The notes under the pieces: model-generated
Database searches by the model: none
Told to the model about the DNA's origin: nothing
The model's input: only the letters and a program-made list of their open reading frames with translations
Shown here: in pieces, positions 1 through 64,000 of the stretch
Layout: every line of letters starts with the position of its first letter
Numbering within the stretch: position 1 is the first letter of the stretch
Position numbers and translations under genes: made by a program
NCBI GenBank assembly: GCA_049297855.1
Contig: JBAQVB010000006.1
Location: forward strand, 1,958-65,957
Origin: Candidatus Nanoperiomorbaceae bacterium
GTDB taxonomy: Bacteria; Patescibacteriota; Saccharimonadia; Saccharimonadales; Saccharimonadaceae
DNA: 64,000 nt
Direction: 5' to 3'

Positions 1-1
1 A

Positions 2-163
2 ATGGGTAACGAACGCGTGACGGTCAAGAATTTGACGGTGGCCTACGTTAACGTCGATAAAAACCTATTAGGCGTAAAAGGCGCAATTCCGGGTCCGAAA
101 AAAAGTGTCGTGGAAATCGCCTTGGCAAAAGGTGCCAACCATAACGGAAAGGCAGGTAAATAA
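2..163 (+). CDS. rplC: 50S ribosomal protein L3, C-terminal fragment (gene runs off the 5' edge)
   Basis: Frame-2 translation [39 protein letters not shown]... matches the conserved L3 C-terminus. Stop TAA 161-163 overlaps the rplD ATG. Lies in the canonical position upstream of L4. Confidence 0.85.
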
Positions 164-756
164 TGGCCTTAGATAAGACAGTTTTTGATGTGAAAGTCGA
201 AAATCACGAGCTTTTAAAATTAGCCTACGAGTCAGTATTGGCGGCCAATCGACAGATCGGCGCAAAAACTTTGACACGTGGTCTGGTGCGTGGCGGTGGT
301 AAAAAACCGTGGCGCCAAAAAGGCACCGGCCGGGCGCGTTTCGGTAGTTCACGTAACCCGATTTGGCGCGGTGGCGGTATCGTGTTCGGGCCAACCGGCA
401 GTGAAAACTACACGAAGCACATCAGTAAAACCGCTAAAAAAGTCGCGTTACGGCAAGCTTTGACACTGGCGAATCAAACAAAGAAAATCATCGAAATCGA
501 CGATTTTGCGATCAAATCCGCCAAAACCAAAGATGCGGTCAAAGCGCTCGAGGATGCCAAGGTTGCGAATTTTCGCCGTATTTTATTGGTGGCTGAAAAG
601 ACCGACGCTAATTTGCGTGCGATAGCGAACCTCGGAAACGTCAATCTGGTATCGGCGACGTATTTGAACGTCAAAGATATTTTGGACGCGGATAAAATCG
701 TCTTCACGAAAACCGCTCTGGCGCAAACGACCAGTTGGCTGAAAGGAGACAAATAA
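163..756 (+). CDS. rplD: 50S ribosomal protein L4
   Basis: ORF track 197 aa. Motif GGGKKPWRQKGTGRAR is typical of L4. Operon order L3-L4-L23. Confidence 0.95.
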   Translation: MALDKTVFDVKVENHELLKLAYESVLAANRQIGAKTLTRGLVRGGGKKPWRQKGTGRARFGSSRNPIWRGGGIVFGPTGSENYTKHISKTAKKVALRQALTLANQTKKIIEIDDFAIKSAKTKDAVKALEDAKVANFRRILLVAEKTDANLRAIANLGNVNLVSATYLNVKDILDADKIVFTKTALAQTTSWLKGDK

Positions 757-1059
757 ATGAATATTTTAGTAACTCCGCACATCAGTGAAAAGTCGTACGG
801 TTTGAGCAATCAAAAAACTTACGTGTTCGACGTACCGTTAACTGCTAACAAAAAGCAAGTGCGCGACGCCGTTCTGACGAATTATCCGACCGTCAAGGTC
901 AGTGACGTGCGACTCGTAATTGCGAAAGGTAAAGCTAAAGCCGTCAATCGTGGCAAATATGCTCGACCGACGCTAACCAAGCGCAAGAACACGAAAAAGG
1001 CTTATGTTTCTGTTAGTGAAGGCGAAATTAAAGTCTTTTCAGAAAGTGAGGAAGCATAA
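757..1059 (+). CDS. rplW: 50S ribosomal protein L23
   Basis: 100-aa ORF between L4 and L2. L23-like sequence (ISEKS..., KKAYV). Confidence 0.9.
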   Translation: MNILVTPHISEKSYGLSNQKTYVFDVPLTANKKQVRDAVLTNYPTVKVSDVRLVIAKGKAKAVNRGKYARPTLTKRKNTKKAYVSVSEGEIKVFSESEEA

Positions 1060-1061
1060 TC

Positions 1062-1898
1062 ATGGCTGTTAAACGACTAAAAGCAACGACTAATTCACGA
1101 CGCCTTATGACGACGCAGGATTTTGACGCGATTACGACCGATAAACCCGCCAAGGGTTTGGTGACGCGCAAAATGCAAAAATCCGGTCGCAACAATCAGG
1201 GGCGAATCACTTCGCGTCATCGTGGTGGTGGCACCAAGAAGTTTTCGCGCAACGTGAACTTTAATTTGCCGACCGGTAACTACGAAGTGCGCGAAATCGA
1301 ATACGCGCCGGATCGCAGCGCGCGCTTGGCGCGAATTCAACACGAAAATGGCGATTTGCATTATATGCCAGCGCCGCAAAATGTTACCAAAGGCGCGAAA
1401 ATTGCCGTTGGCGCGGATATCGCGGTAGAGGCGGGCAATCGCTTGCAATTAAAAGCGATCCCGCTTGGTAGCTCGATTCATAATATTGAGCTGACGGCCG
1501 GTCACGGTGGTCAAGCTGTGCGCGCCGCCGGAACTTCGGCTACGTTGACATCCAAGGATGGCGACTATGCCTTGGTTCGAATGCCAAGTGGTGAGGTTCG
1601 GAAATTCCGCCAAGAAAATCAAGCAACCATTGGTGTGGTTGGTAATAATCAGCACCAAAACATTAAAATCGGTTCGGCTGGTCGTAAACGCCATATGGGT
1701 ATTCGCCCACAGACGCGCGGTCGCGCTATGAACGCCGTTGATCATCCGAATGGTGGTGGTGACGGTGGTGCCGGTAGTCACCGCGGCGTGTTGCATACAC
1801 CGTGGGGTCAAGTTGCTTTGGGTAAGAAAACTCGTTCGCGTAAATCAACCGATAAAATGATTGTTCGTTCGCGACATCAAGCAAAGAGGAGGAAATAA
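1062..1898 (+). CDS. rplB: 50S ribosomal protein L2
   Basis: 278 aa. Contains [16 protein letters not shown] and [11 protein letters not shown] motifs. Confidence 0.97.
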
Positions 1899-2161
1899 TG
1901 AGTAGAAGTCTCAAGAAAGGCCCGTTCATCGACGTTAAGCTCGCGAAAAAAGTCGCCGCTCTGAGCAAAGATGATCGCAGCGTAATTAAAACTTGGGCGC
2001 GCGCTAGCACGATTTCGCCGGACATGGTCGGCTACAATTTTGCTGTTCATAACGGTCGCGTGCACGTGCCAGTGTTCGTCACTGAAAATATGGTTGGCCA
2101 CAAGTTGGGCGAATTTGCGCCAACTCGCAAATTCCGCAAACACGGAGGTAAGCAGAAATGA
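1898..2161 (+). CDS. rpsS: 30S ribosomal protein S19
   Basis: 87 aa. SRSLKKGPF start and HNGR motif. One-nt overlap with the rplB stop. Confidence 0.97.
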
Positions 2162-2553
2162 TCGAAGTAAAAGCTTATCTTAAGGAGCTGCGCATGAGTC
2201 CGCGTAAGATTAGTGAAGTCGCGGCCTTGGTGCGCGGTCGTTCGGTGGCGGATGCATTAGTGATTTTGAATCATACGCCGCGCCGCGCCGCGAAACCGCT
2301 CGCAAAAGTAATCGCGAGTGCGCAAGCCAACGCGACCAATAACCACGGTTTGAAAGCCGACAGTCTGATGATCAAAACCTTGTCGATTACGGCCGGAACG
2401 CGCCTAAAGCGTTTTCGTCCGGTCAGTCGTGGCATGGCGCATCCGTTTCAAAAACGCACCAGCAATATTTTGGTGATCATCGATGGTGCTGAAAAACCGA
2501 CCAAAAAAGTCGAACCGGCTGCTAAACCGGTCGCAAAGAAGGAGGCAAAATAA
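2158..2553 (+). CDS. rplV: 50S ribosomal protein L22 (Lys/Ala-rich C-terminal tail)
   Basis: 131 aa. [14 protein letters not shown] motif. ATGA overlap with rpsS. Confidence 0.95.
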
Positions 2554-3185
2554 TGGGTCAGAAAGTGAATCCGATTTCCTTTCGCACTCAGGTGACGAAA
2601 GATTGGTCGAGCAAATGGTTTAGCGATAGCAAACGTGTTTTCGCGAAAACCTTGGCGGAAGATATTGCAATCCGCAATTTGATTGAAAAGAAATTTGAGA
2701 CGCGTGCAGTGATTCAAAAAATCAACATCGCGCGTAATCAAAATGCTATTGAGGTGACGATTTGGACCAGCAAGGCCGGCGTGGTGATCGGTCGTCAAGG
2801 TGCCGGCGTGCAGGAATTGAAAGCCGACTTGGATAAGTTGACTAATTCCAGCGTGCGCATCAACATCGAAGAAGTTAAAAAACCTGATTTGGCCGCTAAA
2901 ATCGTTAGTGAAAATATTGCACGCCAGCTGGAGCGTCGGATTAATTTCCGCCGCGCCACCAAAATGACGGCACAAAACGTCATGAACGCCGGAGCGAAAG
3001 GTGTTCGCATTGAAGTGGCGGGACGATTGAATGGTGCCGAAATGAGTCGTCGCGAAAAGCTAATTCTAGGATCAGTGCCGCTGCACACTTTACGCGCTAA
3101 CATCGATTACAATTTGGCCGTAGCCAAAACACCTGATGGCACGATTGGCGTTAAAGTTTGGATCAATAAGGGGGAAAGGAATTAA
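2553..3185 (+). CDS. rpsC: 30S ribosomal protein S3
   Basis: 210 aa. [11 protein letters not shown] start and KH-domain GRQGAG motif. Confidence 0.97.
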
Positions 3186-3186
3186 T

Positions 3187-3600
3187 ATGTTACAACCAAA
3201 GAAACTGAAATTCCGCAAAACCCGTAAGGGCCGCAATCCAGGCGTCGCGACACGTGGCGATTACGTCGCGTTTGGCGATTACGGTTTGCAGAGTCTGGAT
3301 AACGAGCGCATTACGGCGCGCCAAATCGAAGCTGCTCGTCGCGCTATCAGTGGTCACACTAAGCGCGGTGGTAAAATTTGGGTGCGTATTTTTCCGCACA
3401 CGCCAGTTACTAAAAAACCATTGGACGTTAAGATGGGCTCCGGTAAAGGTTCGCCTGAATTTTACGTGGCGAAGGTTAAAATAGGCACCGTGATGTTTGA
3501 AATTAACGGCGTCAGTGAGGCGACGGCGCGCGAAGCGATGCGCCTCGCATCCAACAAACTGCCGGTAAAAACGCGTTTTGTCGCGCGGGAGGAGGCATAA
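3187..3600 (+). CDS. rplP: 50S ribosomal protein L16
   Basis: ORF 3136..3600 trimmed to ATG 3187 ([11 protein letters not shown], the canonical L16 N-terminus), which sits just after the rpsC stop at 3183-3185. Confidence 0.93.
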
Positions 3601-3900
3601 ATGGCTGAGAAAAAATTAACCACGCGCACCGCGGTGGCCAAAAAAGCGGCAACTGCGTCCGTGACAGCCAAAACTGTCAAAAAAGATGTCGCCAAAACCG
3701 CTAAAGATCTACGCGCACTTAGCGAAAATGATTTGCAGAAAGTCCTGGCAACCGCCAAAGCCGATCTGTTAAACGTTCAGAAAATGTTAAAAGCCAATGA
3801 ACTGCCGAACACGGCGGTCGTTAGAAAATCGCGCAAAATGGTTGCGAAAATCCACACCATTTTGACCGAAAAAATTAATCAAGGAAAGGAGCAAAAGTGA
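3601..3900 (+). CDS. rpmC: 50S ribosomal protein L29 (about 30-aa N-terminal extension)
   Basis: 99-aa ORF between L16 and S17. The C-terminal two thirds are L29-like (LRALSENDLQK...LKANELPNT...RKSRK). Confidence 0.85.
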   Translation: MAEKKLTTRTAVAKKAATASVTAKTVKKDVAKTAKDLRALSENDLQKVLATAKADLLNVQKMLKANELPNTAVVRKSRKMVAKIHTILTEKINQGKEQK

Positions 3901-4229
3901 GCAAGCGCACAATTACGGGCGTGGTGACTTCGAACGCGATGGACAAAACCATCGTGGTGACGCGAACTACTCGCGAGACGCACCCGCTCTACGGTAAAAA
4001 ATTTACGACCAGCGCGAAATTTCACGCCCATGATGAGAAGAACCAAGCGCACGTTGGCGACACGGTTATCATCGAAGAATCGACGCCGTTTTCAAAAAGC
4101 GTGCGGTGGAATCTCGTGAAAATCATCCAAGCCGGCCGCGAAAAGTTGGACATTAAGGAAACCGAAGTCGAACAAGAACTCGAGGCGAAACACGGGAAAA
4201 CCGAGGAGTACAAGGAGGACGAAAAATGA
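3897..4229 (+). CDS. rpsQ: 30S ribosomal protein S17 (acidic C-terminal tail)
   Basis: GTG start overlapping the rpmC stop (GTGA). Sequence [18 protein letters not shown] is typical of S17. Confidence 0.92.
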
Positions 4230-4594
4230 TTCAGCAGGAATCTCGCCTCAAAGTCGCCGATAACAGCGGTGCAAAGGAACTCCTTTGCATTCGTGTGCTC
4301 GGTGCGACGCGTCGGCGCTATGCGCGCGTTGGTGACGTTTTCGTCGGCAGCGTCAAGCAAGCCGACCCACATGGCAACACGCCGAAAAAATCCGTTGTTA
4401 AAGCGGTCGTCGTGCGCACGCGCGATCAGATTCGACGCAAGGATGGTTCGACGATTCGTTTTGATGACAATGCTTGCGTGCTGGTTAACGACGATAAATC
4501 GCCTAAAGGCACCCGCGTGTTTGGTCCGATTCCGCGTGAATTGCGCGATCTGGGCTACACCAAAATCGTGTCCTTAGCGCCGGAGGTGCTATAA
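4226..4594 (+). CDS. rplN: 50S ribosomal protein L14
   Basis: 122 aa. [18 protein letters not shown] is the canonical L14 start. Confidence 0.97.
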
Positions 4595-4911
4595 TGAAAC
4601 GCATTAAGAAAAACGATTTAGTCAAGGTGATTTCCGGTGGACATAAAGGTCGTATCGCTAAAGTCGCCAAAATTGAAGGCAGTAACGTATTCTTAGAGAA
4701 ACTGGGTTTGCGCGAGCGTCACTACAAGGGCAATATTATGACCAACGGTCAAGGCACAAAGAAAGAGGTTCAATTGCCGGTTCACATCAGTAATGTTGCG
4801 CTGGCGACCGAAACGGCCAAAGATAATGAAAAATTCGGCAAAATTAGTTTTGCAATTAAGAACGACAAGAAAGTTCGCGTCGCCAAAAATACCGGAAAGG
4901 AGATCAAATAA
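4594..4911 (+). CDS. rplX: 50S ribosomal protein L24
   Basis: 105 aa. KOW motif KKNDLVKVISGGHKG. Operon position fits. Confidence 0.93.
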   Translation: MKRIKKNDLVKVISGGHKGRIAKVAKIEGSNVFLEKLGLRERHYKGNIMTNGQGTKKEVQLPVHISNVALATETAKDNEKFGKISFAIKNDKKVRVAKNTGKEIK

Positions 4912-5486
4912 TGGCTGAAACAAAATATACGCCACGACTGAAAACTCTCTACCAGACGAAATACGTGGCGGAGCTGGAAAAGGAACTGAAAGTTGACAAC
5001 GTCAACCAAGTGCCGAAACTGGCGAAAATCGTCGTTAGTGTCGGTACCGGTAAAAACAAGGAGAATAAGGCTTATCAAGCGGCCGTGTTGAACACGCTCA
5101 CGCGCATCACGGGACAAAAACCGTATCAACGCCTGCCACAGAAATCAATCGCAACGTTCAAAATTCGTAAGAATATGGGCGCGCCAATTGGTACAGCCGT
5201 GACGCTACGTGGTGACAAAATGTGGGAATTCCTGGATCGGCTGGTTAACGTGGCGATGCCGCGCATCCGCGACTTTCACGGGGTTAGCATTAAAGCTTTT
5301 GACAATCAGGGCAATTACAGTCTCGGGATTATTGAACAATCGATTTTTCCGGAACTGAGTTTTGAGGAAACGAACCTTGCGCACGGTTTGCAGGTAACGC
5401 TTCAGATTAAAAACGGCTCAAAAGAGAATTCACGCAAGTTGCTCGAGAAATTTGGTATGCCGTTTGAAAAGAAAGGAGATAAATAA
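4911..5486 (+). CDS. rplE: 50S ribosomal protein L5
   Basis: 191 aa. Sequence PRIRDFHGV...GNYSLGI is typical of L5. Confidence 0.95.
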
Positions 5487-5755
5487 TGGCGAAGAAATCT
5501 GCCGTGGCGCGCGATCTAAAACGCGCCAAAATGAACGCCAAGTTCGCGGCCAAACGCGCCGAATTGCTCTCGGTGGGCGACCGTGACGGTTTACAAAAAT
5601 TGCCACGCAACGCGTCCCCGACGAGGCTGAAGAATCGCGATAGCGAAACTGGCCGCCCGCACGCTTATATGCGCAAATTCGGTTTATCGCGTATTAGTTT
5701 CCGTGAGCACGCCAGCAAAGGCGAAATCCCGGGTGTAACGAAGTCAAGTTGGTAA
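5486..5755 (+). CDS. rpsN: 30S ribosomal protein S14, long Cys-free (C-) form
   Basis: 89 aa. [13 protein letters not shown] start, ends ...GVTKSSW. No CxxC zinc ribbon. Confidence 0.93.
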
Positions 5756-5778
5756 AATCAGGAAAGGAATAAGAGTAT

Positions 5779-6180
5779 ATGTCAATGCAAAGTACAGATC
5801 CAATCGCTGATATGTTAACGCGAATCCGTAACGCCATCAGCGTGGGCAAAAATGAAGTGCGCATGCCGCACAGTAACTTGAAGGAAAACACCGCCAAGGT
5901 ATTGGCTAAAAACGGTTATCTGGCGAAAGTCAGCGTCGCCAAGGCGTCGCCGCGTGATGAATTGGTGATTTTAATTAACCAGGAAGGCGAAAATGCCGTG
6001 ATTACTGAAATTTCGCGCATTTCCAAACCTGGCCGTCGCGTTTACGCCAGTGTCGATGAAATTCCGAAAGTTAAAAGCGGTCGCGGTATCGTGATCGTGT
6101 CGACCTCAAAAGGTTTGATGACTGGTCGTGAAGCTATTCGCGCCAAACTGGGTGGCGAGCTGGTTCTCAAAGTTTACTAA
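5779..6180 (+). CDS. rpsH: 30S ribosomal protein S8
   Basis: 133 aa. DPIADMLTRIRNA motif. Confidence 0.96.
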   Translation: MSMQSTDPIADMLTRIRNAISVGKNEVRMPHSNLKENTAKVLAKNGYLAKVSVAKASPRDELVILINQEGENAVITEISRISKPGRRVYASVDEIPKVKSGRGIVIVSTSKGLMTGREAIRAKLGGELVLKVY

Positions 6181-6197
6181 ACGAGTAGCGTGTCTCA

Positions 6198-6232
6198 AAT
6201 CGCGAACGCCAATTCAGCATTCGCGATTTTTT
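6198..6232 (+). terminator. Rho-independent terminator after rpsH
   Basis: Perfect 9-bp stem AATCGCGAA/TTCGCGATT (6198-6206 / 6220-6228) with a 13-nt loop, followed by a T-run. Confidence 0.7.
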
Positions 6233-6280
6233 GTATCTTATATTTGGCTCAGATCAACAAATTTGCTAAACTATAATAGC

Positions 6281-8821
6281 ATGAGCTTTTATAAAAAAAC
6301 TGTAACGGAAACTTTACATGAAATAGATTCGTCGCGCGATGGCTTGACTAATCGCGAAGCTGCGCGCCGGCTGAAAAAATTCGGTCTTAACGCCATCGAG
6401 CTGAAACACTCGTCGTTATTTAAAAAAATCATTGAGCCGTTTGCCAGTTTGATGATGGGCGTGTTGGCATTAGCCGGAATTTTGAGTATTTATCATCACG
6501 AATACATCGACGCGGCGATTGTTTTCGCGATGATGACGACTTCCGCCGTGATTGATTGGGTTCAGCAATACTCGACCGCCAGGATTTTACGGGCATTGAA
6601 ACAGCGTGAAACCGATCCGGCGGAAGTTTTGCGCGATGGTAGTGTGACGGACGTGGATCCGGAAAAATTAGTGGTCGGCGACGTTATTGTCATGCATGAA
6701 GGTCAAAAGATTCCGGCCGATGCGCGCGTTATCGAGGATGATAACTTGCAGGTCGATGAATCAGTTTTGACCGGTGAGAGTTTGGTGGTTCACAAATCCG
6801 ACGACACATTCTCCGCGCACGACGACAAGGAAATCTATGAACAAACCAACATGCTGTTTTCCGGTAGCTTTGTGGCGACGGGTTCGGGAGTTGCAGTCGT
6901 GGTAGCGACCGGCAACCAGACCGAATTTGGTAGCATTGCCAAATTGGCGCAACCTTCGTCCGACAATAAAAGTTCTCTACAACGAAAAGTTGACAAAATG
7001 ATGCGTTACGTGATTATCGCGGTGTTCGGCGTGGTGGCCATAGCCTTTCTGATTGAGTTGGCGCGTGGCGTGAATTTAGTCGACGCCTTGAAATTCGTTT
7101 TAGCCATGGCGGTGTCGGCCGTTCCGGAGAGTTTGCCGGTCGCGATCACAGTGGTGGCGGTGTTTGGTATGCGCCGAATGGCTAAGAAAAAAGCCTTGGT
7201 GCGAAGCATGCGGGCAATTGAGAATCTCGGCCTCGTAACGACTATTGCCACCGACAAGACCGGCACTTTGACGGAAAATAAATTACGCGTCCAAATGGTT
7301 TGGGCGCCGAATCTGCGATTATCGAGTTTTCTTTCGGTGGTGCGGCGCAGTTTAAATCGAGTGGCGGGACAAAACGCCGATCCATTGGACGGCGCGCTGG
7401 AAAATTATATTAACGAGCAGCCCGCTCAGGCTGGCGCTACGACCGATAATGATTTGGTGGAAAATTTGCCGTTTGATTACGAATTCGCCATGAGCGGTAA
7501 TATTTGGCGCTGTCGGCAAAATTTGGAATTATGCATTAAAGGTGCACCAGAAAAAATTCTATCCAGTTGCCGAGTTTCGCCAGAAATTAAGCGTTTGGCT
7601 GACGCGAAATTGCATACTTTTGCGCGCGAAGGTTACCGCGTAATCGCGTTTGCTAAAATGTCGCTAGAGCATAGTTTTGATGACTTTAGTCGTTTTCCGC
7701 GCAATGAAAAAGCGGTTTTCATCGGTTTTGCCGCCATCGCCGATAATTTACGCGTAGGTGTTGATCACGCCGTTTTGGATGCTCAGCGTGCCGGCATCGA
7801 AGTACGCATGATCACCGGTGACCATCTGGAAACGGCCGTCAGCATCGCTCGCCAGGCCGGCATTGCCGATTCGGAAAACGAAGCCGTTGATGCGCATCAG
7901 CTGAATTCGGCAGATACTTCGGAATTTTCCGAACGCGTTGAGGCCGCTAAAGTGTTTGCGCGTGTCCTGCCGGAAACGAAATACAGCATCGTCACTGAAT
8001 TAAATAAAGGAAATGTCACCGCGATGACCGGTGACGGTGTTAACGACGTGCCAGCACTAACCCGGGCCAACGTCGGCGTGGCGATGGGATCGGGCGCCGC
8101 GATCGCTAAGGATGCTGCCGACATGGTGCTGCTCGATAATAATTTCAAATCGATCGTGTCCGCCGTGCGTGAAGGTCGCATTATTTTCTCGAACATCCGG
8201 CGCATGATGGTTTATTTGATTGCGACCAACGCTGGCGAAGTTTTGACGACGCTGGGCGCGCTAATACTTGGGTTACCGTTGCCGCTGCTGGCGGTACAAA
8301 TTCTATGGATCAATCTGGCGACCGACACGTTTATGACGTTGCCACTTGGTCTCGAGGCCGGAGCGCCGGACATCATGCGTCAGCCGCCCAATAAAACCAA
8401 TGCGCCGCTATTGACCGGCTATCTGTTGTCGCGCGTGATCGTGGTGGCGGTCGCGATGGCTGTCATCACGCTCGGAGTCTATGTCATATTTTGGCGCTGG
8501 CATGGTGTAGAGGTGGCGCGCGGTGCGGCCTTTTTGACGCTAATCGCAATTCAATGGGTCGATGCGTTCGTTTTACGTGGCGAGGAATCGTTCGCCAAAT
8601 TATTTACACATAAAAACACCGCGTTCATGTTGGCGTTCATTGGAACGTTCATTTTACAAACTATCATGTTGATCACGCCACTCAGTCGCGTCATGCAAGT
8701 CACAGCGGTGCATGCGGACGCCTGGATTGCCTGTTTGATCGGCGCGATCGTCATGTTAACAGTGGTGGAAATTCACAAATCGATCGGCCGACGGGTGGCT
8801 CACAATGAACGCGATGACTAA
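6281..8821 (+). CDS. Cation-transporting P-type ATPase (type II, Ca2+/Mg2+-like)
   Basis: ORF 6128..8821 trimmed to ATG 6281 (MSFYKKTV...). Has the DKTGTLT phosphorylation motif, TGDGVNDVPAL hinge and TGES actuator motif, with multiple C-terminal TM helices. Confidence 0.9.
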   Translation: MSFYKKTVTETLHEIDSSRDGLTNREAARRLKKFGLNAIELKHSSLFKKIIEPFASLMMGVLALAGILSIYHHEYIDAAIVFAMMTTSAVIDWVQQYSTARILRALKQRETDPAEVLRDGSVTDVDPEKLVVGDVIVMHEGQKIPADARVIEDDNLQVDESVLTGESLVVHKSDDTFSAHDDKEIYEQTNMLFSGSFVATGSGVAVVVATGNQTEFGSIAKLAQPSSDNKSSLQRKVDKMMRYVIIAVFGVVAIAFLIELARGVNLVDALKFVLAMAVSAVPESLPVAITVVAVFGMRRMAKKKALVRSMRAIENLGLVTTIATDKTGTLTENKLRVQMVWAPNLRLSSFLSVVRRSLNRVAGQNADPLDGALENYINEQPAQAGATTDNDLVENLPFDYEFAMSGNIWRCRQNLELCIKGAPEKILSSCRVSPEIKRLADAKLHTFAREGYRVIAFAKMSLEHSFDDFSRFPRNEKAVFIGFAAIADNLRVGVDHAVLDAQRAGIEVRMITGDHLETAVSIARQAGIADSENEAVDAHQLNSADTSEFSERVEAAKVFARVLPETKYSIVTELNKGNVTAMTGDGVNDVPALTRANVGVAMGSGAAIAKDAADMVLLDNNFKSIVSAVREGRIIFSNIRRMMVYLIATNAGEVLTTLGALILGLPLPLLAVQILWINLATDTFMTLPLGLEAGAPDIMRQPPNKTNAPLLTGYLLSRVIVVAVAMAVITLGVYVIFWRWHGVEVARGAAFLTLIAIQWVDAFVLRGEESFAKLFTHKNTAFMLAFIGTFILQTIMLITPLSRVMQVTAVHADAWIACLIGAIVMLTVVEIHKSIGRRVAHNERDD

Positions 8822-8824
8822 TAA

Positions 8825-8926
8825 CGCAACGTATTATCGCGTTATCGTGGCGGCATTTTATTAGTGTCGCACGACGAAGAGTTTGAGCAACACGTCGGCG
8901 CGGAAAATTTGGCGATTTGCGGGTAG
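8825..8926 (+). pseudogene. Relic of an ABC-transporter ATPase C-terminus (H-loop fragment)
   Basis: Start-less open frame RNVLSRYRGGILLVSHDEEFEQHVGAENLAICG*. GGILLVSHDEEF resembles the ABC H-loop region (..VSHD..F). No Walker motifs lie upstream. Confidence 0.45.
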
Positions 8927-9300
8927 AATGCGTAATGAAACCGTTTTCGCAATGTAGTGAATGTGATTAAACTGTAAATTGACGCAAATGCTCATTAAAG
9001 TGCAGACGCGCTTCACGATAGTATTAATTTAACTAGCATTTTGGCAAAAGATAGCCCCGCTAGATAATTTGCCCGAAACGGCGTTAATACCGGGCGTATA
9101 TACTAGATTCATGCTACCGGATGGGGCGCAACTATAATCTTGATAAATATGGATATGCGTTGAGTTTAGATCATAGCTCATGCCACCACTACCAACATTA
9201 TATATGTATACTTGATCTGTAGGGGTAGATAATTGACCTATATAGGCTCCCAAATTACCATCATTGGAACGGGCACTCGCGGTTGTGTTAGCTATCCAGT

Positions 9301-9306
9301 GGGGGG
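9301..9306 (-). repeat. C6 homopolymer (coding strand) at the frameshift point of pilin copy 1
   Basis: Plus strand reads GGGGGG. With 5 C the reading becomes ...SSPHWIANTTASARSNDGNLG..., continuous with ORF 9029..9322. Confidence 0.8.
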
Positions 9307-9544
9307 CTAGACCGAACAGCATAGCCGCTTATGCTCCCTTGATTGTCTACTTTATATGACTCAATGGCACTCACGACTTTGCCGACATTTTGCCTAACTG
9401 CCGTATCCTTTTGCGAATTTTGTAACGCTGGCCACGCAATGAAAACAACCAAAAATATTAAACCAGCAATCGCTAAAACCAACGCAACTTCAATTATCGT
9501 AAAACCTGAATTTGAACCTTAAGTTACAGTTGAACGTCCAGATC

Positions 9545-9564
9545 CTCTCTCTCCCTCTCTCTCT
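9545..9564 (-). repeat. (CT)4-CC-(CT)5 tract, which is (GA)n on the coding strand of the pilin copy 1 leader
   Basis: Read directly from sequence: cctctctctccctctctctctt. Encodes QEREGERG. Confidence 0.8.
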
Positions 9565-9868
9565 TGCTGGATCATGTTTTTCTCCTTCTTTTTCATACTT
9601 TTTCGTGCCGTCCAGTTAATCACAAGCGAGATAGCGTGTCAAGCGTCTATGGTTTTTTCGGCGAGTTTTATTGAATTTACTATGCTATCTCATTGTGTTA
9701 TGGCAACGATTGGCGATCAATATGGTTATTTGCTTTTCTGTTTCACGTATGCTACAATAAATCAGTAAATATCAAGCGAGTAAGGTTAAATATAAACTTT
9801 GCGACTCTATTTTCACAATAGAACAGAGATATATCTCTTATTTTACGCGCATAAAAGGAAAGGACGAA

Positions 9869-10414
9869 ATGTCAAGAATCGGAAAACTACCGGTCGTAAT
9901 TCCGGCTGGTGTGACAATCACGGTTGATGATGATTTCATCACAGTCAAAGGGCCAAAAGGCGAATTGAAACAATTCACTTTGCCAGAAGTTAAAGTTAAG
10001 GTTGATGGATCGGAAGTTCAATTAACGGCCATCGACAACAGCAAGATCGCCAACAGCCGTCACGGCCTGATGCGCGCGCTGATCCAAAATATGGTGATTG
10101 GCGTGAGTCAAGGTTTCGCGAAAAAGCTCGAAATTAATGGTGTCGGTTTTCGACTCCAGAGCAAAGGTCCGCAGGAAATCGAAATGGCGCTCGGGTTTAG
10201 TCATCCGGTTGATTACAAAGCGCCCGACGGTGTTAACCTAGACGTTGATACCAAAGGTCACATGTGGATCACGGTTAGCGGCGCCAGTAAACAACAGGTT
10301 GGCCAAGTTGCGGCGGAAATTCGCGCGCTCAAAGCGCCGGAACCCTACAAAGGAAAAGGCATTAAATACGCCGACGAAACGATTCTTCGTAAGGCGGGAA
10401 AGACAGGTAAATAA
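9869..10414 (+). CDS. rplF: 50S ribosomal protein L6
   Basis: 181 aa. MSRIGKLPVVIP start. SD-like AAAGGAAAGGA upstream. Confidence 0.96.
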   Translation: MSRIGKLPVVIPAGVTITVDDDFITVKGPKGELKQFTLPEVKVKVDGSEVQLTAIDNSKIANSRHGLMRALIQNMVIGVSQGFAKKLEINGVGFRLQSKGPQEIEMALGFSHPVDYKAPDGVNLDVDTKGHMWITVSGASKQQVGQVAAEIRALKAPEPYKGKGIKYADETILRKAGKTGK

Positions 10415-10755
10415 TGGCTAATTTGAGTAATTTACAGTTGCGCAAAAATCGCGTACGTGCCAAAATTGGCGGAACCGCTGAGCGGCCACGCCTAACGGTC
10501 ACCATTTCCAACGCCAACGTATCGGCGCAGTTAATCGATGACGTCGCGGGACAAACCCTGGCGGCGGCCACCACGGTTGGCCAGAAAATTGACGGCTCGT
10601 TATCCGATAAAGCCGCTCAAATTGGCGCGCAAATCGCCACCGTGGCTAAAAAAGCCAAAATCAGCAAAGTCGTTTTTGATCGAAACGGCCGCGCCTACGC
10701 CAAACGCTTACATGCTTTGGCTGAAGCCGCGCGTAAAGGAGGATTGGAGTTTTAA
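10414..10755 (+). CDS. rplR: 50S ribosomal protein L18
   Basis: 113 aa. Contains RPRLTV...S..N..AQLIDD and ends ...GGLEF. Confidence 0.93.
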   Translation: MANLSNLQLRKNRVRAKIGGTAERPRLTVTISNANVSAQLIDDVAGQTLAAATTVGQKIDGSLSDKAAQIGAQIATVAKKAKISKVVFDRNGRAYAKRLHALAEAARKGGLEF

Positions 10756-10757
10756 TT

Positions 10758-11465
10758 ATGGCAGAAGAAAATACGAAGACAACAAAGCCGGTTGAGACCG
10801 CGGCGGTGGCGCAAGCCAATCGTAATGGTGAAGCGGCGACTAATAAATTCAGTCGCGCCAAGAATTTTTCCTCGGATAATTTTACGGGTGGTCGACGCAA
10901 TGATCGTGGTCGCGGTAATCGTCGTGACGGTCGTGGACGTGGTCGGCGAGACAACAAACCGGTTGACAAAACTTTCGAGGATCAGACAATTTCCATTGAT
11001 CGCGTATCACGCACGGTGGCCGGTGGCCGGCGCCTGCGTTTTAAGGCGTTGGTCGTGGTTGGTGATAGAAAGAACCGCGTTGGCGTCGGTGTGGCGAAAG
11101 GCAATGACGTCCAATCGGCGATCGAAAAAGCCACAACTAAGGCTAAAAAATATTTGATCACGTTCCCGATGAACACCAAGGGCGCGACCATTCCGCACGA
11201 AGTTGAAATCAAACACGGTGGTGCGCACGTGCTGCTGAAACCGGCGGCACCGGGCACGGGTCTGATTGCGGGTGGCGTGGTGCGCTCAATTTTGGGCGTC
11301 ACCGGCATCACTAATATCATCAGTAAATCACTCGGCTCGGCTAACAAAGTTAACATCGCCTACGCGACGATTGACGCTTTGCGCACACTGCAACCGCGCG
11401 ACCATTGGGTGACCACCAAAGAGGCCGCTGCTCCCGCCACGAAAGGCACGAAAGGAGATAAATAA
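10758..11465 (+). CDS. rpsE: 30S ribosomal protein S5 with about 70-aa RG-rich N-terminal extension
   Basis: 235 aa. Core [25 protein letters not shown]-terminus is rich in RGRG/RRD repeats. Confidence 0.94.
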
Positions 11466-11977
11466 TGAAATACAACGAATTAAAAGTCGTCGCAAAAACT
11501 GATCGCAAGCGCGTCGGTCGCGGCATCTCGAGTGGCTACGGTAAAACCGCCGGTCGTGGTACCAAGGGCCAAAACGCCCGCACGGGACACAAATTGCGCC
11601 TAACTTTCACGGGTAACACCGGCCGTAGCGGAGCTAGCTATGTGGCTAATTTGCCAAAATTACGTGGCTTCAAGAGTAAACGCGCACCCGCTCAAGTGGT
11701 CTATGCCGACGCCTTAAACCGATTTGCGAAACAATCCGTGAGTAATCAGTCGCTGTTCGAGGCTGGATTGATAGCCACGCCACATCAAACCGTTAAAGTC
11801 ATCGCTGCAAAATCAGGCGATCCAACAACTTTTGCCGGTAAATTGAACGTATCCGGTGCTAGCGCTTCCGTGGTGGCCGCCATTACGAAAAATGGTGGTG
11901 AATTCACGAAAACTGCGGTGCCTTTACCGAAGGCGTCAGCGACGACTGAAGCTGAAACTAACACCGCAACCGACTAA
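11465..11977 (+). CDS. rplO: 50S ribosomal protein L15
   Basis: 170 aa. [21 protein letters not shown] motif. Directly abuts rpsE, leaving no room for rpmD/L30. Confidence 0.94.
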
Positions 11978-12000
11978 TCGTAGCCGTTCGCGCTCGTTCG

Positions 12001-12034
12001 CCACCAGCCATCGACGCATTGCCGGTGGTTTTTT
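12001..12034 (+). terminator. Rho-independent terminator after rplO
   Basis: Stem CCACC(A)GC / GC(C)GGTGG with one mismatch and a 12-nt loop, followed by TTTTTT. Confidence 0.65.
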
Positions 12035-12088
12035 GTCGTGACGGTGGATAACTATGACCATCCGTTGCTGGTGAATAATTCACGCTTG

Positions 12089-12097
12089 TGGTAGAAT
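12089..12097 (+). promoter_or_regulatory. Extended -10 (TGgTAGAAT) 7 nt upstream of ATG 12105
   Basis: Sequence motif only. It overlaps the first ATG (12096), which argues that 12105 is a leaderless start. Confidence 0.4.
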
Positions 12098-13673
12098 GAG
12101 TTACATGGATGACCACGATCGAGACGTTAAGCGCATGGATCCTAATGAGCCGGTTTTATTTCGCTTACGTGATTTTTATGTTAAGTTTCATCGCCAAATT
12201 ATTATTTTGGCCATTCTTTTGCAAATTTTTACCATCGGTATTCTACTGGCACTATTTGTGACGTTAATTACTAAACAGCCGACGTGGGAAATTATGTTAA
12301 TAATAGCGGGTGTCGCCACTGTGATTGAGCTCGTCGGTGGTTTTTTGCTGATCGGTTTTACGATGCGACCGCTCAAAATTGTTAGTCGACTCATTGATCA
12401 CAAATTGGATGACAACACAGAGCCCTTAAACCTCAACGAAGCCGTGTTTCATGATTTTGGCATGTCGCCTTTTACCGACAGTGTAAAACACGCTTTGGCC
12501 GGGTCAACCACCAGAGCAACCGTAAAAGCGCAGCTAAATTCTGGCATATTCGATAAAACCTCTTTAAATTTTCTCAACCGTTTGCCAATCGGGCTGATTG
12601 CGTTGAACGCGAATGGCGTCTTGGTGTTCGCCAATGCGCTGGCGCCACTAGTGCAGGGTGAGATAGAACTTGATTTTACGGGTTTCGAAGAAACCTTGTC
12701 ATCGTTTTTGATTGCCGCAAAACAGAACGCGATTTCACGACAAAAATCCTGGCTACGCGTTCAGAATCATCCCCGAAAAAATGACGAAGCGGATAGCGAT
12801 CGTCGGATTTACGATGTGATAGCCAGTTATGACCGCGACGCGCCAGGTGATGCGGAAACCGTTATTGTCACGATTGATCAAACCGATAGCTATCGTGATG
12901 ATGAAACCGGGATGGATTTTGTTGCCCTGGCGGCGCACGAGTTGCGCAGTCCGATCACGCTGATTCGCGGTTATCTGGAGATTTTGGGCGATCAGTTGCC
13001 ACACTTAACCGACCAACAGCAAAAAATCATGGATTCACTGAATGTCAGCGCTCACCGCTTATCGAGTTACGTTTCAAATGTTTTGAACGTTAGCCATTTC
13101 GATCATCGTCATTTGCAACTTGAACTCAAAGAAGTTAGCGTTGATACTATCATCAGCGATATCCGCTCTGACATGGAATTACGCGCCCGCACGGTTGGGC
13201 GAAAACTTATTTTCAATATCCCAAATGATCTGCCGACGGTCGCAGCCGACCGTTCGTCGATTTCCGAAGTCGTGTCTAATCTGATAGATAATGCTGTTAA
13301 ATATTCACATGACGGCGGATTGGTAGAAGTTTCGGCCAAAACAGCGGGCGATTTCGTTGATATTGCAGTGGCCGATCAGGGCATCGGTATTCCGGGCAAT
13401 GTAGCGGAGCATTTGTTTGACAAATTTTACAGATCGCACAAGAGCTCCAGTGTGGTTGGTGGCACCGGTCTCGGCCTCTATATTTCGCGCGCCATCGTCG
13501 AGAGTCACGGCGGTCATATCTCGGTGGAATCGGTCGAGGATAAAGGGTCGATCTTTACGTTTAGCTTGCCGATTTTTGCGAGCGTCGCAGATAAAATCGC
13601 TAGCGGTAACAACGTTGAACTAATTCGCGACAACGAACCGCGCATCAATAATCACGGTTTCACCGAATCATAA
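12096..13673 (+). CDS. Membrane sensor histidine kinase (2 TM, HisKA + HATPase_c)
   Basis: 525 aa. H-box AAHELRSPITLIRGY, N-box and G-boxes (DQGIGIP, GGTGLGLYISR). The real start may be ATG 12105. Confidence 0.9.
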   Translation: MSYMDDHDRDVKRMDPNEPVLFRLRDFYVKFHRQIIILAILLQIFTIGILLALFVTLITKQPTWEIMLIIAGVATVIELVGGFLLIGFTMRPLKIVSRLIDHKLDDNTEPLNLNEAVFHDFGMSPFTDSVKHALAGSTTRATVKAQLNSGIFDKTSLNFLNRLPIGLIALNANGVLVFANALAPLVQGEIELDFTGFEETLSSFLIAAKQNAISRQKSWLRVQNHPRKNDEADSDRRIYDVIASYDRDAPGDAETVIVTIDQTDSYRDDETGMDFVALAAHELRSPITLIRGYLEILGDQLPHLTDQQQKIMDSLNVSAHRLSSYVSNVLNVSHFDHRHLQLELKEVSVDTIISDIRSDMELRARTVGRKLIFNIPNDLPTVAADRSSISEVVSNLIDNAVKYSHDGGLVEVSAKTAGDFVDIAVADQGIGIPGNVAEHLFDKFYRSHKSSSVVGGTGLGLYISRAIVESHGGHISVESVEDKGSIFTFSLPIFASVADKIASGNNVELIRDNEPRINNHGFTES

Positions 13674-13702
13674 ACCGGTGATTTGGCGATTGAAGGCTAA
13701 TT

Positions 13703-13711
13703 TGATAAAAT
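13703..13711 (+). promoter_or_regulatory. Extended -10 (TGaTAAAAT) upstream of tRNA-Glu
   Basis: Motif ends 11 nt before the tRNA 5' end. Confidence 0.4.
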
Positions 13712-13722
13712 ATATCCGTTAT

Positions 13723-13797
13723 GGTTCGATCGTCTAACGGTTAGGACATCAGGTTCTCATCCTGACAATCCGGGTTCGATTCCCGGTCGGATCACCA
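13723..13797 (+). tRNA. tRNA-Glu (anticodon CUC), CCA encoded
   Basis: Manual fold. Acceptor GGTTCGA/TCGGATC, anticodon stem TCAGG/CCTGA with loop TTCTCAT, T-arm CCGGG-TTCGATT-CCCGG, discriminator A then CCA. TCGTCTAACGG D-region is typical of tRNA-Glu. Confidence 0.88.
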
Positions 13798-14103
13798 GAA
13801 TTTTGTCAAATCATTTGCCGTTGAATTAGATGCGTCTAAAGAATTTATCGAAAAATATCAGTTCAGCCGCGACAAAACCGGTAGAGAATTAGCATCGCAA
13901 CGGCTTAATTGTGGCGACATTGGATGGCATTGGTTTGGTTTGATTTTTTACGTGTGTTTTTTATTGTAATGTACGCGACTGCACGATATCATCAGGCGTG
14001 GATCAGTTGTTTTCATACTTTACCAGCGAAATCACCAGTTCGGTGCAATTTGGCACTTTTTATTTTGGGCTGATTCTGTTAAAATGTCTATGGTAAAGGA
14101 TAT

Positions 14104-15369
14104 TTGGTGGGATTTTTAGATCATTTGGTGAACAAAAAAGCATATAACGCGCGAACGTCGCAGCTGTCGACTGAGCGCGGTGATTTAGCTGACGCCGTTA
14201 TTCATGAAATTAGCGAAGGCGTAGTCGTGACGGACGATAAAGGGATTATTTCCTTGTTTAATTCGGGCGCGGCGACGCTGACTGGTTGGAAAACGGATGA
14301 GGTAATTAATTTGGATTACAGAACGGTTTTTAAGTTGTTTGATAAAACGAAGCACCCACTAGCGGATGCGGCCAATCCGATTATCGAATCGCAACGCTCC
14401 CAGGCGCCAGCCTCCAACAATGATTGTTATCTCGAAACCAGGTCTGGCAACCAGCTTTTAATTTCCATGAGCGCGATGCCGTTGTTAAAATCCGTGCGCG
14501 ATAAGTTAAGCAAGCAAGACGTTGTTCAGATGAGTAATCTAGTAATCACGTTTCGTGATGTGACAGCGGAACGCGCCGACCAAAATCAACAAACCGAATT
14601 CATTTCCACCGCCAGTCACGAGATGCGCACACCGGTAGCAATTATTGAAGGATACCTGGCGATGCTACTTAATCCGACGACATCAACGGTCGATGCGCGC
14701 GGTTTAGGCTACGCGAAAAAGGCTCATGAGGCGGCACAACATCTGGGTCGTTTGTTCCAGGATTTGTTGGACGTGACCAAGGCGGATGATCATCGTACGC
14801 TCACTAACATGATTTTAGTAAACGCCGGCGATGCAGCTAAACAAGTGGTGCAAGAGTTTCAACCGATGGCTGCACGCAAGTCGCTGCGCCTAACTTACGA
14901 TCAGAACGACGGTATCAGCGTCGATCATGGTGACAGAGTAATCGTGCCACTTTACGTCATCTATGTTGATTACGATCAGCTCAAGGAAATTTTGGGTAAT
15001 TTAGTGGAAAACGCTCTTAAGTATACCAAAATGGGTGGTGTGACGGTTGGGGTGCGAGATGATGCGGGCCGGGTGCGCTTTGAGGTGCGTGACACTGGTA
15101 TCGGCATCCCGCCAGAGGATTTGCCGCATCTGTTTCAGAAGTTTTACCGCGTCGATAATTCGGACACACGCGAAATCGGTGGCACTGGGCTAGGATTATA
15201 TTTGATCAAGAAACTGGCGAACAATATGGGTGGAGAAGTTGGGGTAGAGAGTCATTACGGTCGCGGTTCAACTTTTTGGGTGGAATTCGATAATTTGACG
15301 CGTGACGAAGCTATTCAAAAGGCTCGAATTATTAATCAACGAAATAAAACGGCGGCCACCCACCAATGA
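14104..15369 (+). CDS. Cytoplasmic PAS-domain sensor histidine kinase
   Basis: 421 aa with no TM segment. PAS-like N-terminus (ISEGVVVTDDKGIISLFNSGAATLTGW), H-box ASHEMRTPVAIIEGY and HATPase motifs. Non-ATG start (TTG 14104 or GTG 14107), so the start is uncertain. Confidence 0.88.
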   Translation: MVGFLDHLVNKKAYNARTSQLSTERGDLADAVIHEISEGVVVTDDKGIISLFNSGAATLTGWKTDEVINLDYRTVFKLFDKTKHPLADAANPIIESQRSQAPASNNDCYLETRSGNQLLISMSAMPLLKSVRDKLSKQDVVQMSNLVITFRDVTAERADQNQQTEFISTASHEMRTPVAIIEGYLAMLLNPTTSTVDARGLGYAKKAHEAAQHLGRLFQDLLDVTKADDHRTLTNMILVNAGDAAKQVVQEFQPMAARKSLRLTYDQNDGISVDHGDRVIVPLYVIYVDYDQLKEILGNLVENALKYTKMGGVTVGVRDDAGRVRFEVRDTGIGIPPEDLPHLFQKFYRVDNSDTREIGGTGLGLYLIKKLANNMGGEVGVESHYGRGSTFWVEFDNLTRDEAIQKARIINQRNKTAATHQ

Positions 15370-15441
15370 TCGTTGGTTGCATAAAATAAGCATGGGTGCT
15401 ATGATTGGTTAAATCATAAATAATGAAAGGGACGGGCGAGC

Positions 15442-16611
15442 ATGAGTACAATTCTGTTGGTAGAAGACGATAAGTCATTACGCGAAATCTATGGCTTACG
15501 CATGCAAGCCGAAGGTTATCAGGTTGTTGAAGCGTCCGATGGCGAAGAAGGGTTAGCGCAGGCGGTAGCCAACGCGCCGGATTTAATTGTCAGTGACGCC
15601 ATGATGCCAAAAATCAGCGGTTTTGAAATGCTCGACCTTCTGAAGAGTAACGACAAAACGAAAAACATTAAGGTTATTATTATGACGGCGCTATCGTCCG
15701 ACACGCAGCGACAACGCGGTGAAGGGCTCGGCGCCGATCGTTATCTGGTCAAGAGCCAGGTCGGCATCGAGGATCTCATTAACGTAATCCATAGCGTGTT
15801 AGCCGATCGTCCAAGCAAAGCGGTATCACCAGTAGAAACGTCGTCAGGTATGACTCCAACGGTGATGCCACCGACGGATCCAATCCCGAACTCGGTACCG
15901 GATTCGATTCCTGCCGCCGTCGTGGCGGCTCCGGCCAATGTTTTTGTGCCGACTGGTAAAACGTCCAATATTCCATCAACGCCGATGGACGTACCGACCG
16001 TCATTAATCCGATCAATTCCGCTGCCATCACTCAGGCTGCTCCCGAAACTCCGAACATCACAGCGTCACCATTTACGCCTATTGATCCGGTGGCGCGTTT
16101 AGCGTCGACCGCGCCGACATCGTCGTCTCTGAGCGCGTCGGCGCAACCGGTTTTTCGACCAGCGCCCAGTTCTCAACAGCCGTCGACATCAATGCCACAG
16201 TCGCAGCCACAACCAACAGCTACGCAATCGGCTTTTGTTGGGCAAAATCCGAGTTTAACTCAACCCGCCCCAGATGATGATCAGGACACATCGGCTGCCA
16301 ACGAGCAATTAGCCACCACAGAGCCACACGTTCTCAATGGTTTAGGTGGTATGGGTCGTGTAATTCAACCTCCCACACCAACCGAAACTTTGCATCCGCA
16401 AGTCGATATTAACGACTTGTTAGACCAAGATGCGGCCGCTAATTTGGGCCTCAGCTCATCAAATCCGACGCAAGCTCAAGCTCCATCATCCATGTCACCG
16501 AGCGCTGACGCGCCTCTGGACGAAGTGTCCGTTCAGTCCCAACTGGATGACGCTAACGCTCAGCTGCCGACTGCTTCGTCAAACACTACGCTTAAATTTA
16601 ATGAGAATTAA
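15442..16611 (+). CDS. Response-regulator receiver domain fused to a ~270-aa Pro/Ser/Thr/Gln-rich low-complexity tail
   Basis: 389 aa. N-terminal 120 aa are CheY-like (ILLVEDD..., DLIVSDAMMPKISGFE, IIMTALS). The rest has no recognisable output domain. Confidence 0.85.
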   Translation: MSTILLVEDDKSLREIYGLRMQAEGYQVVEASDGEEGLAQAVANAPDLIVSDAMMPKISGFEMLDLLKSNDKTKNIKVIIMTALSSDTQRQRGEGLGADRYLVKSQVGIEDLINVIHSVLADRPSKAVSPVETSSGMTPTVMPPTDPIPNSVPDSIPAAVVAAPANVFVPTGKTSNIPSTPMDVPTVINPINSAAITQAAPETPNITASPFTPIDPVARLASTAPTSSSLSASAQPVFRPAPSSQQPSTSMPQSQPQPTATQSAFVGQNPSLTQPAPDDDQDTSAANEQLATTEPHVLNGLGGMGRVIQPPTPTETLHPQVDINDLLDQDAAANLGLSSSNPTQAQAPSSMSPSADAPLDEVSVQSQLDDANAQLPTASSNTTLKFNEN

Positions 16612-16617
16612 TTCGTC

Positions 16618-17379
16618 ATGCGATTAAACAAATTTATTGCCGGCGCTACCGGTTTGTCGCGACGTGAAGCCGATGATTTAATCGCGCGCGGTCGTGTGTC
16701 TGTTAACGATCAGCCGGCACGTCTGGGATTACGGCTACGTGATGACGACGTTGATGTCGTGCGGTTGGATAATCAAATTTTGCATTTGCCGCTACAGCAT
16801 ACTCTGATCATGATGAATAAACCGCGCGGCTATGTCAGTTCGCGTCGTGCTCAAGCGCAACATGCACACACGCTGTATGAATTATTGCCGGATCAATACG
16901 CTCGTCTCAAAACGATTGGGCGGCTCGATCGTGATTCGTCGGGGTTGATCTTATTAAATGATGACGGTGATTTGGCATTTCGGTTGACGCATCCCAAATT
17001 CGCCAAAAGCAAAACTTATTTGGTGCGACTCGATAAAGGTTTGACGCCAGACCAGCAACGACTGATTGCGGAGCGAGGTGTGGAATTACCGGACGGACCA
17101 TCGCGGCTGCAGCTCGTCCTAATTGATCAACGCTCAGAGCTGTCCGATCATGATTTCTCGGCACTCAAAACTGCGCAAAAAGTGGATTTCGGCGCGCGCG
17201 AAATCTGGCGCGTCCAGATGAGCGAAGGGCGCAATCGTCAGATTCGGCGAACCTTCTCAGCGCTCGGCTACAATGTGGAACGATTGCATCGTATCGAATT
17301 CGGCGAATACATGTTAGGGGATTTGGAATTCGGCGAAATTCGTGCCATTAAAGCAATTTCCACCGACGAAAAAAGATAG
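16618..17379 (+). CDS. Pseudouridine synthase, RsuA/RluB family (S4 domain + catalytic GRLDxxSxG)
   Basis: 253 aa. MRLNKFIA..GLSRREAD S4-like N-terminus and GRLDRDSSGLILL motif. Confidence 0.88.
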   Translation: MRLNKFIAGATGLSRREADDLIARGRVSVNDQPARLGLRLRDDDVDVVRLDNQILHLPLQHTLIMMNKPRGYVSSRRAQAQHAHTLYELLPDQYARLKTIGRLDRDSSGLILLNDDGDLAFRLTHPKFAKSKTYLVRLDKGLTPDQQRLIAERGVELPDGPSRLQLVLIDQRSELSDHDFSALKTAQKVDFGAREIWRVQMSEGRNRQIRRTFSALGYNVERLHRIEFGEYMLGDLEFGEIRAIKAISTDEKR

Positions 17380-17461
17380 TTGCACGAAATGGCATAAACG
17401 TGATAGAATCATAGAAGAACAAGAGAGGGCGTGTGGATGATGAATAATTACAATAAACGAG

Positions 17462-20400
17462 GTGACAATGAAGCGTAATTGGCAGCAACGAAACGATGGG
17501 CGAAAACACAATAATGGAAGTGTGCGACATAAAGTGATGTTACGCGCGAGCGCGACAGTGACGCGAATTATACAATTACTAAGCTCTGGTCGATCACGGA
17601 CTATGGTCGCGGTCGTGATCAGCGTCGCAGTTGTGACGGTGCTTGTTGCATTGAGTGCTGGCGGCGACACTAAAGTGTATGGGGCATCCGGTAGCGGTGG
17701 AACCACTATGACATGTTATGACTGGTGTGATACTAGCGCCGGTTATGGCGTATCAACTTTTTATATAGACCGTCCCTATCTGCTAGTCAATAACCCCAAC
17801 CCAGCTGGAGACAATAATATTTGTTGGTACGTCGATAAAACTACTGGGCGAACGTCTAATGATTGTATTGCGTCACCTGATAGTCCAAATAAAGGTAGTA
17901 ATTCCTGTTGGCAAATGTGGCAAACATGCTTCGGCTATACGCTAAAGGGAGTTGGAACAACCGCGTATAATGCTAATCTGGCAGAGGCAGAGAATTCGTG
18001 TCGAGCTGAAGGATCTAACGCTATTACATACGCTTATGTTATGAGCGTACATCCGGGTATTCCACCTGTACCGTGGCCATTCGCGGCTGGCAAAATTGAC
18101 GAGAGTCCGCCAGCTCCAAGCTGGGGTCAGACAGATCAATCAAATCAAGGTTTGGCTTGGTTTTGTAACTCCGTTGGTTCCAATGCATGGTCATCCGCTG
18201 GCAACATGCATGTTGATAACCATTACATTGGAGGTCGCAACTGGTCGTATTTGGATCGTCAAGGTAATCCGGCCAACGGCAACACTATGGTCTTTAGCCC
18301 TGGTCAGACTGCGGTTTGGTCCAGCCAAATTTGGACAAGTGCGGCTTTTCCAAATCACCGTGAAAATTGGTTCCAATGGTGGACGGATAAATCTGGAGAT
18401 TGGTCGGGTGATATCGCTTCAGGGATAGTCGACGACACTGGCACTAATGCAGGTAGCGGGATCGGCGTCTATCCGCCAGACGCAAATTCGGGACCGACTG
18501 GGTTCAGCTATGGTATCAGCAATAGTGATGCCGGTAAGACGCTTTGTAATCGCTTACGTTGGGGATGGACTGACAGCAACGGGAATTGGGCGAATCCAGA
18601 TAATTACAAAGCTTGTGTCCTGATTAATTACGCCACCTACGGCGGGAATAATCGTATTTCCACTCAAGTTACAGCCACGAATAAGACATCGAACGCAAAA
18701 ACCAGCACCAAATCGGTGGATAGCAATGGCACAAGAAGCGGATCGGATGAATGGGTGAACGCTTATCCTGGTGATAACGTCCAGTGGGACTACCTGACGA
18801 CGAATTGGGACACGCGATATCCAACGGCCTATGATTTTAGAACCGGTTTCTATAAAACTGATTGGTATCCTAGTGGCGGTTCGCGCGTATCGAACTTTAC
18901 CCGAAAATATGGTCAATTAGGAGCAGGGGCTAGCACGTCTTGGTCGGATTCATTTCAGATTATCCCAGCTTGGGGAGGCAAAAATATTGATGAGTATTCC
19001 TCATTCCACTGGGATCCGCATTGGGCTGATTCGGGATACACCGGTTTAACTGCCCGTGCCGGCTTCCATGTTCCGTATAATTATCAAATCAAAACCACCG
19101 GAACGGGCACGCTAACTACCAATACATCCGGACAATCAAGCTGTGATGATAACCACGTGACGGTCGGAACAAATTCATCGCTGAGTTGGACATTGAGTGC
19201 AAGTACTCCGGTTGCTGGCCACGCCGCTACAAATTCCAGGCCAGTTTCCTGGAAGGTAATAGACGGAGCCGGAAACCCAGTAGCTGTGACGGCAACCCGT
19301 GGCGGCACTGCGGTCTCCTCGCCAATGGTTTTTCAACCTATGGATAAGATCACGATTACGCTTAATTTGCCGGTTCAATCTGTGGCTGGCAATGTATTGG
19401 CATATCGCCTGATAGTTAACGACGGTGCATCAGGACCGTCTAGTACGTCCGTAGTGGAAACCGACTCAGACAACGTAATATCCAGCGTAAGTAACACGTC
19501 ATCTTGTGCTGAAAGTGCCAAATCACCATCGATTCAGGTCGACGGCGCGGATAGTCGGGCTAATAGGAACTTTACAGGCGCTAGCGGTTCGCACGTCGCA
19601 ACCAACGGATCCTGGTCGCAATATGGTCTCCTGGCCAACGGCAACATCAATAATTTCGGTTCGGCGGGATATGTTGATAACGGCGACAATAATTCGTGCA
19701 CGTTACGTTTCGCCAACGTTGGTAACAGTGGGGGTAGCAACTGCTCGAGAGCGTTTGGCTCGCCAGGGAATTTTGGCAATCCGTTTAAACGAAATTTGCC
19801 AATGGTCATCGGTTCGAACAGTAATAGCAGCGACATTTTCGCTGGAGCCTCGCCCCAAAGTTGGGATAGCAACGGCGGGCCCCTATGGTCAAGCTCGGGT
19901 TGCGTAACGCCGCACGCCGATCTAGGCTATCTCCAGGTACCGGGCGTCTATCGATACAGTGGGGGACTTCAGATTGCAGGTGGTAGCACTGGCTGTTCCG
20001 GTATGTTTGGCACTCGCACTTACACTGACCAGATGCATGGCAACTATATAATCTACGTGAATGGCGACGTGACCATAGCAGACAACATTAATCTAGAGTA
20101 TGGACTTTCACCTGGTTCCAAAGCCTATGGATCGCTTTCCAACATCCCGCAATTTACTATTTATGCCACAGGTAATATTAATATCAATTCCAACGTCGCC
20201 CGTATTGATGCCAACCTAGTGTCGCAAACTGGCACGGTCAACGATTGTGCTAATGGCCCTGCGGGATCGGGTGTGGGTGCAGATCCTAGTTATAGAGAAA
20301 ATGGTGCGTGCGGTAACCAATTAGTTGTTAACGGAGCAATTTCAACCAATACTACGCCGCGTTTGCGTCGTACTTATGGCGCGGAGTTAGCGACAGAACA

Positions 20401-20572
20401 AGGGCAAGATGCTTGTCGTGGCGGCGTCAACATGGACTATGCCTCTCCGGCTGAATGCATCCGCTACACGCCGAATCTATACTTGGTGCCAGCCTTCACT
20501 TCGCAACAAGATAGCGCCGGCAACCAGAATTGGCAAACCACCGATGAAACGAGTTTGCCCGTGCGATATTAA
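17462..20572 (+). CDS. Large orphan membrane-anchored, presumably extracellular Cys/Trp/Asn/Gly-rich protein
   Basis: 1036-aa ORF. Basic N-terminus followed by one TM segment (MVAVVISVAVVTVLVALSAGG). About 20 Cys and many Trp. I recognise no known domain. Start is GTG 17462 or ATG 17468. Confidence 0.75.
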   Translation: MTMKRNWQQRNDGRKHNNGSVRHKVMLRASATVTRIIQLLSSGRSRTMVAVVISVAVVTVLVALSAGGDTKVYGASGSGGTTMTCYDWCDTSAGYGVSTFYIDRPYLLVNNPNPAGDNNICWYVDKTTGRTSNDCIASPDSPNKGSNSCWQMWQTCFGYTLKGVGTTAYNANLAEAENSCRAEGSNAITYAYVMSVHPGIPPVPWPFAAGKIDESPPAPSWGQTDQSNQGLAWFCNSVGSNAWSSAGNMHVDNHYIGGRNWSYLDRQGNPANGNTMVFSPGQTAVWSSQIWTSAAFPNHRENWFQWWTDKSGDWSGDIASGIVDDTGTNAGSGIGVYPPDANSGPTGFSYGISNSDAGKTLCNRLRWGWTDSNGNWANPDNYKACVLINYATYGGNNRISTQVTATNKTSNAKTSTKSVDSNGTRSGSDEWVNAYPGDNVQWDYLTTNWDTRYPTAYDFRTGFYKTDWYPSGGSRVSNFTRKYGQLGAGASTSWSDSFQIIPAWGGKNIDEYSSFHWDPHWADSGYTGLTARAGFHVPYNYQIKTTGTGTLTTNTSGQSSCDDNHVTVGTNSSLSWTLSASTPVAGHAATNSRPVSWKVIDGAGNPVAVTATRGGTAVSSPMVFQPMDKITITLNLPVQSVAGNVLAYRLIVNDGASGPSSTSVVETDSDNVISSVSNTSSCAESAKSPSIQVDGADSRANRNFTGASGSHVATNGSWSQYGLLANGNINNFGSAGYVDNGDNNSCTLRFANVGNSGGSNCSRAFGSPGNFGNPFKRNLPMVIGSNSNSSDIFAGASPQSWDSNGGPLWSSSGCVTPHADLGYLQVPGVYRYSGGLQIAGGSTGCSGMFGTRTYTDQMHGNYIIYVNGDVTIADNINLEYGLSPGSKAYGSLSNIPQFTIYATGNININSNVARIDANLVSQTGTVNDCANGPAGSGVGADPSYRENGACGNQLVVNGAISTNTTPRLRRTYGAELATEQGQDACRGGVNMDYASPAECIRYTPNLYLVPAFTSQQDSAGNQNWQTTDETSLPVRY

Positions 20573-20668
20573 AACGCTATTATTTGTAGGACGAAAAAAG
20601 CGCGCCACCAATCATTGCATGGTCACAGCAACTACGCGATGATTTTATGATTGGTTGTCGCGTCAATT

Positions 20669-22231
20669 TTAGGATTGTTTAATCGCCGCATCGAGACGAT
20701 TTAACGTTTCATCTTTAGCCAGCGTCATCATTGTCTCCGGTAATCCTGGCGAAAACGGTGCCCAGGTCAGGGCAAAACGAATCATTGAAAATAGCACCGC
20801 CGGTTTTTGGCCGGTTGATTCAAGCAACTCATTCAAGGCGCTCTGAACTTTATTTTTATCCTGAAAATCCCGTTCACTCAATTCGTTTAGACGAGTTTTG
20901 GTGGTTTTAAGGAGTTTTACCAGCGTGGCGCGCTCAACTTTTCTGAGCTGTTTATTGTTGTCAACCATCGTCCAATCCGGCGTCGGTCGCGCAAAAAAAT
21001 ATTCACTCAATACGGGCAAATCGCATAACGTTTTCAAACGATCCGCCACTACGCGTAAAACTTTTTCACGCAGTTCGGGTGTCGCACTTTTAGCGTTGTC
21101 ACCCCAGAATTCGGTGGCGTAATTTGATAATTTAACAAAATTTTCCGCCGCCAAGTTGCGAATCCAGGCACCATTCAGCCAAACCAAATGTCGTTCATCA
21201 AAACGGGCACCGGATTTTTGAACATGAGATAAATCAAATTGTTCGACCAAATCATTCAACGTAAAAATTTCTTGCTCTGATCCGTTTCCCGGATTCCAAC
21301 CCAATAATGCCAAAAAGTTCAACATAGCCTCTGGCAAGATGCCATCCGTTCGATATTCCGAAACCGATTTCGCGCCGTCGCGTTTGCCAAGTTTTTTCTT
21401 ACCGTCAGGCCCCAAAATATGCGGCAAATGAGCAAAAATTGGCCAATCTATGTCCAAGGCGTCGTATAACGCCAGATAGCGCGGCATCGACGAAATGTAT
21501 TCCTGGCCGCGAATAACGTGACTGATTTTCATTTCGTTATCATCAACAATGTGCGCGAAATTGTAGGTCGGCAAACCGTCACTCTTGATCAAAATAAAGT
21601 CGTCCAACACTTCCGCGCCGGCGCTGAGATCGCCAAAAACTTCATCGTGCCAGTGATATTTTTTCAGCTCACGAACCTTAAATCGTAACGGTAAGGTTGG
21701 ATTTTCGCTGGTACCCGGCGTCCATTTGGCCGGATTATCCGGCCGAATATTACGAAACAAAAATGGCTGGCCGTTTTTTTCGCATTCAGCGCGATAGCTC
21801 GTAGTATCGTCCGCCGACGTCGAGTCAGCGTAGGCGAAACCGTCGTCGATCAGTTTTTGGGCATATTTATAATAAATTTCACGACGTGACGTCTGATGAT
21901 ATGGCCCGTAAGGGCCAATCTCGCGCACCTCTTGGCCAACCGAATTTTGACGAATCTGCACGGGCGCGTTTTTAGACAAATACGAATCCGCCGCCGGGCC
22001 CTCGTCCCACGATACCCCGAGCCATTTTAACGTGTCAATAATCAACTCCTCGGCACCATCAACGAAACGCGTTTGATCAGTATCCTCGATGCGTAAAATA
22101 AACCGCGCTTCGTGATCGTCACGTGCGTAAGCTTGTCGCGCCAAAAGATACGGATAGAGCGCGCTACGCACATTACCAACGTGAATGTAACCGGTCGGCG
22201 ATGGCGCAAAACGGGTGCGCACATTCTTCAT
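20669..22231 (-). CDS. gltX: Glutamyl-tRNA synthetase
   Basis: 520 aa. RFAPSPTGYIHVGNVRSAL (HIGH region) and a KLGKRDG (KMSKS-like) motif. Confidence 0.93.
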   Translation of the reverse strand: MKNVRTRFAPSPTGYIHVGNVRSALYPYLLARQAYARDDHEARFILRIEDTDQTRFVDGAEELIIDTLKWLGVSWDEGPAADSYLSKNAPVQIRQNSVGQEVREIGPYGPYHQTSRREIYYKYAQKLIDDGFAYADSTSADDTTSYRAECEKNGQPFLFRNIRPDNPAKWTPGTSENPTLPLRFKVRELKKYHWHDEVFGDLSAGAEVLDDFILIKSDGLPTYNFAHIVDDNEMKISHVIRGQEYISSMPRYLALYDALDIDWPIFAHLPHILGPDGKKKLGKRDGAKSVSEYRTDGILPEAMLNFLALLGWNPGNGSEQEIFTLNDLVEQFDLSHVQKSGARFDERHLVWLNGAWIRNLAAENFVKLSNYATEFWGDNAKSATPELREKVLRVVADRLKTLCDLPVLSEYFFARPTPDWTMVDNNKQLRKVERATLVKLLKTTKTRLNELSERDFQDKNKVQSALNELLESTGQKPAVLFSMIRFALTWAPFSPGLPETMMTLAKDETLNRLDAAIKQS

Positions 22232-22352
22232 TTTGATCCTTTCATACCTTTACATTTTAGCGCAACGACATGTTTGTCGCAAGTTAACGTCGACGTTTGG
22301 CTTTTTGCTGAAACTTTGTTAAAATAGTGCCATATCTTAGAAAGAGAGGGCT

Positions 22353-23777
22353 ATGAACTGGAGAAATATTTTTAAATCGCTACGAAATTCCGACATGCGC
22401 CGACGCGTATTAGCGGTGCTCGGCATTATTATCGTTTATCGCTTTTTGTCGCACGTGCCAGTGCCAATGGCGGGACCGACTGAGCTCAAAACCATCATGG
22501 ACCAAGCGTTGTCGTCCAATGCGTTCGGCGGTTTTTTGAATCTATTATCAGGTGGAGCGCTGGCTAGTTTTTCAATCATGCTGGTCGGCTTGTCTCCTTA
22601 TATTACCGCCAGCGTCATCACGCAGTTGCTGACCAAGGCCGTACCTCAGCTCGAGGAAATGAACAAGGATGGCGAAAGCGGTCGACGTCGCATCAATCAG
22701 TGGACGCGCATCTTGACATTGCCGCTCGCAATCTTGCAAAGCATCGCCTATATTTTCATTCTGCGTCAATCCGCCCTCAGCGGTGCCACTACTACGCTTG
22801 ACATGAACATGACGCAGTGGGTCGTGGCCGTATCGGCTATGACGGCCGGCGCCATGATGTTAATGTGGCTCGGTGAAATTATCACCGAAAAAGGCATTGG
22901 TAACGGTATTTCTTTGCTTATTTTTGCCGGTATTATTTCGCAGCTGCCGACAACATTGGGTTCGCTCGGCTCGGCTATTTTCACGCCTGGGACCGGCGCC
23001 TCGGCCGATCCGTTTCATTTGTTTAACTGGTTCACAATTCCATTGTTAAATAACACGGCAACGTGGCTGACGTTGGCGCTAATGGCAGTTGGTCTAATGG
23101 TATTGTATTTACTCGTTAAAATTAATGAAGGTCAACGGGTTATCACCATTAATTATGCTAAACGGGTGCGGGGAAATTCGGCCTACGGTGGCGTGACATC
23201 GATTTTGCCGATTAAATTGATCACGGCCGGTGTGATTCCGGTAATTTTTGCGGTGGCATTTTTAGCATTGCCGGCCTTTTTGGGGCAATTGTTGGTGGCA
23301 ACACACTGGAATGTCGGACTCGGGCAAAACCTGATCTTGTGGTTCCAGCGCTCAGGCAATAATACATTTACAGCCAGTGGCGATTGGCACCAATTTATTT
23401 ATCCGGTGGCGTACTTCATTTTGGTCGTGGCATTTACTTATTTTTACACTTCCATTGTATTTAACGCTAATGAAATTTCCGAAAACCTGCAAAAACAGGG
23501 CGGATTTATTGGTGGAGTACGGCCAGGCAAACAGACCGCGTCCTACCTCAAGAAAGTGGTCAACCGATTAACGCTCTTTGGATCGTTGGCGCTGGGCTTG
23601 ATCGCCATTTTACCGTTCATTTGTGAATATATTTTTATCAAAATCGGACTCGGTTCGGCGGCGCAAAATTTGTCTATCGGCGGCACAGGACTACTTATCG
23701 TGGTGTCAGTGGCACTGGAATCGTTGCGTCAATTAAACTCGCGTGCCCTAATGGTAACGTATGATGATTTTAAATAG
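22353..23777 (+). CDS. secY: Preprotein translocase subunit SecY
   Basis: 474 aa with 10 predicted TM segments. SecY-like motifs (GISLLIFAGI, RPGKQTASYL). Confidence 0.95.
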   Translation: MNWRNIFKSLRNSDMRRRVLAVLGIIIVYRFLSHVPVPMAGPTELKTIMDQALSSNAFGGFLNLLSGGALASFSIMLVGLSPYITASVITQLLTKAVPQLEEMNKDGESGRRRINQWTRILTLPLAILQSIAYIFILRQSALSGATTTLDMNMTQWVVAVSAMTAGAMMLMWLGEIITEKGIGNGISLLIFAGIISQLPTTLGSLGSAIFTPGTGASADPFHLFNWFTIPLLNNTATWLTLALMAVGLMVLYLLVKINEGQRVITINYAKRVRGNSAYGGVTSILPIKLITAGVIPVIFAVAFLALPAFLGQLLVATHWNVGLGQNLILWFQRSGNNTFTASGDWHQFIYPVAYFILVVAFTYFYTSIVFNANEISENLQKQGGFIGGVRPGKQTASYLKKVVNRLTLFGSLALGLIAILPFICEYIFIKIGLGSAAQNLSIGGTGLLIVVSVALESLRQLNSRALMVTYDDFK

Positions 23778-23789
23778 GGTGGCATAAAC

Positions 23790-24548
23790 ATGCGCCAAGG
23801 GTTTAAAATTTCTCGTGTCAATCATCGCAGAACTGTCACTGCAACCAAATGTTGGATGCGGTTGGCGATTGTGGTTTTGCTATTACTAGCCGTGGTTATA
23901 ATTAGCTATTGGATTTATACACGGCTCAATCAATCAAACATCATTAAAATACAAGGAGCGAATTTTAATAATAATGGCATCTCGACAACACCCATCACGC
24001 CAAGTGCGATTGATAATTACAAAGTCCCCGCCACGCATCCGCGTTTGTTGATTATTCCATCGCTCCAAATCAATGCTCGCGTGTCATCGCTCGGCGCGTT
24101 GCCGCCGCATAACGGCGGACAACAACTCGATGCTCCCAAAAACATTTACGATGTCGGTTGGTATGATTGCACGATTAATCCCATCGCCGCCAATCGTTGC
24201 GCCACTCCAAAGCTGCCTAATGATCACAATACGACAGCGGCCGGACTCATTGACGGTCACAGTTGCGAAGGTTACCCTATGACCTGCGTTTTCAATAATT
24301 TGGCGCGGCTACAAAAAGGTGCTACGATTACGCTTCAACTCGGCGATGCCAGCAATATTAATTACGTCGTTCAGGAAGTCGACACCGCTTCTCTCAACCA
24401 GGTTGACATGAATAAAATGTTAAAACCGATTGTCAGCGGTCGTAATGGTTTGAATTTGATTACTTGCGCTGGCGATTGGACAACTAAAGATTCGCGCGGC
24501 CGAGCGACAATGAACCAACGGGTGGAGGTTTACGCTATTCAACAATAA
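23790..24548 (+). CDS. Sortase-family transpeptidase (class E/F-like)
   Basis: 252 aa. N-terminal TM anchor. Has a catalytic His context (LIDGHS), LNLITCAG (TLxTC-type Cys motif) and a C-terminal Arg (RVEVYA). Confidence 0.75.
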   Translation: MRQGFKISRVNHRRTVTATKCWMRLAIVVLLLLAVVIISYWIYTRLNQSNIIKIQGANFNNNGISTTPITPSAIDNYKVPATHPRLLIIPSLQINARVSSLGALPPHNGGQQLDAPKNIYDVGWYDCTINPIAANRCATPKLPNDHNTTAAGLIDGHSCEGYPMTCVFNNLARLQKGATITLQLGDASNINYVVQEVDTASLNQVDMNKMLKPIVSGRNGLNLITCAGDWTTKDSRGRATMNQRVEVYAIQQ

Positions 24549-24650
24549 AATCACACAAGATGGTAGCCACGCTTTTCTCAGTTGATTTTCAGAATTGTTT
24601 GTAATAATACGGTCGCGAGATAATAATCTAATCAATTAAGGAGGGTTCTG

Positions 24651-25325
24651 GTGAAAGTTTTATTAGTAGAAGACGAGCCACGCCTGGCGGCGGCTGTAGC
24701 GCGCGGTCTAAAACAAGAAAAATATAACGTGGAAATCAGCGACAATGGCTGTTCGGCGTTGACGTTGATTAATAATGGCGACTATGACCTAATGATTTTT
24801 GACCGAATGATGCCTGGGATGGACGGCCTCACGCTAACTAAGGAGGTTCGCAAAGCTAATATTAAAACGCCGATTTTAATTTTAACCGCTAAAGGACAAA
24901 CGCGCGACAAGGTTGACGGACTCAATGCTGGCGCCGACGATTACATGAGCAAACCGTTCGCCTTTGACGAGTTGTTGGCGCGTTTGCGAGCTTTGGCGCG
25001 GCGTCCGGCTGAGCAAAAGCCGGAGACGTTGACGGTTGGCGACTTATCGCTGAATTTTGCCAGCTATGAATGTATACGCAACGGTCGCAACATCGACTTA
25101 ACCGAAACCGAGTTCAAAATCCTAGCTTATCTGATGCGTCATCCGGGCATCGTTTTAACCAAAGACCAAATCGTCAACCAGGTTTGGGATTACGATGCCG
25201 ATATTTTACCAAACACCGTTGAAGCTTATATTTCTTATTTACGCAAAAAAATTGACCGTCCGTTTGAAAAGAAAATAATTATAACTAAGCGAGGCATTGG
25301 TTATAAATTGGATGGAACTAGATGA
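24651..25325 (+). CDS. OmpR/PhoB-family DNA-binding response regulator
   Basis: 224 aa. GTG start after AAGGAGGG. Receiver domain (VLLVEDE, DLMIFDRMMPGMDG) plus winged-helix (LTETEFKILAYLM, RGIGYKL). Confidence 0.93.
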   Translation: MKVLLVEDEPRLAAAVARGLKQEKYNVEISDNGCSALTLINNGDYDLMIFDRMMPGMDGLTLTKEVRKANIKTPILILTAKGQTRDKVDGLNAGADDYMSKPFAFDELLARLRALARRPAEQKPETLTVGDLSLNFASYECIRNGRNIDLTETEFKILAYLMRHPGIVLTKDQIVNQVWDYDADILPNTVEAYISYLRKKIDRPFEKKIIITKRGIGYKLDGTR

Positions 25326-25337
25326 TTTAGCAAGGTT

Positions 25338-26336
25338 ATGTCGATGATCAATAAATATCTCAAGATGATTTCGCGCGCCACAATTAAGTTAACGCTGTTT
25401 TACACAGCGATAATTTTCGTGATTTCGTTATGTTTTTCAGTGGCGATTGGTTTAGCGGCGATCACTGGCGTCCGACAACCTTTTGACCATGAACCGGACC
25501 AGATTGTGCTGAACGACGGTACGCAGATGAGTTTTCAGCCGATTGTTCAGCACCACGACCGAGAAGTCACCGACGGCATCGTTGCGGGTTTAATTATTGT
25601 TAATTTGATAGTTTTGTTTTTTGGCGCAGGGCTCAGTTTTGTTTTGGCGCGCTGGACTTTGCAGCCGATTGAAAAAGCCATGCGAGATCAAACCGATTTT
25701 ATTGCCAACGCTAGCCACGAGTTGCGCACGCCACTAGCCGTCATACAAACCGAAAATGAAGTGCTGTTGCGTGAACCTAAACCTTCCAAATCGGAATTGC
25801 GCGAAAAAGTAACCAGCAACCTGGCGGAGGTTCAAAAATTAAGACGCCTAGCCGATTATTTATTGGCGATGAATAGTGAAGAGAATAGCCAGCCAAACTG
25901 GCGCGAAGTTGATTTGCTCGAATTGTTACGCGAACCCTTGACGCGCATCACCGGCCCGGCCGAACAAAAGCACATAGCAATTAAACGCGCCATTCAGCCA
26001 GTTAAAATTACCACCGATCCCGAGAGATTGGCCGAAATTGTCTATGTTTTGCTCGATAATGCCGTCAAATATTCACCAAAAAATGCAACTATAACAGTTA
26101 CTGGCCGCACCCACGAAATTTCCGTGGCCGATCAGGGCAGTGGCGTAGCGGAAACAGACCGTGTCCGCATTTTCGAACGATTTTACCGCGCCGAAAAGTC
26201 GCACACTGGTGACGGTTTTGGCCTCGGTTTATCACTGGCTCAAACTTTAGCTAACAAGATTCACGCTAAAATTAACGTAAAAAATATTCATAATCATGAT
26301 AAAATCGTCGGCGCCAAATTTATCGTTAGATTGTAA
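25338..26336 (+). CDS. Membrane sensor histidine kinase (2 TM, short extracytoplasmic loop)
   Basis: 332 aa. H-box ASHELRTPLAVIQTE and HATPase motifs (DNAVKYSP, DQGSGV, GFGLGLSLA). Confidence 0.9.
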   Translation: MSMINKYLKMISRATIKLTLFYTAIIFVISLCFSVAIGLAAITGVRQPFDHEPDQIVLNDGTQMSFQPIVQHHDREVTDGIVAGLIIVNLIVLFFGAGLSFVLARWTLQPIEKAMRDQTDFIANASHELRTPLAVIQTENEVLLREPKPSKSELREKVTSNLAEVQKLRRLADYLLAMNSEENSQPNWREVDLLELLREPLTRITGPAEQKHIAIKRAIQPVKITTDPERLAEIVYVLLDNAVKYSPKNATITVTGRTHEISVADQGSGVAETDRVRIFERFYRAEKSHTGDGFGLGLSLAQTLANKIHAKINVKNIHNHDKIVGAKFIVRL

Positions 26337-26362
26337 TTACGCGCGGACAATTAATTCATTAG

Positions 26363-26371
26363 TGCTATAAT
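26363..26371 (+). promoter_or_regulatory. Extended -10 (TGcTATAAT) 6 nt upstream of the PAP2 ATG
   Basis: Sequence motif. No SD fits in the 6-nt gap, which implies a leaderless mRNA. Confidence 0.45.
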
Positions 26372-26377
26372 GGTCGA

Positions 26378-27088
26378 ATGTTAAAAACTACAAATGAAAC
26401 TAAGAATTTTTTTGCTAGCCACAAACGCGCCCTGAGATTATTTTTGGCGCTAGGATTACCGCTAATTATTTTTTTCAAATTAGCCTGGGAAGTGGTCGAA
26501 AAGGAGCATATGAAAATCGACGCGCCGGTGCTTTATTTTATTCATGAACACGCTTCTACAACGCTAGACTCAGTTGCCGTGTTTATCAGTAATTCTGGCT
26601 ATGAATTTGGCACATTGATTGCAGTGATTCTGCTGGCTTGCTATGTTATTTTCAAACAGAAAAAATATCAAAATCTAGCGTTCATCGCAATTGGCATTGG
26701 TGGCGCGATGGTGGCTAATGTAATTCTAAAACTATTATTCATGCGTCCACGGCCAGAGTTGTGGCATTGGATCGTGGCAGAGAGCGGCTATTCGTTTCCG
26801 TCCGGCCACGCTATGCTGAGTGCCGCGATTGCTGCGGTGGCGATTTACTTATTCTGGGGCACGCGTCATCGCTGGTGGATTGCAATTGTGGCAATTTTGT
26901 GCACCACGTTAATTGGTTTATCGCGATTATATCTAGGCGTTCACTATCCGAGCGATATCATAGCCGGCTGGAGCGTAAGCGTCGCTTGGGTCACGCTAGT
27001 TGATATCGCATTAAAATACTATGATAGGAATATCATTAAAAGTTACGCCAAACATACGACAAAACCGAAAACGGTAGCACTAAAATAA
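26378..27088 (+). CDS. PAP2-family phosphatase (undecaprenyl-diphosphatase/BcrC-like)
   Basis: 236 aa, polytopic. Motifs KLLFMRPRP, SFPSGHAM and SRLYLGVHYPSD. Confidence 0.88.
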   Translation: MLKTTNETKNFFASHKRALRLFLALGLPLIIFFKLAWEVVEKEHMKIDAPVLYFIHEHASTTLDSVAVFISNSGYEFGTLIAVILLACYVIFKQKKYQNLAFIAIGIGGAMVANVILKLLFMRPRPELWHWIVAESGYSFPSGHAMLSAAIAAVAIYLFWGTRHRWWIAIVAILCTTLIGLSRLYLGVHYPSDIIAGWSVSVAWVTLVDIALKYYDRNIIKSYAKHTTKPKTVALK

Positions 27089-27098
27089 TTTTACGATC

Positions 27099-28403
27099 TT
27101 ACTCATAGCGCAATGACTCGATCGGATCCTTTTGGGCGGCTCGCCAGGCTGGAACCGTGCCGGCTAAAAAGGCTATCGTCATAATAATAATTACGATGAT
27201 CGCGAGCGCCAATGGGCTGAATTCTATCAGCGTAAAACCAGGTAGACCACTCAGAAAATTATGCGTTGCCCATGGATTAGCCCAGGCTTTCGTCAGATAG
27301 GCCAATCCGATACCGATTGCGGCGCCCCAAAAACCGAGCGCCACCGCCTCAAAGCTAAATATCAGAAAAATCTTGCCACGGCTAAGACCCATCGCCTTCA
27401 TCAGACCGATTTCGCGCGTGCGTTCCTGAACTGACATAAACAGGGTGTTGATAATGCCGATCGACGCTGCAACCAGGGCTATTACGCCAAAAATGAGCAG
27501 CACGACAGTAATTGCGTTAAATAAAGTTTTGAGCATGCCGACCTCGTCATCGACTGTCGTGGCGGTAAAACCTAACTTTTTCAACTGACTTTTAACATCG
27601 TCTGTTTTGGTTACGCCATAATAAGATTTATCCAACTGCGCGCTGGCTAGGTAAATCTGATCTCTGTATTGTGCGGGTAGTCCATCAGTCATCTTTGCAT
27701 AAATTTGGTCACCGGCCGCCGCATTAATCCAGGCGCGCCCAAACCCGATAACCGTTGGATTAGCCACGCCCATGACAGTTGCTTCAACGATGCTGCTCTG
27801 ATTTGTCACCTGATTAGTGACAGCCAATTCGACTTTTTGACCGAGAATAGTGCTGTTCGTGAAACCAAGTGGCTTGACGTATTTATCCGGTAAAACAATT
27901 TCAGCGCGATCGCCATTCAAATTCACCATTCGGCCGCTGGCTAAATCCACGCGGATCGTGCTTGATGGCATCACGCCAGCCGTGATCACATATTTTTTCA
28001 TCGCACTGGGCGCGGTAATATAATCAATTGTCAACGCCTGCAATGGTTGCACGTTTTTGATGCCCTTAACAGCGGCAATTTTTGATAAATCGGCCTTAGT
28101 AATCACCGAGGCTGCCGCCGAGTCATTATTCGGATTATATTCCGTAACGTTCTGGCTCATGCCACCCAAACCCATGCTCGACATCGAGTTAGCCGATGCC
28201 GTTTTGACAATTTGATCGAAATAGCCCTCGCCACCGATGCTGGATATCTGTTTATCAATGTAATTATTAACGCCCTGATTGATGCCGGTGGTTAAAATAA
28301 TTGTGAACGATCCGACGACAATTGCCAAAATTGTCAAAAGTGAGCGGCTCTTGTTGCGCAACAAATTGGCGTTAGCGGTATTGATAATATCCCAAAATTT
28401 CAT
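27099..28403 (-). CDS. ABC transporter permease, MacB/FtsX type (4 TM with a large periplasmic-type domain)
   Basis: 434 aa. An N-terminal TM segment, a ~250-aa extracytoplasmic domain, then the FtsX-type 3-TM bundle. Ends ...DPIESLRYE. Confidence 0.88.
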   Translation of the reverse strand: MKFWDIINTANANLLRNKSRSLLTILAIVVGSFTIILTTGINQGVNNYIDKQISSIGGEGYFDQIVKTASANSMSSMGLGGMSQNVTEYNPNNDSAAASVITKADLSKIAAVKGIKNVQPLQALTIDYITAPSAMKKYVITAGVMPSSTIRVDLASGRMVNLNGDRAEIVLPDKYVKPLGFTNSTILGQKVELAVTNQVTNQSSIVEATVMGVANPTVIGFGRAWINAAAGDQIYAKMTDGLPAQYRDQIYLASAQLDKSYYGVTKTDDVKSQLKKLGFTATTVDDEVGMLKTLFNAITVVLLIFGVIALVAASIGIINTLFMSVQERTREIGLMKAMGLSRGKIFLIFSFEAVALGFWGAAIGIGLAYLTKAWANPWATHNFLSGLPGFTLIEFSPLALAIIVIIIMTIAFLAGTVPAWRAAQKDPIESLRYE

Positions 28404-29119
28404 AATTCAACTCCTTGTGCTAGATCATCATGTGAAAACTCCCCGACGATTTTTCCATCTTTGATATGAATGGCACGGTCGCATTTTTTGGCCAAATCAA
28501 TATCGTGCGTCACTAAAATCAGTGTTTTTCCGGCGCGTGCAAAACCAAACAATAATCGTTCAACGCGCTCACCGGTCGCCGAATCGAGATTGCCGGTCGG
28601 TTCGTCCGCGAAAATAATGCTAGGATTATTGACAATGGCACGCGCGATACAAACGCGCTGTTTCTGGCCACCGGACAGATCATTGGCCTTGTTTTTGGCT
28701 TTGTCGTCTAACTCCACAATTTTAAGCGCCGCAAGCGCCAACTTTTTGCGTCGACGTGATGATACGCCGGCAATTTTCAACGGTAAAATCACATTGTTTA
28801 ACACGGTATCGCGTTCATTCATAAAAAATTGCTGGAACACAAAACCGAATTTTTTATTGCGCAATCGATTTAGTTTGCGTGAATTTTTTTTAAGTTTCGC
28901 AAAATCCTGGTCGTCAACGCTAACTGAGCCGCTAGTCGGTTGGTCAAGTAGCGCCAATAAATGCATGAGGGTTGATTTACCTGAACCAGATTTACCAATA
29001 ATAGCCAGCGATTCGCCACTGGGAACTGCTAGATTGACATCATCTAACGCTCGAAATTTATTTTCCCGTTTGCCGTAATCTTTGACCAGGCGTGTTGCGC
29101 GTAAAACGATATCACTCAT
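28400..29119 (-). CDS. ABC transporter ATP-binding protein (MacB/LolD-like)
   Basis: 239 aa. Walker A GKSGSGKST, signature LSGGQKQR, Walker B IIFADEPTGNLD. 4-nt overlap with the permease gene. Confidence 0.94.
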   Translation of the reverse strand: MSDIVLRATRLVKDYGKRENKFRALDDVNLAVPSGESLAIIGKSGSGKSTLMHLLALLDQPTSGSVSVDDQDFAKLKKNSRKLNRLRNKKFGFVFQQFFMNERDTVLNNVILPLKIAGVSSRRRKKLALAALKIVELDDKAKNKANDLSGGQKQRVCIARAIVNNPSIIFADEPTGNLDSATGERVERLLFGFARAGKTLILVTHDIDLAKKCDRAIHIKDGKIVGEFSHDDLAQGVEL

Positions 29120-29131
29120 GCTTCTATTCTA

Positions 29132-29671
29132 TCATTTGTTTGCGACGAAATCAAGTGTCGCTTTGATAAATGTAGTTGCGAAATTGACTTCGTCCGCAAC
29201 TAAATCTCCGTTAGCGTCAAACATTCTTGGGGCGAAACTTAAATAAAATTCTGGCCGCAAAAACACATTCGCGTTGATAAAAGTTAGCACTTTGCGCGTA
29301 TCTACTTGAGCCAGCGCCGTACCGAGTGAACTGGGCGAAGCGCCAGCCATAACGACTTTTTTGCCGGCCCAGGAATTGTGCGACGACCAACTCGTCCAAT
29401 CCAGTGCATTTTTGAGCACGCCGCTAATGCTGTGGTTGTATTCCGGACTGACGATGAATACTAAATCCGTCGCCTCGATTTGGTCACGTAACGCAATCAC
29501 CAATTGATCGGGGTGGTCATAGTTATCGGAATTAAATAACGGCAAGTTAACGTCTGCGTATTCGATCTTATTATCCGCGTCAACTTCGCCGATGATGCGC
29601 GCCAAATTATGCGCTAATTTGGCGTTCAGCGAATCTTTGCGCAACGAACCAACTATAAATAATATTTTCAT
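29132..29671 (-). CDS. NAD(P)H-dependent FMN reductase family protein
   Basis: 179 aa. MKILFIVGSLRKDSLN and SPEYNHSISGVLKNALDW motifs. SD AGGGAG upstream. Confidence 0.85.
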   Translation of the reverse strand: MKILFIVGSLRKDSLNAKLAHNLARIIGEVDADNKIEYADVNLPLFNSDNYDHPDQLVIALRDQIEATDLVFIVSPEYNHSISGVLKNALDWTSWSSHNSWAGKKVVMAGASPSSLGTALAQVDTRKVLTFINANVFLRPEFYLSFAPRMFDANGDLVADEVNFATTFIKATLDFVANK

Positions 29672-29767
29672 TGAAATCTCCCTTTTAACCTTTTAATAGA
29701 TATCTTTAACGTGATTAATTATAACATTTAATTTTTATAAATTCCGCTTGCGTGTTGATTATGCATA

Positions 29768-29776
29768 TGTTAAAAT
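29768..29776 (+). promoter_or_regulatory. Extended -10 (TGtTAAAAT) 6 nt upstream of the pilin copy 2 ATG
   Basis: Sequence motif only. Confidence 0.45.
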
Positions 29777-29782
29777 GACCGC

Positions 29783-30305
29783 ATGATGAAAATCGCAAGA
29801 AATCACGGACGAGTTAGTTTCCCTAAACTAAAAACATTACCCCCCCCCACGATCTAGCGGCTTCACTATAATTGAGGTAGCGTTAGTCTTAGCTATAGCC
29901 GGACTTATTTTCCTGGTAGTGTTTATCGCCTGGCCAGCACTACAGAATTCGCAACAAAACCAGGCCAGGCGTCAGGACGTCGGGCGAGTGATAAGCGCAT
30001 TGGAAGCATATAAGATGGACCACCAGGGACAATTCCCACTTGGTGGATGGTATAAATCAGATGGTTCAAGTAGTAACCGGGAATACAATTTCTCAAACTA
30101 TACTAACAAGCTCTCCCAAATATACAATATTGAGGTCTTTGACCTAGGCACTTCTACTTGGAGAGCTATGGGTAGCGCGCGAGATATCAATGTAATTCCC
30201 GGCAGAGTTTGTCCTGGCGACGCTCGTACACCAACCTCGGATAACGCTGCGGTAGAAGTGGGACTTGTCGGCAACGGCGACGCCAACTATTGCCAGTCGC
30301 TATAA
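29783..30305 (+). CDS. Type IV pilin-like protein, copy 2. The reading frame is interrupted at the poly-C tract in the leader (frame OFF as assembled).
   Basis: ATG 29783/29786 gives MMKIARNHGRVSFPKLKTLPPP.. and stops at TAG 29855-57. Body frame runs from GGC 29859: G|FTIIEVALVLAIAGLIFLVVFIAWPALQNSQ... to stop 30305. C-terminal Cys pair present (C...YC). One C fewer restores the frame. Confidence 0.8.
29840..29848 (+). repeat. C9 homopolymer within pilin copy 2 leader codons
   Basis: Counted directly: 9 consecutive C. Confidence 0.95.
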
Positions 30306-30466
30306 GTCATCGTTGCCATACTATGACATTAAAACATTATGTGAGAACGCTACCATGGTTTGTTCTGTTTGGTTGTTGACGCGAAATAATAATGGTTAAG
30401 GATCAATTTTCTATGCTAGAAATTCGTCTCATAAAAAATCCTACCGCCAAAAATTCTTAGGGAATT

Positions 30467-30475
30467 TGATATAAT
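30467..30475 (+). promoter_or_regulatory. Extended -10 (TGaTATAAT) 7 nt upstream of GTG 30483
   Basis: Sequence motif only. Confidence 0.4.
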
Positions 30476-30482
30476 AGATAGA

Positions 30483-31790
30483 GTGAAAAAAATCGCAGAT
30501 CAAATCGTACATTTTACTAAATTCACGCCGGGTGGACAGACCTTAGGTGAGTTGATTGATGGCCGCAAAATTTTTGCGTGGGGTGTTTTACCTGGCGAAA
30601 CCGCTAAGATTCGCGTCACTAAAAACAAAAAATCCTACGCTGAGGGATTTGCAATTGACGTTATTAAAACCGCACCAAATCGTATTGAAGCACGCGATAA
30701 TTGTTATCTGGCGACCAGCCCTTGGCAGATTTTAAACTGGAATGACGAATTGCACATTAAAGAACAGCTGACACGCGAAAGTTTTGCGCAGGCAAAAATT
30801 GATCTTAACATCGCGCCGATCGCCACCGACAATCACGAATTTGGATATCGCAACAAAATGGAATATGCGCTGTATTTCATGAGCCTAGCCGAGGCGCAAC
30901 AGCCAAATAACGAGTCGTTTTTAGCAACTTTTTCGGACGCCGATTTGACTCGTAATTACATCGACCATGACGCGCAAGTTACGGGTGGTAAAGTTTTCCT
31001 GGCTTTTCATCAACGAGGTTCACATCGTAAAATACCGATTCTGCACTCGTCAATTGAGCGACCGGAGATTTTTAGACGGGCACAACAAATGATCGACGAG
31101 TTGAACACGCGCGGTGAAGATGCCTGGAAATATCAGTCGCTGATGGTGCGAGCATCGCAAAACGGCGAGGTCTCAGCCGTATTGTTCGTCAATCGTCAAC
31201 CGCATCCAATTATGAAAAACCTAGTCGATACAATTTTGGGACATGTTTATTCATATTCGCCTAACGGATTTTTTCAAATTAATTTACCGGTTTATGAATT
31301 AGCCTTACGCGAAATTGCGCAGCAGCTTGACGCATCGAAAAATGTGGTGGACATGTATTCTGGCGTCGGCACGATTGGACTATCCGTCGCCGCAGATCGG
31401 AATTTGACGTTGGTTGAAACAGACGATCACGCGTTTGCTGAACTGCAAAAAAATATCGTAGATGATACATGCCATTCGGTGCGCGCAATGCACGCCAAAG
31501 CGGAGGAAGCCCTAGAATATATCACGAATGACAGTACGCTAATTTTGGATCCGCCACGCGCCGGTCTTGACGCCGCAGTTTGTCAAAAAATTCGCGCTGC
31601 CAAACCGCGGATTGTTATTTATTTATCCTGCAGTCCAACTACGCAGGCGCGCGATGTGGCGCGAATTCTGGGCAACGACGAAACGCAATTTAGCGAAAAG
31701 TCTGATTATCAAATCACTTTCGCGCGACCGTTTAATTTCTTTCCACGAACACCACATATAGAAAATCTGATTGTGTTACAAATTAAATAG
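30483..31790 (+). CDS. SAM-dependent RNA (uracil-5-)-methyltransferase, TrmA/RlmD (RumA) family
   Basis: 435 aa. DMYSGVGTIGL (SAM motif I), ILDPPRAGL and YLSCSPTTQARD (catalytic Cys region). Confidence 0.85.
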   Translation: MKKIADQIVHFTKFTPGGQTLGELIDGRKIFAWGVLPGETAKIRVTKNKKSYAEGFAIDVIKTAPNRIEARDNCYLATSPWQILNWNDELHIKEQLTRESFAQAKIDLNIAPIATDNHEFGYRNKMEYALYFMSLAEAQQPNNESFLATFSDADLTRNYIDHDAQVTGGKVFLAFHQRGSHRKIPILHSSIERPEIFRRAQQMIDELNTRGEDAWKYQSLMVRASQNGEVSAVLFVNRQPHPIMKNLVDTILGHVYSYSPNGFFQINLPVYELALREIAQQLDASKNVVDMYSGVGTIGLSVAADRNLTLVETDDHAFAELQKNIVDDTCHSVRAMHAKAEEALEYITNDSTLILDPPRAGLDAAVCQKIRAAKPRIVIYLSCSPTTQARDVARILGNDETQFSEKSDYQITFARPFNFFPRTPHIENLIVLQIK

Positions 31791-32268
31791 TTTTAATACG
31801 TCGATAAGTTAGCCGCATCGCCACGCGCCAACTACTAACCGAGTCTGGATCAAATTGTTTAATAATACCATCGCGCACTTCGGCAATCATAACTAGCGCC
31901 GGATTATAGGGAACCAAAGTTTTATAATAAGCCAAATCGCGTTCATGAATATTACCGCGTCCCGGATAAACGTCGCGAAATTTACGCGTCGCGATTGACT
32001 CAAAATAATCCGCTTGGCTTTTTGGTGGTAGATATTCGCTCGGCACCAAATTCATTCGCCGTAATATTTTACGAATGTCACCCAAATTGAACGAGCTGCG
32101 CGAGGCGATAAAACAAAATAGCTGGTTTTTTTCATTTAAAAAAACGCTGGCGGCGGCGCTACGACTAACTGGAATGCGATTTAAAATCATGTTTTTCACT
32201 TTGATTTCGCGCCCGAAATTAGCGTGCAAAAACTTTTCAAAACTGGCTTCCTCAATCATCGGGTTCAT
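31783..32268 (-). CDS. Hypothetical protein (161 aa)
   Basis: Intact ORF. TGtTAAAAT lies 8 nt upstream of the ATG on the minus strand (32277-32285). I recognise no domain. Confidence 0.6.
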   Translation of the reverse strand: MNPMIEEASFEKFLHANFGREIKVKNMILNRIPVSRSAAASVFLNEKNQLFCFIASRSSFNLGDIRKILRRMNLVPSEYLPPKSQADYFESIATRKFRDVYPGRGNIHERDLAYYKTLVPYNPALVMIAEVRDGIIKQFDPDSVSSWRVAMRLTYRRIKTI

Positions 32269-32304
32269 ACAGTTTTATTTTAACATATTTTTGCGTATAA
32301 TAAG

Positions 32305-35300
32305 ATGATGAATTACGAAAACGTTTTTAAAAAGGATTACAAACAGTTAAACGATGCGCAGCGCCAAGCGGTTGATCAGATTTATGATCCGCAAATGGTT
32401 TTAGCGGGACCGGGAACGGGTAAAACTCAATTGCTGAGCATGCGCATCGCCAATATTTTGCGTAAAACTGATACTAATCCGAGCAACATTTTGGCGATGA
32501 CGTTCACTGATAACGGCGCGGATAACATACGTTCACGGCTCTCAACAATGGTCGGAGCGCGCACGGCCGGCCAAGTTAATATTTTTACCTACCACGGTTT
32601 CGCCGATAAAATTCGGAATGATTTCGCTGATTTTCTACCGCGCGAAGTTGGTTGGCGAACGATTGACGAATTGCGTGAAAATAGTTTGGCGAACGAAATC
32701 TATGACACGTTTCCGCGCAATTCAATGATCAAAAATGGTGCCCCCAAACACGCCCAGGACATTGCCAAAACTGTTAAAAAATTCAAGAATCAAGGTCTGA
32801 GCCCAGATGACATCCGCCAAATTTCAGCGCAAAACGAACGAGTTGCGGCACAAATTAATCACGGACTGGGTGAAATTGAGACGAATTTATTTTGGGGCCG
32901 AACCGCCAAAGATGATATCGCTCAAAAGTTAAAAGCGATCACGGAGTTGAACGAGTTGTTTGATTCTATTGATGAAAAACGTGTTCACGATAAAGTCCCA
33001 ACCTTGAGCGAAGAGTTGACGCGCGACTTAACCGTCGCGGTGAATGGTTACAATACCGAGACGACGAATTTTGCTAGCTTTAATGCCTTTCGCGACGTTG
33101 CTTTTGATAAAGAGGTCCACAAATCCAACGCCAAAACGATCGTTGCCAAAAGATTTTCAAATGGCCAATTAGCTGAAATCGCCGAATTTTATGAACGTTA
33201 TGACACACGTAAGAACGAACTCGGCTTTTATAATTTTGACGATATGATTTTAGATACGATCGAAATCTTAAAAAACAATGCCGACATTAGAGAAACTCTG
33301 CGTTCAAAATATGAATTTATATTGCTCGATGAATATCAGGATACGAATTTAACGCAAGCGCGTATCGTGGAACTCCTGACGCTTAATGATTTTCATGAGG
33401 CGCCAAATGTCATGGCTGTTGGCGACGATGACCAAGGAATCATGACTTTTCAAGGTGCTGAGTTCGGTAATATCGCCGATTTTATTAAAACTTTTCATGT
33501 TAAAAAACCAATAATTTTAAGCGAGAATTACCGTTCCGGGCCGGCGATTTTGGAATTTGCTAAAAATATCATCGCCGACGTTGATGATGAAATGCGCATT
33601 GATCCCAACAAGCCATTGAACGCGGCGAAGGTTGACGGAAAATTGTTAAATCCACGAGCAGAGATCGCGCGTCAATTATTTGACAATTCAGAATCTGAAT
33701 TCGCCTGGGTCGCGGACGAAGTTCAGAATTTGTTAAGGGGCGGTGAAACGGGCAACAATATTGCAATTATTGCGCCAACCCACAATATTTTAGTCGCAAC
33801 AGCTACGTATTTTTCGCGCAAAAACATCGCGATTAAATACGAAAAACGCGAGAACATACTTGACGATGAAGTTATGACAAACTTATTGAACGCGTTGCGC
33901 CTGATTAATATATTGAGCGACGCCAATCAGCAACCGCGACATGCCGATTTTTTGTGGCCAAAAGTTTTAGCGGCAGACTGGTGGCAAGCGGATCCGAGTC
34001 ATATTTTTCAAATAAGTGAGGCTATAGCTAGTACCCCACACGGCCAGCCTCGTCCATCATGGACCGCCAAATTATTAGAATCCAACGACGAAACTTTGCA
34101 CGGCGTTGCGACATTTATTTTAAGGTATGCACAATTAGCCAACGAAAAAACCGTTTGGTCACTGCTCGCAATGATGTCTGGTTTTGCGCCGGATTCAGAA
34201 AATTCCGCCGTTGGAAAAATTATTCGTAATCCAATAGCGCGCTATTTTGATAACGATGATTTAGCAAAATATACATTTTCGACCGATGTTGCAACATTAC
34301 TGGCTAAATTACGTGAATACTGGCCCGATAAAAACAATACAGAAATAACATTAGATGATTTACTGAATCTAATTGATCATTATCAGGAAGCGGACCTTAA
34401 AATCACTAATCGATTTTTACTCCAAACTGGCGCCGATCCGGTTGTTTTCCTGACTGCACACGCCGCGAAAGGTTTGGAATTTAAACGAGTTTTTATTCTA
34501 TCGGCCGATAATAAATCGTGGAATGGTTCCGGCGGACGGCAACAAATCAATTTGCCGGAAAATTTGCGTTTCGTTGATCCCTCCGGACACGATCGCAATG
34601 AGCGCGTGCGTCTATTTTTCGTCGCTATCACGCGGGCGCGCGAGTTTTTGACTATTTCCAGTTCGGCGACCAAACCTCTAGAATTTCTAGATGAGAATTG
34701 GGATACGATGATTTCTCATAAGATCCCCGAACCGTTTTCAAAAATCAATGATGCGCGCACATCAGTTGATGATAATCCAAAAAGTTTAGCGGATAATGTT
34801 GCGACTGGTTGGCGCGATTTTTACTTGCCGGAACACATTTCGCCACGTGAACTATTGAATACTAGCATTAAGAATTTTGCTTTCACGCCAACGAATTTAA
34901 CGACTTATTATGATTTAATTTATGGTGGTCCGATTGAATTTTATAACAGATTTATTTTGCATTTTCCGAATGAAACTAGTGCTCAAGCGCAATTCGGATC
35001 AATTTTTCACGACGTATTTGATCGCATCGAAAAGTTTACACAGAAAAATAATACTATTCCCAGCCAGCAAGAGATTTCCAGTATACTGGATGAGGCCATG
35101 ACGCGCGCATCATTAAATGAGGACGAAGCCGCTAAAATCCGTAACGACTTGATGACCATTTTGCATAAATTCATGAAATCGCGCGCTGAAATATTTAACG
35201 TCAAAGCCGAATCGGAAATTTGGATCGATCACGTCCAATTAGGCGATGCGACGCTAGAGGGCAAAATTGATCGTGTAGAATTTAATGACGATGGGAGTTT

Positions 35301-35667
35301 AACTTTGATAGATTTTAAAACCGGGCATGTGCCAAAAGCCGACGCCGAACACGATTGGTCAAAAAGTAAAAAACTGTGGAAATACGAAATCCAGTTATAT
35401 TTTTACAAGTTTTTAGCCGAAGCAAAGTGGCCCAATAAAGTTATTAAAAATGCGCGTCTTGAAATGGTGGAGGGCTTTGGATCTGACGATGATCCAGCCG
35501 TAATTAACCTGGTATTTACGGATAAAAAAGTTAAATACGTAGCTAATCTAATCAATAATTTGCGTGGACGCGTTGATCAATTGGATTTTCAGCATCTTTA
35601 CTCCAATCCTACGATGACCATTAAGCAAATCTCTGAATTTATTAATGAGCAGCTAGATAATGAATAA
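32305..35667 (+). CDS. UvrD/PcrA-type superfamily-1 helicase fused to a C-terminal PD-(D/E)XK (RecB/AddA-like) nuclease
   Basis: 1120 aa. Walker A AGPGTGKT, motif II LLDEYQDTN, motif VI VAITRAREFL. C-terminus has GKIDRVEF...LIDFKTG and QLYFY nuclease motifs. Start may be the second ATG at 32308. Confidence 0.88.
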   Translation: MMNYENVFKKDYKQLNDAQRQAVDQIYDPQMVLAGPGTGKTQLLSMRIANILRKTDTNPSNILAMTFTDNGADNIRSRLSTMVGARTAGQVNIFTYHGFADKIRNDFADFLPREVGWRTIDELRENSLANEIYDTFPRNSMIKNGAPKHAQDIAKTVKKFKNQGLSPDDIRQISAQNERVAAQINHGLGEIETNLFWGRTAKDDIAQKLKAITELNELFDSIDEKRVHDKVPTLSEELTRDLTVAVNGYNTETTNFASFNAFRDVAFDKEVHKSNAKTIVAKRFSNGQLAEIAEFYERYDTRKNELGFYNFDDMILDTIEILKNNADIRETLRSKYEFILLDEYQDTNLTQARIVELLTLNDFHEAPNVMAVGDDDQGIMTFQGAEFGNIADFIKTFHVKKPIILSENYRSGPAILEFAKNIIADVDDEMRIDPNKPLNAAKVDGKLLNPRAEIARQLFDNSESEFAWVADEVQNLLRGGETGNNIAIIAPTHNILVATATYFSRKNIAIKYEKRENILDDEVMTNLLNALRLINILSDANQQPRHADFLWPKVLAADWWQADPSHIFQISEAIASTPHGQPRPSWTAKLLESNDETLHGVATFILRYAQLANEKTVWSLLAMMSGFAPDSENSAVGKIIRNPIARYFDNDDLAKYTFSTDVATLLAKLREYWPDKNNTEITLDDLLNLIDHYQEADLKITNRFLLQTGADPVVFLTAHAAKGLEFKRVFILSADNKSWNGSGGRQQINLPENLRFVDPSGHDRNERVRLFFVAITRAREFLTISSSATKPLEFLDENWDTMISHKIPEPFSKINDARTSVDDNPKSLADNVATGWRDFYLPEHISPRELLNTSIKNFAFTPTNLTTYYDLIYGGPIEFYNRFILHFPNETSAQAQFGSIFHDVFDRIEKFTQKNNTIPSQQEISSILDEAMTRASLNEDEAAKIRNDLMTILHKFMKSRAEIFNVKAESEIWIDHVQLGDATLEGKIDRVEFNDDGSLTLIDFKTGHVPKADAEHDWSKSKKLWKYEIQLYFYKFLAEAKWPNKVIKNARLEMVEGFGSDDDPAVINLVFTDKKVKYVANLINNLRGRVDQLDFQHLYSNPTMTIKQISEFINEQLDNE

Positions 35668-36805
35668 CGATTTTTGGCACGCGATCGATCAGCCCTTTTT
35701 CATTTTAGCGCCGATGGAAGCCGTGACGGACGTGGTTTTTCGCCAAACAATTTGGCGCGCCGGCGAAATCGCGGTACGCGATCATGGCGGAAGTTTGATC
35801 GACAACGAACCCGACATTATGATGAGTGAATTTACCAACACCGCCAGTTTTGTATCTGAAAAAGGCAAATTCTCGACGCGCGGACGATTAACTTTTACAC
35901 CCGATGAAACCAAGAATGGTCGACATTTAGTCGCGCAAATTTGGGGTAAAAACCCCACTAACTTTCGCGAAATGTCACACCAATTATTTGAGCGTGGTTT
36001 TTCCGGAGTTGATATTAATATGGGTTGTCCGGATAAAAACGTGGTGGCTGGCGGTGCAGGAGCCGGACTAATTGACACGCCTGAGACGGCAAGCGAAATT
36101 ATTCGCGCCACTCAAAACGGTTTTTATGATTATCTGCGCCAACAAAGTCCTCGGCTTGCGGTGTTAAACGATGACAAAATTCGCCAAATAATCCCAACAA
36201 CCACAATTCCAATTTCAGTTAAAACGCGCCTCGGCCTGCGGCGAGCAGATGAATTTCGCATTTGGCTACCGACGATTTTGCATGAACGACCAACGAACTT
36301 GACGGTCCATTTGCGTAGCCGCAAGGAAATGTCCAAAGTCCCGGCTCACTATGAATTAATTGCTGAAATCCTGAAATTACGCGATGAAGTTAGTCCTCAA
36401 ACGCTATTAACGATTAACGGCGACATTAGTTCCAAAGCGCAGGCGTTAAAACTGCGTGACCAACATGTTTATCATAATTCCAAAATCGACGGTTTTATGA
36501 TTGGTCGTGGCGTGTTTAATAATCCATTTACGTTTACGTCCATCAGCGCTCCGACGCGTGCACAATTATTTGAATTGTTGCGTTTTCAATTAGATAAATA
36601 TGATGAATTTCAGGATATTGGTGAATGGCAAGGCAAAATTATCATGCGCAAATTCGATCCGCTGAAACACTTTTTTAAAATTTATGCCAACGGTTTTAGC
36701 GGTGCGAAAAAATTGCGTGAAACGATGATGAACGCCCAAACGACTATTGAGGTGCGTCAACTCTTAGACCAATTTGAAGACAAATTATATAAGGACGATG
36801 CATAG
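35660..36805 (+). CDS. dus: tRNA-dihydrouridine synthase
   Basis: 381 aa. LAPMEAVTD, INMGCPDKNV (catalytic Cys) and SVKTRLG motifs. 8-nt overlap with the helicase gene. Confidence 0.85.
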   Translation: MNNDFWHAIDQPFFILAPMEAVTDVVFRQTIWRAGEIAVRDHGGSLIDNEPDIMMSEFTNTASFVSEKGKFSTRGRLTFTPDETKNGRHLVAQIWGKNPTNFREMSHQLFERGFSGVDINMGCPDKNVVAGGAGAGLIDTPETASEIIRATQNGFYDYLRQQSPRLAVLNDDKIRQIIPTTTIPISVKTRLGLRRADEFRIWLPTILHERPTNLTVHLRSRKEMSKVPAHYELIAEILKLRDEVSPQTLLTINGDISSKAQALKLRDQHVYHNSKIDGFMIGRGVFNNPFTFTSISAPTRAQLFELLRFQLDKYDEFQDIGEWQGKIIMRKFDPLKHFFKIYANGFSGAKKLRETMMNAQTTIEVRQLLDQFEDKLYKDDA

Positions 36806-36977
36806 TTGGCTTATTTTTCGATTTTGTAATTTACAACTGATCAAGTAACTAATTAAGCATGTAAGATAGAGTGTCATATAAGTTGTATTTTCCAAAAATA
36901 GGTTGACAGATAAAACCCGGTTGCACGTGGCATACGTAGCGCCATCCAAAACGGCCTTTGCAAAAAATCGTTATCTC

Positions 36978-37006
36978 TTGCAAGCGTTGTAATTTTGTGC
37001 TAGAAT
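36978..37006 (+). promoter_or_regulatory. Sigma-70-type promoter for infA-rpmJ-rpsM...
   Basis: TTGCAA (36978-83), 17-nt spacer, TGcTAGAAT (-10 at 37001-06), 18 nt before the infA ATG. Confidence 0.6.
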
Positions 37007-37024
37007 GGTCGAGTAGTTAAAATT

Positions 37025-37249
37025 ATGGCAAGTGAGAAAGAAGTCATCAAGATGATTGGCACGGTCAGTGAGAATCTGCCGGGTGCCAAGTTTCGTGTTG
37101 AACTCGAGAACGGTCATAATATTATTGCCCACGTGTCAGGAAAGATGCGCAAGCATTACATCAAGTTAGTGCCGGGTGATAAGGTTGAAGTTGAGATGAC
37201 ACCCTACGATCTCACACAGGGACGAATCAGCTTTCGACTACGTGATTAA
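37025..37249 (+). CDS. infA: Translation initiation factor IF-1
   Basis: 74 aa. [32 protein letters not shown] is canonical IF-1. Confidence 0.96.
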
Positions 37250-37342
37250 ACAATAATTTTTCGCGAAAACGATCGATATTTTCGTGAAAAAGTTCGTCAA
37301 ATCAGTGAAGGTTTGATGAATTAAGCGAATAGGAGAAGCCGA

Positions 37343-37459
37343 ATGAAAGTTCAGGCCAGCGTCAAAAAACGCTCACCCGATGACAAATTGGTTCGCCGCA
37401 AAGGTCGCCTGCGCGTCATCAACAAGAAAAAACCTCGCAACAAGCAGAGGCAAGGCTAA
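37343..37459 (+). CDS. rpmJ: 50S ribosomal protein L36, Cys-free (C-) form
   Basis: 38 aa, below the ORF-track cutoff. [46 protein letters not shown] 6 nt upstream. The four zinc-binding positions are replaced. Confidence 0.88.
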
Positions 37460-37488
37460 ATGTTAATACAGGAAAAGGAATTGTAGAT

Positions 37489-37875
37489 ATGGCAAGATTT
37501 GCAAACGTGGAGGTTCCCGCCGATAAACAAATTCAGGTCGCATTGACTTATGTTTATGGTATTGGACCGAAAATCGCTCGCGATATCGTTCATGCTGCGA
37601 AAGTCGAACCGACGACGCGCACGAAGGATTTGACCGAAGCGGAAGAAAAGAAATTGCGTAGCATTATTGATGCGAATTACGACACCGAGGGCGATTTGCG
37701 CCGTCGCGTTTCAAACAATATTAAACGTCTAAAAGACATCAAGAGTTATCGCGGCATTCGGCACGGACTCAATCTGCCCGTACGTGGTCAACGCACGCGT
37801 ACTAACGGTCGCACCAAACGTGGCAAACGCGTCGCGATCGGTGGTAGTCAGCCGAAATCAGCCAGCAAGACTTGA
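37489..37875 (+). CDS. rpsM: 30S ribosomal protein S13
   Basis: 128 aa. ALTYVYGIGPKIA and YRGIRHGLNLPVRGQRT motifs. Confidence 0.96.
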   Translation: MARFANVEVPADKQIQVALTYVYGIGPKIARDIVHAAKVEPTTRTKDLTEAEEKKLRSIIDANYDTEGDLRRRVSNNIKRLKDIKSYRGIRHGLNLPVRGQRTRTNGRTKRGKRVAIGGSQPKSASKT

Positions 37876-37910
37876 TTTAACAGTAGTAATTTTATAAGGA
37901 AAGGAAATTT

Positions 37911-38366
37911 ATGGAAGAAAATAATTCTACGAATGTCGCTCCGACTACTGAAGCTCAAGTCGAGACGACCGTCGTTGCGAAGCCGGCGAAAAAAGCTTCG
38001 CGCAAAGTTAAACGTAGCGTGCCACTGGGTCGCGTTAATATTCAGGCGACGTTCAATAACACTATCGTGACGTTTGCCGATAATAAAGGTAACGTTTTAG
38101 CGCAGTCGAGCGCCGGAGCTTGTGGGTTTCGCGGTAGCAAAAAAGGCACGGCCTATGCCGCCCAAATCGCCACTGATAAAGCCGCCGATATCGCTAAAAA
38201 CAATTATGGCGTGGTTAAAGTTGACGTCTTCGTTAAAGGCGTGGGGCTTGGCCGTGACGCGGCGATTCGCGAAATCACCAACCACGATCTGCAGATTGAG
38301 AGTATTAACGACGTTACCGGCATTCCGCACGGTGGCGTGCGACCTAAACGCGAAAGGAGAGCATAG
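37911..38366 (+). CDS. rpsK: 30S ribosomal protein S11
   Basis: 151 aa. ATFNNTIVTFAD..G and GFRGSKKGTAYAAQ motifs. Confidence 0.96.
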   Translation: MEENNSTNVAPTTEAQVETTVVAKPAKKASRKVKRSVPLGRVNIQATFNNTIVTFADNKGNVLAQSSAGACGFRGSKKGTAYAAQIATDKAADIAKNNYGVVKVDVFVKGVGLGRDAAIREITNHDLQIESINDVTGIPHGGVRPKRERRA

Positions 38367-38369
38367 TTT

Positions 38370-38987
38370 ATGGCAGTTGATAGAACACCGATCGTCAAAC
38401 AATCGCGTCGCGAAGGCTACGCGTTGCACCCGAAAGCGGTCAAAATCATGGCGCGTAAAACCGGCATTCCCGGTCAACACGCCCACGGTCGCCAGGGCAA
38501 ACCGAGTTTGTACCTGACACAGTTGCGCGAAAAACAAAAGGTGCGCCGCATTTACGGTTTGCTGGAAAAACAATTCGCGCGTTTAATACACGAGGCCGAA
38601 CGCCAGGACGGTTTGAGTGGCGAAAACCTGCTGAAGCTCTTGGAGCGTCGCCTTGATAACGTCGTTTATCGCGCCGGTTTTGCAACCAGTCGTCGTCAGG
38701 CGCGTCAGTTAGTGACGCACGGCCAATTCATTTTGAACGGTCGCCGCGTCGATATTCCGTCGATCCGCATCAAAATCGGCGACGAGATCGTCGTCCGACC
38801 AAAAGCGCAAAAGAACGGCTACTTCGCGAATCTTGAAGAGATTTCGCGTGACGCCATGACACAACCAGTGGCCTGGATCAAATCCGATCCGAAAAAAGAA
38901 ACGATCAAGGTCATCGCTTTGCCAACTCGCGAAAACGCCGAACCGGACATCAATGAACAATTAATCGTCGAGTATTACTCGCGCTAA
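38370..38987 (+). CDS. rpsD: 30S ribosomal protein S4
   Basis: 205 aa. RLDNVVYRAGFATSRRQARQLVTHG (S4 domain). Confidence 0.96.
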   Translation: MAVDRTPIVKQSRREGYALHPKAVKIMARKTGIPGQHAHGRQGKPSLYLTQLREKQKVRRIYGLLEKQFARLIHEAERQDGLSGENLLKLLERRLDNVVYRAGFATSRRQARQLVTHGQFILNGRRVDIPSIRIKIGDEIVVRPKAQKNGYFANLEEISRDAMTQPVAWIKSDPKKETIKVIALPTRENAEPDINEQLIVEYYSR

Positions 38988-39004
38988 AAAGGGAGGACCA
39001 TTAA

Positions 39005-39922
39005 ATGAGTAAAAATATCTTAAATCCAAGTCTCGCCAGCGTGGAAGAAATCGCACCGAATAGCGCAGTTTTCACGGTGGAGCCGCTGGCTCCGGGCTAC
39101 GGCCAAACTCTGGGTAACAGCTTGCGGCGTGTCTTGCTAAGCTCGATTGAGGGCGCGGCGATTGCGGCCTTCAAAATTGACGGCGTTAGCCATGAATTCA
39201 CAACTATTCCCGGTGTTAAAGAGGATGTCGTCGAGATTTCGTTGAATCTAAAATCGGTCGTTGTGACGTCACATGCAGATCACCCGGTCGAGTTGACGCT
39301 CCATAAAAAAGGCACCGGCGCAGTGACGGCGGGTGATTTCGCGAAAAACTCCGAAGTTACAATTGTTGATCCGACCGCCGTGATCGCCACGATTGATGAC
39401 CCGAAGACCGAACTCAAACTGACGGCCATCGTCGAAACCGGTCGCGGTTATGAAACGATTGAGGAATCGAGCAAAAATCGCCTACACAGTGACACGATCG
39501 CGCTCGACGCCATGTTCAGCCCAGTGTCGCGTGTGCGTTACAGCGTGGAAAATACCCGTGTTGGCGACGACGTCAACCTCGATAAATTGACTTTGACGGT
39601 CGACACCGACGGTAGTATCGAGCCACGAACGGCATTTGAACAAGCGGCAGCAATCTTGGTCACGCAATATCAGGCCCTGGCTGGCCAAACCGTCATCGAA
39701 AACGATGCACCTAACGATAACACTAGTGGCGCTGATGTGTTGAGCTTGCCAATTGAGGAGCTGAATCTATCGGCTCGCACCACTAATGCGCTGATCAGCA
39801 ACGATATCAAAACCGTTAATGATTTGGTTAATTTAACCGACGAAGAGTTGGACGATCTCAAAGGCTTTGGCGCCAAGGCCCGCGAAGAAGTCAAAACTCG
39901 CGTCGCGGAATTAGAGTTTTAA
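39005..39922 (+). CDS. rpoA: DNA-directed RNA polymerase subunit alpha
   Basis: 305 aa. GYGQTLGNSLRRVLLSS at the N-terminus. C-terminal domain LSARTTNALISNDIKTVNDL. Confidence 0.96.
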   Translation: MSKNILNPSLASVEEIAPNSAVFTVEPLAPGYGQTLGNSLRRVLLSSIEGAAIAAFKIDGVSHEFTTIPGVKEDVVEISLNLKSVVVTSHADHPVELTLHKKGTGAVTAGDFAKNSEVTIVDPTAVIATIDDPKTELKLTAIVETGRGYETIEESSKNRLHSDTIALDAMFSPVSRVRYSVENTRVGDDVNLDKLTLTVDTDGSIEPRTAFEQAAAILVTQYQALAGQTVIENDAPNDNTSGADVLSLPIEELNLSARTTNALISNDIKTVNDLVNLTDEELDDLKGFGAKAREEVKTRVAELEF

Positions 39923-39951
39923 AGTAAAGTAAAGTAAGCAGGAAGGAAAAT

Positions 39952-40428
39952 ATGCATAGGAACGGATATAGAGGTCGAAAATTCGGCCGCGAACGGGACC
40001 AGCGTCGTGCGCTAATGCGCGGACTGACGCGTAGCCTGTTCATTTATACCTCGATTGAAACGACTTTGCCGAAGGCAAAGGAATTGCGTCCAGTCGCGGA
40101 AAAACTAATCAGCAAAGCTAAAAAAGGTGGCCTGGCCAATCGTCGCGCTGTGATCGCAGCGCTCGGTAACGACGTTGCGACCGGCAACCGTTTGGTCGAC
40201 GCCATCGCACCACAAATCGCACGTGGCTCAGGCTATTTGCGCATCACGCGCTCGGATAAGTTCCGAGTCGGCGATCATACGGAACTGGCTACGATCGAAT
40301 TTGTTGACGACATCAAGGATCTGAAAAAAGGCGAAAAAGCCGTCAAAGCCGCCGAAGTAAAACAACCTGACGTGAAGGCCGAAGCTACGAAATCGGCCGC
40401 GTCTCCGGATAAAAAGGAGAAGAAGTAA
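39952..40428 (+). CDS. rplQ: 50S ribosomal protein L17 (Lys/Ala/Glu-rich C-terminal tail)
   Basis: 158 aa. GRKFGRERDQRRALMRGL motif. Confidence 0.94.
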   Translation: MHRNGYRGRKFGRERDQRRALMRGLTRSLFIYTSIETTLPKAKELRPVAEKLISKAKKGGLANRRAVIAALGNDVATGNRLVDAIAPQIARGSGYLRITRSDKFRVGDHTELATIEFVDDIKDLKKGEKAVKAAEVKQPDVKAEATKSAASPDKKEKK

Positions 40429-40868
40429 TGGCAGAAAAATTAGCAACTTTTAAAACTTACAGCAAAAAGGCCGGCGAAGTTGCCCACAAATGGGTGCTAG
40501 TCGACGTGACGGATTTACCGCTAGGCCGTGCCGCCAGCTTTATTGCGACGCGCCTGACCGGCAAATATAGCCCGGATTTTACGACACATATGGACGGTGG
40601 CGATTATGTCGTGGTAATTAATGCCGATAAAATCGTCTTCAACGGTAACGAAACGACTAAAAAATACTATCGCCACAGCGGTTTTGTGGGCAATTTACAC
40701 GAAAAATCCGCTAAGGATACGTCCCGCAGCGAAATGCTCGAGAAATCCGTCAAAGGCATGTTACCAAAGAACAAACTACAATCCAATCGCTTGGCGCGTC
40801 TACGCATTTTTGCCGACGCCAAGCACGATCACGCGGCGCAAAATCCGCAGAAAGTCGAGGTGAAATAA
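40428..40868 (+). CDS. rplM: 50S ribosomal protein L13
   Basis: 146 aa. KWVLVDVTDLPLGRAAS and YYRHSGF motifs. 1-nt overlap with rplQ. Confidence 0.95.
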   Translation: MAEKLATFKTYSKKAGEVAHKWVLVDVTDLPLGRAASFIATRLTGKYSPDFTTHMDGGDYVVVINADKIVFNGNETTKKYYRHSGFVGNLHEKSAKDTSRSEMLEKSVKGMLPKNKLQSNRLARLRIFADAKHDHAAQNPQKVEVK

Positions 40869-41269
40869 TGGCTAGTAAACAATATTTCTACGGTCTCGGT
40901 CGACGCAAAGCCGCCACGGCCACGGCGCGTTTATACGCTAGCGGCAAAGGCAACATCACGATCAATGACAAATCAGCCGACAAGTTTTTTGACGGCAATA
41001 AAGCTTTGATCGCCGAATTAACCGATCCGCTGGCGGTCGTCAGCAAACAGAAAGATTTCGATATCACCATCCTCGTTAAAGGTGGCGGAACATCGGGCCA
41101 AGTTGACGCGATTAAACTCGCCATCAGCAAAGCTCTGGCCGGAATCAACGATGACCTCAAGGGTACACTCGGCAAAGCCGGATTTTTGCGACGCGATTCG
41201 CGCGTAGTGGAACGCAAAAAATACGGTCTACGCGGCGCCCGCAAACGCGAACAGTTCAGTAAGCGCTAA
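40868..41269 (+). CDS. rpsI: 30S ribosomal protein S9
   Basis: 133 aa. GLGRRKAATA motif, ends ...RKREQFSKR. Confidence 0.96.
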   Translation: MASKQYFYGLGRRKAATATARLYASGKGNITINDKSADKFFDGNKALIAELTDPLAVVSKQKDFDITILVKGGGTSGQVDAIKLAISKALAGINDDLKGTLGKAGFLRRDSRVVERKKYGLRGARKREQFSKR

Positions 41270-41331
41270 AACATTCGGGCTGTCGCGACCGCTGAAACCG
41301 CGACAAAAACAAGAGACTGACCGCTCTAAAA

Positions 41332-41358
41332 CCTCCGACAAGTGCCGGAGGTTTTATT
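41332..41358 (+). terminator. Rho-independent terminator after rpsI
   Basis: Stem CCTCCG/CGGAGG (41332-37 / 41346-51) with an 8-nt loop, then TTTTATTATT. Confidence 0.65.
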
Positions 41359-41517
41359 ATTGATGAAAACACAAGGTAAGCGGATAATATTTTTATATAT
41401 ACTTTACGAACTCCATGGCAACCGACAGGGATTTTTAATTTCGCGTTCCTCTTGTGCTAATATAAATACTGATATACAATAAGGACAGTAATTAATTCAA
41501 TAAGGAAACTATATATA

Positions 41518-42049
41518 ATGATTAGCGATAAATCCATTGCGACGACCAAAACATCTGCAGACATAAACGAGAATACCCCCCCACCGAGCTAGTGGCTTCA
41601 CCATTATCGAGGTAGCGTTGGTTTTAGCTATCGCTGGGCTTATCTTTCTCGTGGTATTTATCGCCTGGCCAGCGTTACAAAATTCGCAAAAAGATACGGC
41701 GTTACGTCAGGATACCGGCCGCATCGCCAGCGCCCTGGAGTCAATAATGGTGGATAATCAAGGAGAGCTAGACACTCATCTTGTTTCTTCCACGATTCAA
41801 AACTATGCTGGCAAGTTAAGTGTTATTAATAATATTCGGGTGTTACCGTGGTGGTCAAATAAAGCTAATAACATGCTAAATCATAGCACGGCGGTAGTTT
41901 ATGACAACGCAAGCTGCCCACTACATCTCGGTTCTAGCAACCAAAACACAAATCCAATATTTGGCTTTTCTAATAGCAGTCCAATAATAAATGGCGCCGC
42001 TGTCGTGGTTTGGCTCAACTCTGGCGCCTTGTACTGTGTAGGAGTGTAA
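41518..42049 (+). CDS. Type IV pilin-like protein, copy 3. The reading frame is interrupted at the poly-C tract in the leader (frame OFF as assembled).
   Basis: ATG 41518 gives MISDKSIATTKTSADINENTPPPS and stops at TAG 41590-92. Body frame runs from GGC 41594: G|FTIIEVALVLAIAGLIFLVVFIAWPALQNSQKD... to stop 42049. C-terminal Cys pair (SCPL...LYCVGV). One C fewer restores the frame. Confidence 0.8.
41576..41582 (+). repeat. C7 homopolymer within pilin copy 3 leader codons
   Basis: Counted directly: 7 consecutive C. Confidence 0.95.
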
Positions 42050-42126
42050 TATTATATCGTGCAAACAATTCGCGAACATCTTACAGAGTTGAGCCGTGCA
42101 ACACGCTCGCATAGTCCAGCAAAAAA

Positions 42127-42135
42127 TGCTAAAAT
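42127..42135 (+). promoter_or_regulatory. Extended -10 (TGcTAAAAT) 6 nt upstream of the trpS ATG
   Basis: Sequence motif only. Confidence 0.45.
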
Positions 42136-42141
42136 AGATTT

Positions 42142-43191
42142 ATGAATGATTACAAAAAAATCATCTTAACTGGTGATCGCCCTACTGGAAAATTACACCT
42201 TGGCCATTATGTCGGCAGTTTACGCAACCGCGTCAAACTCCAAAACAGCGGTGAGTATGAAACTTTCATCATGATCGCCGACACGCAGGCGCTGACCGAT
42301 AATGCACACGATCCGGAAAAAATTCGCGATAATTTGTTGAATGTGGCGCTCGATTACTTAGCGGTTGGCGTCGATCCGACCAAATCAACCGTCTTTATTC
42401 AGAGTGCGATTCCGGCATTACCCGAACTGACGACGTATTATATGAATCTAGTGTCGCTGAATCGTGTATTGCGTAACCCAACGGTCAAAACCGAAATCGA
42501 GCAAAAACAGATGGGCGAGAGTGTCCCGGCCGGTTTTGCCATGTATCCGGTGTCGCAGGCGGCCGACATTACGGCTTTTCGTGCCACGCACGTGCCAGTC
42601 GGCATCGATCAAGAGCCGATGCTTGAACAAACACGCGAAATAGTGCGGGCGGTCAATTCAACTTACGGTGCCGATTTATTGGTCGAACCCGAAGGCGTTT
42701 TCCCAACCGACGAAACCGCGAAGCGTTTACCCGGCCTGGACAGCAACGCCAAAATGTCCAAATCTCTGAATAACGGAATTTATCTATCCGACGACGAACA
42801 GACCTTGCACGATAAAGTTTTCAGCATGTACACCGATCCGCGCCACGTCAAAATCAGTGATCCGGGACACATCGCCGGTAACACGGTTTTCACTTATCTC
42901 GATGTTTTCGCGCCAATGACGAAAAATGTCGAGCGAAATCTGGCCAAAGTTGCCGAACTAAAATCTGCTTACCAAAAAGGCGGCCTGGGCGATGTTGCAA
43001 CTAAGCAATTTTTGTTCGAAATTTTGAACGAAATTTTAACGCCGATTCGCCAACGTCGCGCCGAATTCGCCAAAGATACTGCCAAAGTTTACGAAATTTT
43101 ACGCGCCGGTAACATGCGCGCCAACACAGTCGCGAACCAAACATTGCATAACGTTAAAACCGCGATTTTCAGCGACAAATATTTAGGATGA
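42142..43191 (+). CDS. trpS: Tryptophanyl-tRNA synthetase
   Basis: 349 aa. TGDRPTGKLHLGHYVG (HIGH region), KMSKS present, AD.QALTD region. Confidence 0.93.
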   Translation: MNDYKKIILTGDRPTGKLHLGHYVGSLRNRVKLQNSGEYETFIMIADTQALTDNAHDPEKIRDNLLNVALDYLAVGVDPTKSTVFIQSAIPALPELTTYYMNLVSLNRVLRNPTVKTEIEQKQMGESVPAGFAMYPVSQAADITAFRATHVPVGIDQEPMLEQTREIVRAVNSTYGADLLVEPEGVFPTDETAKRLPGLDSNAKMSKSLNNGIYLSDDEQTLHDKVFSMYTDPRHVKISDPGHIAGNTVFTYLDVFAPMTKNVERNLAKVAELKSAYQKGGLGDVATKQFLFEILNEILTPIRQRRAEFAKDTAKVYEILRAGNMRANTVANQTLHNVKTAIFSDKYLG

Positions 43192-43230
43192 CTGAAAAAT
43201 GGTGGGCAAAATAATCAAAGGAAATCAATA

Positions 43231-45279
43231 ATGGCACGGCCGGTCATCTTATCGAACGGTTCGCTCGCGGTGGGGCTCGACCAGTTCGGTCAAGTGCGTG
43301 ATTTTTATTATCCCCACGTCGGCACCGAAAATCACGTCAGCCAACGCATTTCTCCCTGGCGCATTGGAATTTTTGTTGATAACGCGATTAGTTGGCTCGA
43401 TAACGGACAATGGAATTTTACGGACGGCTACGACCGGCCGACGCCACGTTATTGGTCCGACAAGGGCATTCCGCGCCTGATTGGAACGACGGCGGCACGT
43501 AATGACAATATAGGCATCGCAATCGAATTCGATGATTTCGTCGACGTTGATATGAATATTTTTTCGCGCAATTTTCACGTTATCAATTTGCGTAACGAAA
43601 CGCGTTCGGTCAAACTTTTCACGCATCAAGCGTTTTTGATCAGCGAATCAAATGACGGCCACGACACGGCGCAATTCGTTCCCGAAGACATGATTTTTGG
43701 CGACGCCAAAGATGTTTTTGATAACCACCACGAGGTGCAACCAACTTGGTGCGGTAATGGCGTAATTTGTCATTATAAAGGACCGCGCGTTTTCATGATC
43801 GATGGACGAAACTTGCAAACCGGTGACGGTTTTGATTCATTCGCAATTGGTAACTACGGCGAGTTTCAGGAATCAGGACGCTACACGCAAACCTTTCGTG
43901 ACGGCGTTTGGCGCGATGCCGAAGACGGTCAATTGTCGCGCAACCCAGTCGAACGCCTCGCCACCGATTCAGTGTTGGAATTCGATTTCAATATCACCGG
44001 TAACGATTCGGCGCGCGCTCACTACGCGGTGGCGGCGGGGAAAACCTTTGCGAAAACCGCAGATACACTCGCTGGATTTCGTTCCGCCACGATCAGCAGT
44101 CGACTAGTTGCAACCAATAACTTTTGGCGCGATTGGATTCGGCCGGCCGTCACGTTTGTTAGTGCGCGTTTGCCCGAAAATTATCACGAAACTTTTTTGC
44201 GCGCCTTACTCGTCGCCAAATCCCACGTCTCACGTAGCGGTGCCGTCATCGCCGCGCTTGATACGGGAATGTTGGACATCACGCGCGACGCTTACGTTGA
44301 TTGTTGGCCACGCGATGCAGCGAACATATTGACGCCGTTTTTGGAAGTTGGTCTGTATGACGAATTATTATCGTTTTTCACTTTTGCACAAAAAGTCATC
44401 ACACCACAAGGTTTTTTCTGGCAAATGTATCGCGCAGACGCCCAAACCGGACCGAGTTCCCATGCCTTCATGGCGGATCCTAAAGGCGGATTTTTGTTAC
44501 CGATTCAGACCGATGAAACGGCGGCTGTGCTCCAATTATTATCAAAAACTTTGCAAAAAACGAAAGCGCGCGCGTCGCTATTCGAAAAATTTAAACCGTT
44601 TTATGATCATTTGGCGGTCCAAATGGCGGATTTTTTGTGCGATTATGTCGAGACTGATGATTTGCCAAAACCGAGTTATGAATTATGGGAAGTGGCGCTC
44701 GAGACGACCTTATTCACCACTGGACTAACTATAGCGGCCTTGTCGGGAGCGTCCGAATGCGCCGAACTTTTTGGTGATCACGATCACGCCAAACGTTGGT
44801 TGGAAGTCGCGCGCAAAATGCATGATGCGGCTAACCAAAAGTTTTGGAATAATAAACGACAATATTTTTATCGTGGTTTTCGCGTCGACGGACAAGCCGA
44901 TGATACGATCGACATCGCCAGTTTGCACGGCGCGGAGCTCGGTAAAATCGGGAACACGGCAACGGCGTATCACACTTTCTGCCAACGTTTCGGCATTACA
45001 GACGATCAAGTTCACGCGCCGCGTTTTGAAAATGATGACTACCACGGCTTTGAAAATCCGTGGTTCATTGCCAGTTTTTGGTTAGCGGAAAGCGAATCTG
45101 CCAACGCAAAATTCACGAGAAATTCATTAGGATTTGCTAAATCATATCTCAATCGATACAACGTGCTAAGTGAGCAATTGACGCGTGGCGACCTTAAACC
45201 AATCGATCCAGCGCCACTGGCCTGGAGTCAGGGCGAATTTATGACCGCAATGTTAAAAGCGTTCAATAAACCAGTTTAA
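43231..45279 (+). CDS. Glycoside hydrolase family 15 (glucoamylase/glucodextranase-like) protein
   Basis: 682 aa. C-terminal (alpha/alpha)6-type region with CWPRDAA, LWEV and PLAWSQGEF motifs typical of GH15. Confidence 0.75.
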   Translation: MARPVILSNGSLAVGLDQFGQVRDFYYPHVGTENHVSQRISPWRIGIFVDNAISWLDNGQWNFTDGYDRPTPRYWSDKGIPRLIGTTAARNDNIGIAIEFDDFVDVDMNIFSRNFHVINLRNETRSVKLFTHQAFLISESNDGHDTAQFVPEDMIFGDAKDVFDNHHEVQPTWCGNGVICHYKGPRVFMIDGRNLQTGDGFDSFAIGNYGEFQESGRYTQTFRDGVWRDAEDGQLSRNPVERLATDSVLEFDFNITGNDSARAHYAVAAGKTFAKTADTLAGFRSATISSRLVATNNFWRDWIRPAVTFVSARLPENYHETFLRALLVAKSHVSRSGAVIAALDTGMLDITRDAYVDCWPRDAANILTPFLEVGLYDELLSFFTFAQKVITPQGFFWQMYRADAQTGPSSHAFMADPKGGFLLPIQTDETAAVLQLLSKTLQKTKARASLFEKFKPFYDHLAVQMADFLCDYVETDDLPKPSYELWEVALETTLFTTGLTIAALSGASECAELFGDHDHAKRWLEVARKMHDAANQKFWNNKRQYFYRGFRVDGQADDTIDIASLHGAELGKIGNTATAYHTFCQRFGITDDQVHAPRFENDDYHGFENPWFIASFWLAESESANAKFTRNSLGFAKSYLNRYNVLSEQLTRGDLKPIDPAPLAWSQGEFMTAMLKAFNKPV

Positions 45280-45292
45280 ATCCAGCGGAGCG

Positions 45293-45949
45293 TTAAATCC
45301 GAGCACGACGCGGTTGTTTAATATGTGTGCGTTTGCCATGCGCGAGAATATCTCGCGCGATTTTGTGGTACTTGGCGGCGCGTTCGGGCTGGTCGTTATG
45401 CTCTAAGGCATCCGCGAAAATATTGATCGATTCCGGGTTCGGCTCCAAGCGCACGGCTTCTTCCAGCTCTGTTAACATTTTGGCAGTTTGGCCTGTCGCT
45501 TCCAGAACTTTAGCATAGGCGATGTGCCGACTGGCCACGTCGTTCTCCAATTTTAGCGCCTGCTCAAACGCCAGTTCGGCTTTGGCTAAATTGCCCGATT
45601 CGTAATAAATCAGACCGACATTATGGAGCGACGACGCACTCGGCTCCAGACTCTGCGCAATTTCAAAACACTCAATGGCGTCACTCAAGTTTTTCTGTTT
45701 GGCGTACAATACGCCGAGCCGATTATAAGCTCGCGCATCGCGCTCATCGACGCGCAAAATAGTTAATAGTGCCTTTTCGGCGTGTAAATATTTTTTATCC
45801 TTGATGGCGTTGCGCGAAATATCCCACAGCTTGTCCAATTGAACCGCGAAACGGGACGAGGATCCAGGCGCAGTAATGCGCGGTCGCCACAATAAAACCG
45901 CTGCCCCCAATACTGCAACTAAAATAATACCTAACATTGCGTTCCCCAT
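45293..45949 (-). CDS. Membrane-anchored tetratricopeptide (TPR) repeat protein
   Basis: 218 aa. N-terminal TM segment followed by 3-4 TPR-like repeats (A..AY..LG..Y...). Confidence 0.75.
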   Translation of the reverse strand: MGNAMLGIILVAVLGAAVLLWRPRITAPGSSSRFAVQLDKLWDISRNAIKDKKYLHAEKALLTILRVDERDARAYNRLGVLYAKQKNLSDAIECFEIAQSLEPSASSLHNVGLIYYESGNLAKAELAFEQALKLENDVASRHIAYAKVLEATGQTAKMLTELEEAVRLEPNPESINIFADALEHNDQPERAAKYHKIARDILAHGKRTHIKQPRRARI

Positions 45950-45967
45950 TGTATCATTTTGTGACAG

Positions 45968-46828
45968 CTATTCAAAGTTGACCGCGAGCGCCAGTAACTG
46001 CGCCTTTAGGTTCGCGTTCATTGCCAAATGATCGAGGGTTGTAGCAATCATTTCCGCGTCGTGCGAGACCGATTGCGATCGTTGCGTCGCCGTCATAAGC
46101 AAAATTTTAGCCAGGTTATTTAGCAAATTCGTCGCCTGATCACGTTCACTTAGCTGACCGATTACGTCAAGTCGCGTGTCCGCCCCACCGGCAAAAAATT
46201 CGCGCGCCATCGTAAAGGCGCGCGACTGGTCGCGAAAATAAACTTCGTCAGTCAACAGCCGTGTCGCTTCGGCCGGCAAGTTAGCGGCTAAAAATTTAAT
46301 CTGCGCCAGCTTTTGAGCAGTTGGTTGACGAAATTGAGCTGGCATCCGCGCTCGTAAATTAGTTGTTAAATCTTCAAATTTAATTGCTGCTGGCATAATT
46401 TCAATATGTGCCACTCGCGAAAAAATAGTCATCGGCAGGGCAGTTGGACGATGCGACGTTAGAATAAAAAATAAATTTTGCCCCGGTTCTTCCAGCGTTT
46501 TTAGGAAAACTTCGGTGGTGGAATTAGTCATTTGATCCGCTTCGTCGATGACCACTACCAATTTTTGAGTGCGCCGATTGCGCGAAATTTTAACGATTGA
46601 GCGAATGTCATCGACGTTAATGTTGAAAGTTTTTTGTTTGTCGTGTTGCACGGGGGCGATGACTATGGTCTGGCTCATCCCAGCTAGCACACAGCCAAGC
46701 GTTCGTGCAATCGTTGACAGACCGACGCCAACCGGACCACTCAAGAGCAACGACTGCACCGGCTGACGTTGATTCGCTTCTAATGCCCGTCGCGATTGGT
46801 CGTTCAAAATTAGCTGATCCCAACTCAT
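45968..46828 (-). CDS. holB: DNA polymerase III delta' subunit
   Basis: 286 aa. LLLSGPVGVGLST (degenerate P-loop), VVVIDEADQMT and FLKTLEEP motifs. Confidence 0.82.
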   Translation of the reverse strand: MSWDQLILNDQSRRALEANQRQPVQSLLLSGPVGVGLSTIARTLGCVLAGMSQTIVIAPVQHDKQKTFNINVDDIRSIVKISRNRRTQKLVVVIDEADQMTNSTTEVFLKTLEEPGQNLFFILTSHRPTALPMTIFSRVAHIEIMPAAIKFEDLTTNLRARMPAQFRQPTAQKLAQIKFLAANLPAEATRLLTDEVYFRDQSRAFTMAREFFAGGADTRLDVIGQLSERDQATNLLNNLAKILLMTATQRSQSVSHDAEMIATTLDHLAMNANLKAQLLALAVNFE

Positions 46829-47970
46829 ATCGTCAGCTCACCGCTTAGTTTAGCTAAATCAAATGCTGGATCACGTCGATGAATTTCCGCTTTAAAATCG
46901 TCAGGTAAGGGCGCCACAAAAGTTCGTCGTACGTTTATGCCATTGTCGTCGGGAATGGTGATTTCCAGTTGCGCAGCGTGTAAAAACAAGCGCGATTTAA
47001 GGCGATCCGATTCAGTCAGACTGGCGTATTTTTTGGCGAATTTTTCGTTATAAATCGGGTCTCCAGCGATCGGGGCATCGATGTAACTGAGGTGAACGCG
47101 TAGTTGGTGCGTGCGCCCCGTGGTCGGCCTTAGCTCAACCAGCCCGCCACCATCCATAAAATGCGCCAAAGTGTTATATTCGGTCAACGCCGATTTTCCA
47201 CTCGCATCAACCCGAAAAGTTGACGGCAACTTGGGATTACGTCCAATCGGCAAATCAATTTTGGCGTGGTCAATTTTTGGCGCCCGATCAACAATTGCCA
47301 AATAGGTTTTATGCGCTTTGCGATCCTGGAACTGTTTTTGTAACAGATGCGCCGCCACCGAGTTTTTCGCCAAAATTAGCACGCCGCTGGTCGCGCGATC
47401 CAGCCGATGCACTATACCGGGACGATTTGATTTAGTTTTGGCAAAAATTTCGTCAACATTCGGTTCTTCATTGTTCGACGTGGACTCGTCATCTATCTTT
47501 TCGTCATAGTGCGCCGATTGATTCGCCATAATTTTAGATTTTGCAAAGTCAGCCACCGTAAATTCATCATTCAAAGCGCCTTTGCTGTGCGTTAAAATTC
47601 CCGCCGGTTTATTAATTACAATTACTTTGTGATTTTCAAAAATTACGTTATTCTCAAAATCCTTAATTTCGTCGATAAAAGTGAGCGCATGTGGCATAAA
47701 AAATTGCACGTCATCAGTCTCTTTCACGCGATATGTAGGATCAATTTGGTGTTTACCGTTAATTTCCACGCGATTATTGGCGATCAGTTTTTGGAATATG
47801 GCTCGCGAGATGTCCGGATTTTCGTCCGCTAAAAATTTGTCTAATCGACGCGATTGAAACGGCACGACCTCGCCGCTAGCAATTTTGTCATTCAACTCGC
47901 GCGCCTCATCACGACTTTTTTTGCGCGCCAAAGCATCACGGCGAACCTTTTCCGCATATCTTTTCTTCAT
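46825..47970 (-). CDS. rluD: RluA-family pseudouridine synthase (RluD-like, S4 domain plus an acidic insertion)
   Basis: 381 aa. RLDKFLA S4-like N-terminus, HRLDRATSGVLILAK catalytic motif and TGRTHQLRVHL. Confidence 0.85.
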   Translation of the reverse strand: MKKRYAEKVRRDALARKKSRDEARELNDKIASGEVVPFQSRRLDKFLADENPDISRAIFQKLIANNRVEINGKHQIDPTYRVKETDDVQFFMPHALTFIDEIKDFENNVIFENHKVIVINKPAGILTHSKGALNDEFTVADFAKSKIMANQSAHYDEKIDDESTSNNEEPNVDEIFAKTKSNRPGIVHRLDRATSGVLILAKNSVAAHLLQKQFQDRKAHKTYLAIVDRAPKIDHAKIDLPIGRNPKLPSTFRVDASGKSALTEYNTLAHFMDGGGLVELRPTTGRTHQLRVHLSYIDAPIAGDPIYNEKFAKKYASLTESDRLKSRLFLHAAQLEITIPDDNGINVRRTFVAPLPDDFKAEIHRRDPAFDLAKLSGELTI

Positions 47971-47996
47971 TATGATTCCATTATAACAGAGGACGT

Positions 47997-49298
47997 TTAT
48001 TTGCCCGAATCGGCCAACAGCCGATAACGCACATCACGCAACACGTTCATATAGTAGATAAATGCATCATATGGCGAATCATAAGGTGAAAAATAAGCGT
48101 GCACATCGCCGTCATTCCAATATTTCGTGCTCATAAAGTAGGGCGTATCGGAGGCCGACAGCCAGCGCCAATCGCGAATCAAATCCAAATCGCCGGTCGC
48201 CAAAATCGCCCCCGTTAAATCATACAGATAACGTTGGGACTCCTGCTGCATACGGTTGCCGAGCCAGGCCGACAGATCGCGCTCACTGTCCGCCCAAGTC
48301 GTAGTGCGCGGGAAATCAATCGCTTCGGTCGCCGGATAATCCCGCGCCGCGCCGGAAATCGTCGCAAAAGTATGATTCGGCCGCCTTTTCCATTCGCGCA
48401 AAGTATTAGCGAACAGATCAAAAATCCCGGTATCCGCCCACACGTTTTCGCCAAAGGTTTCAAAGTCCATGAACAAATTAACCACCGGACCGTCGGCCGC
48501 ATCCAACCATGACGTATACTTGCCAGCCGTCAGCGGCCACTCTTTCCATTGGCGATCACCCATGCGAAAGGCTAGATCGTCACTTAGTTTATAGTTTTTC
48601 ATCAACAACTTTGTGAAATCCGTGCCAACTGGTTTGTAAACAAAATTCGGCGAGCGCCAGCCCAAAACCGGTTCCCAGCCCTCAGCTAAAACGGCGCGAT
48701 AGTGTTGTTGGTTAGCCCAGCCGCCCAACTCGTTATTATAGGCCAGCTCAGTATTGCGAAAACTAGTCGGCGTGTATTCAGGACCGAAAATTTGTCGAAT
48801 TTTGTCGGCGTGCATTTTGACTTGCCGCTCGAATTCTTCGCGATGGAAGAAAAAAGCTAATGAATGATAATAAGTCTCGCCTAAAATCTCCACACGCCCG
48901 GTCGACACAATATCACGAAACGCGTCCAGTACCTCTGGCGCAAAGTATTCGGCCTGCTCGATAAAGGTGCCTGTAATCGATAGGGAAATCCGGAAATCCG
49001 GAATTTCGCGCAATAATTTCGCCAACAGCTTGGTCATTGGTAAATAGGATTTTTCGGCCACTTTACGGAAAATCTTGCCGTTATCCGCACCAAATTTGCC
49101 ACCAATATGCCAATAGTTGTGATCATAGCCAGTTTCAAAGGCAGAATATGGCCGCAGTCGCCACGGCTGGTGAACGTGCAAATATAAGACCAGAGATTTT
49201 TGCCCGGTCAGATGTTCGGCTCGAGCATTACGCTCAACCCGATCACGCAGCGCACGCTCAGCCGCCATTAAATCACCAACGCTCACTAGCTCAGGCAT
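47997..49298 (-). CDS. Glycoside hydrolase family 57 protein (alpha-glucan branching/amylase-like)
   Basis: ORF 47997..49364 trimmed to ATG 49298, which follows GGAGGG by 5 nt. LYLHVHQPWR N-terminal motif and FMDFETFGE are typical of GH57. Confidence 0.8.
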   Translation of the reverse strand: MPELVSVGDLMAAERALRDRVERNARAEHLTGQKSLVLYLHVHQPWRLRPYSAFETGYDHNYWHIGGKFGADNGKIFRKVAEKSYLPMTKLLAKLLREIPDFRISLSITGTFIEQAEYFAPEVLDAFRDIVSTGRVEILGETYYHSLAFFFHREEFERQVKMHADKIRQIFGPEYTPTSFRNTELAYNNELGGWANQQHYRAVLAEGWEPVLGWRSPNFVYKPVGTDFTKLLMKNYKLSDDLAFRMGDRQWKEWPLTAGKYTSWLDAADGPVVNLFMDFETFGENVWADTGIFDLFANTLREWKRRPNHTFATISGAARDYPATEAIDFPRTTTWADSERDLSAWLGNRMQQESQRYLYDLTGAILATGDLDLIRDWRWLSASDTPYFMSTKYWNDGDVHAYFSPYDSPYDAFIYYMNVLRDVRYRLLADSGK

Positions 49299-50664
49299 AC
49301 TGTCCCTCCATTTTAATATCATATTGTTGGATACCGGTTGAACTATGATTCGAGCCGTGCGCATAATCCGTCATAACGCGACCGTAATTTGCGAGCATTT
49401 TATCGGCCGCGTCGTCCCAGTTTTCATTCAAATATTCGCTTCTCACGTTGTCACGCAATTCGGATAATAATGCATCGGACATGGAAACGTTAATGATTTG
49501 ATCCGCTAATTTGCGCGAATCCCAATAATCGAACCGCAACACGTGATGCAAGATTTCGCCAACGCCAGCGGTTTTAGATAATAAAATTGCCGTGCCGTAG
49601 TGCGCCGCTTCGAGTGGAGTTAAACCAAACGGCTCAGACACGCTTGGCAACACAAACATATCAGCCAATTGGTATAATTCACGCCACCGTTGTCCGCGTA
49701 CGAACGGAAAGAAAATCACTCGATCCGAGATACCATGTGCCGCCGCCAACTCGATCAATTTGTCGCGATCCTCACCCGATCCGGAAATCAAAAATAACAG
49801 CCGCGGATTTTTCGCCAGAGCCAACTGAGCGGCGTCAAGCAGGTGTGTCAAACCCTTCATAATGGTCATTCTTCCCATATTAACCACAGTTTTATAGCCT
49901 AGCGCGCGCATTTTTTTCACATATTGATAATCATCCGTTGCCTCATAAATATCCGACAATTGGTCAGGATCAATCGCATTATGGACCACTTCAATTTTAT
50001 CGGCCGGAATACCATATCGACGCACAATAACGTCCTTAGTTAATTGCGACACGGCAAAAATTCGATCGGCCGCCACCAAACCTTGATATTCAATTTCGTG
50101 AATTAGCGGGTTACCAGGTTTGCCGCCCGCCCGCGCGAATTCCGTAGCGTGCACATGCACGATCAGCGGCCGATGAACCAACTGACGTGCCCGAATACCA
50201 GCCTCCATCGTTAACCAATCATGGGCGTGAATTACATCCGGCAACTGACGTCGACGTGTGCCACGCGCACCATATAATTTACGAAACAGTCGCTCAACTT
50301 GATCCGCATATTTATGCGTCGCGCCAATAAAACCGGCGGTATAATCACGAATATGTTCGCAGTCACGCGCTCCACAAATCGAACAGGTGCCACCATAGGC
50401 GCCCATCGCCACGTAATTACCATATTCATCAACCAACGGCAACAAGTCATTAGCGGCAATCACATTCATTACCTGATTTGCTTCCTCATGTACAGCCGAG
50501 TAAGGCAAAATAAAATCAATATCGGCGCCTTTACGCGACAAGGATTTGGCCATCTGCAGGCAAGCCGCACCCAAACCGCCACTATTGTATGGCGGCAATT
50601 CCCAGCCCAACATTGTCAAACGCAGCTTGTGTCCCTTGTTTCTGTCTTTATTATATGTTTTCAT
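49291..50664 (-). CDS. Glycosyltransferase, glycogen-synthase-like (GT4/GT5 fold)
   Basis: ORF 49291..50913 trimmed to ATG 50664 (MKTYNK...). The upstream part is antisense to tRNA-Trp. PPYNSGGLGAA and SEPFGLTPLEA motifs. Confidence 0.8.
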   Translation of the reverse strand: MKTYNKDRNKGHKLRLTMLGWELPPYNSGGLGAACLQMAKSLSRKGADIDFILPYSAVHEEANQVMNVIAANDLLPLVDEYGNYVAMGAYGGTCSICGARDCEHIRDYTAGFIGATHKYADQVERLFRKLYGARGTRRRQLPDVIHAHDWLTMEAGIRARQLVHRPLIVHVHATEFARAGGKPGNPLIHEIEYQGLVAADRIFAVSQLTKDVIVRRYGIPADKIEVVHNAIDPDQLSDIYEATDDYQYVKKMRALGYKTVVNMGRMTIMKGLTHLLDAAQLALAKNPRLLFLISGSGEDRDKLIELAAAHGISDRVIFFPFVRGQRWRELYQLADMFVLPSVSEPFGLTPLEAAHYGTAILLSKTAGVGEILHHVLRFDYWDSRKLADQIINVSMSDALLSELRDNVRSEYLNENWDDAADKMLANYGRVMTDYAHGSNHSSTGIQQYDIKMEGQYA

Positions 50665-50791
50665 CAAAAAGCCTTTACCTTTATTAATCCCCCACTTATT
50701 ACGTAAATTGTCATAACCAATATAAACCATCATTTCATAAAAAACAAGCGTCAATTTTACCCGTTGTGGAAAACCTTTGCGCCGCATTTTG

Positions 50792-50800
50792 TGATAGAAT
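50792..50800 (+). promoter_or_regulatory. Extended -10 (TGaTAGAAT) 8 nt upstream of tRNA-Trp
   Basis: Sequence motif only. Confidence 0.45.
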
Positions 50801-50808
50801 ATAAATAT

Positions 50809-50884
50809 ACGGGCGTAGCTCAGTTGGTAGAGCACAGGTCTCCAAAACCTGGTGTCGGGGGTTCGAACCCCTCCGCCCGTGCCA
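50809..50884 (+). tRNA. tRNA-Trp (anticodon CCA), CCA end encoded
   Basis: Manual fold. Acceptor ACGGGCG/CGCCCGT, D-arm GCTC-AGTTGGTA-GAGC, anticodon stem CAGGT/ACCTG with loop CTCCAAA, T-arm GGGGG-TTCGAAC-CCCTC, then G and CCA. Confidence 0.9.
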
Positions 50885-50951
50885 GAAACATAGGTGATTG
50901 CAGTTTTGCTCATTTATGCTATAGTTAATCAGTAGATGCACAGGAGGGGAA

Positions 50952-51578
50952 GTGAATAAACTAAATTTGAACCAGCCACTAGCCGTTGTGGTCGTCGGAT
51001 TGCCAGGCGCGGGCAAGACGTTTTTTGCGGAACGTTTTGCAACGATGTTTGGCGCCCCGGTCGTGAGTCGTGATCGAATTCGTTGGACGTTATTTGCCAA
51101 TCACACTTATTCTGACAACGAAAACGCCATGGTCAATCAAGTGGCCGATTTATTTATAAATGAGATGTGGCGCTCTAAGCACACTTTTGTATTGGACGGC
51201 GGTTACGATCGCCACCAGACACGCGATCATTTAATCAGGCTAGCAAAAAAAGCTGGTTTTTATCCACTTGTGGTCGAGATTCAGTCCGGTGAACCAATAT
51301 CGCAGGATCGTGCCACGCACCGCCGCGCCAAAAATCCAGATGATAAATATAATCAATCTTTGTCGACGACGCAATTTGCGAAATTCAAAAACGATTACGA
51401 GGCGCCACGCTCCGGTCAGAACACCGTGGTCATCAGTGGCACCCACACAACGCAAACCCAATTACGAACGGTACTACAGAAAATCATCACACTGGAGAAA
51501 ACGGCGACCACTGAGGAGAAACGAGTTGCTAGTAAAAATAACGCGTCGGGCGCAGCCAGCAAAGTTTTCATCCAATAA
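50952..51578 (+). CDS. P-loop ATPase/kinase (AAA_33 / zeta-toxin-like fold)
   Basis: 208 aa. GTG start after AGGAGGGG. Walker A GLPGAGKT. Confidence 0.75.
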   Translation: MNKLNLNQPLAVVVVGLPGAGKTFFAERFATMFGAPVVSRDRIRWTLFANHTYSDNENAMVNQVADLFINEMWRSKHTFVLDGGYDRHQTRDHLIRLAKKAGFYPLVVEIQSGEPISQDRATHRRAKNPDDKYNQSLSTTQFAKFKNDYEAPRSGQNTVVISGTHTTQTQLRTVLQKIITLEKTATTEEKRVASKNNASGAASKVFIQ

Positions 51579-51690
51579 CGCACCGCCGGATCAATCGATC
51601 TGTTGCGTTCAATACCGCATTTTAATCGCTAGCGCTCGTGCCAGTTCAATTTTACATGATGACGAATTCGGCGATATCGAGGTCAGGCGC

Positions 51691-52335
51691 GTGCGTGGCT
51701 CGATGCTGCGACTCAAAATTCAAACTAATGGCCAAATCGTGGCGCAATTGCCGCATTTCGTCTCGACACGCGAAGTCGTGAAATTACTGGAACGATCGCG
51801 GCCAAGTCTGCGTCAAAATCTCAAAGCCATGCCGACTAAAAAAAATTATCACGACAACGATACTATCGGTAAAAGTCATATTCTGCATTTACGCAGCAAC
51901 GCGGTGCGCGATCACGTCATGGTCACAAAATCAGCCATCAACGTCGATCTGACGTCACGTACGTCTTCCGCCATTCGCGAACACCTGATCAAAGACGGTG
52001 TTGAAAAGGCTTTGCGCTTGGAAGCCAAAGCTTATTTACCGCGCCAACTGCGTTTTTGGGCGCTCAAATTTGCCGATCGTGGTATTCATTACGAGCGCGT
52101 CCAGTTCACGCACGCTAAAAGTCGCTGGGGTTCATGTAGCTCAACGGGCACAATTTCGCTCAATATTATGCTGATGACGTTACCGCAAGATCTGATCGAT
52201 TATGTGTTATTGCATGAGCTCAATCACACAATTCACATGGATCACAGCGCGGCGTTTTGGGCCGAGCTAGAGGAAATTTGTCCCCACGCCAAACGTCGAC
52301 GTAAACTAATGCGCCAATATTCGCCATATTTGTAA
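51691..52335 (+). CDS. YgjP/DUF45-type (M48-like) zinc metallopeptidase; start codon uncertain
   Basis: HELNHTIHMDHSAAFW (HExxH...H..FW) motif. ORF 51268..52335 overlaps the upstream gene. The first canonical in-frame start after that gene's stop is GTG 51691, but conserved-looking residues (FGDIEVRR) lie just before it. Confidence 0.6.
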   Translation: MRGSMLRLKIQTNGQIVAQLPHFVSTREVVKLLERSRPSLRQNLKAMPTKKNYHDNDTIGKSHILHLRSNAVRDHVMVTKSAINVDLTSRTSSAIREHLIKDGVEKALRLEAKAYLPRQLRFWALKFADRGIHYERVQFTHAKSRWGSCSSTGTISLNIMLMTLPQDLIDYVLLHELNHTIHMDHSAAFWAELEEICPHAKRRRKLMRQYSPYL

Positions 52336-52393
52336 ATTTACGTTACAGCTAAAAGTGGCTTTACATAGTGAATGTGCTAAAATTGTTTGTATA

Positions 52394-54088
52394 ATGAGTG
52401 GAGATAAAGCACTAGTTAAGAACCATCATCGACAAAACGATTGGGAATTATCGCGTGCGACTCAATTAATTAGTGGCGGTGCTTCGTTAGTTATGGCTAT
52501 ATACACCGGACTGTCACTATGGTCTATTGTGCCGGGGTCGGGGATTGGCCGATCGTTGTTTTTGATCTGGGGTTTGATCCTTATTTTTATAACCATCAGT
52601 GGTTTTGAATTTTTCGTGCGTTGCCGCAAACGCAGTGATCTGATTCTGATGGCGCTTTTACGCTACACCACATTATCCGCTTTTACCAGTTTGATTGCGG
52701 GCGATCAAACGCTCACTTATGCGCTGTGGCTGGTTTTGCTCGTGATAAGCGGTTTAACGCTCGGCTGGCGCTGGTTGGTTGGTGGTGGTGTCTGGTTGTT
52801 GTTAACCAGTTTAGTGGCACAGCACTCAATCTTGACCGCATTCGATGTTACAATATCCGCGGTTATCGTGTCGGTTGTGGCTGCGCTAATAATTTGGCTA
52901 CGCCGAGCTGATATGGTGCCACTGAATGCTTACAATGAGTTAGCTACCCGCGAAAAGCTCGGCCAACATCGTTTGGAAACGATTATCAACTCAATCACCG
53001 ACGCAGTCGTGGGCGTCGATAGTCGCGGCAAAATCAACTTTTATAACGCGGCGTTGTTGTCGCTGATCGATACAAATAGGACTCTTACCGGACGTTATTT
53101 AGACGAATTTTTTCATCTGATTGATGCCGACAACAAGCCACTTAAATTCGCCAAACTAATGCGCAAAATTACCCAACCAACCGAAAAAGACGATCTCCGG
53201 CACGTTTATCCGGACGGTCAAAAAATCAACTTATTAATTGAATTTGCGCCGGTACGCGAAGTTTTTCGCGCTAAAACGGCTAACATCAATGCTGGTTTTA
53301 TACTGATCATTCGCGACATCACAAAACAGAAATCCTTGGATGACGAACGCGACGAATTTATTGCGGTAATGTCGCACGAGTTGCGCACGCCGGTAGCGAT
53401 CGCCGAAGGTGCTTTGTCGAATCTGCAAATATTAGTCGCGCGCCAGACTGATCCAAAAACGTTCGGCGCTACGCTTAATTCGGCGCATGATCAGATTTTA
53501 TATCTGGGGCAAATGGTCAACGACCTATCGACCCTGAGCCGCGCCCAACGGGGTGTTATGATGGAGCCGGAAGTTGTCAACATTGGCGACTTTGCTGATG
53601 AACTATATAAAAAATACTTACCCGAAGCCACCGAGCGCAAACTAAAACTAGATTTAGACGTACGTGTCTCGGGCGAGGTGCGCGTTTCACGCATGGCGAT
53701 TGAGGAAATCATGCAAAATCTGATCGTTAACGCCCTGAAATATACCCGGCAGGGCGGAATCGATATCGTTGTTCAACCAGTTCCAAATGACAATAATAAA
53801 GTCGAGTTCGCGGTTAAGGACACCGGCATCGGCATCAGCATTTCCGACCAAAAACATGTCTTTGAGCGGTTTTGGCGCAGTGAAGATTATCGCACGCGCG
53901 AAACTAACGGCACCGGTCTGGGCCTTAGCATCGTCGACCAGCTCGCGCATAAAATTAATACCGTGGTCGAGTTAAGATCACGTCTCAATTATGGTTCAAC
54001 CTTTAGCTTTCAGTTGCCACTATTCGCTAAATCAAAGCCGGCAGACACCAAAACGATCAATTCCCAAAAGACTACTAAAAAATCCTAA
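52394..54088 (+). CDS. Polytopic membrane sensor histidine kinase (multi-TM + PAS + HisKA + HATPase_c)
   Basis: ORF 52355..54088. ATG 52394 lies 10 nt after TGcTAAAAT. H-box MSHELRTPVAIAEGA, NALKYT, DTGIGI and GTGLGLSIV motifs. Confidence 0.88.
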   Translation: MSGDKALVKNHHRQNDWELSRATQLISGGASLVMAIYTGLSLWSIVPGSGIGRSLFLIWGLILIFITISGFEFFVRCRKRSDLILMALLRYTTLSAFTSLIAGDQTLTYALWLVLLVISGLTLGWRWLVGGGVWLLLTSLVAQHSILTAFDVTISAVIVSVVAALIIWLRRADMVPLNAYNELATREKLGQHRLETIINSITDAVVGVDSRGKINFYNAALLSLIDTNRTLTGRYLDEFFHLIDADNKPLKFAKLMRKITQPTEKDDLRHVYPDGQKINLLIEFAPVREVFRAKTANINAGFILIIRDITKQKSLDDERDEFIAVMSHELRTPVAIAEGALSNLQILVARQTDPKTFGATLNSAHDQILYLGQMVNDLSTLSRAQRGVMMEPEVVNIGDFADELYKKYLPEATERKLKLDLDVRVSGEVRVSRMAIEEIMQNLIVNALKYTRQGGIDIVVQPVPNDNNKVEFAVKDTGIGISISDQKHVFERFWRSEDYRTRETNGTGLGLSIVDQLAHKINTVVELRSRLNYGSTFSFQLPLFAKSKPADTKTINSQKTTKKS

Positions 54089-54121
54089 CATTATCACGAA
54101 TGCATTCCGCAAAATAACAAG

Positions 54122-54150
54122 AAAAATTCCGTTGTTTTAACGGAATTTAA
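54122..54150. terminator. Hairpin between the convergent HK gene and rplK (bidirectional terminator candidate)
   Basis: Perfect 10-bp stem AAATTCCGTT/AACGGAATTT (54124-33 / 54139-48) with a 5-nt loop. An A-run upstream gives a T-run on the minus strand. Confidence 0.6.
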
Positions 54151-54171
54151 CAAGGAAGGCTGCCGAACAGA

Positions 54172-54603
54172 TTAATCCTCGACCGTCACGCCCATACTGC
54201 GCGCCGTGCCAGCCACAATTTTCGCACCAGCCTCGACGTCGTTGGCATTGGAAAAACCATCATCCATTTTTTTCTGAGCGATAGCGCGCGCCTGATCCCA
54301 GGTGATTTTACCAACTTTATCGGCCTGCGGTTTGCCCGAACCTTTTTCGATGCCGGCGGCTTCGCGAATTAAATCATCAACCGGTTGGCCAAGCGATTTC
54401 CAGGTGAACGAGCGATCGTCGTAAACCTGCAAATGGACAATAACGTTTTTGCCCATCAGATCCTTAGTTTTTTCATTGAACGGATTTATAAAATCCATCA
54501 TATTCAGCCCCCATTGACCGAGCGTCGATCCCACTGGTGGGCCGGCGGTCGCACGACCGGCCGGAATGCGCAATTTCAAATTTCCTACAATTTTCTTAGC
54601 CAC
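54172..54603 (-). CDS. rplK: 50S ribosomal protein L11
   Basis: 143 aa. KLRIPAGRATAGPPVGSTLGQWGLNMM motif. Confidence 0.96.
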   Translation of the reverse strand: MAKKIVGNLKLRIPAGRATAGPPVGSTLGQWGLNMMDFINPFNEKTKDLMGKNVIVHLQVYDDRSFTWKSLGQPVDDLIREAAGIEKGSGKPQADKVGKITWDQARAIAQKKMDDGFSNANDVEAGAKIVAGTARSMGVTVED

Positions 54604-54754
54604 TTTTTCTCCTTAGATTAAATTTTCTAGTGTTTTCACGAAAAAGATGAAGCTTTCGCAAAAAGTGTAACGCGATCATTTTACTAAATTTGTCGCAAAA
54701 ATGCAAGATGCCGGACAGAAATTATGGTAAGAATATGCTAAAATATAAAATCAG

Positions 54755-55953
54755 ATGAACGAATCAAACAACAAAGTCGTGACAAAGTCTTCGGACAAAC
54801 CTGCACGACAATCTAATTTTGAGTTGCTTCGCATTTTAGCAATCTTCGGATCACATCGTTCTCTTGGGCGTCATGAATAATGCCTTTCAGACACGCACGT
54901 CATTATACGCGACTCCGCACTTTTTTCCTAGCCTAGCGATCTTTCCGTTGATTGCCATTTTTGGACACATGGGCAACAACATTTTCATCTTGCTTTCCGG
55001 ATATTTTCTGTTCGGTAAAAATATTAATTTCACGAGCCAGACTAAAAAAATACTTGCACAAATCGCGTTTGCAACGTTGACGTTAATTTTTATATCATTT
55101 TATCATGCTTGAACTCGCCGTCCACGGAGCATTTCCATGGTGGACGCCAAAAAATATACAAATAACTCAGTTCGATTTCTTTAATAATTCGGGGTGGTTT
55201 CTGGGCTATTATTTGTTCATAATACTATTCGCCAAATTATTTTTGAATGAAAAATTAAAAAATATGCAGAAGAAAACGTGGCACTTCGTGCTATCCATTG
55301 AACTGGCAATAATTTGCATTGGGTCACTCTATGGTTTTCTAGACAGTTTTGTCAAAGGTGATCCGCTATTATCTCCGTCTACTTTTGTTCTGGGAATTTT
55401 TCTTTACATTCTAGGTTCATATATCCGGAAATATAATCCTTTTGAGCGCATCAAGACATGGGCGTTGTGGGCTAGTGCCATTATTTTGGCTATTTTGCCG
55501 ATATGGTCTTTTTATGAGAATACAAAGCTAGCAATTCTTCAATATACTCCGGGGACTGTTTTTCAGCAATCCCACTTGATTGACGTTAATCCCTATATGG
55601 GCAACATCGTAATTTTATTGCTGAGCGTTATTATTTTTGAATTGTTCCGCAGAATCAGACCCTTCGTGTCAGAGACAATTAATTACGTCGCCAGTGCCAC
55701 GTTAATGATCTTTTTGGTGCATAAGTCCGAAGTAGTTTTATCTACGGCGAAAGGTAATCATAGTTGGGAGAAACTTTTGATGTATCATCCTAAACAGTTT
55801 ATCCTCAACGTGTTGTTTTTGACGCTGGTCTATTTTGCAACGGGATTCGTGGTATATGTATTTTATGACCAATTTACGCGCAAACTCTGGCCAAAAATTT
55901 CAAGATTAATACTAAAACAAAAAGCAGCGACGAGTATTAGTAAAATTAAATAG
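54755..55953 (+). pseudogene. Acyltransferase-3 family membrane protein, broken by two frameshifts
   Basis: Three consecutive frames. 54755-54880 reads MNESNN...RQSNFELLRILAIFG (typical family N-terminus) then stops. ORF 54864..55112 contains GHMGNNIFILLSGYFLFG. ORF 55105..55953 is polytopic. The second junction lies in T-runs at 55087-55101. Confidence 0.7.
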
Positions 55954-56003
55954 CCGGAATTGAATTATTCTGGCTATAAAATTATTCGCGGCACCGAAGT
56001 TTA

Positions 56004-56552
56004 TTACACTTTTTTAACTTGTAATACGTCCAGCTCAACGTTCGTGTCGCGGCCGAACATCGAAACGGCAACCTTGACTTTGCCTTTGGCCGGATCGATC
56101 GACTGAATTGCGCCGTCAAAGCCCTTGAATGGACCGTCGATAATATTAATAACTTCACCGATTTGAAAATCGATCTCGGTTTTAGCTTCCTCGGCGCCCA
56201 TGCGTTTTTTGATGGATTTGATTTCTTTATCACTGACTGGCGTAGGATCGGTGCCCGCGCCAACGAAGCCGGTCACGCCCGGCGTATTGCGAATGATAAA
56301 CCAAGCTTCGTCGTCGAGTTTCATTTGCGCCAAGATGTAACCCTGAAAAATCAGTGAGTCAACCACTTTTTTCTTGCCATTTTTAATCTGGATGGTTTTT
56401 TCGCGTGGCACGATAACATCAAAAATCTTGTCAGCCATGTCAACGCCGTTGATGCGCTGACGAATTTGCTCGGCGGCGCGCTCCTCGTAACCCGCATAGG
56501 TGTGAATAGCGTACCATTGTTTAGTGTCGTCATATCGTTTAACTTTTGCCAT
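56004..56552 (-). CDS. nusG: Transcription termination/antitermination factor NusG
   Basis: 182 aa. WYAIHTYAGYEE (NGN domain) and a C-terminal KOW (GPFKGFDGAI). Confidence 0.95.
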   Translation of the reverse strand: MAKVKRYDDTKQWYAIHTYAGYEERAAEQIRQRINGVDMADKIFDVIVPREKTIQIKNGKKKVVDSLIFQGYILAQMKLDDEAWFIIRNTPGVTGFVGAGTDPTPVSDKEIKSIKKRMGAEEAKTEIDFQIGEVINIIDGPFKGFDGAIQSIDPAKGKVKVAVSMFGRDTNVELDVLQVKKV

Positions 56553-56583
56553 TGAATCTCCTTTTCCTCGCTACCACCGCGAA

Positions 56584-56994
56584 TTACCTTAATATCACGC
56601 TCTTAACAATAAACTGGAACAACCAGTCGAGTAGCGTCACAATCACCGCAAAAAATACCGTAAACGCCAGCACTGCCCAGGTCAACGACCAAGTAGCGCG
56701 ACGATTCGGCCACTCCACTTGACGCAGTTCATGCCACGAATCACGCACGTAACGGCCAGCCGCAAATAGCGGTCGCCACAGCACAAACGGCTTTTTATTT
56801 GGATGCTTGGCCGCGCGTTGAGCGAGCTTGGCCGCCATCTTAGGCGAAACTTGGCGATCATGTTGAACCGGCGACTGGGTTAGCTCAGACGTGTCTACTT
56901 TGGATCGTATCGGTTCAGCTACGCCAGCTTTGACACGTCGCACAACTCTTTTTTTACCGTCCGCCACAAGCACTCCTTTCCGCGATTTACTCAC
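56584..56994 (-). CDS. secE: Preprotein translocase subunit SecE (long basic N-terminal extension)
   Basis: 136 aa. C-terminal ELRQVEWPNRRATW followed by a single TM segment is canonical SecE. Lies upstream of nusG. Confidence 0.85.
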   Translation of the reverse strand: MSKSRKGVLVADGKKRVVRRVKAGVAEPIRSKVDTSELTQSPVQHDRQVSPKMAAKLAQRAAKHPNKKPFVLWRPLFAAGRYVRDSWHELRQVEWPNRRATWSLTWAVLAFTVFFAVIVTLLDWLFQFIVKSVILR

Positions 56995-57072
56995 TTAATT
57001 TAAAAAGTCTGGCTTATTATTTTCGCCAGATGTCAAGTTAATTATAGCAAATTCACGTTACGCGTGCAAGCG

Positions 57073-57081
57073 TGTTACAAT
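57073..57081 (+). promoter_or_regulatory. Extended -10 (TGtTACAAT) 6 nt upstream of ATG 57088
   Basis: Sequence motif only. Confidence 0.4.
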
Positions 57082-57087
57082 TAGTAC

Positions 57088-57330
57088 ATGGATTTTCATT
57101 TTTCGATCGCTTGGGTATTGGGCGGGATCGCTCTCATAGTGATTGGCGTCGCCTTGATCAGGTTTTATAAAATAATTGCCGACAACCTGCTGTCCGGTGT
57201 TGGGAGTTATGCTCATATCAAGCTGGCTGCGCTAATCACTATCGGCACCGGGGTGGCCGCTATGACGAATCTGATTCCGCTCTTACTCAGTCTACTAGCG
57301 ACCGTGTTCGTGCAGGGCAGTGGCCGCTAG
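57088..57330 (+). CDS. Small hypothetical membrane protein (80 aa, 2 TM)
   Basis: ORF with two hydrophobic helices. Leaderless-type promoter spacing. Confidence 0.5.
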   Translation: MDFHFSIAWVLGGIALIVIGVALIRFYKIIADNLLSGVGSYAHIKLAALITIGTGVAAMTNLIPLLLSLLATVFVQGSGR

Positions 57331-57425
57331 CTTGCCAAACAACGTAAAGTTTGCTAAAATAAAACACGTTAATTAGTAATTGTGGGAGATCCGAAAAATC
57401 GTTCGAACCACGAAAGGAGTAACTT

Positions 57426-58475
57426 ATGGCAAAAACTAAACAGGAATTATTGGCTGAGGCAGATAAACTCGGTTTAACTTTATCGGTGAAGGACACGGTC
57501 GCGCAAATCACCGCCGCGATCAAGGACGCCAAAGAGGCGAACCGCGACACTAAGGACGATGCGCCGCTGTCTGCTGATGAAGTTCAAACAGTAGTCAACG
57601 AAGAAGAGCAAGAGGATGCCGTCGAACAGTTCGCCAAATCCGGCAAGCGCTCCGCCAAATCCGTACACGAAGAGGCCGCTGAGGCCGAGCGCGTCGCTCG
57701 CAAAGACGCCGGCGATACCACCGCCCAGGATGGCGCGATCGCCAATATAGAGCACGGCCCGGCGCCGATTCCGCGACCGTTGAGTGAACGTCACGGCAAA
57801 AACTTTAAAAAAGTTGCCGGTAAAATCGACCACACTAAAACCTATCCACTCGATGAAGCAATTCAACTGGCCGTCGCCACTGCCAACACTAAATTCGACA
57901 GTACAGTCGAAATCCACGCCCGGCTCGGCGTCGATCCGAAACAGGCCGACCAAAATGTGCGCGCCACCGTGTCGCTGCCTAACGGCACCGGTAAAACAAT
58001 TCGCGTCGCAGCTTTCGTGGCGGAAGCGGACGCCACGGCTGCAAAAGCGGCTGGCGCTGACATCGCCGGCGAGGCGGCCATTATAGAACTGTTAACCAAG
58101 GAAAATTTAGCGTTCGACGTTTTGGTAGCAACACCAACCGAAATGCCAAAACTCGGCCGTTTCGCGCGTCTGCTCGGGCCACGTGGTCTGATGCCGAATC
58201 CGAAAGCTGGCACCGTTTCAACCGATCCAGCTCAAGCTATCAAAGAGGCTAAAGCTGGTAAAATCGAATTTCGCGTCGACAAACAATCGATCGTCCACAC
58301 TGGCGTCGGTAAAGTTAGCTTTGGTGTGACCAAATTGACAGAAAATATGCGTGCGTTTTTTGACGCACTAAACGCCGCTAAACCGAGCTCGCTCAAAGGC
58401 AACTATATTTTGTCGCTGTCGCTGTCAACCACGATGGGTCCAGGCGTAAAAGTCGACGTTAATAATATTAAATAA
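57426..58475 (+). CDS. rplA: 50S ribosomal protein L1 with ~120-aa acidic N-terminal extension
   Basis: 349 aa. AAGGAG lies 7 nt upstream of the ATG. L1 core runs from about aa 121 (HGKNFKKVAGKIDHTKTYPLDEAIQL ... GPRGLMPNPKAGTV). Confidence 0.9.
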   Translation: MAKTKQELLAEADKLGLTLSVKDTVAQITAAIKDAKEANRDTKDDAPLSADEVQTVVNEEEQEDAVEQFAKSGKRSAKSVHEEAAEAERVARKDAGDTTAQDGAIANIEHGPAPIPRPLSERHGKNFKKVAGKIDHTKTYPLDEAIQLAVATANTKFDSTVEIHARLGVDPKQADQNVRATVSLPNGTGKTIRVAAFVAEADATAAKAAGADIAGEAAIIELLTKENLAFDVLVATPTEMPKLGRFARLLGPRGLMPNPKAGTVSTDPAQAIKEAKAGKIEFRVDKQSIVHTGVGKVSFGVTKLTENMRAFFDALNAAKPSSLKGNYILSLSLSTTMGPGVKVDVNNIK

Positions 58476-58490
58476 GCCGTAGATTAGATC

Positions 58491-58919
58491 ATGCCGTTTC
58501 GTTCACGCAGAACCAATAACGCATATAAAACTTCGCGTCATGCTAGACGACATGACGCGGGTTGTGCATTTTGCGATCCAAATTGCCTTCAACCATTAAT
58601 TGAAGCAACTGAACTATTTTGGGTAATAGAGAACGCATATCCATACGCAATATTCGACGAACAAGGTATAGCCGATCATCTGCTGATCGTTCCTAAGCGC
58701 CATGTCCTAGGTATTAGCGAATTTACATCGGCGGAAAGTCGCGAGTTTATGCAATTAGTTAGTAAATACGACCGGCTGGGTTATTCGTTGTACGCGCGCG
58801 CTAATAATAGCAAGTCCAAATCCGTGTCGCACCAACACGCACATCTGATGAAACTCGACGGTAAAACCGTTAAGCTCAACGTCACCGTGCGTAAACCATA
58901 TATAAACTGGTGGCACTAA
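58491..58919 (+). CDS. HIT (histidine triad) family protein
   Basis: 142 aa. HLLIVPKRHV and HQHAHLM (HxHxHxx) motifs. Confidence 0.8.
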   Translation: MPFRSRRTNNAYKTSRHARRHDAGCAFCDPNCLQPLIEATELFWVIENAYPYAIFDEQGIADHLLIVPKRHVLGISEFTSAESREFMQLVSKYDRLGYSLYARANNSKSKSVSHQHAHLMKLDGKTVKLNVTVRKPYINWWH

Positions 58920-59046
58920 TTTCACTGGTATTTGGTAATTTTTTTCGTCCATTGAGTTTTGAAGTGTTCTAAGACCATCTTCAACAATTGCGCCGATACC
59001 ATATCAAATGGGACTGTCCGCGACAGCGTTTTACCGTCAAGGATTT

Positions 59047-59691
59047 TCATTTTTGATCTCCGTTTTGTTGCATTATCGAATCACGAATACGCAAAAAAAC
59101 AACGTCGGGCGTAGCATTTCCGTTGATAGTTGGAATGTGAAAATCGTGTGCGATTTGCGCGTAGCCGCGGTTAACGTTGTCTTGAAAGTCATTGCCACGC
59201 GATTCGAAACTATCGGCCCGGGATTTGTCGTCGCGCCCCAATAAACGTTTCGCGCGTTCAGCGTCGGACAAAGTTAAAATCACCGCCGCGTCGGGCTCAA
59301 AATAGCGTTTTGGCAGATTAGCACGCGTAAGCTCCACAATTTCGTCGTAAATTACGCCTTCGCCAAAGTGTTGATACGCCAGAGTACTCCACCAGTTACG
59401 CGAACTCAACACGGTGATACCTCTTCGCAGAGCCGGGGCGATTTTTTTCAACCACAACTCACGGCGCGCCGCCGTAAATAATAAAACGTTCGTCATTGGA
59501 TCTAGCCCGAACTGACGATTTTTAATGATCGTACGCATCTGATCGGTCGACACAATGCCACCCGGTTCTTCAACGATGATGACTTCTTGGTGGCGATCCG
59601 AAAAATATTGCGCTAGTTTCGCGGCTTGTGTGGATTTACCCGTGCCGTCCTGACCTTCGATGACAATGTATTTGCCGGATTTATTCGTCAT
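59047..59691 (-). CDS. tmk: Thymidylate kinase
   Basis: 214 aa. IVIEGQDGTGKSTQ P-loop. DR.Y motif substituted (SRNWWST). Confidence 0.88.
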   Translation of the reverse strand: MTNKSGKYIVIEGQDGTGKSTQAAKLAQYFSDRHQEVIIVEEPGGIVSTDQMRTIIKNRQFGLDPMTNVLLFTAARRELWLKKIAPALRRGITVLSSRNWWSTLAYQHFGEGVIYDEIVELTRANLPKRYFEPDAAVILTLSDAERAKRLLGRDDKSRADSFESRGNDFQDNVNRGYAQIAHDFHIPTINGNATPDVVFLRIRDSIMQQNGDQK

Positions 59692-59697
59692 ATTATC

Positions 59698-60417
59698 CTA
59701 CAAAATTCCATCACTGAGGCCACTAATTTTAACTGGTAATTTGCGCATGTCCTTAAAGGCGCGCGGCAACATTTGTTCGGGCGTCCAGTTTCGTTTTAAT
59801 TCATCGAGATCCGACGAGGCTTGGTATTTACCCGACACGCCACCGCGACCTTTTTCATACGACCCGTCGACCGGTCCGGTGTGATGAAAAATAATCTGAC
59901 CTATACGTTCGCCAACCGGCAACACCACTGATGCGTATTTATTCAAATTGTAAATTTCCAACGTTATGCGATTGATGTAACCCGGATCGATCCAGCCGGC
60001 GTCAAAACAAACCGCCACGCCGTTACGCCCCCATGAGCTGCGCGAACGAATTTCGCAAGCGCCAGCGCTGGCGCGAATGCCGACAAATTCATGCGTGTGC
60101 GCTAAAATGCGCTCACCGGGCTGCAACACAATAATTGGATGATCCTCCGGAATGTTTGCAAACGGCAGGCGACGATTTTTTCTAGTGTATTCTCCATTGG
60201 TCTCCGCTACCAACGGCCCCTTAAAATAGCGTTGAACTTCGGCCTTGTCGAACGGATTATAAATGTTATTTTCGTTGTCCGGTTCCTGCCGATAAAAATT
60301 ATAGCCCAGTGTAATATCGAGCGATGCCTCGGCCAGATGCTTTATGTTAAACGGTTCGCAAACAATGCCACCGTCTGCAATTGACGCCAAAATCTCCGTG
60401 TTTGAATATACCCCCAT
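59698..60417 (-). CDS. dcd: dCTP deaminase family protein (long form)
   Basis: 239 aa. N-terminus ILASIADGGIVCEP...ASLDITLG, with GWIDPGY and ITLEIYN motifs of the dCTP deaminase/dUTPase fold. Confidence 0.8.
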   Translation of the reverse strand: MGVYSNTEILASIADGGIVCEPFNIKHLAEASLDITLGYNFYRQEPDNENNIYNPFDKAEVQRYFKGPLVAETNGEYTRKNRRLPFANIPEDHPIIVLQPGERILAHTHEFVGIRASAGACEIRSRSSWGRNGVAVCFDAGWIDPGYINRITLEIYNLNKYASVVLPVGERIGQIIFHHTGPVDGSYEKGRGGVSGKYQASSDLDELKRNWTPEQMLPRAFKDMRKLPVKISGLSDGIL

Positions 60418-60484
60418 GCAGCTTCCTGTGCATTTATTCTATCACACGAAAGGTAAATTTGCATTTCTATTCCACTTGTGCTAA

Positions 60485-61099
60485 ATGAATGGCATAATGA
60501 AGATAGCCAAAAATAATACCCCCCCCCGAGTTTCGGTAGAGAATAAGATTGGAGAGGGAGGCAATCAGCGCGGTTTTACTGTTATAGAGGTCGCTCTGGT
60601 TTTGGCCATCGCTGGTCTGATTTTCCTTGTCGTTTTCGTCGCTTGGCCAGCGCTCCAAAATTCGCAAGCGGATACGGCCAGGCGGCAAGATGTCGGGATC
60701 GTTATCAGGGCTATTGATTCTTACAGATTGGATGCATCCAACGGTGGCTGGTTTCCAGCCTGGCGAGGGGTATATCTAAATGGCAACCGCCAGTCGCTTT
60801 CCTTTGGCCCCTATCTTCAAGGACTATCCAGCAACACGCAGTTTGTTTACATTCGCGCGGGTAATAATCCTGGCTCGAATTGGACTTACAAAGATTCTCT
60901 CTCGTCTGGAAGCGTAACCAGCAATGCTACTACATCTGATTCCGTCCCGTCCATGAATGGTATTTCGGTATATACTGGTGCGGAATGTGGAAATGGTCAA
61001 TCAATGATTGCGCTGGGTGACCCAGCTGTAAATCCGACACATATTGCGGTTGTAATTCGATTATCTTCTGGAATTTATTACTGTCAACAAGCCTACTAG
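60485..61099 (+). CDS. Type IV pilin-like protein, copy 4 (frame ON through a C9 tract)
   Basis: 204-aa intact ORF: ...MKIAKNNTPPRVSVENKIGEGGNQRG|FTVIEVALVLAIAGLIFLVVFVAWPALQNSQ... with a C-terminal Cys pair (AECGNG...IYYCQQAY). The likely start is ATG 60497 (MKIAKN, parallel to MKIARN in copy 2). Confidence 0.85.
   Translation: MNGIMKIAKNNTPPRVSVENKIGEGGNQRGFTVIEVALVLAIAGLIFLVVFVAWPALQNSQADTARRQDVGIVIRAIDSYRLDASNGGWFPAWRGVYLNGNRQSLSFGPYLQGLSSNTQFVYIRAGNNPGSNWTYKDSLSSGSVTSNATTSDSVPSMNGISVYTGAECGNGQSMIALGDPAVNPTHIAVVIRLSSGIYYCQQAY
60519..60527 (+). repeat. C9 homopolymer within pilin copy 4 leader codons
   Basis: Counted directly: 9 consecutive C, read as T-P-P-R. Confidence 0.95.
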
Positions 61100-61320
61100 G
61101 AGTTGGCCATCTATCATCTATCCACCAAAAGCAACGTGAATTTCACAGAGCCTTGATTTTAGCAAAACAATTTGCTACAATATCAGCAGCGTTATCAAAG
61201 ACAGCGAGCGTCAAGTGAAAATTGGCTCAATTTCTCGCCGAGATACAATGATCTTGTAATTTGGTCACGCGAATTTTAACAATTCGGGTTAACAATATTA
61301 AATAATCAAAGGAGTAACTG

Positions 61321-61836
61321 ATGGCAATCTCAAAAGAGAAGAAATCAACTTTGATTGCTGAATTAAACGAGCTGCTCGCCAGCGCCAAGATGAGCGTGTT
61401 TGCGAATTACACCGGTTTAACGGTGGCTGAAACGCAGGAATTACGCCGCGCAGCTCGTGCTGACGGTGTCACGATTAAGGTCGTCAAAAACCGCTTGGTA
61501 CGCGTCGCGATGAAGCAAATCGACGGGTTGAAAGATCTCGACAGCACGAGCCTCAAAGGGCAGGTGCTATACGCGTTTTCGAACGATGACGAAGTCGTAC
61601 CGGCCAAAATCTTGGCCAATTTCGCCAAAACGCATCCCGCACTCAAACTCATGGGTGCATTCAACGCGGATGGCATGATGAACGAGGCCGAAACCGGCAC
61701 GTTCGCCGCTTTGCCGACCAAGAACGAGCTGATCGCACAAGTTGTCGCAACTTTGCAGTCGCCGATTAATGACGTGGTTAACGCGCTCAATCCATTGGGA
61801 TCGTTGGTCAACGCGCTGGAAACGCACGCCGCCTAG
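61321..61836 (+). CDS. rplJ: 50S ribosomal protein L10
   Basis: 171 aa. L10-like sequence (YTGLTVAETQELRRAAR...VKVVKNRL). SD AAAGGAG upstream. Confidence 0.93.
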   Translation: MAISKEKKSTLIAELNELLASAKMSVFANYTGLTVAETQELRRAARADGVTIKVVKNRLVRVAMKQIDGLKDLDSTSLKGQVLYAFSNDDEVVPAKILANFAKTHPALKLMGAFNADGMMNEAETGTFAALPTKNELIAQVVATLQSPINDVVNALNPLGSLVNALETHAA

Positions 61837-61989
61837 CAATCAAATTTGTAAATTGTATACAATAAAGTTTAATTAGTATTTGTCAAAAGAGCAGGCCAAT
61901 GAGCCGCAACCGAGTAATTTTCACGAAAATCGCAAGGTCAACGTTTATGCGCCGTTATTTTTGATCAATACTAGAAAAGGAGTAAATAC

Positions 61990-62361
61990 ATGGCTGATGT
62001 CAAAAAATTAGCTGAGGATCTGACCAAGTTAACGGTCCTCGAAGTCAATGAACTAAAAAATGTTTTAAAGGATGATTACGGAATCGAACCGGCGGCAGCC
62101 GCGGTCGCTGTAGCAGGTCCTGCTGCCGACGCCGCGCCGGCCGACGAAAAAACTGAATTCACCGTGACGTTGAAAGACGCCGGTGGCCAAAAGGTCGCCG
62201 TCATCAAAGCGGTCAAGGAAATCACCGGTCTCGGTCTTGGTGAGGCCAAAGCCATCGTCGATGGCGCACCAGATGCCGTCAAAGAAGGTGTCTCCAAAGC
62301 CGACGCCGAAGCGATCAAGAAGCAGCTCGAGGAAGCCGGCGCAACCGTCTCGCTCGACTAA
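61990..62361 (+). CDS. rplL: 50S ribosomal protein L7/L12
   Basis: 123 aa. An Ala-rich hinge followed by [27 protein letters not shown]. Confidence 0.96.
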
Positions 62362-62404
62362 TTGATCGTAAAATTAGTAAATCAGCCCGAATTGCAATCC
62401 AACG

Positions 62405-62438
62405 CCGTTCGCATTTGTTGCGGGCGGTTTTTGGTTTT
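62405..62438 (+). terminator. Rho-independent terminator after rplL
   Basis: 9-bp stem CCGTTCGCA/TGCGGGCGG (2 G-U pairs) with loop TTTGT, then TTTTTGGTTTT. Confidence 0.65.
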
Positions 62439-62660
62439 ATAAAAAAGCACGATTTTGCGATTTAGGCGAAAAAATTGTCTAAAACTTGCGAAAAGTTTGG
62501 CTCGATTCATCATTATGACAACATTTTTACTTGCATCACTGTTTAGTATGTGGAAAACATTATTATCAAAAATAAATGGGTGCTTGAATTGGTTACGACT
62601 TTGCGTTATAATGCAGGTAGTTAAGTTTAATATCAGAGACAGAAAGCGAGAAATCAGTCA

Positions 62661-63191
62661 ATGAGCGAGAATTCAGAAAATGGCGAGGTCAATCTGCCAG
62701 ACAAACAAATCAAGCGACTACGGTCACTATTAAACGAGGCGGAAACCAATTTGGCGGCCGCTCGCGAGTTATTGGTCAGTCTAACTGGCGAGGAAGGTTT
62801 GCCAATACGTAGTAGCGAAGACATCGCTGGCAAAGTCATCGAGGGCGTGTTCGACGGCCAGTCGATGCATGACGCCGACGGCAAAGCTTATCCGGTGCCG
62901 GCCAACTACGCCAGTAAGTCGAAATTAATAGAAGGCGACATTTTGAAATTAACCATCACAGAAGATGGATCATTCATTTATAAACAAATAGGCCCGGTGG
63001 CGCGTCGACAGTTAATTGGCCAGTTAACGCAACACGACGGCGCCTATTACGTCGAAGCCGGCGAACGCGAGTTCCGCGTTTTACTGGCGTCGGTCACGTT
63101 CTTCAAGGCGCACATCGGTGATCAAGTCAGCATCATCGTGCCAGAGGACAACCGTGAAGCTGAATGGGCGGCGGTTGAAGCAGTTTTATAA
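62661..63191 (+). CDS. Hypothetical protein (176 aa)
   Basis: Intact ORF with coiled-coil-like N-terminus and a beta-rich C-terminus. I recognise no domain. Confidence 0.55.
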   Translation: MSENSENGEVNLPDKQIKRLRSLLNEAETNLAAARELLVSLTGEEGLPIRSSEDIAGKVIEGVFDGQSMHDADGKAYPVPANYASKSKLIEGDILKLTITEDGSFIYKQIGPVARRQLIGQLTQHDGAYYVEAGEREFRVLLASVTFFKAHIGDQVSIIVPEDNREAEWAAVEAVL

Positions 63192-63261
63192 AAACAGTCG
63201 CCACTACGCAAATTTCACAACGCTTTTTGAACACACGCCGGTCGCAAATCCCGCGCGGTAA

Positions 63262-63270
63262 TGCTAAAAT
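63262..63270 (+). promoter_or_regulatory. Extended -10 (TGcTAAAAT) 9 nt upstream of the dnaX ATG
   Basis: Sequence motif only. Confidence 0.4.
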
Positions 63271-63279
63271 AGTATCACA

Positions 63280-64000
63280 ATGAGTGAGGAAATTGCGCCG
63301 CAAGGTTTGGCGTTGTATCGTAAATATCGTCCGCAAACGTTAGACGAGGTGCTGGGTCAGCCGCAAATTACTAAGCTTTTGCAGGCGGCGGCCAAACGGG
63401 ATGAGTTCGCCCACGCCTATTTATTGGTCGGCCAACGTGGCACGGGGAAAACATCGGTGGCGCGGATTTTGGCGCATTTGATCAATCAAACATCGTATAA
63501 CAGTGAGGATTTTGACATTATCGAAATCGACGCCGCTAGCCACGGTTCGGTCGATGACGCTCGCGAGCTGCGCGATCACGCCAATTTGGCACCACTGAAA
63601 GCACGCAACAAAGTTTATATTATCGATGAGGTACACATGCTGTCGCGCCAAGCGTTTGACGCGCTGTTAAAATTGATCGAGGAGCCACCGGCGCAGTTAT
63701 ATTTTATTTTGGCTACTACCGAGCTCAGAAAAGTTCCGGCCACAATTTTGTCGCGTATCCAGCAGTTTACTTTTCATCCGGTGGCGCCGGAAATCGTCTC
63801 GGAGCATTTGCGCGAAATTGCCGATGCCGAAAAAATTAACGTCGACGATGAAGCTTTGTTGCTAATTGCGAATCGTGGCGAAGGTAGTTTTCGCGACTCG
63901 ATCACACTATTAGATCAATTGCACATTGCAAATCAAACCATCACTGCGAGCGAGGTTGAAACGGTTTTGGGTCTCGCGCCGAACACGGCCATTGCGCGTT
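63280..64000 (+). CDS. dnaX: DNA polymerase III gamma/tau subunit, N-terminal part (runs off the 3' edge)
   Basis: Not in the ORF track because there is no stop in the window. Translation MSEEIAPQGLALYRKYRPQTLDEVLGQ...GQRGTGKTSVARILA...YIIDEVHMLS...FDALLKLIEEPP is canonical DnaX. Confidence 0.9.
   Translation, partial: MSEEIAPQGLALYRKYRPQTLDEVLGQPQITKLLQAAAKRDEFAHAYLLVGQRGTGKTSVARILAHLINQTSYNSEDFDIIEIDAASHGSVDDARELRDHANLAPLKARNKVYIIDEVHMLSRQAFDALLKLIEEPPAQLYFILATTELRKVPATILSRIQQFTFHPVAPEIVSEHLREIADAEKINVDDEALLLIANRGEGSFRDSITLLDQLHIANQTITASEVETVLGLAPNTAIAR

Follow-up and report, generated by a model that had tools for sequence, protein, structure and literature searches.

Four prepilin-like copies, c1 to c4, lie in a 64-kb window (the whole stretch of DNA analysed, 64,000 nucleotides) of a Saccharibacteria (Nanoperiomorbaceae) genome. 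They are best explained as type IV (prepilin-type) pilin paralogues that have start signals of their own, and we judge it probable, at about 0.6, that they are slipped-strand contingency loci in which pilin expression is gated by leader repeats. Gating would act at translation, through hypermutable simple-sequence repeats in the leader: poly-C in c2, c3 and c4, (GA)n in c1. Slipped-strand mispairing at replication would change the tract length and thereby join the ATG to the pilin frame or separate it from that frame, such that each cell lineage would display a heritable, reversible subset of pilins; in the assembly consensus c4 is ON (C9), and c2 (C9) and c3 (C7) are OFF by one base. What is observed directly is the anatomy and reading frames of the copies, the variation in tract length, the distribution among lineages, and homology.

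The G|FT motif occurs at 9506 (minus strand), 29859, 41594 and 60572, and a repeat search groups the four copies as one family with 72-78% nucleotide identity; the four pilin paralogues proposed in an earlier note on this DNA are thus real. Mature residues 1-32 are the same in c1, c2 and c3, and c4 departs from them by two conservative changes, I4V and I23V. Between pairs of copies 16-25 of the 96 nucleotides coding for the helix differ, with 16-23 codons changed synonymously and 0-2 non-synonymously, so that dS is saturated while dN is 0-0.06. The note's picture of an invariant N-terminal helix encoded by divergent synonymous codons, held by purifying selection on the assembly helix, is borne out, as is the nucleotide core it had seen in copies 1 and 3: the 26-mer TGGCCAGCGTTACAAAATTCGCAAAA occurs exactly in these two and nowhere else in the window (expected occurrences, 0). 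Saturated synonymous divergence beside an identical helix in all copies implies that each has spent most of its history as a functional gene; the helix would stay constant because one prepilin peptidase and one assembly apparatus must handle every variant.

Four copies exist, then, as the earlier note held, but frame analysis leaves only c4 as an intact open reading frame. This gene (60497..61099, + strand) runs from ATG 60497 (MKIAKNNTPPR...) through the Gly codon at 60572 to a stop at 61097-61099, with a C9 homopolymer in the leader-coding region (60519..60527) read in frame as T-P-P-R. It is annotated as MFZ2560122.1, scores above the cut-offs of PF07963 (21.8 bits vs 21.2) and TIGR02532 (20.9 bits vs 16.3), and in its AlphaFold2 model beta strands come after a helix at 29-79. 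A second in-frame ATG is present upstream, at 60485.

Copies c2 and c3, both on the + strand, share a different arrangement. In c2 (29783..30305) the ORF opened by ATG 29783 ends at TAG 29855-29857, and the pilin frame, which has no in-frame start codon, opens with Gly 29859 and closes at the stop 30303-30305; the ATG-to-Gly distance of 76 nt (3n+1) spans a C9 tract at 29840..29848, and a length of C8 or C11 would bring the copy into frame. In c3 (41518..42049) the ORF from ATG 41518 stops at TAG 41590-41592 and the pilin frame, again without an in-frame start codon, runs from Gly 41594 to 42047-42049; the same distance of 76 nt (3n+1) spans a C7 tract at 41576..41582, and C6 or C9 would restore the frame. 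GenBank places the start of c3 instead at ATA 41573. Deletion of one C from either copy yields a complete prepilin with a 25-residue leader, and apart from tract frame neither body, of about 150 intact codons, carries a lesion; c2 itself scores 16.6 bits with TIGR02532 (cut-off 16.3).

Copy c1 (9029..9575, minus strand) is inactivated, as a pseudogene or silent copy. From ATG 9575-9573 it meets an in-frame TAA at 9521-9519, five codons upstream of Gly(-1) at 9506-9504 and present also in strain L087. The first frame then closes at 9290-9288, just beyond a C6 run in the body (9301..9306; G6 on the + strand) at which the frame shifts; after a -1 correction there it is open to a stop at 9031-9029, C5 restoring a 157-residue mature pilin. 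The C6 run and the body are unchanged in three other samples (L161-L163), and c1 still scores 18.9 bits with TIGR02532 (cut-off 16.3). Its leader-coding region contains two (GA)n tracts (9545..9564; on the + strand CT repeats at 9545-9552 and 9555-9564), and another contig, L089, terminates within them.

The tracts stand out from the rest of the window. Only four G/C homopolymers of at least 6 bases occur in the 64 kb, all in pilin genes and three of them at the same leader position (c2, c3, c4); Markov-1 simulations of the window predict 8.1 such runs, and predict 0.045 runs of at least 9 bases where two are observed, a pair not reached in any of 200 simulations. The tract is a feature of the nucleotide sequence and does not reflect a need for proline: of 627 Pro codons 11% are CCC, and in 45 other genes not one of the 11 Pro-Pro dicodons is CCC-CCC. 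Saccharibacteria have been reported, at the level of the phylum, to lack MutS and MutL (PMC8406219), in which case the tracts would be unstable, and depletion of such runs elsewhere in the window would be explained.

Nor are the tract lengths errors of a single assembly, since they recur in independent Illumina-derived assemblies: the out-of-frame C9 of c2 in L090, C7 of c3 in L092, and C9 of c4 in L081, whose allele is 94% identical. Conspecific strains with near-identical flanks are polymorphic in tract length, c3 having C7 in L092 and C10 in L083 and L085, and the c1 GA tracts of L087 having 8 extra nt in whole units, one and three GA. The poly-C leader is lineage-wide and lineage-specific: PP occurs in a long leader in 23 of the 83 'PALQ(N/K)SQ'-lineage pilins vs none of 53 other Saccharibacteria pilins, and among 101 pilin N-termini from GTDB representative genomes only one has an upstream C run of at least 6. 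Leaders that share NTT-QQ surroundings differ by one to three prolines (TTPQQ, TTPPQQ, TPPPQQ), and another species (L165/L166) has a C9 copy with its ATG out of frame, the gene call beginning at a downstream TTG.

The alternation among pilins that the earlier note surmised is thus supported as an idea, through a probable mechanism, the leader repeat tracts, that it had not seen. Slippage may truly switch expression in living populations, and the payoff might lie in a changed attachment to the host, or in evading phage or host defences. Among the assembled contigs of about 3-5 samples of the species, none of the loci appeared with an ON length in one and an OFF length in another (c3: C7, C7, C10 and C10, all in the same OFF phase; c2: C9 twice; c4: C9 twice), and a collection of 5.8 billion proteins held no full-length (ON) c2 or c3 protein, only the truncated calls P0121 and P0130.

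That every observed c2 and c3 allele is OFF is what would be expected if c1-c3 were pseudogenes of a shrinking genome, killed by slippage, with c4 the sole working pilin and no adaptive switching. The three lesion sites of c1 fit such decay, as does the L083 allele of c3 (C10, C-half replaced), which has an in-frame TAG besides its frameshift. We nevertheless consider it unlikely as a general account. Tract aside, c2 and c3 are intact over their full length, and their helices are identical in protein despite saturated dS; the tract is pure CCC, yet CCC is a rare codon; its position is kept across species and subfamilies, in-frame copies differing by whole prolines; and the working c4 has it too, where one would expect selection to have removed such a liability, as it has elsewhere in the window. 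The additional stop codons suggest that some copies, c1 and the L083 allele of c3, are decaying rather than switching, and c1, with TAA and body frameshift, seems best explained as further decayed than c2 and c3.

The constant phase of the OFF copies invites another reading, recoding without mutation. CCC-C is a known frameshift-prone sequence, and poly-C might be slippery for tRNA-Pro or cause RNA polymerase to stutter, giving constitutive low expression of c2 and c3. Both are 3n+1, c3 keeps its phase at C7 and C10 in three distinct alleles, and in the 0 frame the run is read as PPP(P), which is a stalling motif, with TAG within 2-3 codons. We find this improbable: similar tracts are read in frame in c4 and in many homologues, the OFF copy of L165 requires the opposite shift (one nucleotide added), the stop lies apart from the run, unlike that of typical programmed +1 sites, the C10 allele of L083 is dead regardless owing to its TAG, and three alleles would agree in phase by chance with a probability of about 0.1.

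The C-terminal halves each have exactly two Cys near the C-terminus, both invariant among 43 homologues, confirming the Cys pair noted earlier at the end of all four copies. BLAST barely links these halves (best E 3e-4), but HHalign profile-profile comparison of the C-halves alone gives probabilities of 89-99% (E 1e-17 to 2e-6); they are homologous, not unrelated as had been thought, and the exposed domains are best explained as four old, divergent, homologous subfamilies, to judge from these profiles. Nor are they clearly richer in AT: their GC is 0.43-0.48, and genes average 0.48 +/- 0.03. The proposal that the exposed half is under diversifying selection is supported only in part. At the c3 locus of two conspecific strains the flanks are almost identical and the C-halves 35% identical, and for c3, at least, the domain is probably also exchanged between strains by recombination; in c4 the C-half has a dN/dS near 0.2, and the divergent block, which extends into rplJ and rplL, resembles a tract brought in by recombination more than the product of selection on point mutations.

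The earlier note had further placed four functional pilins at ribosomal-operon junctions, to be transcribed by read-through. Three of the four do adjoin ribosomal protein genes: c1, accompanied by a P-type ATPase gene, lies between rpsH and rplF, c3 downstream of rpsI (which ends at 41269), and c4 upstream of rplJ. The neighbours of c2 are FMN reductase and tRNA methyltransferase genes, secY and infA being 6 kb and 6.7 kb away. Between rpsI and c3 is an intrinsic-terminator-like hairpin with a T run (41327..41356, +; 11 pairs, 5 G-C, then TTATTG), and the exact 10-mer CTTGTGCTAA, a putative extended -10 promoter element, is found in the window only upstream of c3 (41451..41460, +) and c4 (60475..60484, +), with similar motifs upstream of pilins in L082, L006, L064 and L165. 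Only 2 of 149 related pilin loci have a ribosomal-protein or trpS neighbour within their 3-6 kb flanks, and the c4 homologue of L082, 74% identical, adjoins argS; the window is dense in ribosomal genes, and many unrelated, non-pilin genes also interrupt the superoperon of this genome. Placement beside ribosomal genes is incidental. With three of four copies untranslatable as written, and the C-halves homologous, this model is largely refuted here and very unlikely to hold.

Just as hard to credit is antigenic variation of the Neisseria pilE/pilS type, with c4 the expression locus and c1-c3 silent gene-conversion donors: one ON copy among several non-expressed ones, cassette-like replacement of the c3 C-half between conserved ends and the 26-nt block identical in c1 and c3 recall it, but the 'silent' copies have start codon, leader, full N-terminal helix and promoter-like motif, saturated synonymous sites imply no recent conversion between them, the variable region of the L083 c3 matches no other copy in the window, and neither partial pilin cassettes elsewhere in the window nor a G-quadruplex (G4) motif was found.

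Cultivated Saccharibacteria have type IV pilins, PilA1, PilA2 and orphan pilins in TM7x, which mediate host binding and motility (PMC11623550); the terms phase variation, homopolymer and frameshift are absent from the text of that paper. The TM7x pilins share with c1-c4 the prepilin N-terminus GFTIIEVALVLA... and are likewise small 'lollipop' pilins with divergent globular domains, some encoded by orphan genes away from assembly loci, but their leaders are short (MKKSQK|G) and lack poly-C. With pilE/pilS the present family has in common a constant pilin N-terminus, a hypervariable C-half with a disulphide-bounded region, and one expressed copy beside several that are not; it differs in that the non-expressed copies are complete with leader and helix, and in having neither recent inter-copy conversion nor a G4 element. 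The poly-G tract of Neisseria pilC and the poly-G/C contingency loci of Campylobacter jejuni and Helicobacter pylori, genomes without MutS/MutL-type mismatch repair, offer a further parallel. There, too, G/C homopolymers some 7-10 bases long lie in the signal-peptide region or 5' coding part of pilus or surface genes, in a background lacking MutS/MutL such as that reported for Saccharibacteria (PMC8406219). The genes gated here would, unlike those, be pilin subunits, as alternative paralogues. In the opa genes of Neisseria, CTCTT repeats lie in the signal-peptide-coding region, repeat number sets the frame, and copies switch independently. The opa repeat is a pentamer, in place of a C homopolymer or GA dinucleotide, and its products are beta-barrel adhesins, not type IV pilins of an ultrasmall Patescibacteria episymbiont, in which we infer switching from sequence; common to both are scattered surface-protein paralogues, whose starts are separate and whose leaders each contain a simple repeat, and a conserved framework bearing hypervariable exposed segments.

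A single pilin copy, c4 (60497-61099), is an open gene among the four of the window, the others being c1 (9029-9575, minus strand), c2 (29783-30305) and c3 (41518-42049). The ATG of c2, at 29783, opens a 24-codon leader ORF ending at a TAG (29855-29857), and the 76 nt from this ATG to the Gly codon before the G|FT cleavage site leave it one base off-register with the pilin body. The layout of c3 is identical: ATG 41518, TAG 41590-41592, 76 nt from ATG to Gly. Spanning the frame offset is a plus-strand run of C, C9 in the c2 leader (29840-29848) and C7 in that of c3 (41576-41582); the c4 leader has a C9 run in the homologous place (60519-60527, plus strand), there in frame and read as T-P-P-R. 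The runs lie 57-58 nt past the ATG in c2 and c3, and 22 nt past it in c4 (counted from ATG 60497). Deletion of one C from c2 or c3 yields a complete prepilin. We term a copy ON when its ATG is in frame with the pilin body and OFF when it is not. In c1, two (GA)n tracts, (GA)4-5, replace the poly-C of the leader, and an in-frame TAA stands five codons ahead of the cleavage Gly; in the body, a C6 run (9301-9306, minus strand) lies at a frameshift which, once corrected by -1, leaves a full pilin ending in C...FC. P0037, a related pilin of Nanoperiomorbaceae, has the leader …RSTVTS|GFT where c1 has …RSTVT*GSNS|GFT (window 9519-9530), and a 12-nt in-frame insertion seems to have brought the c1 stop codon with it.

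Across the 64 kb, G/C homopolymers of at least 6 bases are confined to the four pilin-gene runs. First-order Markov expectation is 8.1 runs of at least 6 (4 observed) and 0.045 runs of at least 9 (2 observed), and none of 200 simulations produced two of the latter. Since CCC is a rare Pro codon (11% of 627) and CCC-CCC encodes none of the 11 Pro-Pro dicodons of 45 other genes, the poly-C run is not a by-product of proline coding. MutS and MutL were found to be absent in Saccharibacteria in a comparative study (PMC8406219); this absence fits the depletion of G/C runs over the rest of the window, and would leave such runs especially unstable.

Conspecific contigs from independent public runs were recovered by exact-protein look-ups of neighbouring genes. 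Their assemblies repeat the tract lengths—C9 in c2 (contig L090), C7 in c3 (L092) and C9 in c4 (L081)—and because independent contigs carry equal lengths the frameshifts are not the errors of one assembly; sequencing error as their source is ruled out. Alternative in-frame starts are confined to an ATA in c3, c2 having none. GenBank (PGAP) adopts that ATA (41573-41575) in MFZ2560102.1, beginning c3 as MPPHRAS|GFT and so avoiding the frameshift, but such a start is unlikely, because no Shine-Dalgarno sequence precedes it and ATA initiates translation very weakly. Other callers start within the helix (database protein P0121) or further downstream (P0130), and full-length proteins for c1 and c2 are absent from the record. 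As pipelines omit such genes or assign them improbable starts, MAGs of this kind probably have mis-annotated and under-counted pilin repertoires. The poly-C runs may contribute to breaks in assembly at pilin loci too, beside the stretch that c1 and c3 have in common.

The repeats do vary in length within the species, as seen from c3, with C7 in the window and L092 and C10 in L083 and L085 between almost identical flanks, and from the GA tracts of c1, which in L087 are 8 nt longer, in whole GA units and over both tracts; another contig ends inside the c1 tract. With 2-4 samples per locus, too few for a strong negative, no locus showed both ON and OFF lengths: all four observations of c3 are in one OFF phase, c2 and c4 were each sampled twice with equal lengths, and ON versus OFF states are seen only between paralogues and between species. 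Only OFF or truncated forms of c2 and c3 emerged when full-length versions were sought in a 5.8-billion-protein collection and by exact-protein look-ups, and a metagenome scan returned relatives and no conspecific contigs.

Among relatives, L082, L006 and L095 have in-frame runs of C5-C6. L165 and L166, from a different species, have a C9 with the ATG out of frame, the gene caller having rescued the pilin from a downstream TTG; repair of this frame needs one base added, that of c2 and c3 one base removed. Leaders with the common NTT-QQ surround contain one, two or three prolines (TTPQQ, TTPPQQ, TPPPQQ), a series that looks like the pattern expected of in-frame survivors of a slipping C tract. 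PP is present in a long leader in 23 of 83 pilins of the window's own 'PALQ(N/K)SQ' lineage, versus 0 of 53 outside it. Same-helix pilins at 80 GTDB representative-genome loci have short leaders (MKKSQK|G), and a C run of at least 6 lies upstream in only one of 101 GTDB pilin N-termini, that of the closest MAG.

The descriptive core of the earlier note, a four-copy pilin family, is real: motifs, repeat family, cysteine pairs and profile scores agree. A repeat search groups the copies as a single family of 72-78% nucleotide identity, and a six-frame search places G|FT at 9506 (c1, minus strand), 29859 (c2), 41594 (c3) and 60572 (c4). In all four, GFT(I/V)IE provides the G|F-x-x-x-E cleavage/methylation motif, with Glu at +5. 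The TIGR02532 prepilin motif (cut-off 16.3 bits) scores 20.9 in c4, 18.9 in c1, 16.6 in c2 and a borderline 16.2 in c3, and c4 passes PF07963 (21.8 bits; cut-off 21.2). Mature residues 1-32 are the same in c1, c2 and c3 and show two conservative changes in c4. Pairs of copies differ in this helix at 16-25 of 96 nucleotides, through 16-23 synonymous codons and, confirming the reported constancy of a helix written in divergent codons, 0-2 non-synonymous ones. Because the helix is unchanged although synonymous divergence is saturated, each copy has been under purifying selection through most of its history. The paired C-terminal cysteines are likewise in every copy, 28-42 residues apart, C164 and C196 being invariant in an alignment of 43 homologues; each copy has a D-region-like loop that a putative disulphide would bound. 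An AlphaFold2 model of c4 (pLDDT 73.5) has a helix at 29-79 followed by 7 strands. Foldseek found no PDB match to it with E below 2, and the only, weak match in a PDB sequence search was a geopilin N-terminus (E 0.02). Among the ORFs scanned in the window, none was a pilB, pilC or pilD.

The 26-mer common to c1 and c3 does occur exactly twice (0 expected), at 9409-9434 and 41666-41691, within a longer stretch of 36/38 identical nucleotides and inside helices that have otherwise diverged synonymously; either a short conversion tract or constraint at the nucleotide level could account for it. It explains why contigs L161-L163 all begin where the shared stretch starts: a de Bruijn assembler breaks at repeats, and contig ends at pilin genes are thus no evidence of hypervariability. 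AATTCGCAA (N-S-Q) is identical across the four copies and L082.

The C-terminal halves, which the earlier note held to be unrelated, are homologous. Profile-profile comparison of these variable, exposed halves alone gave 89-99% probability, with E from 1e-17 to 2e-6 over 68-78 columns; BLAST barely links them (best E 3e-4). Each retrieves its own orthologue set from other metagenomes, the sets being non-overlapping, and we infer that the halves are four old homologous subfamilies. They are not clearly AT-rich, as had been supposed. The idea of a diversifying exposed half survives in part: that of c3 is swapped between conspecific strains, a 35%-identical version being substituted between conserved ends, but that of c4 has a dN/dS of only about 0.2 between conspecific strains. 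When window 60750-62250 is compared with L081, dS is 0.13-0.30 across the c4 C-terminal half, rplJ and rplL, and 0.006 in the adjacent dcd. The pile-up of SNPs in c4 was rejected as pilin-specific selection; since the divergent block runs on through rplJ and rplL, it looks to have been imported by recombination from a diverged strain.

Placement of every copy at a ribosomal-operon junction holds for three of them: c1 lies, together with a P-type ATPase gene, between rpsH and rplF, c3 is preceded by rpsI, and rplJ is next downstream of c4, but c2 lies between genes for an FMN reductase and a tRNA methyltransferase. It is not a feature of relatives, among whose 149 loci only 2 have a ribosomal-protein or trpS neighbour in the flanks; the query set included a histidine kinase ORF (14104-15369), with the true secY (22353-23777) outside it, and the matches in L114 and L115 are kinase homologues. 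A 74%-identical homologue of c4 adjoins argS. In L146 (JAEEGL013860523.1, 494-1774) a truncated, start-less pilin fragment lies directly upstream of trpS, echoing the c3-trpS adjacency. Since the association is rare in relatives and ribosomal clusters here are split also by kinases, a response regulator, gltX, tmk, dcd and others, it is species-specific and probably incidental. What was first described is an ordinary pilin paralogue family whose positional story was over-read.

The ribosomal-protein clusters are broken by unrelated genes at many points in 5779-37249 and 56004-62361. The P-type ATPase between rpsH and rplF occupies 6128-8821; from rplO to secY there are two genes for histidine kinases, one each for a response regulator and a pseudouridine synthase, one for a 1036-aa protein without a Pfam match at E≤1e-5, and gltX; about 13 kb separate the secY block from infA; and HIT, tmk and dcd are located between rplA and rplJ. 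The rplA ORF (57426-58475) encodes 349 aa with the L1 domain only at residues 151-339, its N-terminal 150 residues having no Pfam match, and no rplK was detected from secE-nusG (minus strand, 56004-56994) to rplA.

Read-through from rpsI into c3, also suggested earlier, is not supported: an intrinsic terminator lies between the two. The 10-mer CTTGTGCTAA is found upstream of c3 (41451-41460) and c4 (60475-60484), on the plus strand, and nowhere else in the window. In the consensus form (C)TT(G/A)TGCTAA the motif also precedes lineage pilins in L082 (about 5975), L006 (about 350), L064 (about 5975) and L165 (about 27), and its distance from the ATG varies over 12-57 nt. It is probably an extended -10 promoter, and its spacing from the ATG would imply an almost leaderless mRNA for c4 and L082.

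Slipped-strand phase variation offers the most economical account: slippage in the tract would shift the frame, switching pilin production at the level of translation. That c2 and c3 are OFF yet otherwise intact is what a reversible switch produces. The repertoire is probably repeat-gated and phase-variable, switching itself being our proposal. Plain pseudogenisation of the OFF copies remains a competing account; some copies are indeed decaying, namely c1 and the L083 allele of c3, which has an in-frame TAG, but c2 and c3 are undamaged apart from frame. Another remaining account is that tRNA-Pro shifts frame, or RNA polymerase stutters, on the C run; that c3 keeps its phase at both C7 and C10 hints at this, although such agreement has a chance probability of ~0.1 and L083, one of three alleles, is dead anyway. 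Gene conversion of the pilE/pilS type remains too, but sits poorly with the presence of an ATG, leader and helix in every copy and with saturated dS between copies; tblastn of each C-terminal half against the window found nothing past the four genes that could be a silent partial cassette, and no G-quadruplex motif was found. Switching by invertible promoter or shufflon is rejected, there being no local inverted repeats (those of the pilins are the genes themselves, 32-51 kb apart) and no recombinase among the scanned pilin neighbours.

Saccharibacteria use type IV pili to bind hosts and to move, as experiments have established (PMC11623550, PMC9894109). Slipped-strand switching would provide a simple, testable genetic mechanism for heterogeneity of attachment, bearing on the host range of these obligate episymbionts. 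In its full form, to which we give a probability of about 0.45, the proposal is of a Patescibacteria episymbiont with alternative major-type pilins, each gated independently by poly-C in its leader-coding region, whose population stochastically samples pilus surfaces, enabled by the phylum's lack of MutS/MutL and with G/C runs purged elsewhere in the genome. If true, the candidate phyla radiation would gain its first described contingency-locus system, which would extend to this group a concept drawn from pathogens, and the sampling of surfaces could affect the range of hosts or help cells evade phage and host defences. We found no report in the literature of phase variation or homopolymeric tracts in Saccharibacteria/Patescibacteria, and the principal study of type IV pili in Saccharibacteria (PMC11623550) uses none of the terms phase variation, homopolymer and frameshift.

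The proposed mechanism is of a known kind, new for the phylum as far as the literature was searched. The pilE/pilS arrangement, in which silent cassettes without promoter or N-terminus feed one expression locus, differs from what is seen here. As in contingency loci, a tract of at least about 7 G/C lies in the 5' coding region of a surface gene, and its length sets the reading frame, c4 being in frame and c2 and c3 ending early. The Neisseria opa family, pilC, and the poly-G/C loci of Campylobacter and Helicobacter are slipped-strand phase-variable, and it is these, as slippage switches acting at translation, that the pilin tracts resemble.

Follow-up and report, generated by a model that had tools for sequence, protein, structure and literature searches.

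The opa genes of Neisseria carry CTCTT repeats in their signal-peptide codons; the paralogs are scattered, the number of repeats in each fixes its reading frame independently of the others, and at any time most are out of frame. Neisseria pilC and the poly-G/C loci of Campylobacter and Haemophilus have a G/C homopolymer of at least 7 near the 5′ end of a pilus- or surface-related gene, as does the locus described here; in pilC it is a poly-G within the signal-peptide codons. The type IV pili of Nanosynbacter lyticus TM7x, which belong to the same phylum and protein class as the pilins analyzed below, function in host binding, competition between episymbionts and twitching motility (PMC11623550, PMC9894109). 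The original prediction for this DNA held that switching of this kind was undescribed for CPR or Saccharibacteria pili, and full-text literature searches bear this out: they located no paper describing repeat-mediated phase variation for Saccharibacteria, Patescibacteria or the CPR, and the main Saccharibacteria pili paper makes no mention of frameshift, homopolymer or slippage, its matches to "phase" being unrelated to phase variation. The mechanism we discuss is classical; what would be new is its occurrence in a phylum where it has no earlier description.

We analyzed a stretch of 64,000 nucleotides from a Candidatus Nanoperiomorbaceae bacterium, referred to as the window throughout, and its sequence suggests that this bacterium probably switches pilus subunits on and off through repeat slippage. 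The pilin gene at the center of this report, g1, has the following parts.

29783-30305, forward strand: g1, a pilin gene with leader repeat C9, out of frame
29768-29776, forward strand: extended -10-like motif TGTTAAAAT, read from the sequence
29783-29857, forward strand: g1 leader frame, MMKIARNHGRVSFPKLKTLPPPTI, closed by the TAG stop at 29855-29857
29840-29848, forward strand: g1 C9 tract, out of frame as found; C8 or C11 puts the gene in frame
29859-30305, forward strand: g1 pilin body, intact, its frame +1 to that of the leader, encoding a 147-residue mature protein

The g1 leader has ATG codons at 29783 and 29786, and 6 nt separate TGTTAAAAT from the first of these, which suggests that the g1 mRNA may be leaderless or nearly so. 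A stretch homologous to the TGTTAAAAT region lies upstream of g3, one of the paralogs described below. A promoter and terminator scan around g1 found sites no more numerous than in shuffled sequence; the two-hexamer promoter scan does not score an extended -10 and did not call TGTTAAAAT. The C9 tract makes up leader codons 20-22, encoding three prolines, and with nine Cs translation would end after 24 codons, since the reading from tract to stop is CCC CCC CCC ACG ATC TAG, with two codons between the tract and the TAG. The pilin body begins at GGC 29859 as G↓FTIIEVALVLAIAGLIFLVVF... (also given as G↓FTIIEVALVLAIAGLIFLVVFIAWPALQNSQ...; here and below the arrow marks the prepilin cleavage site) and runs to a stop ending at 30305. 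On its upstream side the body frame is closed by TAA 29829-31, and there is no ATG, GTG or TTG in that frame between this TAA and GGC 29859, so the body has no start codon of its own. Deletion of one C joins the two parts as ...KTLPPPRSSG↓FTIIE..., a 173-aa prepilin, and a single-unit change of the tract therefore moves g1 between a full-length product (C8 or C11) and an early stop (C9). This anatomy agrees with the original prediction in sequence, coordinates and frames: an ATG 6 nt past a -10-like motif, a leader running to the TAG, a C9 tract that puts an intact pilin body out of frame, a stop two codons past the tract, and fusion of leader to body at C8 or C11.

The repaired g1 prepilin scores above the cut-offs of both the Pfam N_methyl family PF07963 and TIGR02532. 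For PF07963 (cut-off 21.2 bits), g1 reaches 22.2 bits, g2 21.3 and g3 21.8; for TIGR02532 (cut-off 16.3), scores among the window copies are 16.6 and 20.8 bits. The cleavage and methylation motif, G(-1)↓F(+1)...E(+5), is G↓FTIIE in g1, g2 and g4 and G↓FTVIE in g3. An AlphaFold (AF2) model of repaired g1, built from a 14-sequence family alignment, has a pLDDT of 84.4 and consists of a helix at residues 29-79 (51 residues) followed by five beta strands. Two cysteines, C143 and C170 in repaired g1 numbering, are invariant in 14/14 aligned family members, as befits the disulfide-bonded C-terminal region of type IV pilins. A Foldseek search of the g1 model against the PDB returned zero matches at E <= 0.001, and the sole match in a PDB sequence-profile search was the geopilin N-terminal domain (E = 8.5e-4). 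Together, the profile matches, the motif, the invariant cysteines and the model lead us to predict that g1 to g4 are a family of type IV pilins with a class III signal peptide.

A six-frame scan of the window for pilin N-termini found four paralogs, g1 and the three copies listed here.

41518-42049, forward strand: g2, a pilin gene with leader repeat C7, out of frame; C6 or C9 puts it in frame
41518-41592, forward strand: g2 leader frame, MISDKSIATTKTSADINENTPPPS, closed by the TAG stop at 41590-92
41576-41582, forward strand: g2 C7 tract, out of frame
41594-42049, forward strand: g2 pilin body, intact in the window
60497-61099, forward strand: g3, a pilin gene, in frame, with leader MKIAKNNTPPRVSVENKIGEGGNQRG↓FTVIE
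60519-60527, forward strand: g3 C9 tract, in frame
9029-9575, reverse strand: g4, a dead pilin paralog, with ATG 9575-73 after an AAGGAG Shine-Dalgarno
9544-9564, reverse strand: g4 leader (GA)n/(CT)n repeat, the window's longest dinucleotide array
9301-9306, reverse strand: C6 in the g4 body (G6 on the forward strand), where the frame breaks; C5 or C8 restores it

The paralogs lie scattered among housekeeping genes. The three paralogs of g1 did not figure in the original prediction, and they are the strongest evidence for switching. The g3 frame is also open from an upstream ATG at 60485. In g4, the lesions are an in-frame TAA at 9521-19 and the body frameshift at C6, which is the sole G6/C6 run of the window; the G-1 codon is at 9506-04, and the gene is beyond rescue by slippage. 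The first 32 residues of the mature protein do not differ among g1, g2 and g4 and are nearly the same in g3, and the C-terminal halves are highly divergent. Over 36 N-terminal codons, pS between paralogs is 0.68-0.99 against a pN of 0.02-0.09, with synonymous sites almost saturated. This excess of pS over pN indicates that the copies are old, that protein-level selection acted on them for most of their history and that no copy is a pseudogene of long standing. An ATG, a leader and a full N-terminal helix are present in 4/4 copies, for which reason we rejected a model in which they are silent cassettes of the pilS type.

The long repeats of the window are confined to these leaders. Runs of C otherwise reach a maximum of 5 (seven runs), with none of 6, and are followed only by one C7 and two C9; all runs of 7 or more (3/3) sit in the leader codons of g1, g2 and g3. 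Under uniform placement, the chance that 3/3 such runs fall within sense-strand pilin leaders of about 100 nt is approximately 3e-8. The number of CCCCCCC 7-mers in the window, 7 observed against 1.82 expected, is only modestly unusual when taken alone, as 7 was reached in 3/100 shuffles. In each of the four copies (C9 in g1, C7 in g2, C9 in g3 and (GA)n in g4) the repeat is uninterrupted and lies within the 5′ coding region. The peptide preceding the tract is MKIA[KR]N in g1, g3 and the database proteins P0064 and P0080, and MK.IKNHFAKN in P0006, P0016, P0031 and P0046; a Shine-Dalgarno precedes the leader ATG in g4 and in a group of orthologs from another species represented by L003. Because the pre-tract peptide is conserved, g4 and the L003 group have a Shine-Dalgarno at this position and g1 and g2 have no later start, the tract lies inside translated leader codons. 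The converse arrangement, a tract in the 5′ UTR with a downstream start, was rejected, since in g1 and g2 none of the codons ATG, GTG and TTG occurs after the tract and ahead of G-1, and since the peptide before the tract is conserved.

The same species was reached in about eight public runs by way of neighboring ribosomal and housekeeping proteins, with flanks 98-99.9% identical, and tract lengths and frames were computed from consensus assemblies; a look-up of the L10 protein gave no record. At g1, 3/3 samples have an out-of-frame C9, with C9 and an identical g1 5′ region in two independent assemblies (SRR7457760 and SRR28060973; loci L001 and L002). A clean ORF of 148 codons encodes the g1 body in 3/3 strains. 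Two substitutions separate g1 between strains, both nonsynonymous with zero synonymous, a pattern to be expected under relaxed constraint and under diversifying selection alike.

At g2, the tract is C7 in 2/4 samples (the window and SRR28060973) and C10 in the other two, and the gene is out of frame in 4/4. The g2 copy in SRR7457760 (L087) has an additional in-frame TAG in its body, and its central variable part (about 41771-42007) is non-homologous to that of the window, with flanks 98-99% identical. This suggests that the center of g2 may have been swapped between strains by cassette-like turnover or exchange, with some decay.

At g3, both length and frame vary. The window and SRR29761461 (L095) have an in-frame C9, and SRR33541911 (L181) has a C10 that puts the 175-codon body, itself intact, out of frame. 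In SRR7457760 the g3 region is split: the upstream contig ends in ...AATAATA followed by C11, and the downstream contig begins with C12 followed by GAGTTTCGG, so these lengths are lower bounds only, of at least 11 and at least 12 Cs. Such contig ends are what mixed tract lengths would give in a de Bruijn assembly, which we infer here short of proof, and it is these breaks of contigs at tracts that suggest heterogeneity within a population. The (GA)n repeat of g4 is longer by 8 nt in SRR33541911, and one SRR29761462 contig ends within the repeat. Polymorphism of this kind, in length and in frame, reads as the population signature of slipped-strand contingency loci. The extra stop in g2 of one strain and the dead g4 indicate that part of the family is decaying and not toggling. 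The family appears to span a toggling g3, g1 and (in most strains) g2 copies broken by their tracts only, and a dead g4.

Relatives in other species place the tract within a narrow lineage. Among the orthologs from one other species, L003, L085 and L086 read in frame from an ATG that follows a Shine-Dalgarno, and in L083 and L084 a 4-nt indel that coincides with the C-rich run puts the gene out of frame. In-frame relatives have 1-3 prolines at the tract position (TTPQQ, TTPPQQ, TFPPPQQ). A search of 5.8 billion database proteins turned up no allele of g1 or g2 that is in frame; the best protein matches of g1 and g2 are the truncated calls P0001 and P0121, with the best match of g1 being 105 aa, and the g3 search returned two close relatives only. 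NCBI names the homologs Candidatus Nanoperiomorbaceae (Saccharibacteria), and several of its Nanoperiomorbaceae pilins are annotated as "partial", broken within the leader. Family-alignment scans of GTDB species representatives, a set that did not include the window's own species, and of JGI/ENA metagenomes gave 80 loci each, almost all of them tract-free, and L003 alone in both sets had a C6. These tract-free relatives, including homologs from the oral lineage, mostly have short MKKTEKG↓F leaders. By this distribution, the leader tract looks lineage-specific and not general to Saccharibacteria.

We propose that the C9 of g1 would act as a hypermutable simple-sequence repeat within the codons for the leader peptide of a type IV pilin paralog. 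During replication, slipped-strand mispairing would add or remove Cs, which would move the pilin body into or out of frame with the start codon and so switch the gene at the level of translation. With a separate start and leader repeat for each copy, and a C-terminal, presumably surface-exposed domain that differs from copy to copy, different cells or populations would express differing subsets of pilins, as with the Neisseria opa genes. The anatomy, the confinement of long repeats to the leaders of pilin genes, the length polymorphism of g2, g3 and g4 and the frame polymorphism of g3 are all observed directly in the assemblies. At the level of the family the case for switching is strong; for the g1 copy itself it is unproven. 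The original prediction of a phase-variable switch at g1 accordingly stands in part: the frame of g3 does differ between populations, but g1 is C9 in 3/3 samples with no in-frame allele found. On balance we lean toward g1 being an out-of-frame contingency gene. Reversible switching may still be live at g1, an in-frame g1 product would presumably be processed and assembled into pili, and switching could help in attaching to the host or in evading phage or host.

Since g1 is invariant, no in-frame allele was found and g2 has an extra stop in one strain, a recent pseudogene or +1 recoding are both possible explanations for g1. In the first, g1 would be a recently inactivated gene in which one additional C was fixed at its most mutable site, the tract would be a mutational hot spot whose role as a switch has ended, and the copy would be drifting toward the state of g4. 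The uniform C9, the missing in-frame allele and the nonsynonymous nature of 2/2 strain substitutions are all consistent with this, as are the neighbors: g2, of the same architecture, has the extra in-frame stop in one strain, and g4 has its TAA and body frameshift. However, the g1 body remains a clean 148-codon ORF in 3/3 strains, and residues 1-32 are identical in g1, g2 and g4 despite near-saturated synonymous divergence, so any inactivation of g1 would have to be very recent. In addition, the same device toggles in nature at g3, and the g1 tract is still an uninterrupted C9 that one slip would restore; for this last reason, a pseudogene and an OFF phase are indistinguishable from sequence alone. 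We consider the pseudogene explanation unlikely, though it deserves to be taken seriously.

The second explanation is that the +1 register is itself functional. Ribosomes stall at consecutive prolines, and RNA polymerase slips on long homopolymers. It is also well documented that tRNA-Pro slips +1 on CCC-C (PMC7577736, PMC8324841), which makes low-level expression of the out-of-frame copies conceivable. Recoding through tRNA-Pro slippage on CCC-C at the PPP stall, or through RNA-polymerase slippage, would predict low, graded expression as opposed to the binary output of a DNA switch. The out-of-frame alleles are indeed all +1: the register is kept in the three g1 samples (C9 in each) and the four g2 samples (C7 in two and C10 in two, lengths exactly 3 apart), and it recurs in the one g3 sample with C10. 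This shared register is more simply explained by single +1 insertions from the in-frame length, and with four observations one shared register would arise by chance about one time in 8; g3 is in frame with the same tract in two samples, where efficient slippage would be harmful. The likeness to frameshifting of the prfB type extends to the CCC-C context, a body in the +1 frame and a nearby 0-frame stop; unlike that type, the stop is two codons past the tract and non-adjacent, the upstream sequence AAACTAAAAACATTA has no Shine-Dalgarno-like stimulator and the register varies in g3. A stop codon in the g2 body of L087 also argues against recoding. We therefore view recoding at g1 as improbable, and we give equally little credence to the broader proposition that the +1 register is selected and not a product of mutational bias, with tract length setting a graded expression level for each pilin paralog in place of a binary state, as a recoding-based rheostat on top of a DNA contingency locus.

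A true C8 hidden by assembly error, which would make g1 constitutive and which the original prediction had named as the case against itself, is very improbable: long-read assemblies are error-prone at homopolymers, but C9 is identical in the two independent assemblies from SRR7457760 and SRR28060973, which excludes a one-off homopolymer error, and a general assembly error was rejected as well, since g2 C7 recurs in SRR28060973 and g3 C9 in SRR29761461 and intact ORFs fill the window densely, including where they cross A8 and T8 runs.

Bacteria of the CPR, Saccharibacteria among them, live attached to other bacteria as their hosts. If the contingency reading is true, ultrasmall, regulator-poor cells would vary the adhesive or antigenic face of their pili stochastically, with implications for host range, for persistence and for evasion of phage that target pili. 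Contingency loci are known chiefly from pathogens adapted to their hosts, and their range would then extend to the Candidate Phyla Radiation. There is also a practical consequence, as MAG annotation pipelines truncate or drop such pilins (P0001, P0121 and many "partial" entries) and assemblies break at the tracts. Through this loss in annotation and assembly, the pilin repertoires of CPR MAGs may be undercounted.

Compared with known systems, the arrangement shares features with several. As in pilE/pilS, the window has several pilin copies that share a conserved N-terminus and diverge in their C-terminal domains, and the central segment of g2, non-homologous between strains, suggests cassette-like exchange. 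Unlike pilS copies, which are promoterless and without the N-terminal coding region, the copies here would be turned on and off by a repeat and not by gene conversion. The likeness to pilC lies in the toggling of translation by a one-base change, the wrong frames soon running into a stop. PilC differs in being a pilus tip or assembly protein whose signal peptide is of the Sec type; here the tract is in the class III prepilin leader of predicted pilin subunits and is repeated over a paralog family. With opa, the window shares scattered surface-protein paralogs, each with its own start, a leader repeat and variable surface domains, known here from sequence. The differences are that the repeat is a homopolymer (C7-C12) or (GA)n and not a pentamer, that the products are type IV pilins and not outer-membrane beta-barrels, and that the organism is a monoderm CPR episymbiont in which g4, and g2 in one strain, bear additional lesions. 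Of the known systems, Neisseria opa and pilC are the closest.

Ribosomal-protein operons directly adjoin three of the four type IV pilin paralogs in the window (g2, g3 and g4), and these three lie outside any pilus-machinery operon:

Pilin paralogs adjoining ribosomal-protein operons
9029-9575, minus strand: g4, upstream of rplF (L6)
41518-42049, plus strand: g2, downstream of rpsI (S9)
60497-61099, plus strand: g3, upstream of rplJ (L10)

Beside the remaining paralog, g1, is a flavodoxin-like FMN reductase gene with a 3-nt in-frame indel (CGA, 29143-29145) that separates the window from both SRR7457760 and SRR28060973. Elsewhere, two long plus-strand ORFs in different frames (50952-51578 and 51268-52335) overlap by approximately 310 nt, an arrangement that may reflect a frameshift within one gene, a programmed overlap or a spurious ORF.

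The g1 and g3 leaders have no Shine-Dalgarno sequence (29783-29800 and 60497-60515). A TG-extended -10-like box, homologous between the two genes, lies 6-10 nt 5′ of each ATG and suggests that both mRNAs are leaderless. Unlike g1 and g3, g4 and the L003 group, which comprises pilin orthologs of another species, have strong Shine-Dalgarno sequences. In L084, an out-of-frame allele from the other-species ortholog group (ENA ERZ15185054), the leader ATG, which would lie approximately 70 nt 5′ of the C run, is also changed to AAG. For no fewer than six proteins in the databases, with N-termini reading MTD…, the gene caller placed the start at a conserved TTG immediately 3′ of the tract; this TTG may serve as an alternative start giving a short leader or may merely be a gene-caller fallback.

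On the minus strand, the g4 leader contains an in-frame TAA (9519-9521), four codons ahead of the glycine that precedes the prepilin cleavage site (G-1). Judged against the leader of a relative, P0034 (…RSTVTSG|F), the TAA site appears to be an inserted segment of 12 nt (TAAGGTTCAAAT). The g4 of SRR33541911 carries the same TAA, and the copy is therefore dead in at least two strains.

The middle of g2 (41771-42007) is a variable region, non-homologous to the corresponding part of L087 (2905-3198), the g2 allele in SRR7457760. In the same two strains the g2 flanks are 98-99% identical, and the conserved N- and C-termini are kept in both alleles (…VWLNSGALYCVGV). The central region looks like a cassette-style replacement via recombination. 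L087 additionally carries a TAG in frame.

In several independent assemblies, contigs terminate exactly within or next to pilin leader repeats (the start of L094 and the ends of L182 and L093), and the NCBI pilins P0004, P0022, P0034, P0053 and P0087, annotated as partial, likewise break at or near them. Repeat-length heterogeneity within samples may cause these breaks, which mean that pilin genes in CPR MAGs are systematically truncated.

What the first reader, a model, noticed from the sequence alone, without database searches (positions are those of the whole stretch)
41518..42049. Second pilin-like gene with a poly-C (C7) tract in the same leader position, also +1 out of frame
Seen in sequence: ATG 41518 reads MISDKSIATTKTSADINENTPPPS and then TAG at 41590-41592. 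The C7 run is at 41576-41582. The pilin body (GGC 41594, G|FTIIEVALVLAIAGLIFLVVFIAWPALQNSQKDTALRQ..., stop 42049) is in the frame reached by removing one C or adding two, giving ...NENTPHRASG|FTIIE. The 20 nt after the tract (ACCGAGCTAGTGGCTTCAC) are homologous to those after the copy 2 tract (ACGATCTAGCGGCTTCAC). In both, the CTAG becomes an immediate stop in the OFF frame and R-x-S-G in the ON frame. Two independent loci sharing the same tract-plus-trap design is hard to explain by random decay.
Basis: partly seen in the sequence, partly recalled or inferred. Interest (0 to 1): 0.8.

Follow-up and report, generated by a model that had tools for sequence, protein, structure and literature searches.

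The report
Poly-C switch in Saccharibacteria pilin genes
A pilus-subunit gene of an ultrasmall episymbiotic bacterium (Saccharibacteria) is kept out of frame only by a run of seven C's in its cleaved leader, one of several such pilin genes that most likely act as mutational on/off switches for alternative pilus subunits.

Summary
ATG 41518 reads 24 codons to TAG 41590-92. C7 lies at 41576-82. An intact type IV pilin body (41594-42049) sits in the +1 frame.

The window comes from a Ca. Nanoperiomorbaceae MAG and holds four pilin paralogs. All four C/G runs of 6 or more in the 64 kb lie in these genes:
- C9 at 29840: out of frame.
- C7 at 41576: out of frame.
- C9 at 60519: in frame.
- C6 inside a fourth copy that also carries a nonsense codon.

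An independent assembly (4 SNPs) also has C7, so this is not a one-off assembly error. Relatives carry leader tracts of C6, C9, C10 and C17, or T-interrupted tracts. These are in or out of frame at loci whose proteins cluster at 90% identity or more.

CCC is a rare proline codon here (11%). The paralogs are old (synonymous sites saturated) yet conserved.

Best reading: a slipped-strand, phase-variable contingency locus (about 0.55). No length variation was seen at this locus itself, and C7 is marginal.

Rivals are a recently fixed frameshift, programmed slippage, and the ATA start used by NCBI.

This is a known mechanism, and my literature searches found no report of it for Saccharibacteria pilins.

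The parts
41327..41356 (+). Intrinsic-terminator-like hairpin plus T-run ending the upstream ribosomal-protein operon (after rpsI). It makes the pilin gene a separate transcription unit.
   Evidence: 11-bp stem, 5 GC pairs, T-rich tail; ORF context
41455..41463 (+). Extended -10 promoter-like motif TGcTAATAT. It lies within a block (cTTGTGCTAAnnT) shared by the upstream regions of the pilin paralogs and of relatives.
   Evidence: motif at -63 from the ATG here; at -18/-15 in copies 60497/29783 and in L150/L155; at -61 in L153/L157/L001. Function is inferred, not shown.
41502..41506 (+). Shine-Dalgarno-like AAGGA, 11 nt before ATG 41518
   Evidence: direct reading
41518..41592 (+). Leader reading frame from the canonical ATG: 24 codons (MISDKSIATTKTSADINENTPPPS) ending at TAG 41590-41592 in the present C7 state
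41573..41575 (+). ATA codon in the body frame, used as start by NCBI's annotation (158-aa product MPPHRASGFTIIE...)
   Evidence: P0161 = MFZ2560102.1; the coordinate follows from its length
41576..41582 (+). Poly-C tract, C7. C6 or C9 would put leader and body in one frame.
   Evidence: Also C7 in the independent assembly L081.
41594..42049 (+). Pilin body in the +1 frame: G(-1) codon, FTIIE... mature pilin of 150 residues, then stop. The ORF is intact.
   Evidence: PF07963; invariant G, F, T, E, two Cys; AF2 pLDDT 85, helix 4-54 plus 4 strands
29783..30305 (+). Paralog 'copy 2': ATG 29783, C9 tract 29840-29848, TAG 29855-57, pilin body 29859-30305 in the +1 frame (OFF; needs C8 or C11)
   Evidence: C9 and OFF also in L151 and L152.
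60497..61099 (+). Paralog with C9 tract 60519-60527 IN frame (ON): MKIAKNNTPPRVSVENKIGEGGNQRG|FTVIE...
   Evidence: C9 ON in L149 and C6 ON in L150. NCBI protein P0162.
9029..9596 (-). Fourth paralog. It has a (GA)n-rich leader, an in-frame TAA (9521-9519) four codons before G|FTIIE (G codon 9506-9504), and a C6 run (9306-9301) at a +1 frameshift inside the body. It is probably a decayed copy.

Best explanation
The locus is one of a family of scattered type IV pilin genes in a Saccharibacteria (Ca. Nanoperiomorbaceae) genome. Each has its own promoter and an unusually long prepilin leader (about 25 aa) that carries a poly-C tract.

Proposed mechanism, inferred by analogy with known simple-sequence contingency loci:
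1. Slipped-strand mispairing during replication changes the number of C's.
2. This moves the pilin body in or out of frame with the ATG.
3. Each cell lineage therefore expresses a different subset of alternative pilin subunits.
4. The tract lies in the leader that prepilin peptidase removes, so its length does not alter the mature pilin.

In this genome the 60497 copy is ON (C9). The 29783 copy (C9) and this copy (C7) are OFF by one extra C. This copy would switch ON at C6 or C9. With only seven C's it is probably the slowest switch of the three.

Shown: the anatomy, the pilin identity, the non-random tracts, the length differences among relatives, and the intact OFF alleles. Inferred: that switching happens within populations and is selected for.
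For: 1. All C/G runs of 6 or more in 64 kb are in pilin paralogs on the coding strand. Two C9 runs are seen where 0.02 are expected.
2. The tract is made of CCC codons. CCC is 11% of Pro codons here, and none of 10 Pro-Pro pairs in 14,007 codons is CCC-CCC. The constraint is therefore on nucleotides, not on the peptide.
3. The paralogs are old and selected. In the first 38 mature codons pS is 0.67-0.99 and pN is 0.05-0.10, so there has been no recent gene conversion. All three still keep a pure tract.
4. The same C9 length is in frame in one copy and out of frame in another.
5. Relatives show length change at loci whose proteins cluster at 90% aa identity or more. One locus reads C6TC3TC3 (ON), C4TC3TC3 (ON) and C17TC3 (OFF). 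Another reads C9 (OFF), against a C10 inferred from protein P0011 and a tract-free 'ITSSSQ' allele. Other leaders carry C6, C9 and C10, all ON.
6. The OFF alleles here have no other lesion and keep ATG, SD-like AAGGA and the shared extended -10 motif. The pre-tract leader of copy 2 (MKIARN) matches that of the ON copy (MKIAKN).
7. C7 is reproduced in an independent assembly that differs by 4 SNPs.
8. Type IV pili mediate host attachment in Saccharibacteria (PMC9894109, PMC11623550). This is the kind of surface trait that is usually phase-varied.
Against: - No tract-length difference was seen at the three loci of this species. This locus is C7 in 2 of 2 assemblies. Copy 2 is C9 in 3 of 3. The ON copy is C9 in 2 of 2, even at 94% aa identity.
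- No in-frame variant of this gene or of copy 2 was found among 5.8 billion clustered proteins.
- C7 is short. A Neisseria survey used a detection cut-off of G9 and found a modal length of 9 (PMC5953494).
- A fourth paralog carries a nonsense codon plus a frameshift, so real decay does occur in the family.
- Most other Saccharibacteria pilins have short leaders without any tract.
- No read-level data were available.
Confidence: 0.55

Rival explanations
1. Recently fixed frameshift, meaning a young pseudogene. The poly-C tract is a mutational hot spot. One insertion has silenced this copy (and copy 2) for good in this species, and the ON copy at 60497 and other paralogs supply the pilus.
For: The OFF state and tract length are identical in every same-species assembly found. 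A fourth paralog is clearly decaying, with TAA plus a frameshift at a C6 run. C7 is short for frequent reversion. The two SNPs in the copy-2 body are both nonsynonymous.
Against: The 151- and 148-codon bodies are fully open and have no second lesion. ATG, SD and promoter motif are kept. Pure CCC runs persist in old paralogs despite rare CCC usage. Relatives show tract lengths moving in and out of frame, so the state is reversible on evolutionary time. This rival overlaps the best explanation, because an OFF contingency gene and a young pseudogene look the same in a single genome.
Confidence: 0.2
2. Programmed recoding. The out-of-frame arrangement is the working state. A fraction of products is made in frame either by RNA-polymerase slippage on the C run or by +1 ribosomal slippage of tRNA-Pro on CCC-C. 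This sets a low expression level, for example for a minor pilin.
For: The out-of-frame length is conserved across strains. All four DNA-verified OFF alleles (this one, copy 2, L157, L158) have the body in the +1 frame, which is the shift tRNA-Pro makes on C runs according to established knowledge.
Against: Four of four has a chance of 0.06. P0011, known only as a protein from which C10 is inferred, would be in the other OFF state. In-frame alleles with the same tract are common (c60, L150, L155, L156). There is no slow or stop codon at the shift site, since the stop lies 2-3 codons downstream. There is no stimulatory RNA structure (z-scores -0.05, 0.11 and 0.71) and no Rfam match.
Confidence: 0.1
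3. The gene is intact as it stands. Translation starts at the rare ATA codon 41573 just before the tract, as NCBI annotates, giving a short 8-residue leader MPPHRASG. The upstream ATG frame is only a small upstream ORF.
For: NCBI protein MFZ2560102.1 (P0161, 158 aa) begins MPPHRASGFTIIE. A leader of 6-12 residues is the norm in other Saccharibacteria pilins.
Against: By established knowledge ATA is a very weak initiator. No SD-like sequence precedes it, whereas AAGGA precedes ATG 41518. Copy 2 has the same architecture and no possible start in the body frame. Relatives read from the upstream ATG through the tract.
Confidence: 0.05
4. Assembly or sequencing artefact. The true tract is C6 or C9 and the gene is simply in frame.
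For: Homopolymers are error-prone on some platforms. The window comes from a metagenome-assembled genome.
Against: An independent Logan assembly of another run, carrying 4 SNPs, gives C7. Two further independent assemblies give C9 for copy 2. Other genes in the window show no homopolymer frameshifts. The one overlapping ORF pair checked (50952-52335) looks like two separate genes by inspection (no family search was run), and the ribosomal protein genes are intact.
Confidence: 0.05

Closest known systems
Neisseria pilC1/pilC2, with a homopolymeric G/C tract in the reading frame (signal-peptide region); also opa genes with CTCTT repeats in the leader-coding region
   Same: Both have a repeat tract inside the 5' coding region of a surface or pilus protein, in the part removed on export. 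Tract length sets the reading frame ON or OFF. Several unlinked copies switch independently (PMC5953494; the signal-peptide location is from established knowledge).
   Different: PilC is a pilus-associated adhesin/tip protein with a Sec signal peptide, not a pilin with a prepilin (class III) leader. Neisseria tracts are usually G9-G20. Switching has been shown experimentally there, not here.
Bordetella pertussis fim2/fim3/fimX, with a poly-C tract in the promoter of each fimbrial subunit paralog
   Same: Scattered paralogous fimbrial subunit genes each carry their own poly-C tract. A single-C change switches one subunit without affecting the others (PMC10172299, PMC1891110).
   Different: In Bordetella the tract lies in the promoter, so control is transcriptional, and the fimbriae are chaperone-usher type. 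Here the tract is in the coding leader of type IV pilins, so control is translational.
Campylobacter jejuni / Helicobacter-type poly-G/C contingency genes
   Same: Short G/C homopolymers within ORFs of surface-structure genes. Modal tract lengths and ON/OFF states are often shared between isolates. Stochastic switching serves as bet-hedging (PMC8437040, PMC5380846).
   Different: Those are mostly glycosyltransferases and flagellar or capsule modification genes. They are experimentally validated. The organisms are free-living pathogens, not episymbionts.
Saccharibacteria type IV pili (TM7x PilA1/PilA2, TM7i)
   Same: Same protein class and phylum. Multiple divergent pilins share a conserved N-terminal helix. 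The pili are needed for host binding and twitching (PMC9894109, PMC11623550).
   Different: The TM7x pilin paper I searched (PMC11623550) does not mention phase variation, leaders, pseudogenes or slippage. The pilins of oral, gut and other Saccharibacteria sampled here have 6-12-residue leaders without poly-C.

Membership tests
Type IV pilin (prepilin with class III signal peptide) | G(-1) / F(+1) ... E(+5) cleavage-methylation motif followed by a hydrophobic stretch | tested here: met
   G|FTIIEVALVLAIAGLIFLVVF by direct reading. Pfam PF07963 scores 21.3 bits against a cut-off of 21.2. TIGR02532 scores 16.2 against 16.3 for this copy, just under, and passes for the two sister copies. G, F, T and E are invariant in 38 homologs.
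Type IV pilin (prepilin with class III signal peptide) | Lollipop fold: N-terminal helix of about 50 residues, then an alpha/beta globular domain | tested here: met
   AF2 gives pLDDT 85.4 and pTM 0.76, with helix 4-54 and strands 80-85, 99-104, 135-140 and 146-150. Foldseek against PDB gave no significant hit. A profile search of PDB gave only a weak PilE match, E=0.003.
Type IV pilin (prepilin with class III signal peptide) | C-terminal disulfide-bonded region (two conserved Cys) | tested here: met
   C108 and C148 are invariant in the 38-sequence alignment.
Type IV pilin (prepilin with class III signal peptide) | Short basic leader (type IVa, about 5-10 aa) and genomic prepilin peptidase/assembly ATPase | tested here: inconclusive
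   The leader in the ON frame is 25 aa, closer to type IVb length. No pilus machinery was found among the 10 large ORFs of the window that were scanned. The rest of the genome was not available.
Simple-sequence-repeat phase-variable (contingency) locus | Repeat tract in the ORF whose length change toggles the reading frame, in an otherwise intact gene | tested here: met
   C7 is OFF, C6 or C9 would be ON, and C8 is OFF. The body is open for 151 codons, and promoter motif, SD and ATG are present.
Simple-sequence-repeat phase-variable (contingency) locus | Tract-length polymorphism between strains at the same locus | tested here: not met
   For this locus, C7 is seen in both assemblies. Copy 2 is C9 in three. 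The sample is very small. The feature IS met at related loci of relatives: C6/C4-interrupted against C17, and C9 against an inferred C10.
Simple-sequence-repeat phase-variable (contingency) locus | Within-population heterogeneity and reversible switching at high rate | not testable with these tools
   No read-level data and no culture were available.
Simple-sequence-repeat phase-variable (contingency) locus | Tract longer than expected from composition and maintained against codon usage | tested here: met
Programmed ribosomal frameshift / transcriptional slippage gene | Out-of-frame arrangement conserved in all orthologs, with stimulatory elements (slow codon at the site, SD-like or structured RNA) | tested here: not met
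   The arrangement is conserved in the 2-3 assemblies available. However, paralogs and relatives with the same tract are in frame. There is no structure signal, no Rfam hit, and the stop is not adjacent to the tract.
Pseudogene | Multiple independent inactivating lesions / relaxed constraint | tested here: not met
   The tract frame is the only lesion in this copy and in copy 2. The feature is met for the fourth paralog at 9029-9596. Too few SNPs exist for a dN/dS test within the species.

The most novel reading that the evidence does not exclude
Episymbiotic Saccharibacteria of the Nanoperiomorbaceae clade run a 'pilin phasome'. A set of scattered prepilin genes have evolved long leaders specifically to host poly-C switches. 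Populations therefore continuously sample alternative pilus surfaces, for host-range choice or phage and host-defence evasion. In addition, the recurrent +1 OFF state may be leaky through tRNA-Pro +1 slippage, so that 'OFF' copies are made at minor-pilin levels.
Probability: 0.12. Interest if true: 0.8.

Novelty: new member of a known kind. Interest (0 to 1): 0.55.

Why it matters
Type IV pili are the organelle by which Saccharibacteria find and bind their bacterial hosts (PMC9894109, PMC11623550). What sets host range and how these tiny-genome episymbionts adapt without much regulation is largely unknown.

A family of pilin genes switched by homopolymer slippage would give a cheap, regulator-free way to vary the attachment surface. 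My literature searches found no report of this for Saccharibacteria or Patescibacteria.

It also has practical consequences:
- Annotation pipelines call these genes truncated or frameshifted, or give them odd start codons (ATA here).
- Some related MAG pilin proteins are annotated 'partial' and start just after the expected tract position, which may mean assemblies break there (not followed up).
- The hypothesis can be tested directly with existing metagenomic reads.

Tried and rejected
- The genome-contig scan (80 loci) and the JGI metagenome scan (67 loci) returned almost only distant Saccharibacteria pilins with short in-frame leaders and no tract. They were useful as an outgroup but gave no orthologs.
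- Exact-protein look-ups failed for the NCBI proteins P0011 and P0015. The tract of P0011 is therefore inferred from its protein only.
- L154 (0.8x coverage) shows a 1-nt deletion and a lost start codon. I discounted it as unreliable.
- Foldseek of the AF2 model against PDB gave no significant match. Pilin identity therefore rests on the motif, the secondary-structure layout and homologs.
- RNA folding around the three tracts showed nothing unusual, and the Rfam scan of this locus found nothing. This removes support for a structured frameshift signal.
- I checked the overlapping ORFs at 50952-52335 as a possible homopolymer frameshift elsewhere. By inspection they look like two separate genes (no family search was run).
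- I rejected the 'CTAG trap' as a designed element. Relatives terminate their OFF frames at other codons.
- Within-species dN/dS was not attempted formally. There are only 1 synonymous SNP (this body) and 2 nonsynonymous SNPs (copy-2 body).

Full report
**Observation**

- ATG 41518 opens a 24-codon frame (MISDKSIATTKTSADINENTPPPS) that stops at TAG 41590-92.
- A run of seven C's lies at 41576-82.
- From GGC 41594 an open frame of 151 codons runs to the stop at 42047-49, in the +1 frame. It encodes G|FTIIEVALVLAIAGLIFLVVFIAWPALQNSQ...
- Deleting one C or adding two fuses the two frames. Adding one gives a third frame that also stops quickly.
- The body frame has no ATG/GTG/TTG upstream of the G codon. 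It has only ATA at 41573.

**What the gene is**

The body has the prepilin cleavage/methylation motif. Pfam PF07963 scores 21.3 bits against a cut-off of 21.2. TIGR02532 is borderline here and passes in the sister copies.

In an alignment of 38 homologs, G, F, T, E and two C-terminal cysteines are invariant. An AlphaFold model from that alignment is confident (pLDDT 85). It shows a helix spanning residues 4-54 followed by a four-stranded sheet, which is the pilin 'lollipop' layout. Foldseek against PDB found nothing significant. A profile search found only a weak PilE match.

Homologs are annotated as prepilin-type proteins of Candidatus Nanoperiomorbaceae, phylum Saccharimonadota. The window itself corresponds to a 68,430-bp contig of such a MAG.

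The gene lies between the rpsI end of a ribosomal-protein operon, which ends in a terminator-like hairpin at 41327-56, and trpS (gene table). Upstream it has an extended -10-like motif, TGcTAATAT at 41455-63, and an AAGGA 11 nt before the ATG.

**The family in the window**

A motif scan of all six frames found four paralogs with a nearly identical mature N-terminus.

| Copy | Tract | State |
|---|---|---|
| 29783-30305 | C9 at 29840-48 | out of frame by one extra C, like this locus |
| 41518-42049 (this locus) | C7 at 41576-82 | out of frame by one extra C |
| 60497-61099 | C9 at 60519-27 | in frame |
| 9596-9029, minus strand | C6 at 9306-9301, in the body | in-frame TAA four codons before the cleavage site, plus a +1 frameshift at the C6 run |

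These four runs are the only C or G runs of 6 or more in the whole 64 kb. All are poly-C on the coding strand. A Markov model expects 0.02 runs of C9, and there are two. The chance that three tracts all fall in the 317 nt of leader is about 1.5e-8.

The tracts are CCC codons, yet CCC is only 11% of proline codons here. None of ten Pro-Pro pairs in 14,007 codons is CCC-CCC.

The paralogs are old. In the first 38 mature codons, synonymous differences are saturated (pS 0.67-0.99) while pN is 0.05-0.10. The shared N-terminus therefore reflects selection, not recent gene conversion, and the pure tracts have persisted or been renewed over a long time.

**Same-species comparisons**

Three protein searches and exact-contig look-ups recovered independent assemblies.

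| Locus | Assembly | Differences from window | Tract |
|---|---|---|---|
| This locus | Logan SRR28060973 (L081) | 4 SNPs in 830 bp; the one in the body is synonymous | C7, OFF |
| Copy 2 | SRR7457760 and SRR28060973 | two nonsynonymous SNPs, no other lesion | C9, OFF |
| ON copy | SRR29761461 (94% aa identity) | many substitutions (94% aa identity) | C9, ON |

The tract lengths are therefore not one-off assembly errors. They also show no polymorphism at consensus level. No in-frame version of this gene or of copy 2 turned up among the clustered proteins.

**Clade-level comparisons**

Most Saccharibacteria pilins from species-representative genomes and JGI metagenomes have leaders of 6-12 residues and no tract. 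A group of relatives, partly from wastewater metagenomes, has long leaders containing T-P, T-P-P or T-P-P-P. Their DNA shows:
- C6, ON (L150).
- C9, ON (L155, from the same sample as L150).
- C10, ON (L156).

Two loci are informative because their proteins cluster at 90% identity or more.
- **First locus.** It reads C6TC3TC3 (L001, ON), C4TC3TC3 (L153, ON) and C17TC3 (L157, OFF, body in the +1 frame).
- **Second locus.** It reads C9 (L158, OFF, +1). Protein P0011 implies C10. Proteins P0004 and P0163 have ITSSSQ in place of the tract.

The leader tract therefore expands, contracts, gets interrupted, and moves genes in and out of frame among close relatives.

**Mechanism**

The best-supported reading is a simple-sequence contingency locus. 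Replication slippage in the poly-C run toggles translation of the pilin body. Because the run sits in the cleaved leader, its length is neutral for the mature protein. In this genome one copy is ON and two are OFF.

Two steps are inferred, not shown: that switching occurs within populations, and that selection acts on it. For this locus C7 is marginal, since a Neisseria survey found a modal tract of 9 and used 9 as its detection cut-off (PMC5953494). I put this explanation at 0.55.

**Rivals**

- **Young fixed frameshift (0.2).** It fits the invariant OFF state and the decayed fourth copy. It fits less well with the intact expression signals, the nucleotide-level maintenance of the tract, and the reversibility seen in relatives.
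- **Programmed slippage (0.1).** All four DNA-verified OFF alleles need a +1 shift, the shift that tRNA-Pro makes on C runs. However, in-frame alleles with the same tract are common. There is no slow codon at the site, no unusual RNA structure and no Rfam match.
- **ATA start (0.05).** NCBI annotates this copy from ATA 41573 (MPPHRASG...). The codon is weak and lacks an SD-like sequence, and copy 2 has no equivalent start.
- **Assembly error (0.05).** The independent assemblies argue against it.

**The 'CTAG trap'**

The two OFF copies do share CTAG, which gives TAG in the OFF frame. This follows from their homologous R-x-S-G codons. Relatives stop their OFF frames elsewhere, so I do not treat it as a designed feature.

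**Comparison with known systems and novelty**

The mechanism resembles several known systems:
- Neisseria pilC, with a homopolymer tract in its reading frame (PMC5953494; the signal-peptide location, and opa as a parallel, are from established knowledge).
- Bordetella fim2/fim3, where scattered fimbrial subunit paralogs each carry a poly-C tract in the promoter (PMC10172299, PMC1891110).
- Campylobacter poly-G genes (PMC8437040, PMC5380846).

Searches of the paper library found no report of repeat-mediated phase variation of pilins in Saccharibacteria or Patescibacteria. The TM7x pilin paper does not mention it.

I rate it a new member of a known kind, with interest 0.55. It would be notable for the biology of episymbionts and can be tested directly with existing reads. 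It remains unproven at the population level, and this locus is the weakest switch of the set.

Noticed in passing
window 9029-9596 (minus strand): A fourth pilin paralog. Its leader is rich in GA dinucleotide repeats (GAGAGAGAGGGAGAGAGAGG). It has an in-frame TAA (9521-9519), apparently within a 12-nt insertion relative to the 'RSTVTSG|F' leader of relative P0026. A C6 run (9306-9301) sits exactly at a +1 frameshift in the body. It looks like a decaying copy, or one with a second internal tract.
   Followed up: partly
window 41573-41575: NCBI's annotation of this MAG (MFZ2560102.1) starts the gene at ATA immediately before the C7 tract. This hides the frameshift architecture. Copy 2 did not turn up as an NCBI protein in my search.
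   Followed up: partly
window 41450-41463, 60470-60485, 29745-29775; L150, L153, L155, L156, L157: A conserved upstream block cTTGTGCTAAAyTG (an extended -10-like TGnTAAAyT) precedes the pilin paralogs and their relatives. In some copies the ATG follows within about 18 nt (nearly leaderless). In others a 5' UTR of about 45-50 nt with an SD follows.
   Followed up: partly
window 29840/41576; L157 1475-1491; L158 436-444: All four DNA-verified out-of-frame alleles carry one C too many, so the body is in the +1 frame. None is one C short. This may reflect insertion bias of slippage, chance (p about 0.06), or tolerance of a leaky +1 shift.
   Followed up: no
related NCBI MAG proteins P0015, P0026, P0033, P0062: Several Nanoperiomorbaceae pilin proteins are annotated 'partial' and begin a few residues before G|FTIIE, just after where the tract would lie. 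This suggests contigs break at the poly-C tract, through coverage loss or length heterogeneity. Their DNA could not be fetched.
   Followed up: no
same MAG, other contig (P0165 = MFZ2560662.1, 9,832-bp contig): A fifth pilin paralog of the same genome, closest to this locus (AWPALQNSQKDMALRQD...SIMVDNNG). It is in frame, with leader MATKTTDIKAMKPKIAPASRDVNRPNG. Its DNA was not examined.
   Followed up: no
window 17462-20572 (+): A 1036-aa ORF with no Pfam family at E<=1e-5. It sits next to a cluster of histidine kinases and a response regulator (12096-16611). A sortase-domain ORF lies at 23790-24548.
   Followed up: no
L154 (ERZ15185054, 0.8x coverage): This allele of the cluster-7 locus has ATG changed to AAG and a 1-nt deletion just after the interrupted tract. 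At this coverage, a real lesion cannot be told from a sequencing error.
   Followed up: partly

Follow-up and report, generated by a model that had tools for sequence, protein, structure and literature searches.

A 64 kb stretch of DNA from a Saccharibacterium, referred to here as the window, carries four dispersed type IV pilin paralogs (A to D), three of which (A, B and C) contain a pure poly-C tract in the region coding for the leader peptide. Tract length sets, in silico, whether the pilin body of each of these three copies lies in the frame of the upstream ATG. Long C runs of this kind are confined to the pilin genes, their lengths are polymorphic between strains, and all of the paralogs are under purifying selection. 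We believe that these features are best explained by slipped-strand phase variation acting within the leader-coding region, a reading that we hold with somewhat better than even confidence and for which the direct support is confined to copy C.

A type IV prepilin gene with a poly-C tract in its leader

The open reading frame of copy C (60485–61099, + strand) is intact and encodes a protein of 204 aa reading MNGIMKIAKNNTPPRVSVENKIGEGGNQRG/FTVIE... (the slash separating residues −1 and +1), with its stop codon at 61097–61099. The product is a type IV prepilin, with a Gly(−1), Phe(+1), Glu(+5) motif (G/FTVIEVALVLAIAGLIFLVVFVAW; G/F-T-x-x-E) followed by a hydrophobic helix, and with matches above threshold to PF07963 (21.8 bits; cut-off 21.2) and NCBIfam TIGR02532 (20.9; cut-off 16.3). 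The AlphaFold2 (AF2) model of copy C (pLDDT 73.5) consists of a helix of 50 residues (29–79) and then a beta domain of seven strands. A Foldseek search of this model against the PDB returned no match with E below 1, and a profile search against PDB sequences gave a weak match only, to the N-domain of a Geobacter pilin (E = 3.5e-3). A pair of Cys residues occurs close to the C-terminus of each of A, B and C and is also encoded in the shifted frame of D; in 55 homologs, C164 and C196 are invariant or nearly so. The region coding for the leader, a class III signal peptide (MKIAKNNTPPRVSVENKIGEGGNQRG), spans 60497–60574 (+) with the Gly(−1) codon at 60572–60574, and the mature pilin (174 aa plus stop) spans 60575–61099 (+), beginning FTVIEVALVLAIAGLIFLVVFVAW and carrying the C-terminal Cys pair as AEC...YYC.

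The copy C protein corresponds exactly to NCBI MFZ2560122.1, whose MAG bears the label Candidatus Nanoperiomorbaceae, and the source organism is a Nanoperiomorbaceae-like Saccharibacterium. All 80 of the 80 related genomic pilin loci found in a scan of genome contigs came from Saccharibacteria, nearly all of them with short leaders and without tracts. The species of the window is absent among the GTDB representatives and its RpoA is at most 76% identical to any NCBI-named match, indicating that this lineage is poorly represented. Exact-protein look-ups of the 204-aa and 200-aa forms of copy C, the L10 protein, the 179-aa neighbour of copy A and the protein P0030 gave no match, and the window's 20 largest ORFs include no protein of the type IV pilus (T4P) machinery.

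The tract of copy C is a C9 run at 60519–60527 (+), read ACC CCC CCC CGA as T-P-P-R and in frame in the window; this reading, and an ORF intact to 61099, had been put forward in the original prediction, and both were confirmed by reading and translating the sequence. The same prediction held that the gain or loss of one C leads to nearby stops, as it does in silico: simulated tracts of C8 and C10 yield MKIAKNNTPPEFR and MKIAKNNTPPPSFGRE, each ending at a stop codon that is reached within three to six codons, giving products of 13–16 aa. The C10 frame ends at TAA 60544–60546 and the C8 frame at TAG 60537–60539, the latter correcting the coordinate of 60534–60536 originally given for this TAG. 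Among the simulated tract lengths, copy C is in frame at C9 and C12.

Translation of copy C probably starts at ATG 60497 (MKIAKN) rather than at ATG 60485. The latter reads ATT in strain L002, where the −10-like box is TAAATT, and in the window forms the end of such a box within a promoter-like element at 60459–60487 (+), made up of TTGCAT (60459–60464), a 17-nt spacer and TAAATG (60482–60487). The upstream layout of copy A matches that of copy C, with TTGCGT and TAAAAT separated by 17 nt and followed after 6 nt by ATG. Furthermore, the resemblance between the leader starts MKIAKN of copy C and MKIARN of copy A, noted in the original prediction, is real, with the start regions (MKIA[RK]N) of the two copies differing by synonymous codon changes (K, I, A), which argues that this region is translated. 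Together, the ATT codon of the other strain, the overlap with the −10-like box, the layout common to A and C and the synonymous start regions led us to take ATG 60497 as the start, and MFZ2560122.1 likewise begins MKIAKN, that is, at ATG 60497. Copies A and C have no Shine-Dalgarno sequence; nearly all of the housekeeping genes carry AAGGAG. The copy C mRNA is thus probably leaderless-like, with translation from ATG 60497. Consensus promoter scans called none of the upstream boxes, which rest on manual comparison.

The pilin paralogs of the window

The Gly codons of the four paralogs lie at 29859 (A, +), 41594 (B, +), 60572 (C, +) and 9506 (D, −). All four share the N-terminus GFT(I/V)IEVALVLAIAGLIFLVVF(I/V)AWPALQNSQ and have divergent C-terminal domains. 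Copy A is flanked by a flavodoxin-like gene and a gene for a tRNA methyltransferase; B sits after rpsI, C between dcd and rplJ, and D before rplF.

Copy A (29783–30305, +) begins at ATG 29783 and comprises the leader MMKIARNHGRVSFPKLKTL, the tract, the Gly codon at 29859 and a mature pilin of 148 aa. Its tract is a C9 run at 29840–29848 (+), 57 nt past the ATG and 10 nt before the Gly codon, and at this length the body is out of the ATG frame (...KLKTLPPPTI, then a stop), with simulated tracts of C8 and C11 placing it in frame. Copy B (41518–42049, +) is similarly arranged, with ATG 41518, the leader MISDKSIATTKTSADINENT, the tract, the Gly codon at 41594 and a mature pilin of 151 aa. The tract of copy B in the window is a C7 run at 41576–41582 (+), 58 nt past the ATG; B is out of the ATG frame at C7 (...NENTPPPS, then a stop) and at C10, and in frame at simulated lengths of C6 and C9. 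At C7 and C10 the body of B is instead in frame with ATA 41573–41575, which is the start chosen by NCBI PGAP (MPPHRASG/FT). The claim that copy C is the one ON pilin holds as a statement about the 64 kb window, in which A and B are out of the ATG frame, rather than about the whole genome. The different placing of the tracts within the leader was also correctly recognised in the original prediction, with the tract of C lying 22 nt past the ATG and 44 nt before the Gly codon, compared with 57 nt and 10 nt in A.

Copy D (9029–9575, −) is a disrupted pilin gene, with a Shine-Dalgarno sequence, an ATG at 9573–9575 and a Gly codon at 9504–9506. Its leader contains a variable (AG)n repeat (9544–9565) and an in-frame TAA (9519–9521) five codons before the Gly, and its body contains a C6 run (G6 at 9301–9306 on the + strand) followed by a change of frame, with the C-terminal half, including the Cys pair, running in another frame to about 9029. 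In one related contig, L114, the sequence breaks off within this (AG)n repeat.

Over their first 37 codons the paralogs differ from one another by 17–24 synonymous and 1–5 non-synonymous codon differences, which indicates that the copies are old, have not been recently homogenised and are all under purifying selection. A, B and C have bodies that stay open over 148–175 codons. Judging by the selection on the N-terminal codons and by these open bodies, the OFF copies are not long-dead. Some of the paralogs may be decaying, with an in-frame TAG in the copy B allele of strain L003, and with copy D clearly broken.

Gene-conversion variation of the Neisseria pilE/pilS type does not fit the family, there being no silent, promoterless partial cassettes among the four copies; every copy has a leader, an N-terminus and a promoter-like upstream region of its own. 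The N-terminal DNA of the paralogs differs at 22–31% of positions, mostly synonymously, and hence no conversion has occurred there recently. The only hint of recombination is a mosaic central region in the L003 allele of copy B.

Poly-C tracts compared with chance

Only three C runs of at least six occur in the 64 kb (C9 at 29840, C7 at 41576 and C9 at 60519), along with a single G run of at least six (the G6 of copy D). All four lie in pilin genes and always with C on the coding strand, with no C or G run elsewhere exceeding five; the number of runs of C9 or longer expected in the window is 0.02 under a first-order Markov model. In the 43 long ORFs of the window, CCC accounts for 11.5% of Pro codons, making it a rare-to-middling codon, and CCC-CCC is used in none of the 12 other Pro-Pro dicodons. 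The codon phase of the C run also differs from copy to copy. The scarcity of CCC, the lack of any other CCC-CCC and the varying phase argue that the homopolymer is a feature at the level of the nucleotide and not a peptide motif, and codon usage thereby supports the earlier proposal of selection for a homopolymer as such. The flanks of the copy C tract show no significant similarity to the flanks of the tracts in A or B and so give no sign of common ancestry. The 3' tract flanks of A and B resemble one another to a degree matched by none of 2000 shuffles.

Other roles for the tracts were considered and rejected. A fold in which the C run of copy C pairs with GGAGAGGGAGG further downstream is no better than those of shuffled sequences (z = 0.45), and a G-quadruplex like the G4 of Neisseria pilE was discarded because one G9 on the template strand is not enough for an intramolecular G4. 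A promoter C-stretch of the Bordetella type was likewise rejected, with the tracts placed 22, 57 and 58 nt past the ATG and within a translated-looking ORF.

Tract length among strains

Contigs from other sequencing runs were found by exact-protein look-ups of neighbouring genes and are 98.2–100% identical to the window, with 3–4 assemblies covering each locus; these are not phylogenetically independent. At locus C, the tract is C9 and in frame in the window, C9 in SRR29761461 (L086; protein P0001, with the full leader), C10 and out of frame in SRR33541911 (L002; annotated by the gene caller as 165 aa), and at least C11 in SRR7457760 (L001). Contig L001 ends inside the tract, after 11 C, which, like the break of L114 in copy D, may hint indirectly at mixed repeat lengths within a population. 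The flanks of locus C are 98.2–99.8% identical across these assemblies, and the presence of C9 and C10 in near-identical assemblies means that both ON and OFF alleles of copy C exist.

At locus B, the tract is C7 in both the window and SRR28060973 (L116) and C10 in both SRR7457760 and SRR25400331 (L003 and L005), so that the two alleles differ by exactly 3 nt. At locus A it is C9 in three of three assemblies (the window, SRR28060973 and SRR7457760; L108 and L109 being the two other assemblies). The tract length at loci C and B thus changes faster than the point divergence of 0.2–1.8%. ON and OFF alleles were seen only at locus C, with B varying only within the OFF register. All eight of the eight out-of-frame alleles share one register, the ON length plus one (A at C9 in three assemblies, B at C7 in two and at C10 in two, and C at C10 in one). 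Copies A and B were in frame with the ATG in none of three and none of four assemblies, respectively, and a profile search of 5.8 billion database proteins with reconstructed ON versions returned no full-length product of either. The database products of the A/B type were truncated only, namely P0241 (143 aa) and P0242 (copy A, 105 aa).

Leaders and tract position in relatives

Most Saccharibacteria pilins have short leaders of 5–13 aa (MKKSQKG, MKKTEKG), a 5'UTR with a Shine-Dalgarno sequence and no homopolymer. Leaders of 16–60 aa are found in the NCBI-labelled Nanoperiomorbaceae clade and in many unnamed ENA and Logan sequences, and it is in these that proline repeats accumulate, with PP or PPP present in 20 of the 55 homologs with a leader of at least 16 aa compared with 1 of the 88 with a short leader, and with PP 5.7-fold over-represented. 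Close relatives can lie one Pro apart (...NTTPQQ, ...NTTPPQQ, ...NITPPPQQ), which suggests 3-nt steps of the tract as would be expected for in-frame survivors. Other relatives begin just 3' of the tract, with M replacing L (MTDKKLYF compared with ...SLTDKKLYF); L115 is an out-of-frame relative, in which this M-for-L start is that of the gene caller. The upstream, ATG-initiated leader is conserved as a peptide in relatives (MK.IKN...KNTTPP). A scan of metagenome contigs recovered 21 loci, mostly of short-leader pilins, two of which carry an interrupted C5TC3.

In the nearest species with DNA available (L009), CCCCCCtCCCtCCC-GAGTTT replaces the C9-GAGTTT of copy C, so that the tract is present at the same place in interrupted form. 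The sharing of both the tract position and the 3' flank (Cn-GAGTTT) by C and L009 indicates that the position of the C tract is ancestral. By analogy with the fim tracts of Bordetella parapertussis, the interrupted tract of L009 would be stabilised. In A and B the tract occupies a second, shared position, 10–11 nt ahead of the Gly codon, and the 3' flanks of the two are homologous. The suggestion that the tracts were gained or moved independently found no support in the leader comparison, given the tract and flank that C shares with L009; two tract positions exist, which either separate gains or leader indels could have produced.

Discussion

A pure poly-C tract in an unusually long leader-coding region would be a hot spot for slipped-strand mispairing, such that one C gained or lost at replication would bring the pilin body into register with the upstream ATG or take it out of register. 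The pilin would in this way be turned OFF or ON heritably but reversibly, as a form of translational phase variation for which we infer the reversibility, the rate and slippage as the cause. In the window copy C would be ON (C9), with A and B out of the ATG frame. The 26-residue leader would be cut by prepilin peptidase, and a likely role of the switch would be bet-hedging over the pilin that is displayed. The phase-variable paralog family of the original prediction is borne out in so far as copy C has ON and OFF alleles and one copy is ON in the window, but A and B have never been found in the ATG frame. Our confidence in phase variation goes no higher because the uniform register of ON plus one, the 3-nt difference between the B alleles and the invariance of A are left unexplained by it.

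Parts of this pattern would suit a leaky decoding of the tract, with or instead of switching at the DNA level, in which +1 frameshifting (by peptidyl-tRNA-Pro at CCC-C) or slippage of RNA polymerase lets alleles of the ON plus one register still make some full prepilin, the tract setting how much pilin is made and not whether any is. All eight out-of-frame alleles need exactly one skipped nucleotide, the 3-nt change in copy B kept the ON plus one register, and purifying selection acts on the OFF copies. That long homopolymers provoke slippage is established and adds to the case for leaky decoding. In addition, tRNA-Pro is known to support +1 ribosomal frameshifting at CCC-C, as documented at CCC codons elsewhere (PMC5009743). 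However, the uniform register reflects only about four to five independent events, which chance or an insertion bias could explain, and the 0-frame stop lies at least two codons past the run and not adjacent to it as in the known CCC_UGA sites. Furthermore, folding predicts no stimulatory RNA structure near the copy C tract (z = 0.45), and copy C is in frame in two of four assemblies, such that a shift is not obligatory. Taken together, leaky decoding appears rather unlikely. Similarly unlikely, and if anything slightly more so, is that only C works and that A, B and D are decaying pseudogenes, the differences in tract length being neutral noise at a fragile sequence. Such decay would agree with A and B never having been seen ON, with the in-frame TAG in the L003 allele of B, and with the TAA in the leader and the frameshift in the body of D. 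It sits poorly with the strong purifying selection on 37 N-terminal codons in all four copies, the open bodies of 148–151 codons with a Cys pair kept by A and B, the confinement of pure C runs, built of the rare CCC, to pilin genes, and the occurrence of the trait in many relatives.

The ATA codon just 5' of the tract raises the prospect of a near-cognate start, from which B (C7 and C10) and the C10 allele of C would be weakly ON with a short leader. The PGAP protein for copy B (MFZ2560102.1; P0272, 158 aa) begins MPPHRASGFTIIE, the tracts of B and C each follow directly on an ATA, both B alleles keep the ATA frame, and the resulting 8-residue leader fits the usual Saccharibacteria length of 5–13 aa. 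Counting against such a start are the very poor performance of AUA as an initiator in those bacteria that have been studied, the lack of a Shine-Dalgarno sequence upstream of the ATA, the lack of any near-cognate codon in frame at C9 in copy A, and the conservation of the ATG-initiated leader as a peptide in relatives, with synonymous differences between A and C; initiation at ATA is therefore very unlikely. The placing of every out-of-frame allele in the register of one extra C could also be accommodated by a device of three states, with full expression in register 0, low-level expression in register +1 (through slippage of tRNA-Pro or of the polymerase, or through the ATA start) and a truly OFF state in register +2, a proposal that we regard as doubtful. 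If true, it would couple the choice of pilin paralog to the physiology of translation (EF-P, tRNA-Pro modification) in an episymbiont with a minimal genome. Finally, homopolymers are error-prone on some sequencing platforms and one contig breaks inside a tract, as would be expected if the lengths were errors of sequencing or assembly and all copies were really in frame. However, the lengths recur across runs (A at C9 three times, B at C7 twice and at C10 twice, C at C9 twice), and the recurrence of the OFF lengths of A and B in independent Illumina-based assemblies argues that they are not homopolymer sequencing errors. The copies thus do not all come into frame on allowing for homopolymer error, and an artefact of this kind is exceedingly improbable.

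Phase variation by slippage in a homopolymer is a mechanism already known elsewhere, and its occurrence in Saccharibacteria pilin genes appears to be undescribed in the searchable literature, with nothing relevant returned on Saccharibacteria or CPR phase variation, homopolymers or pilin switching, and with no contingency locus built on a simple repeat described for this phylum in the searchable papers. Piliation in Neisseria gonorrhoeae and N. meningitidis is switched by frameshifts in pilC, which arise at a homopolymeric G/C tract towards the 5' end of its coding sequence (Jonsson et al. 1991, cited by PMC5953494). [quoted passage not shown] In contrast to pilC, with its tract within the Sec signal peptide of a tip/adhesin protein, the tracts here lie in pilin genes with a class III leader; moreover, the organism is a CPR episymbiont and the switching a prediction from sequence.

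The Bordetella genes fim2, fim3, fimX and fimN possess a promoter "C-stretch" whose length differs between strains (Willems et al. 1990; PMC1891110). As in the present family, these are paralogous genes for major fimbrial subunits, each with a poly-C tract of its own and with interrupted versions in relatives (C6TC3 and C9TC8 in B. parapertussis, CCCCCCtCCCtCCC in L009). Unlike the tracts described here, which lie 22–63 nt past the ATG and alter the reading frame, the Bordetella tract lies in the promoter and alters transcription, and the fimbriae concerned are of the chaperone-usher type and not type IV. The opa genes of Neisseria carry CTTCT/CTCTT pentamer repeats in the region coding for the leader peptide, according to PMC5953494. 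They too form a multi-copy family of surface proteins with the repeat inside the leader-coding region, the opa copies being switched independently, but there the repeat is a pentamer and the products are outer-membrane proteins, as opposed to a homopolymer and pilins.

Among the Saccharibacteria themselves, the pili of N. lyticus TM7x, which has PilA1/PilA2 systems, are needed for host binding and motility (PMC12206443), a study in which phase variation is not reported. The pilins of the window resemble such ordinary Saccharibacteria pilins in their GFT(I/V)IE N-terminus, their predicted "lollipop" architecture and the presence of several paralogs per genome, and differ from them in that the ordinary pilins mostly have short leaders and a 5'UTR with a Shine-Dalgarno sequence and lack a homopolymer.

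Type IV pili are the best-supported organelles of attachment and motility in host-attached Saccharibacteria and CPR bacteria (PMC12206443, PMC9894109). If true, a hypermutable pilin switch would give these tiny-genome episymbionts a cheap means of varying the pilin that they display, with possible uses in host-range bet-hedging, in escape from recognition by host or phage, and in immune evasion in animal-associated lineages. The tracts also bear on annotation and assembly, with gene callers truncating or misstarting such genes (105, 143 and 165 aa; the ATA start in the NCBI record) and assemblies breaking at the tracts.

Allelic variation of the pilin paralogs

The central part of pilin copy B (window 41518-42049, + strand) is exchanged in its SRR7457760 counterpart for an unrelated segment of ~300 nt (positions 3398-3699 of contig L003, versus window 41764-42008), with both ends of the gene and its flanks remaining ~99% identical despite the swapped centre. 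This mosaic structure suggests recombination between pilin alleles; the mosaic allele itself carries an in-frame TAG.

The globular domains of the pilins also seem to be fast-evolving, judging from allele comparisons of copies C and A. Copy C (window 60572-61096) differs from the SRR29761461 allele (contig L086) by ~11 residues and one indel (AGNNPGSNW versus GVSAGSNW), with the 5 kb around it being 98.2% identical between the two, and comparison of copy A (window 29783-30305, + strand) with contigs L108 and L109 reveals two non-synonymous and no synonymous changes.

Copy D (window 9029-9575, - strand), which was compared with contigs L112 and L114, has in its leader a simple (AG)n repeat (9544-9565), of another kind than the poly-C tracts of copies A, B, and C. 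The repeat is 8 nt longer in L112 than in the window, and L114 terminates within it. Copy D is also interrupted by a TAA stop in frame (9519-9521), and its reading frame shifts at a C6 run within the gene (G6 on the + strand, 9301-9306), where C5 or C8 instead would restore continuity with an intact C-terminal domain (…YSCAPSG…IFCQNAS). Amongst pilin homologs in NCBI, four from Nanoperiomorbaceae MAGs (P0003, P0034, P0037, and P0045) are annotated as 'partial', each with its N-terminal end inside the leader or directly after it, which suggests that assemblies frequently break at the pilin leader repeats.

Genomic context

The pilin paralogs occupy the margins of ribosomal protein operons, with copy D immediately upstream of rplF, copy B following rpsI, and copy C ahead of rplJ; copy D and a P-type cation ATPase (897 aa) together break up a ribosomal protein gene cluster (window 6128-9869). 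A TGcTAAAAT box (window 42119-42144) lies 6 nt 5' of the ATG of a tRNA synthetase gene at 42142, which has no Shine-Dalgarno sequence, a leaderless-like layout identical to that of pilins A and C, whilst ribosomal protein genes possess AAGGAG. A 1036-aa ORF (window 17462-20572), preceded by two histidine kinases and a response regulator, returned zero Pfam matches at E <= 1e-5. Ribosomal protein L1 (window 57426-58475, 349 aa) bears an acidic- and Ala-rich N-terminal extension of ~115 residues before the L1 domain.
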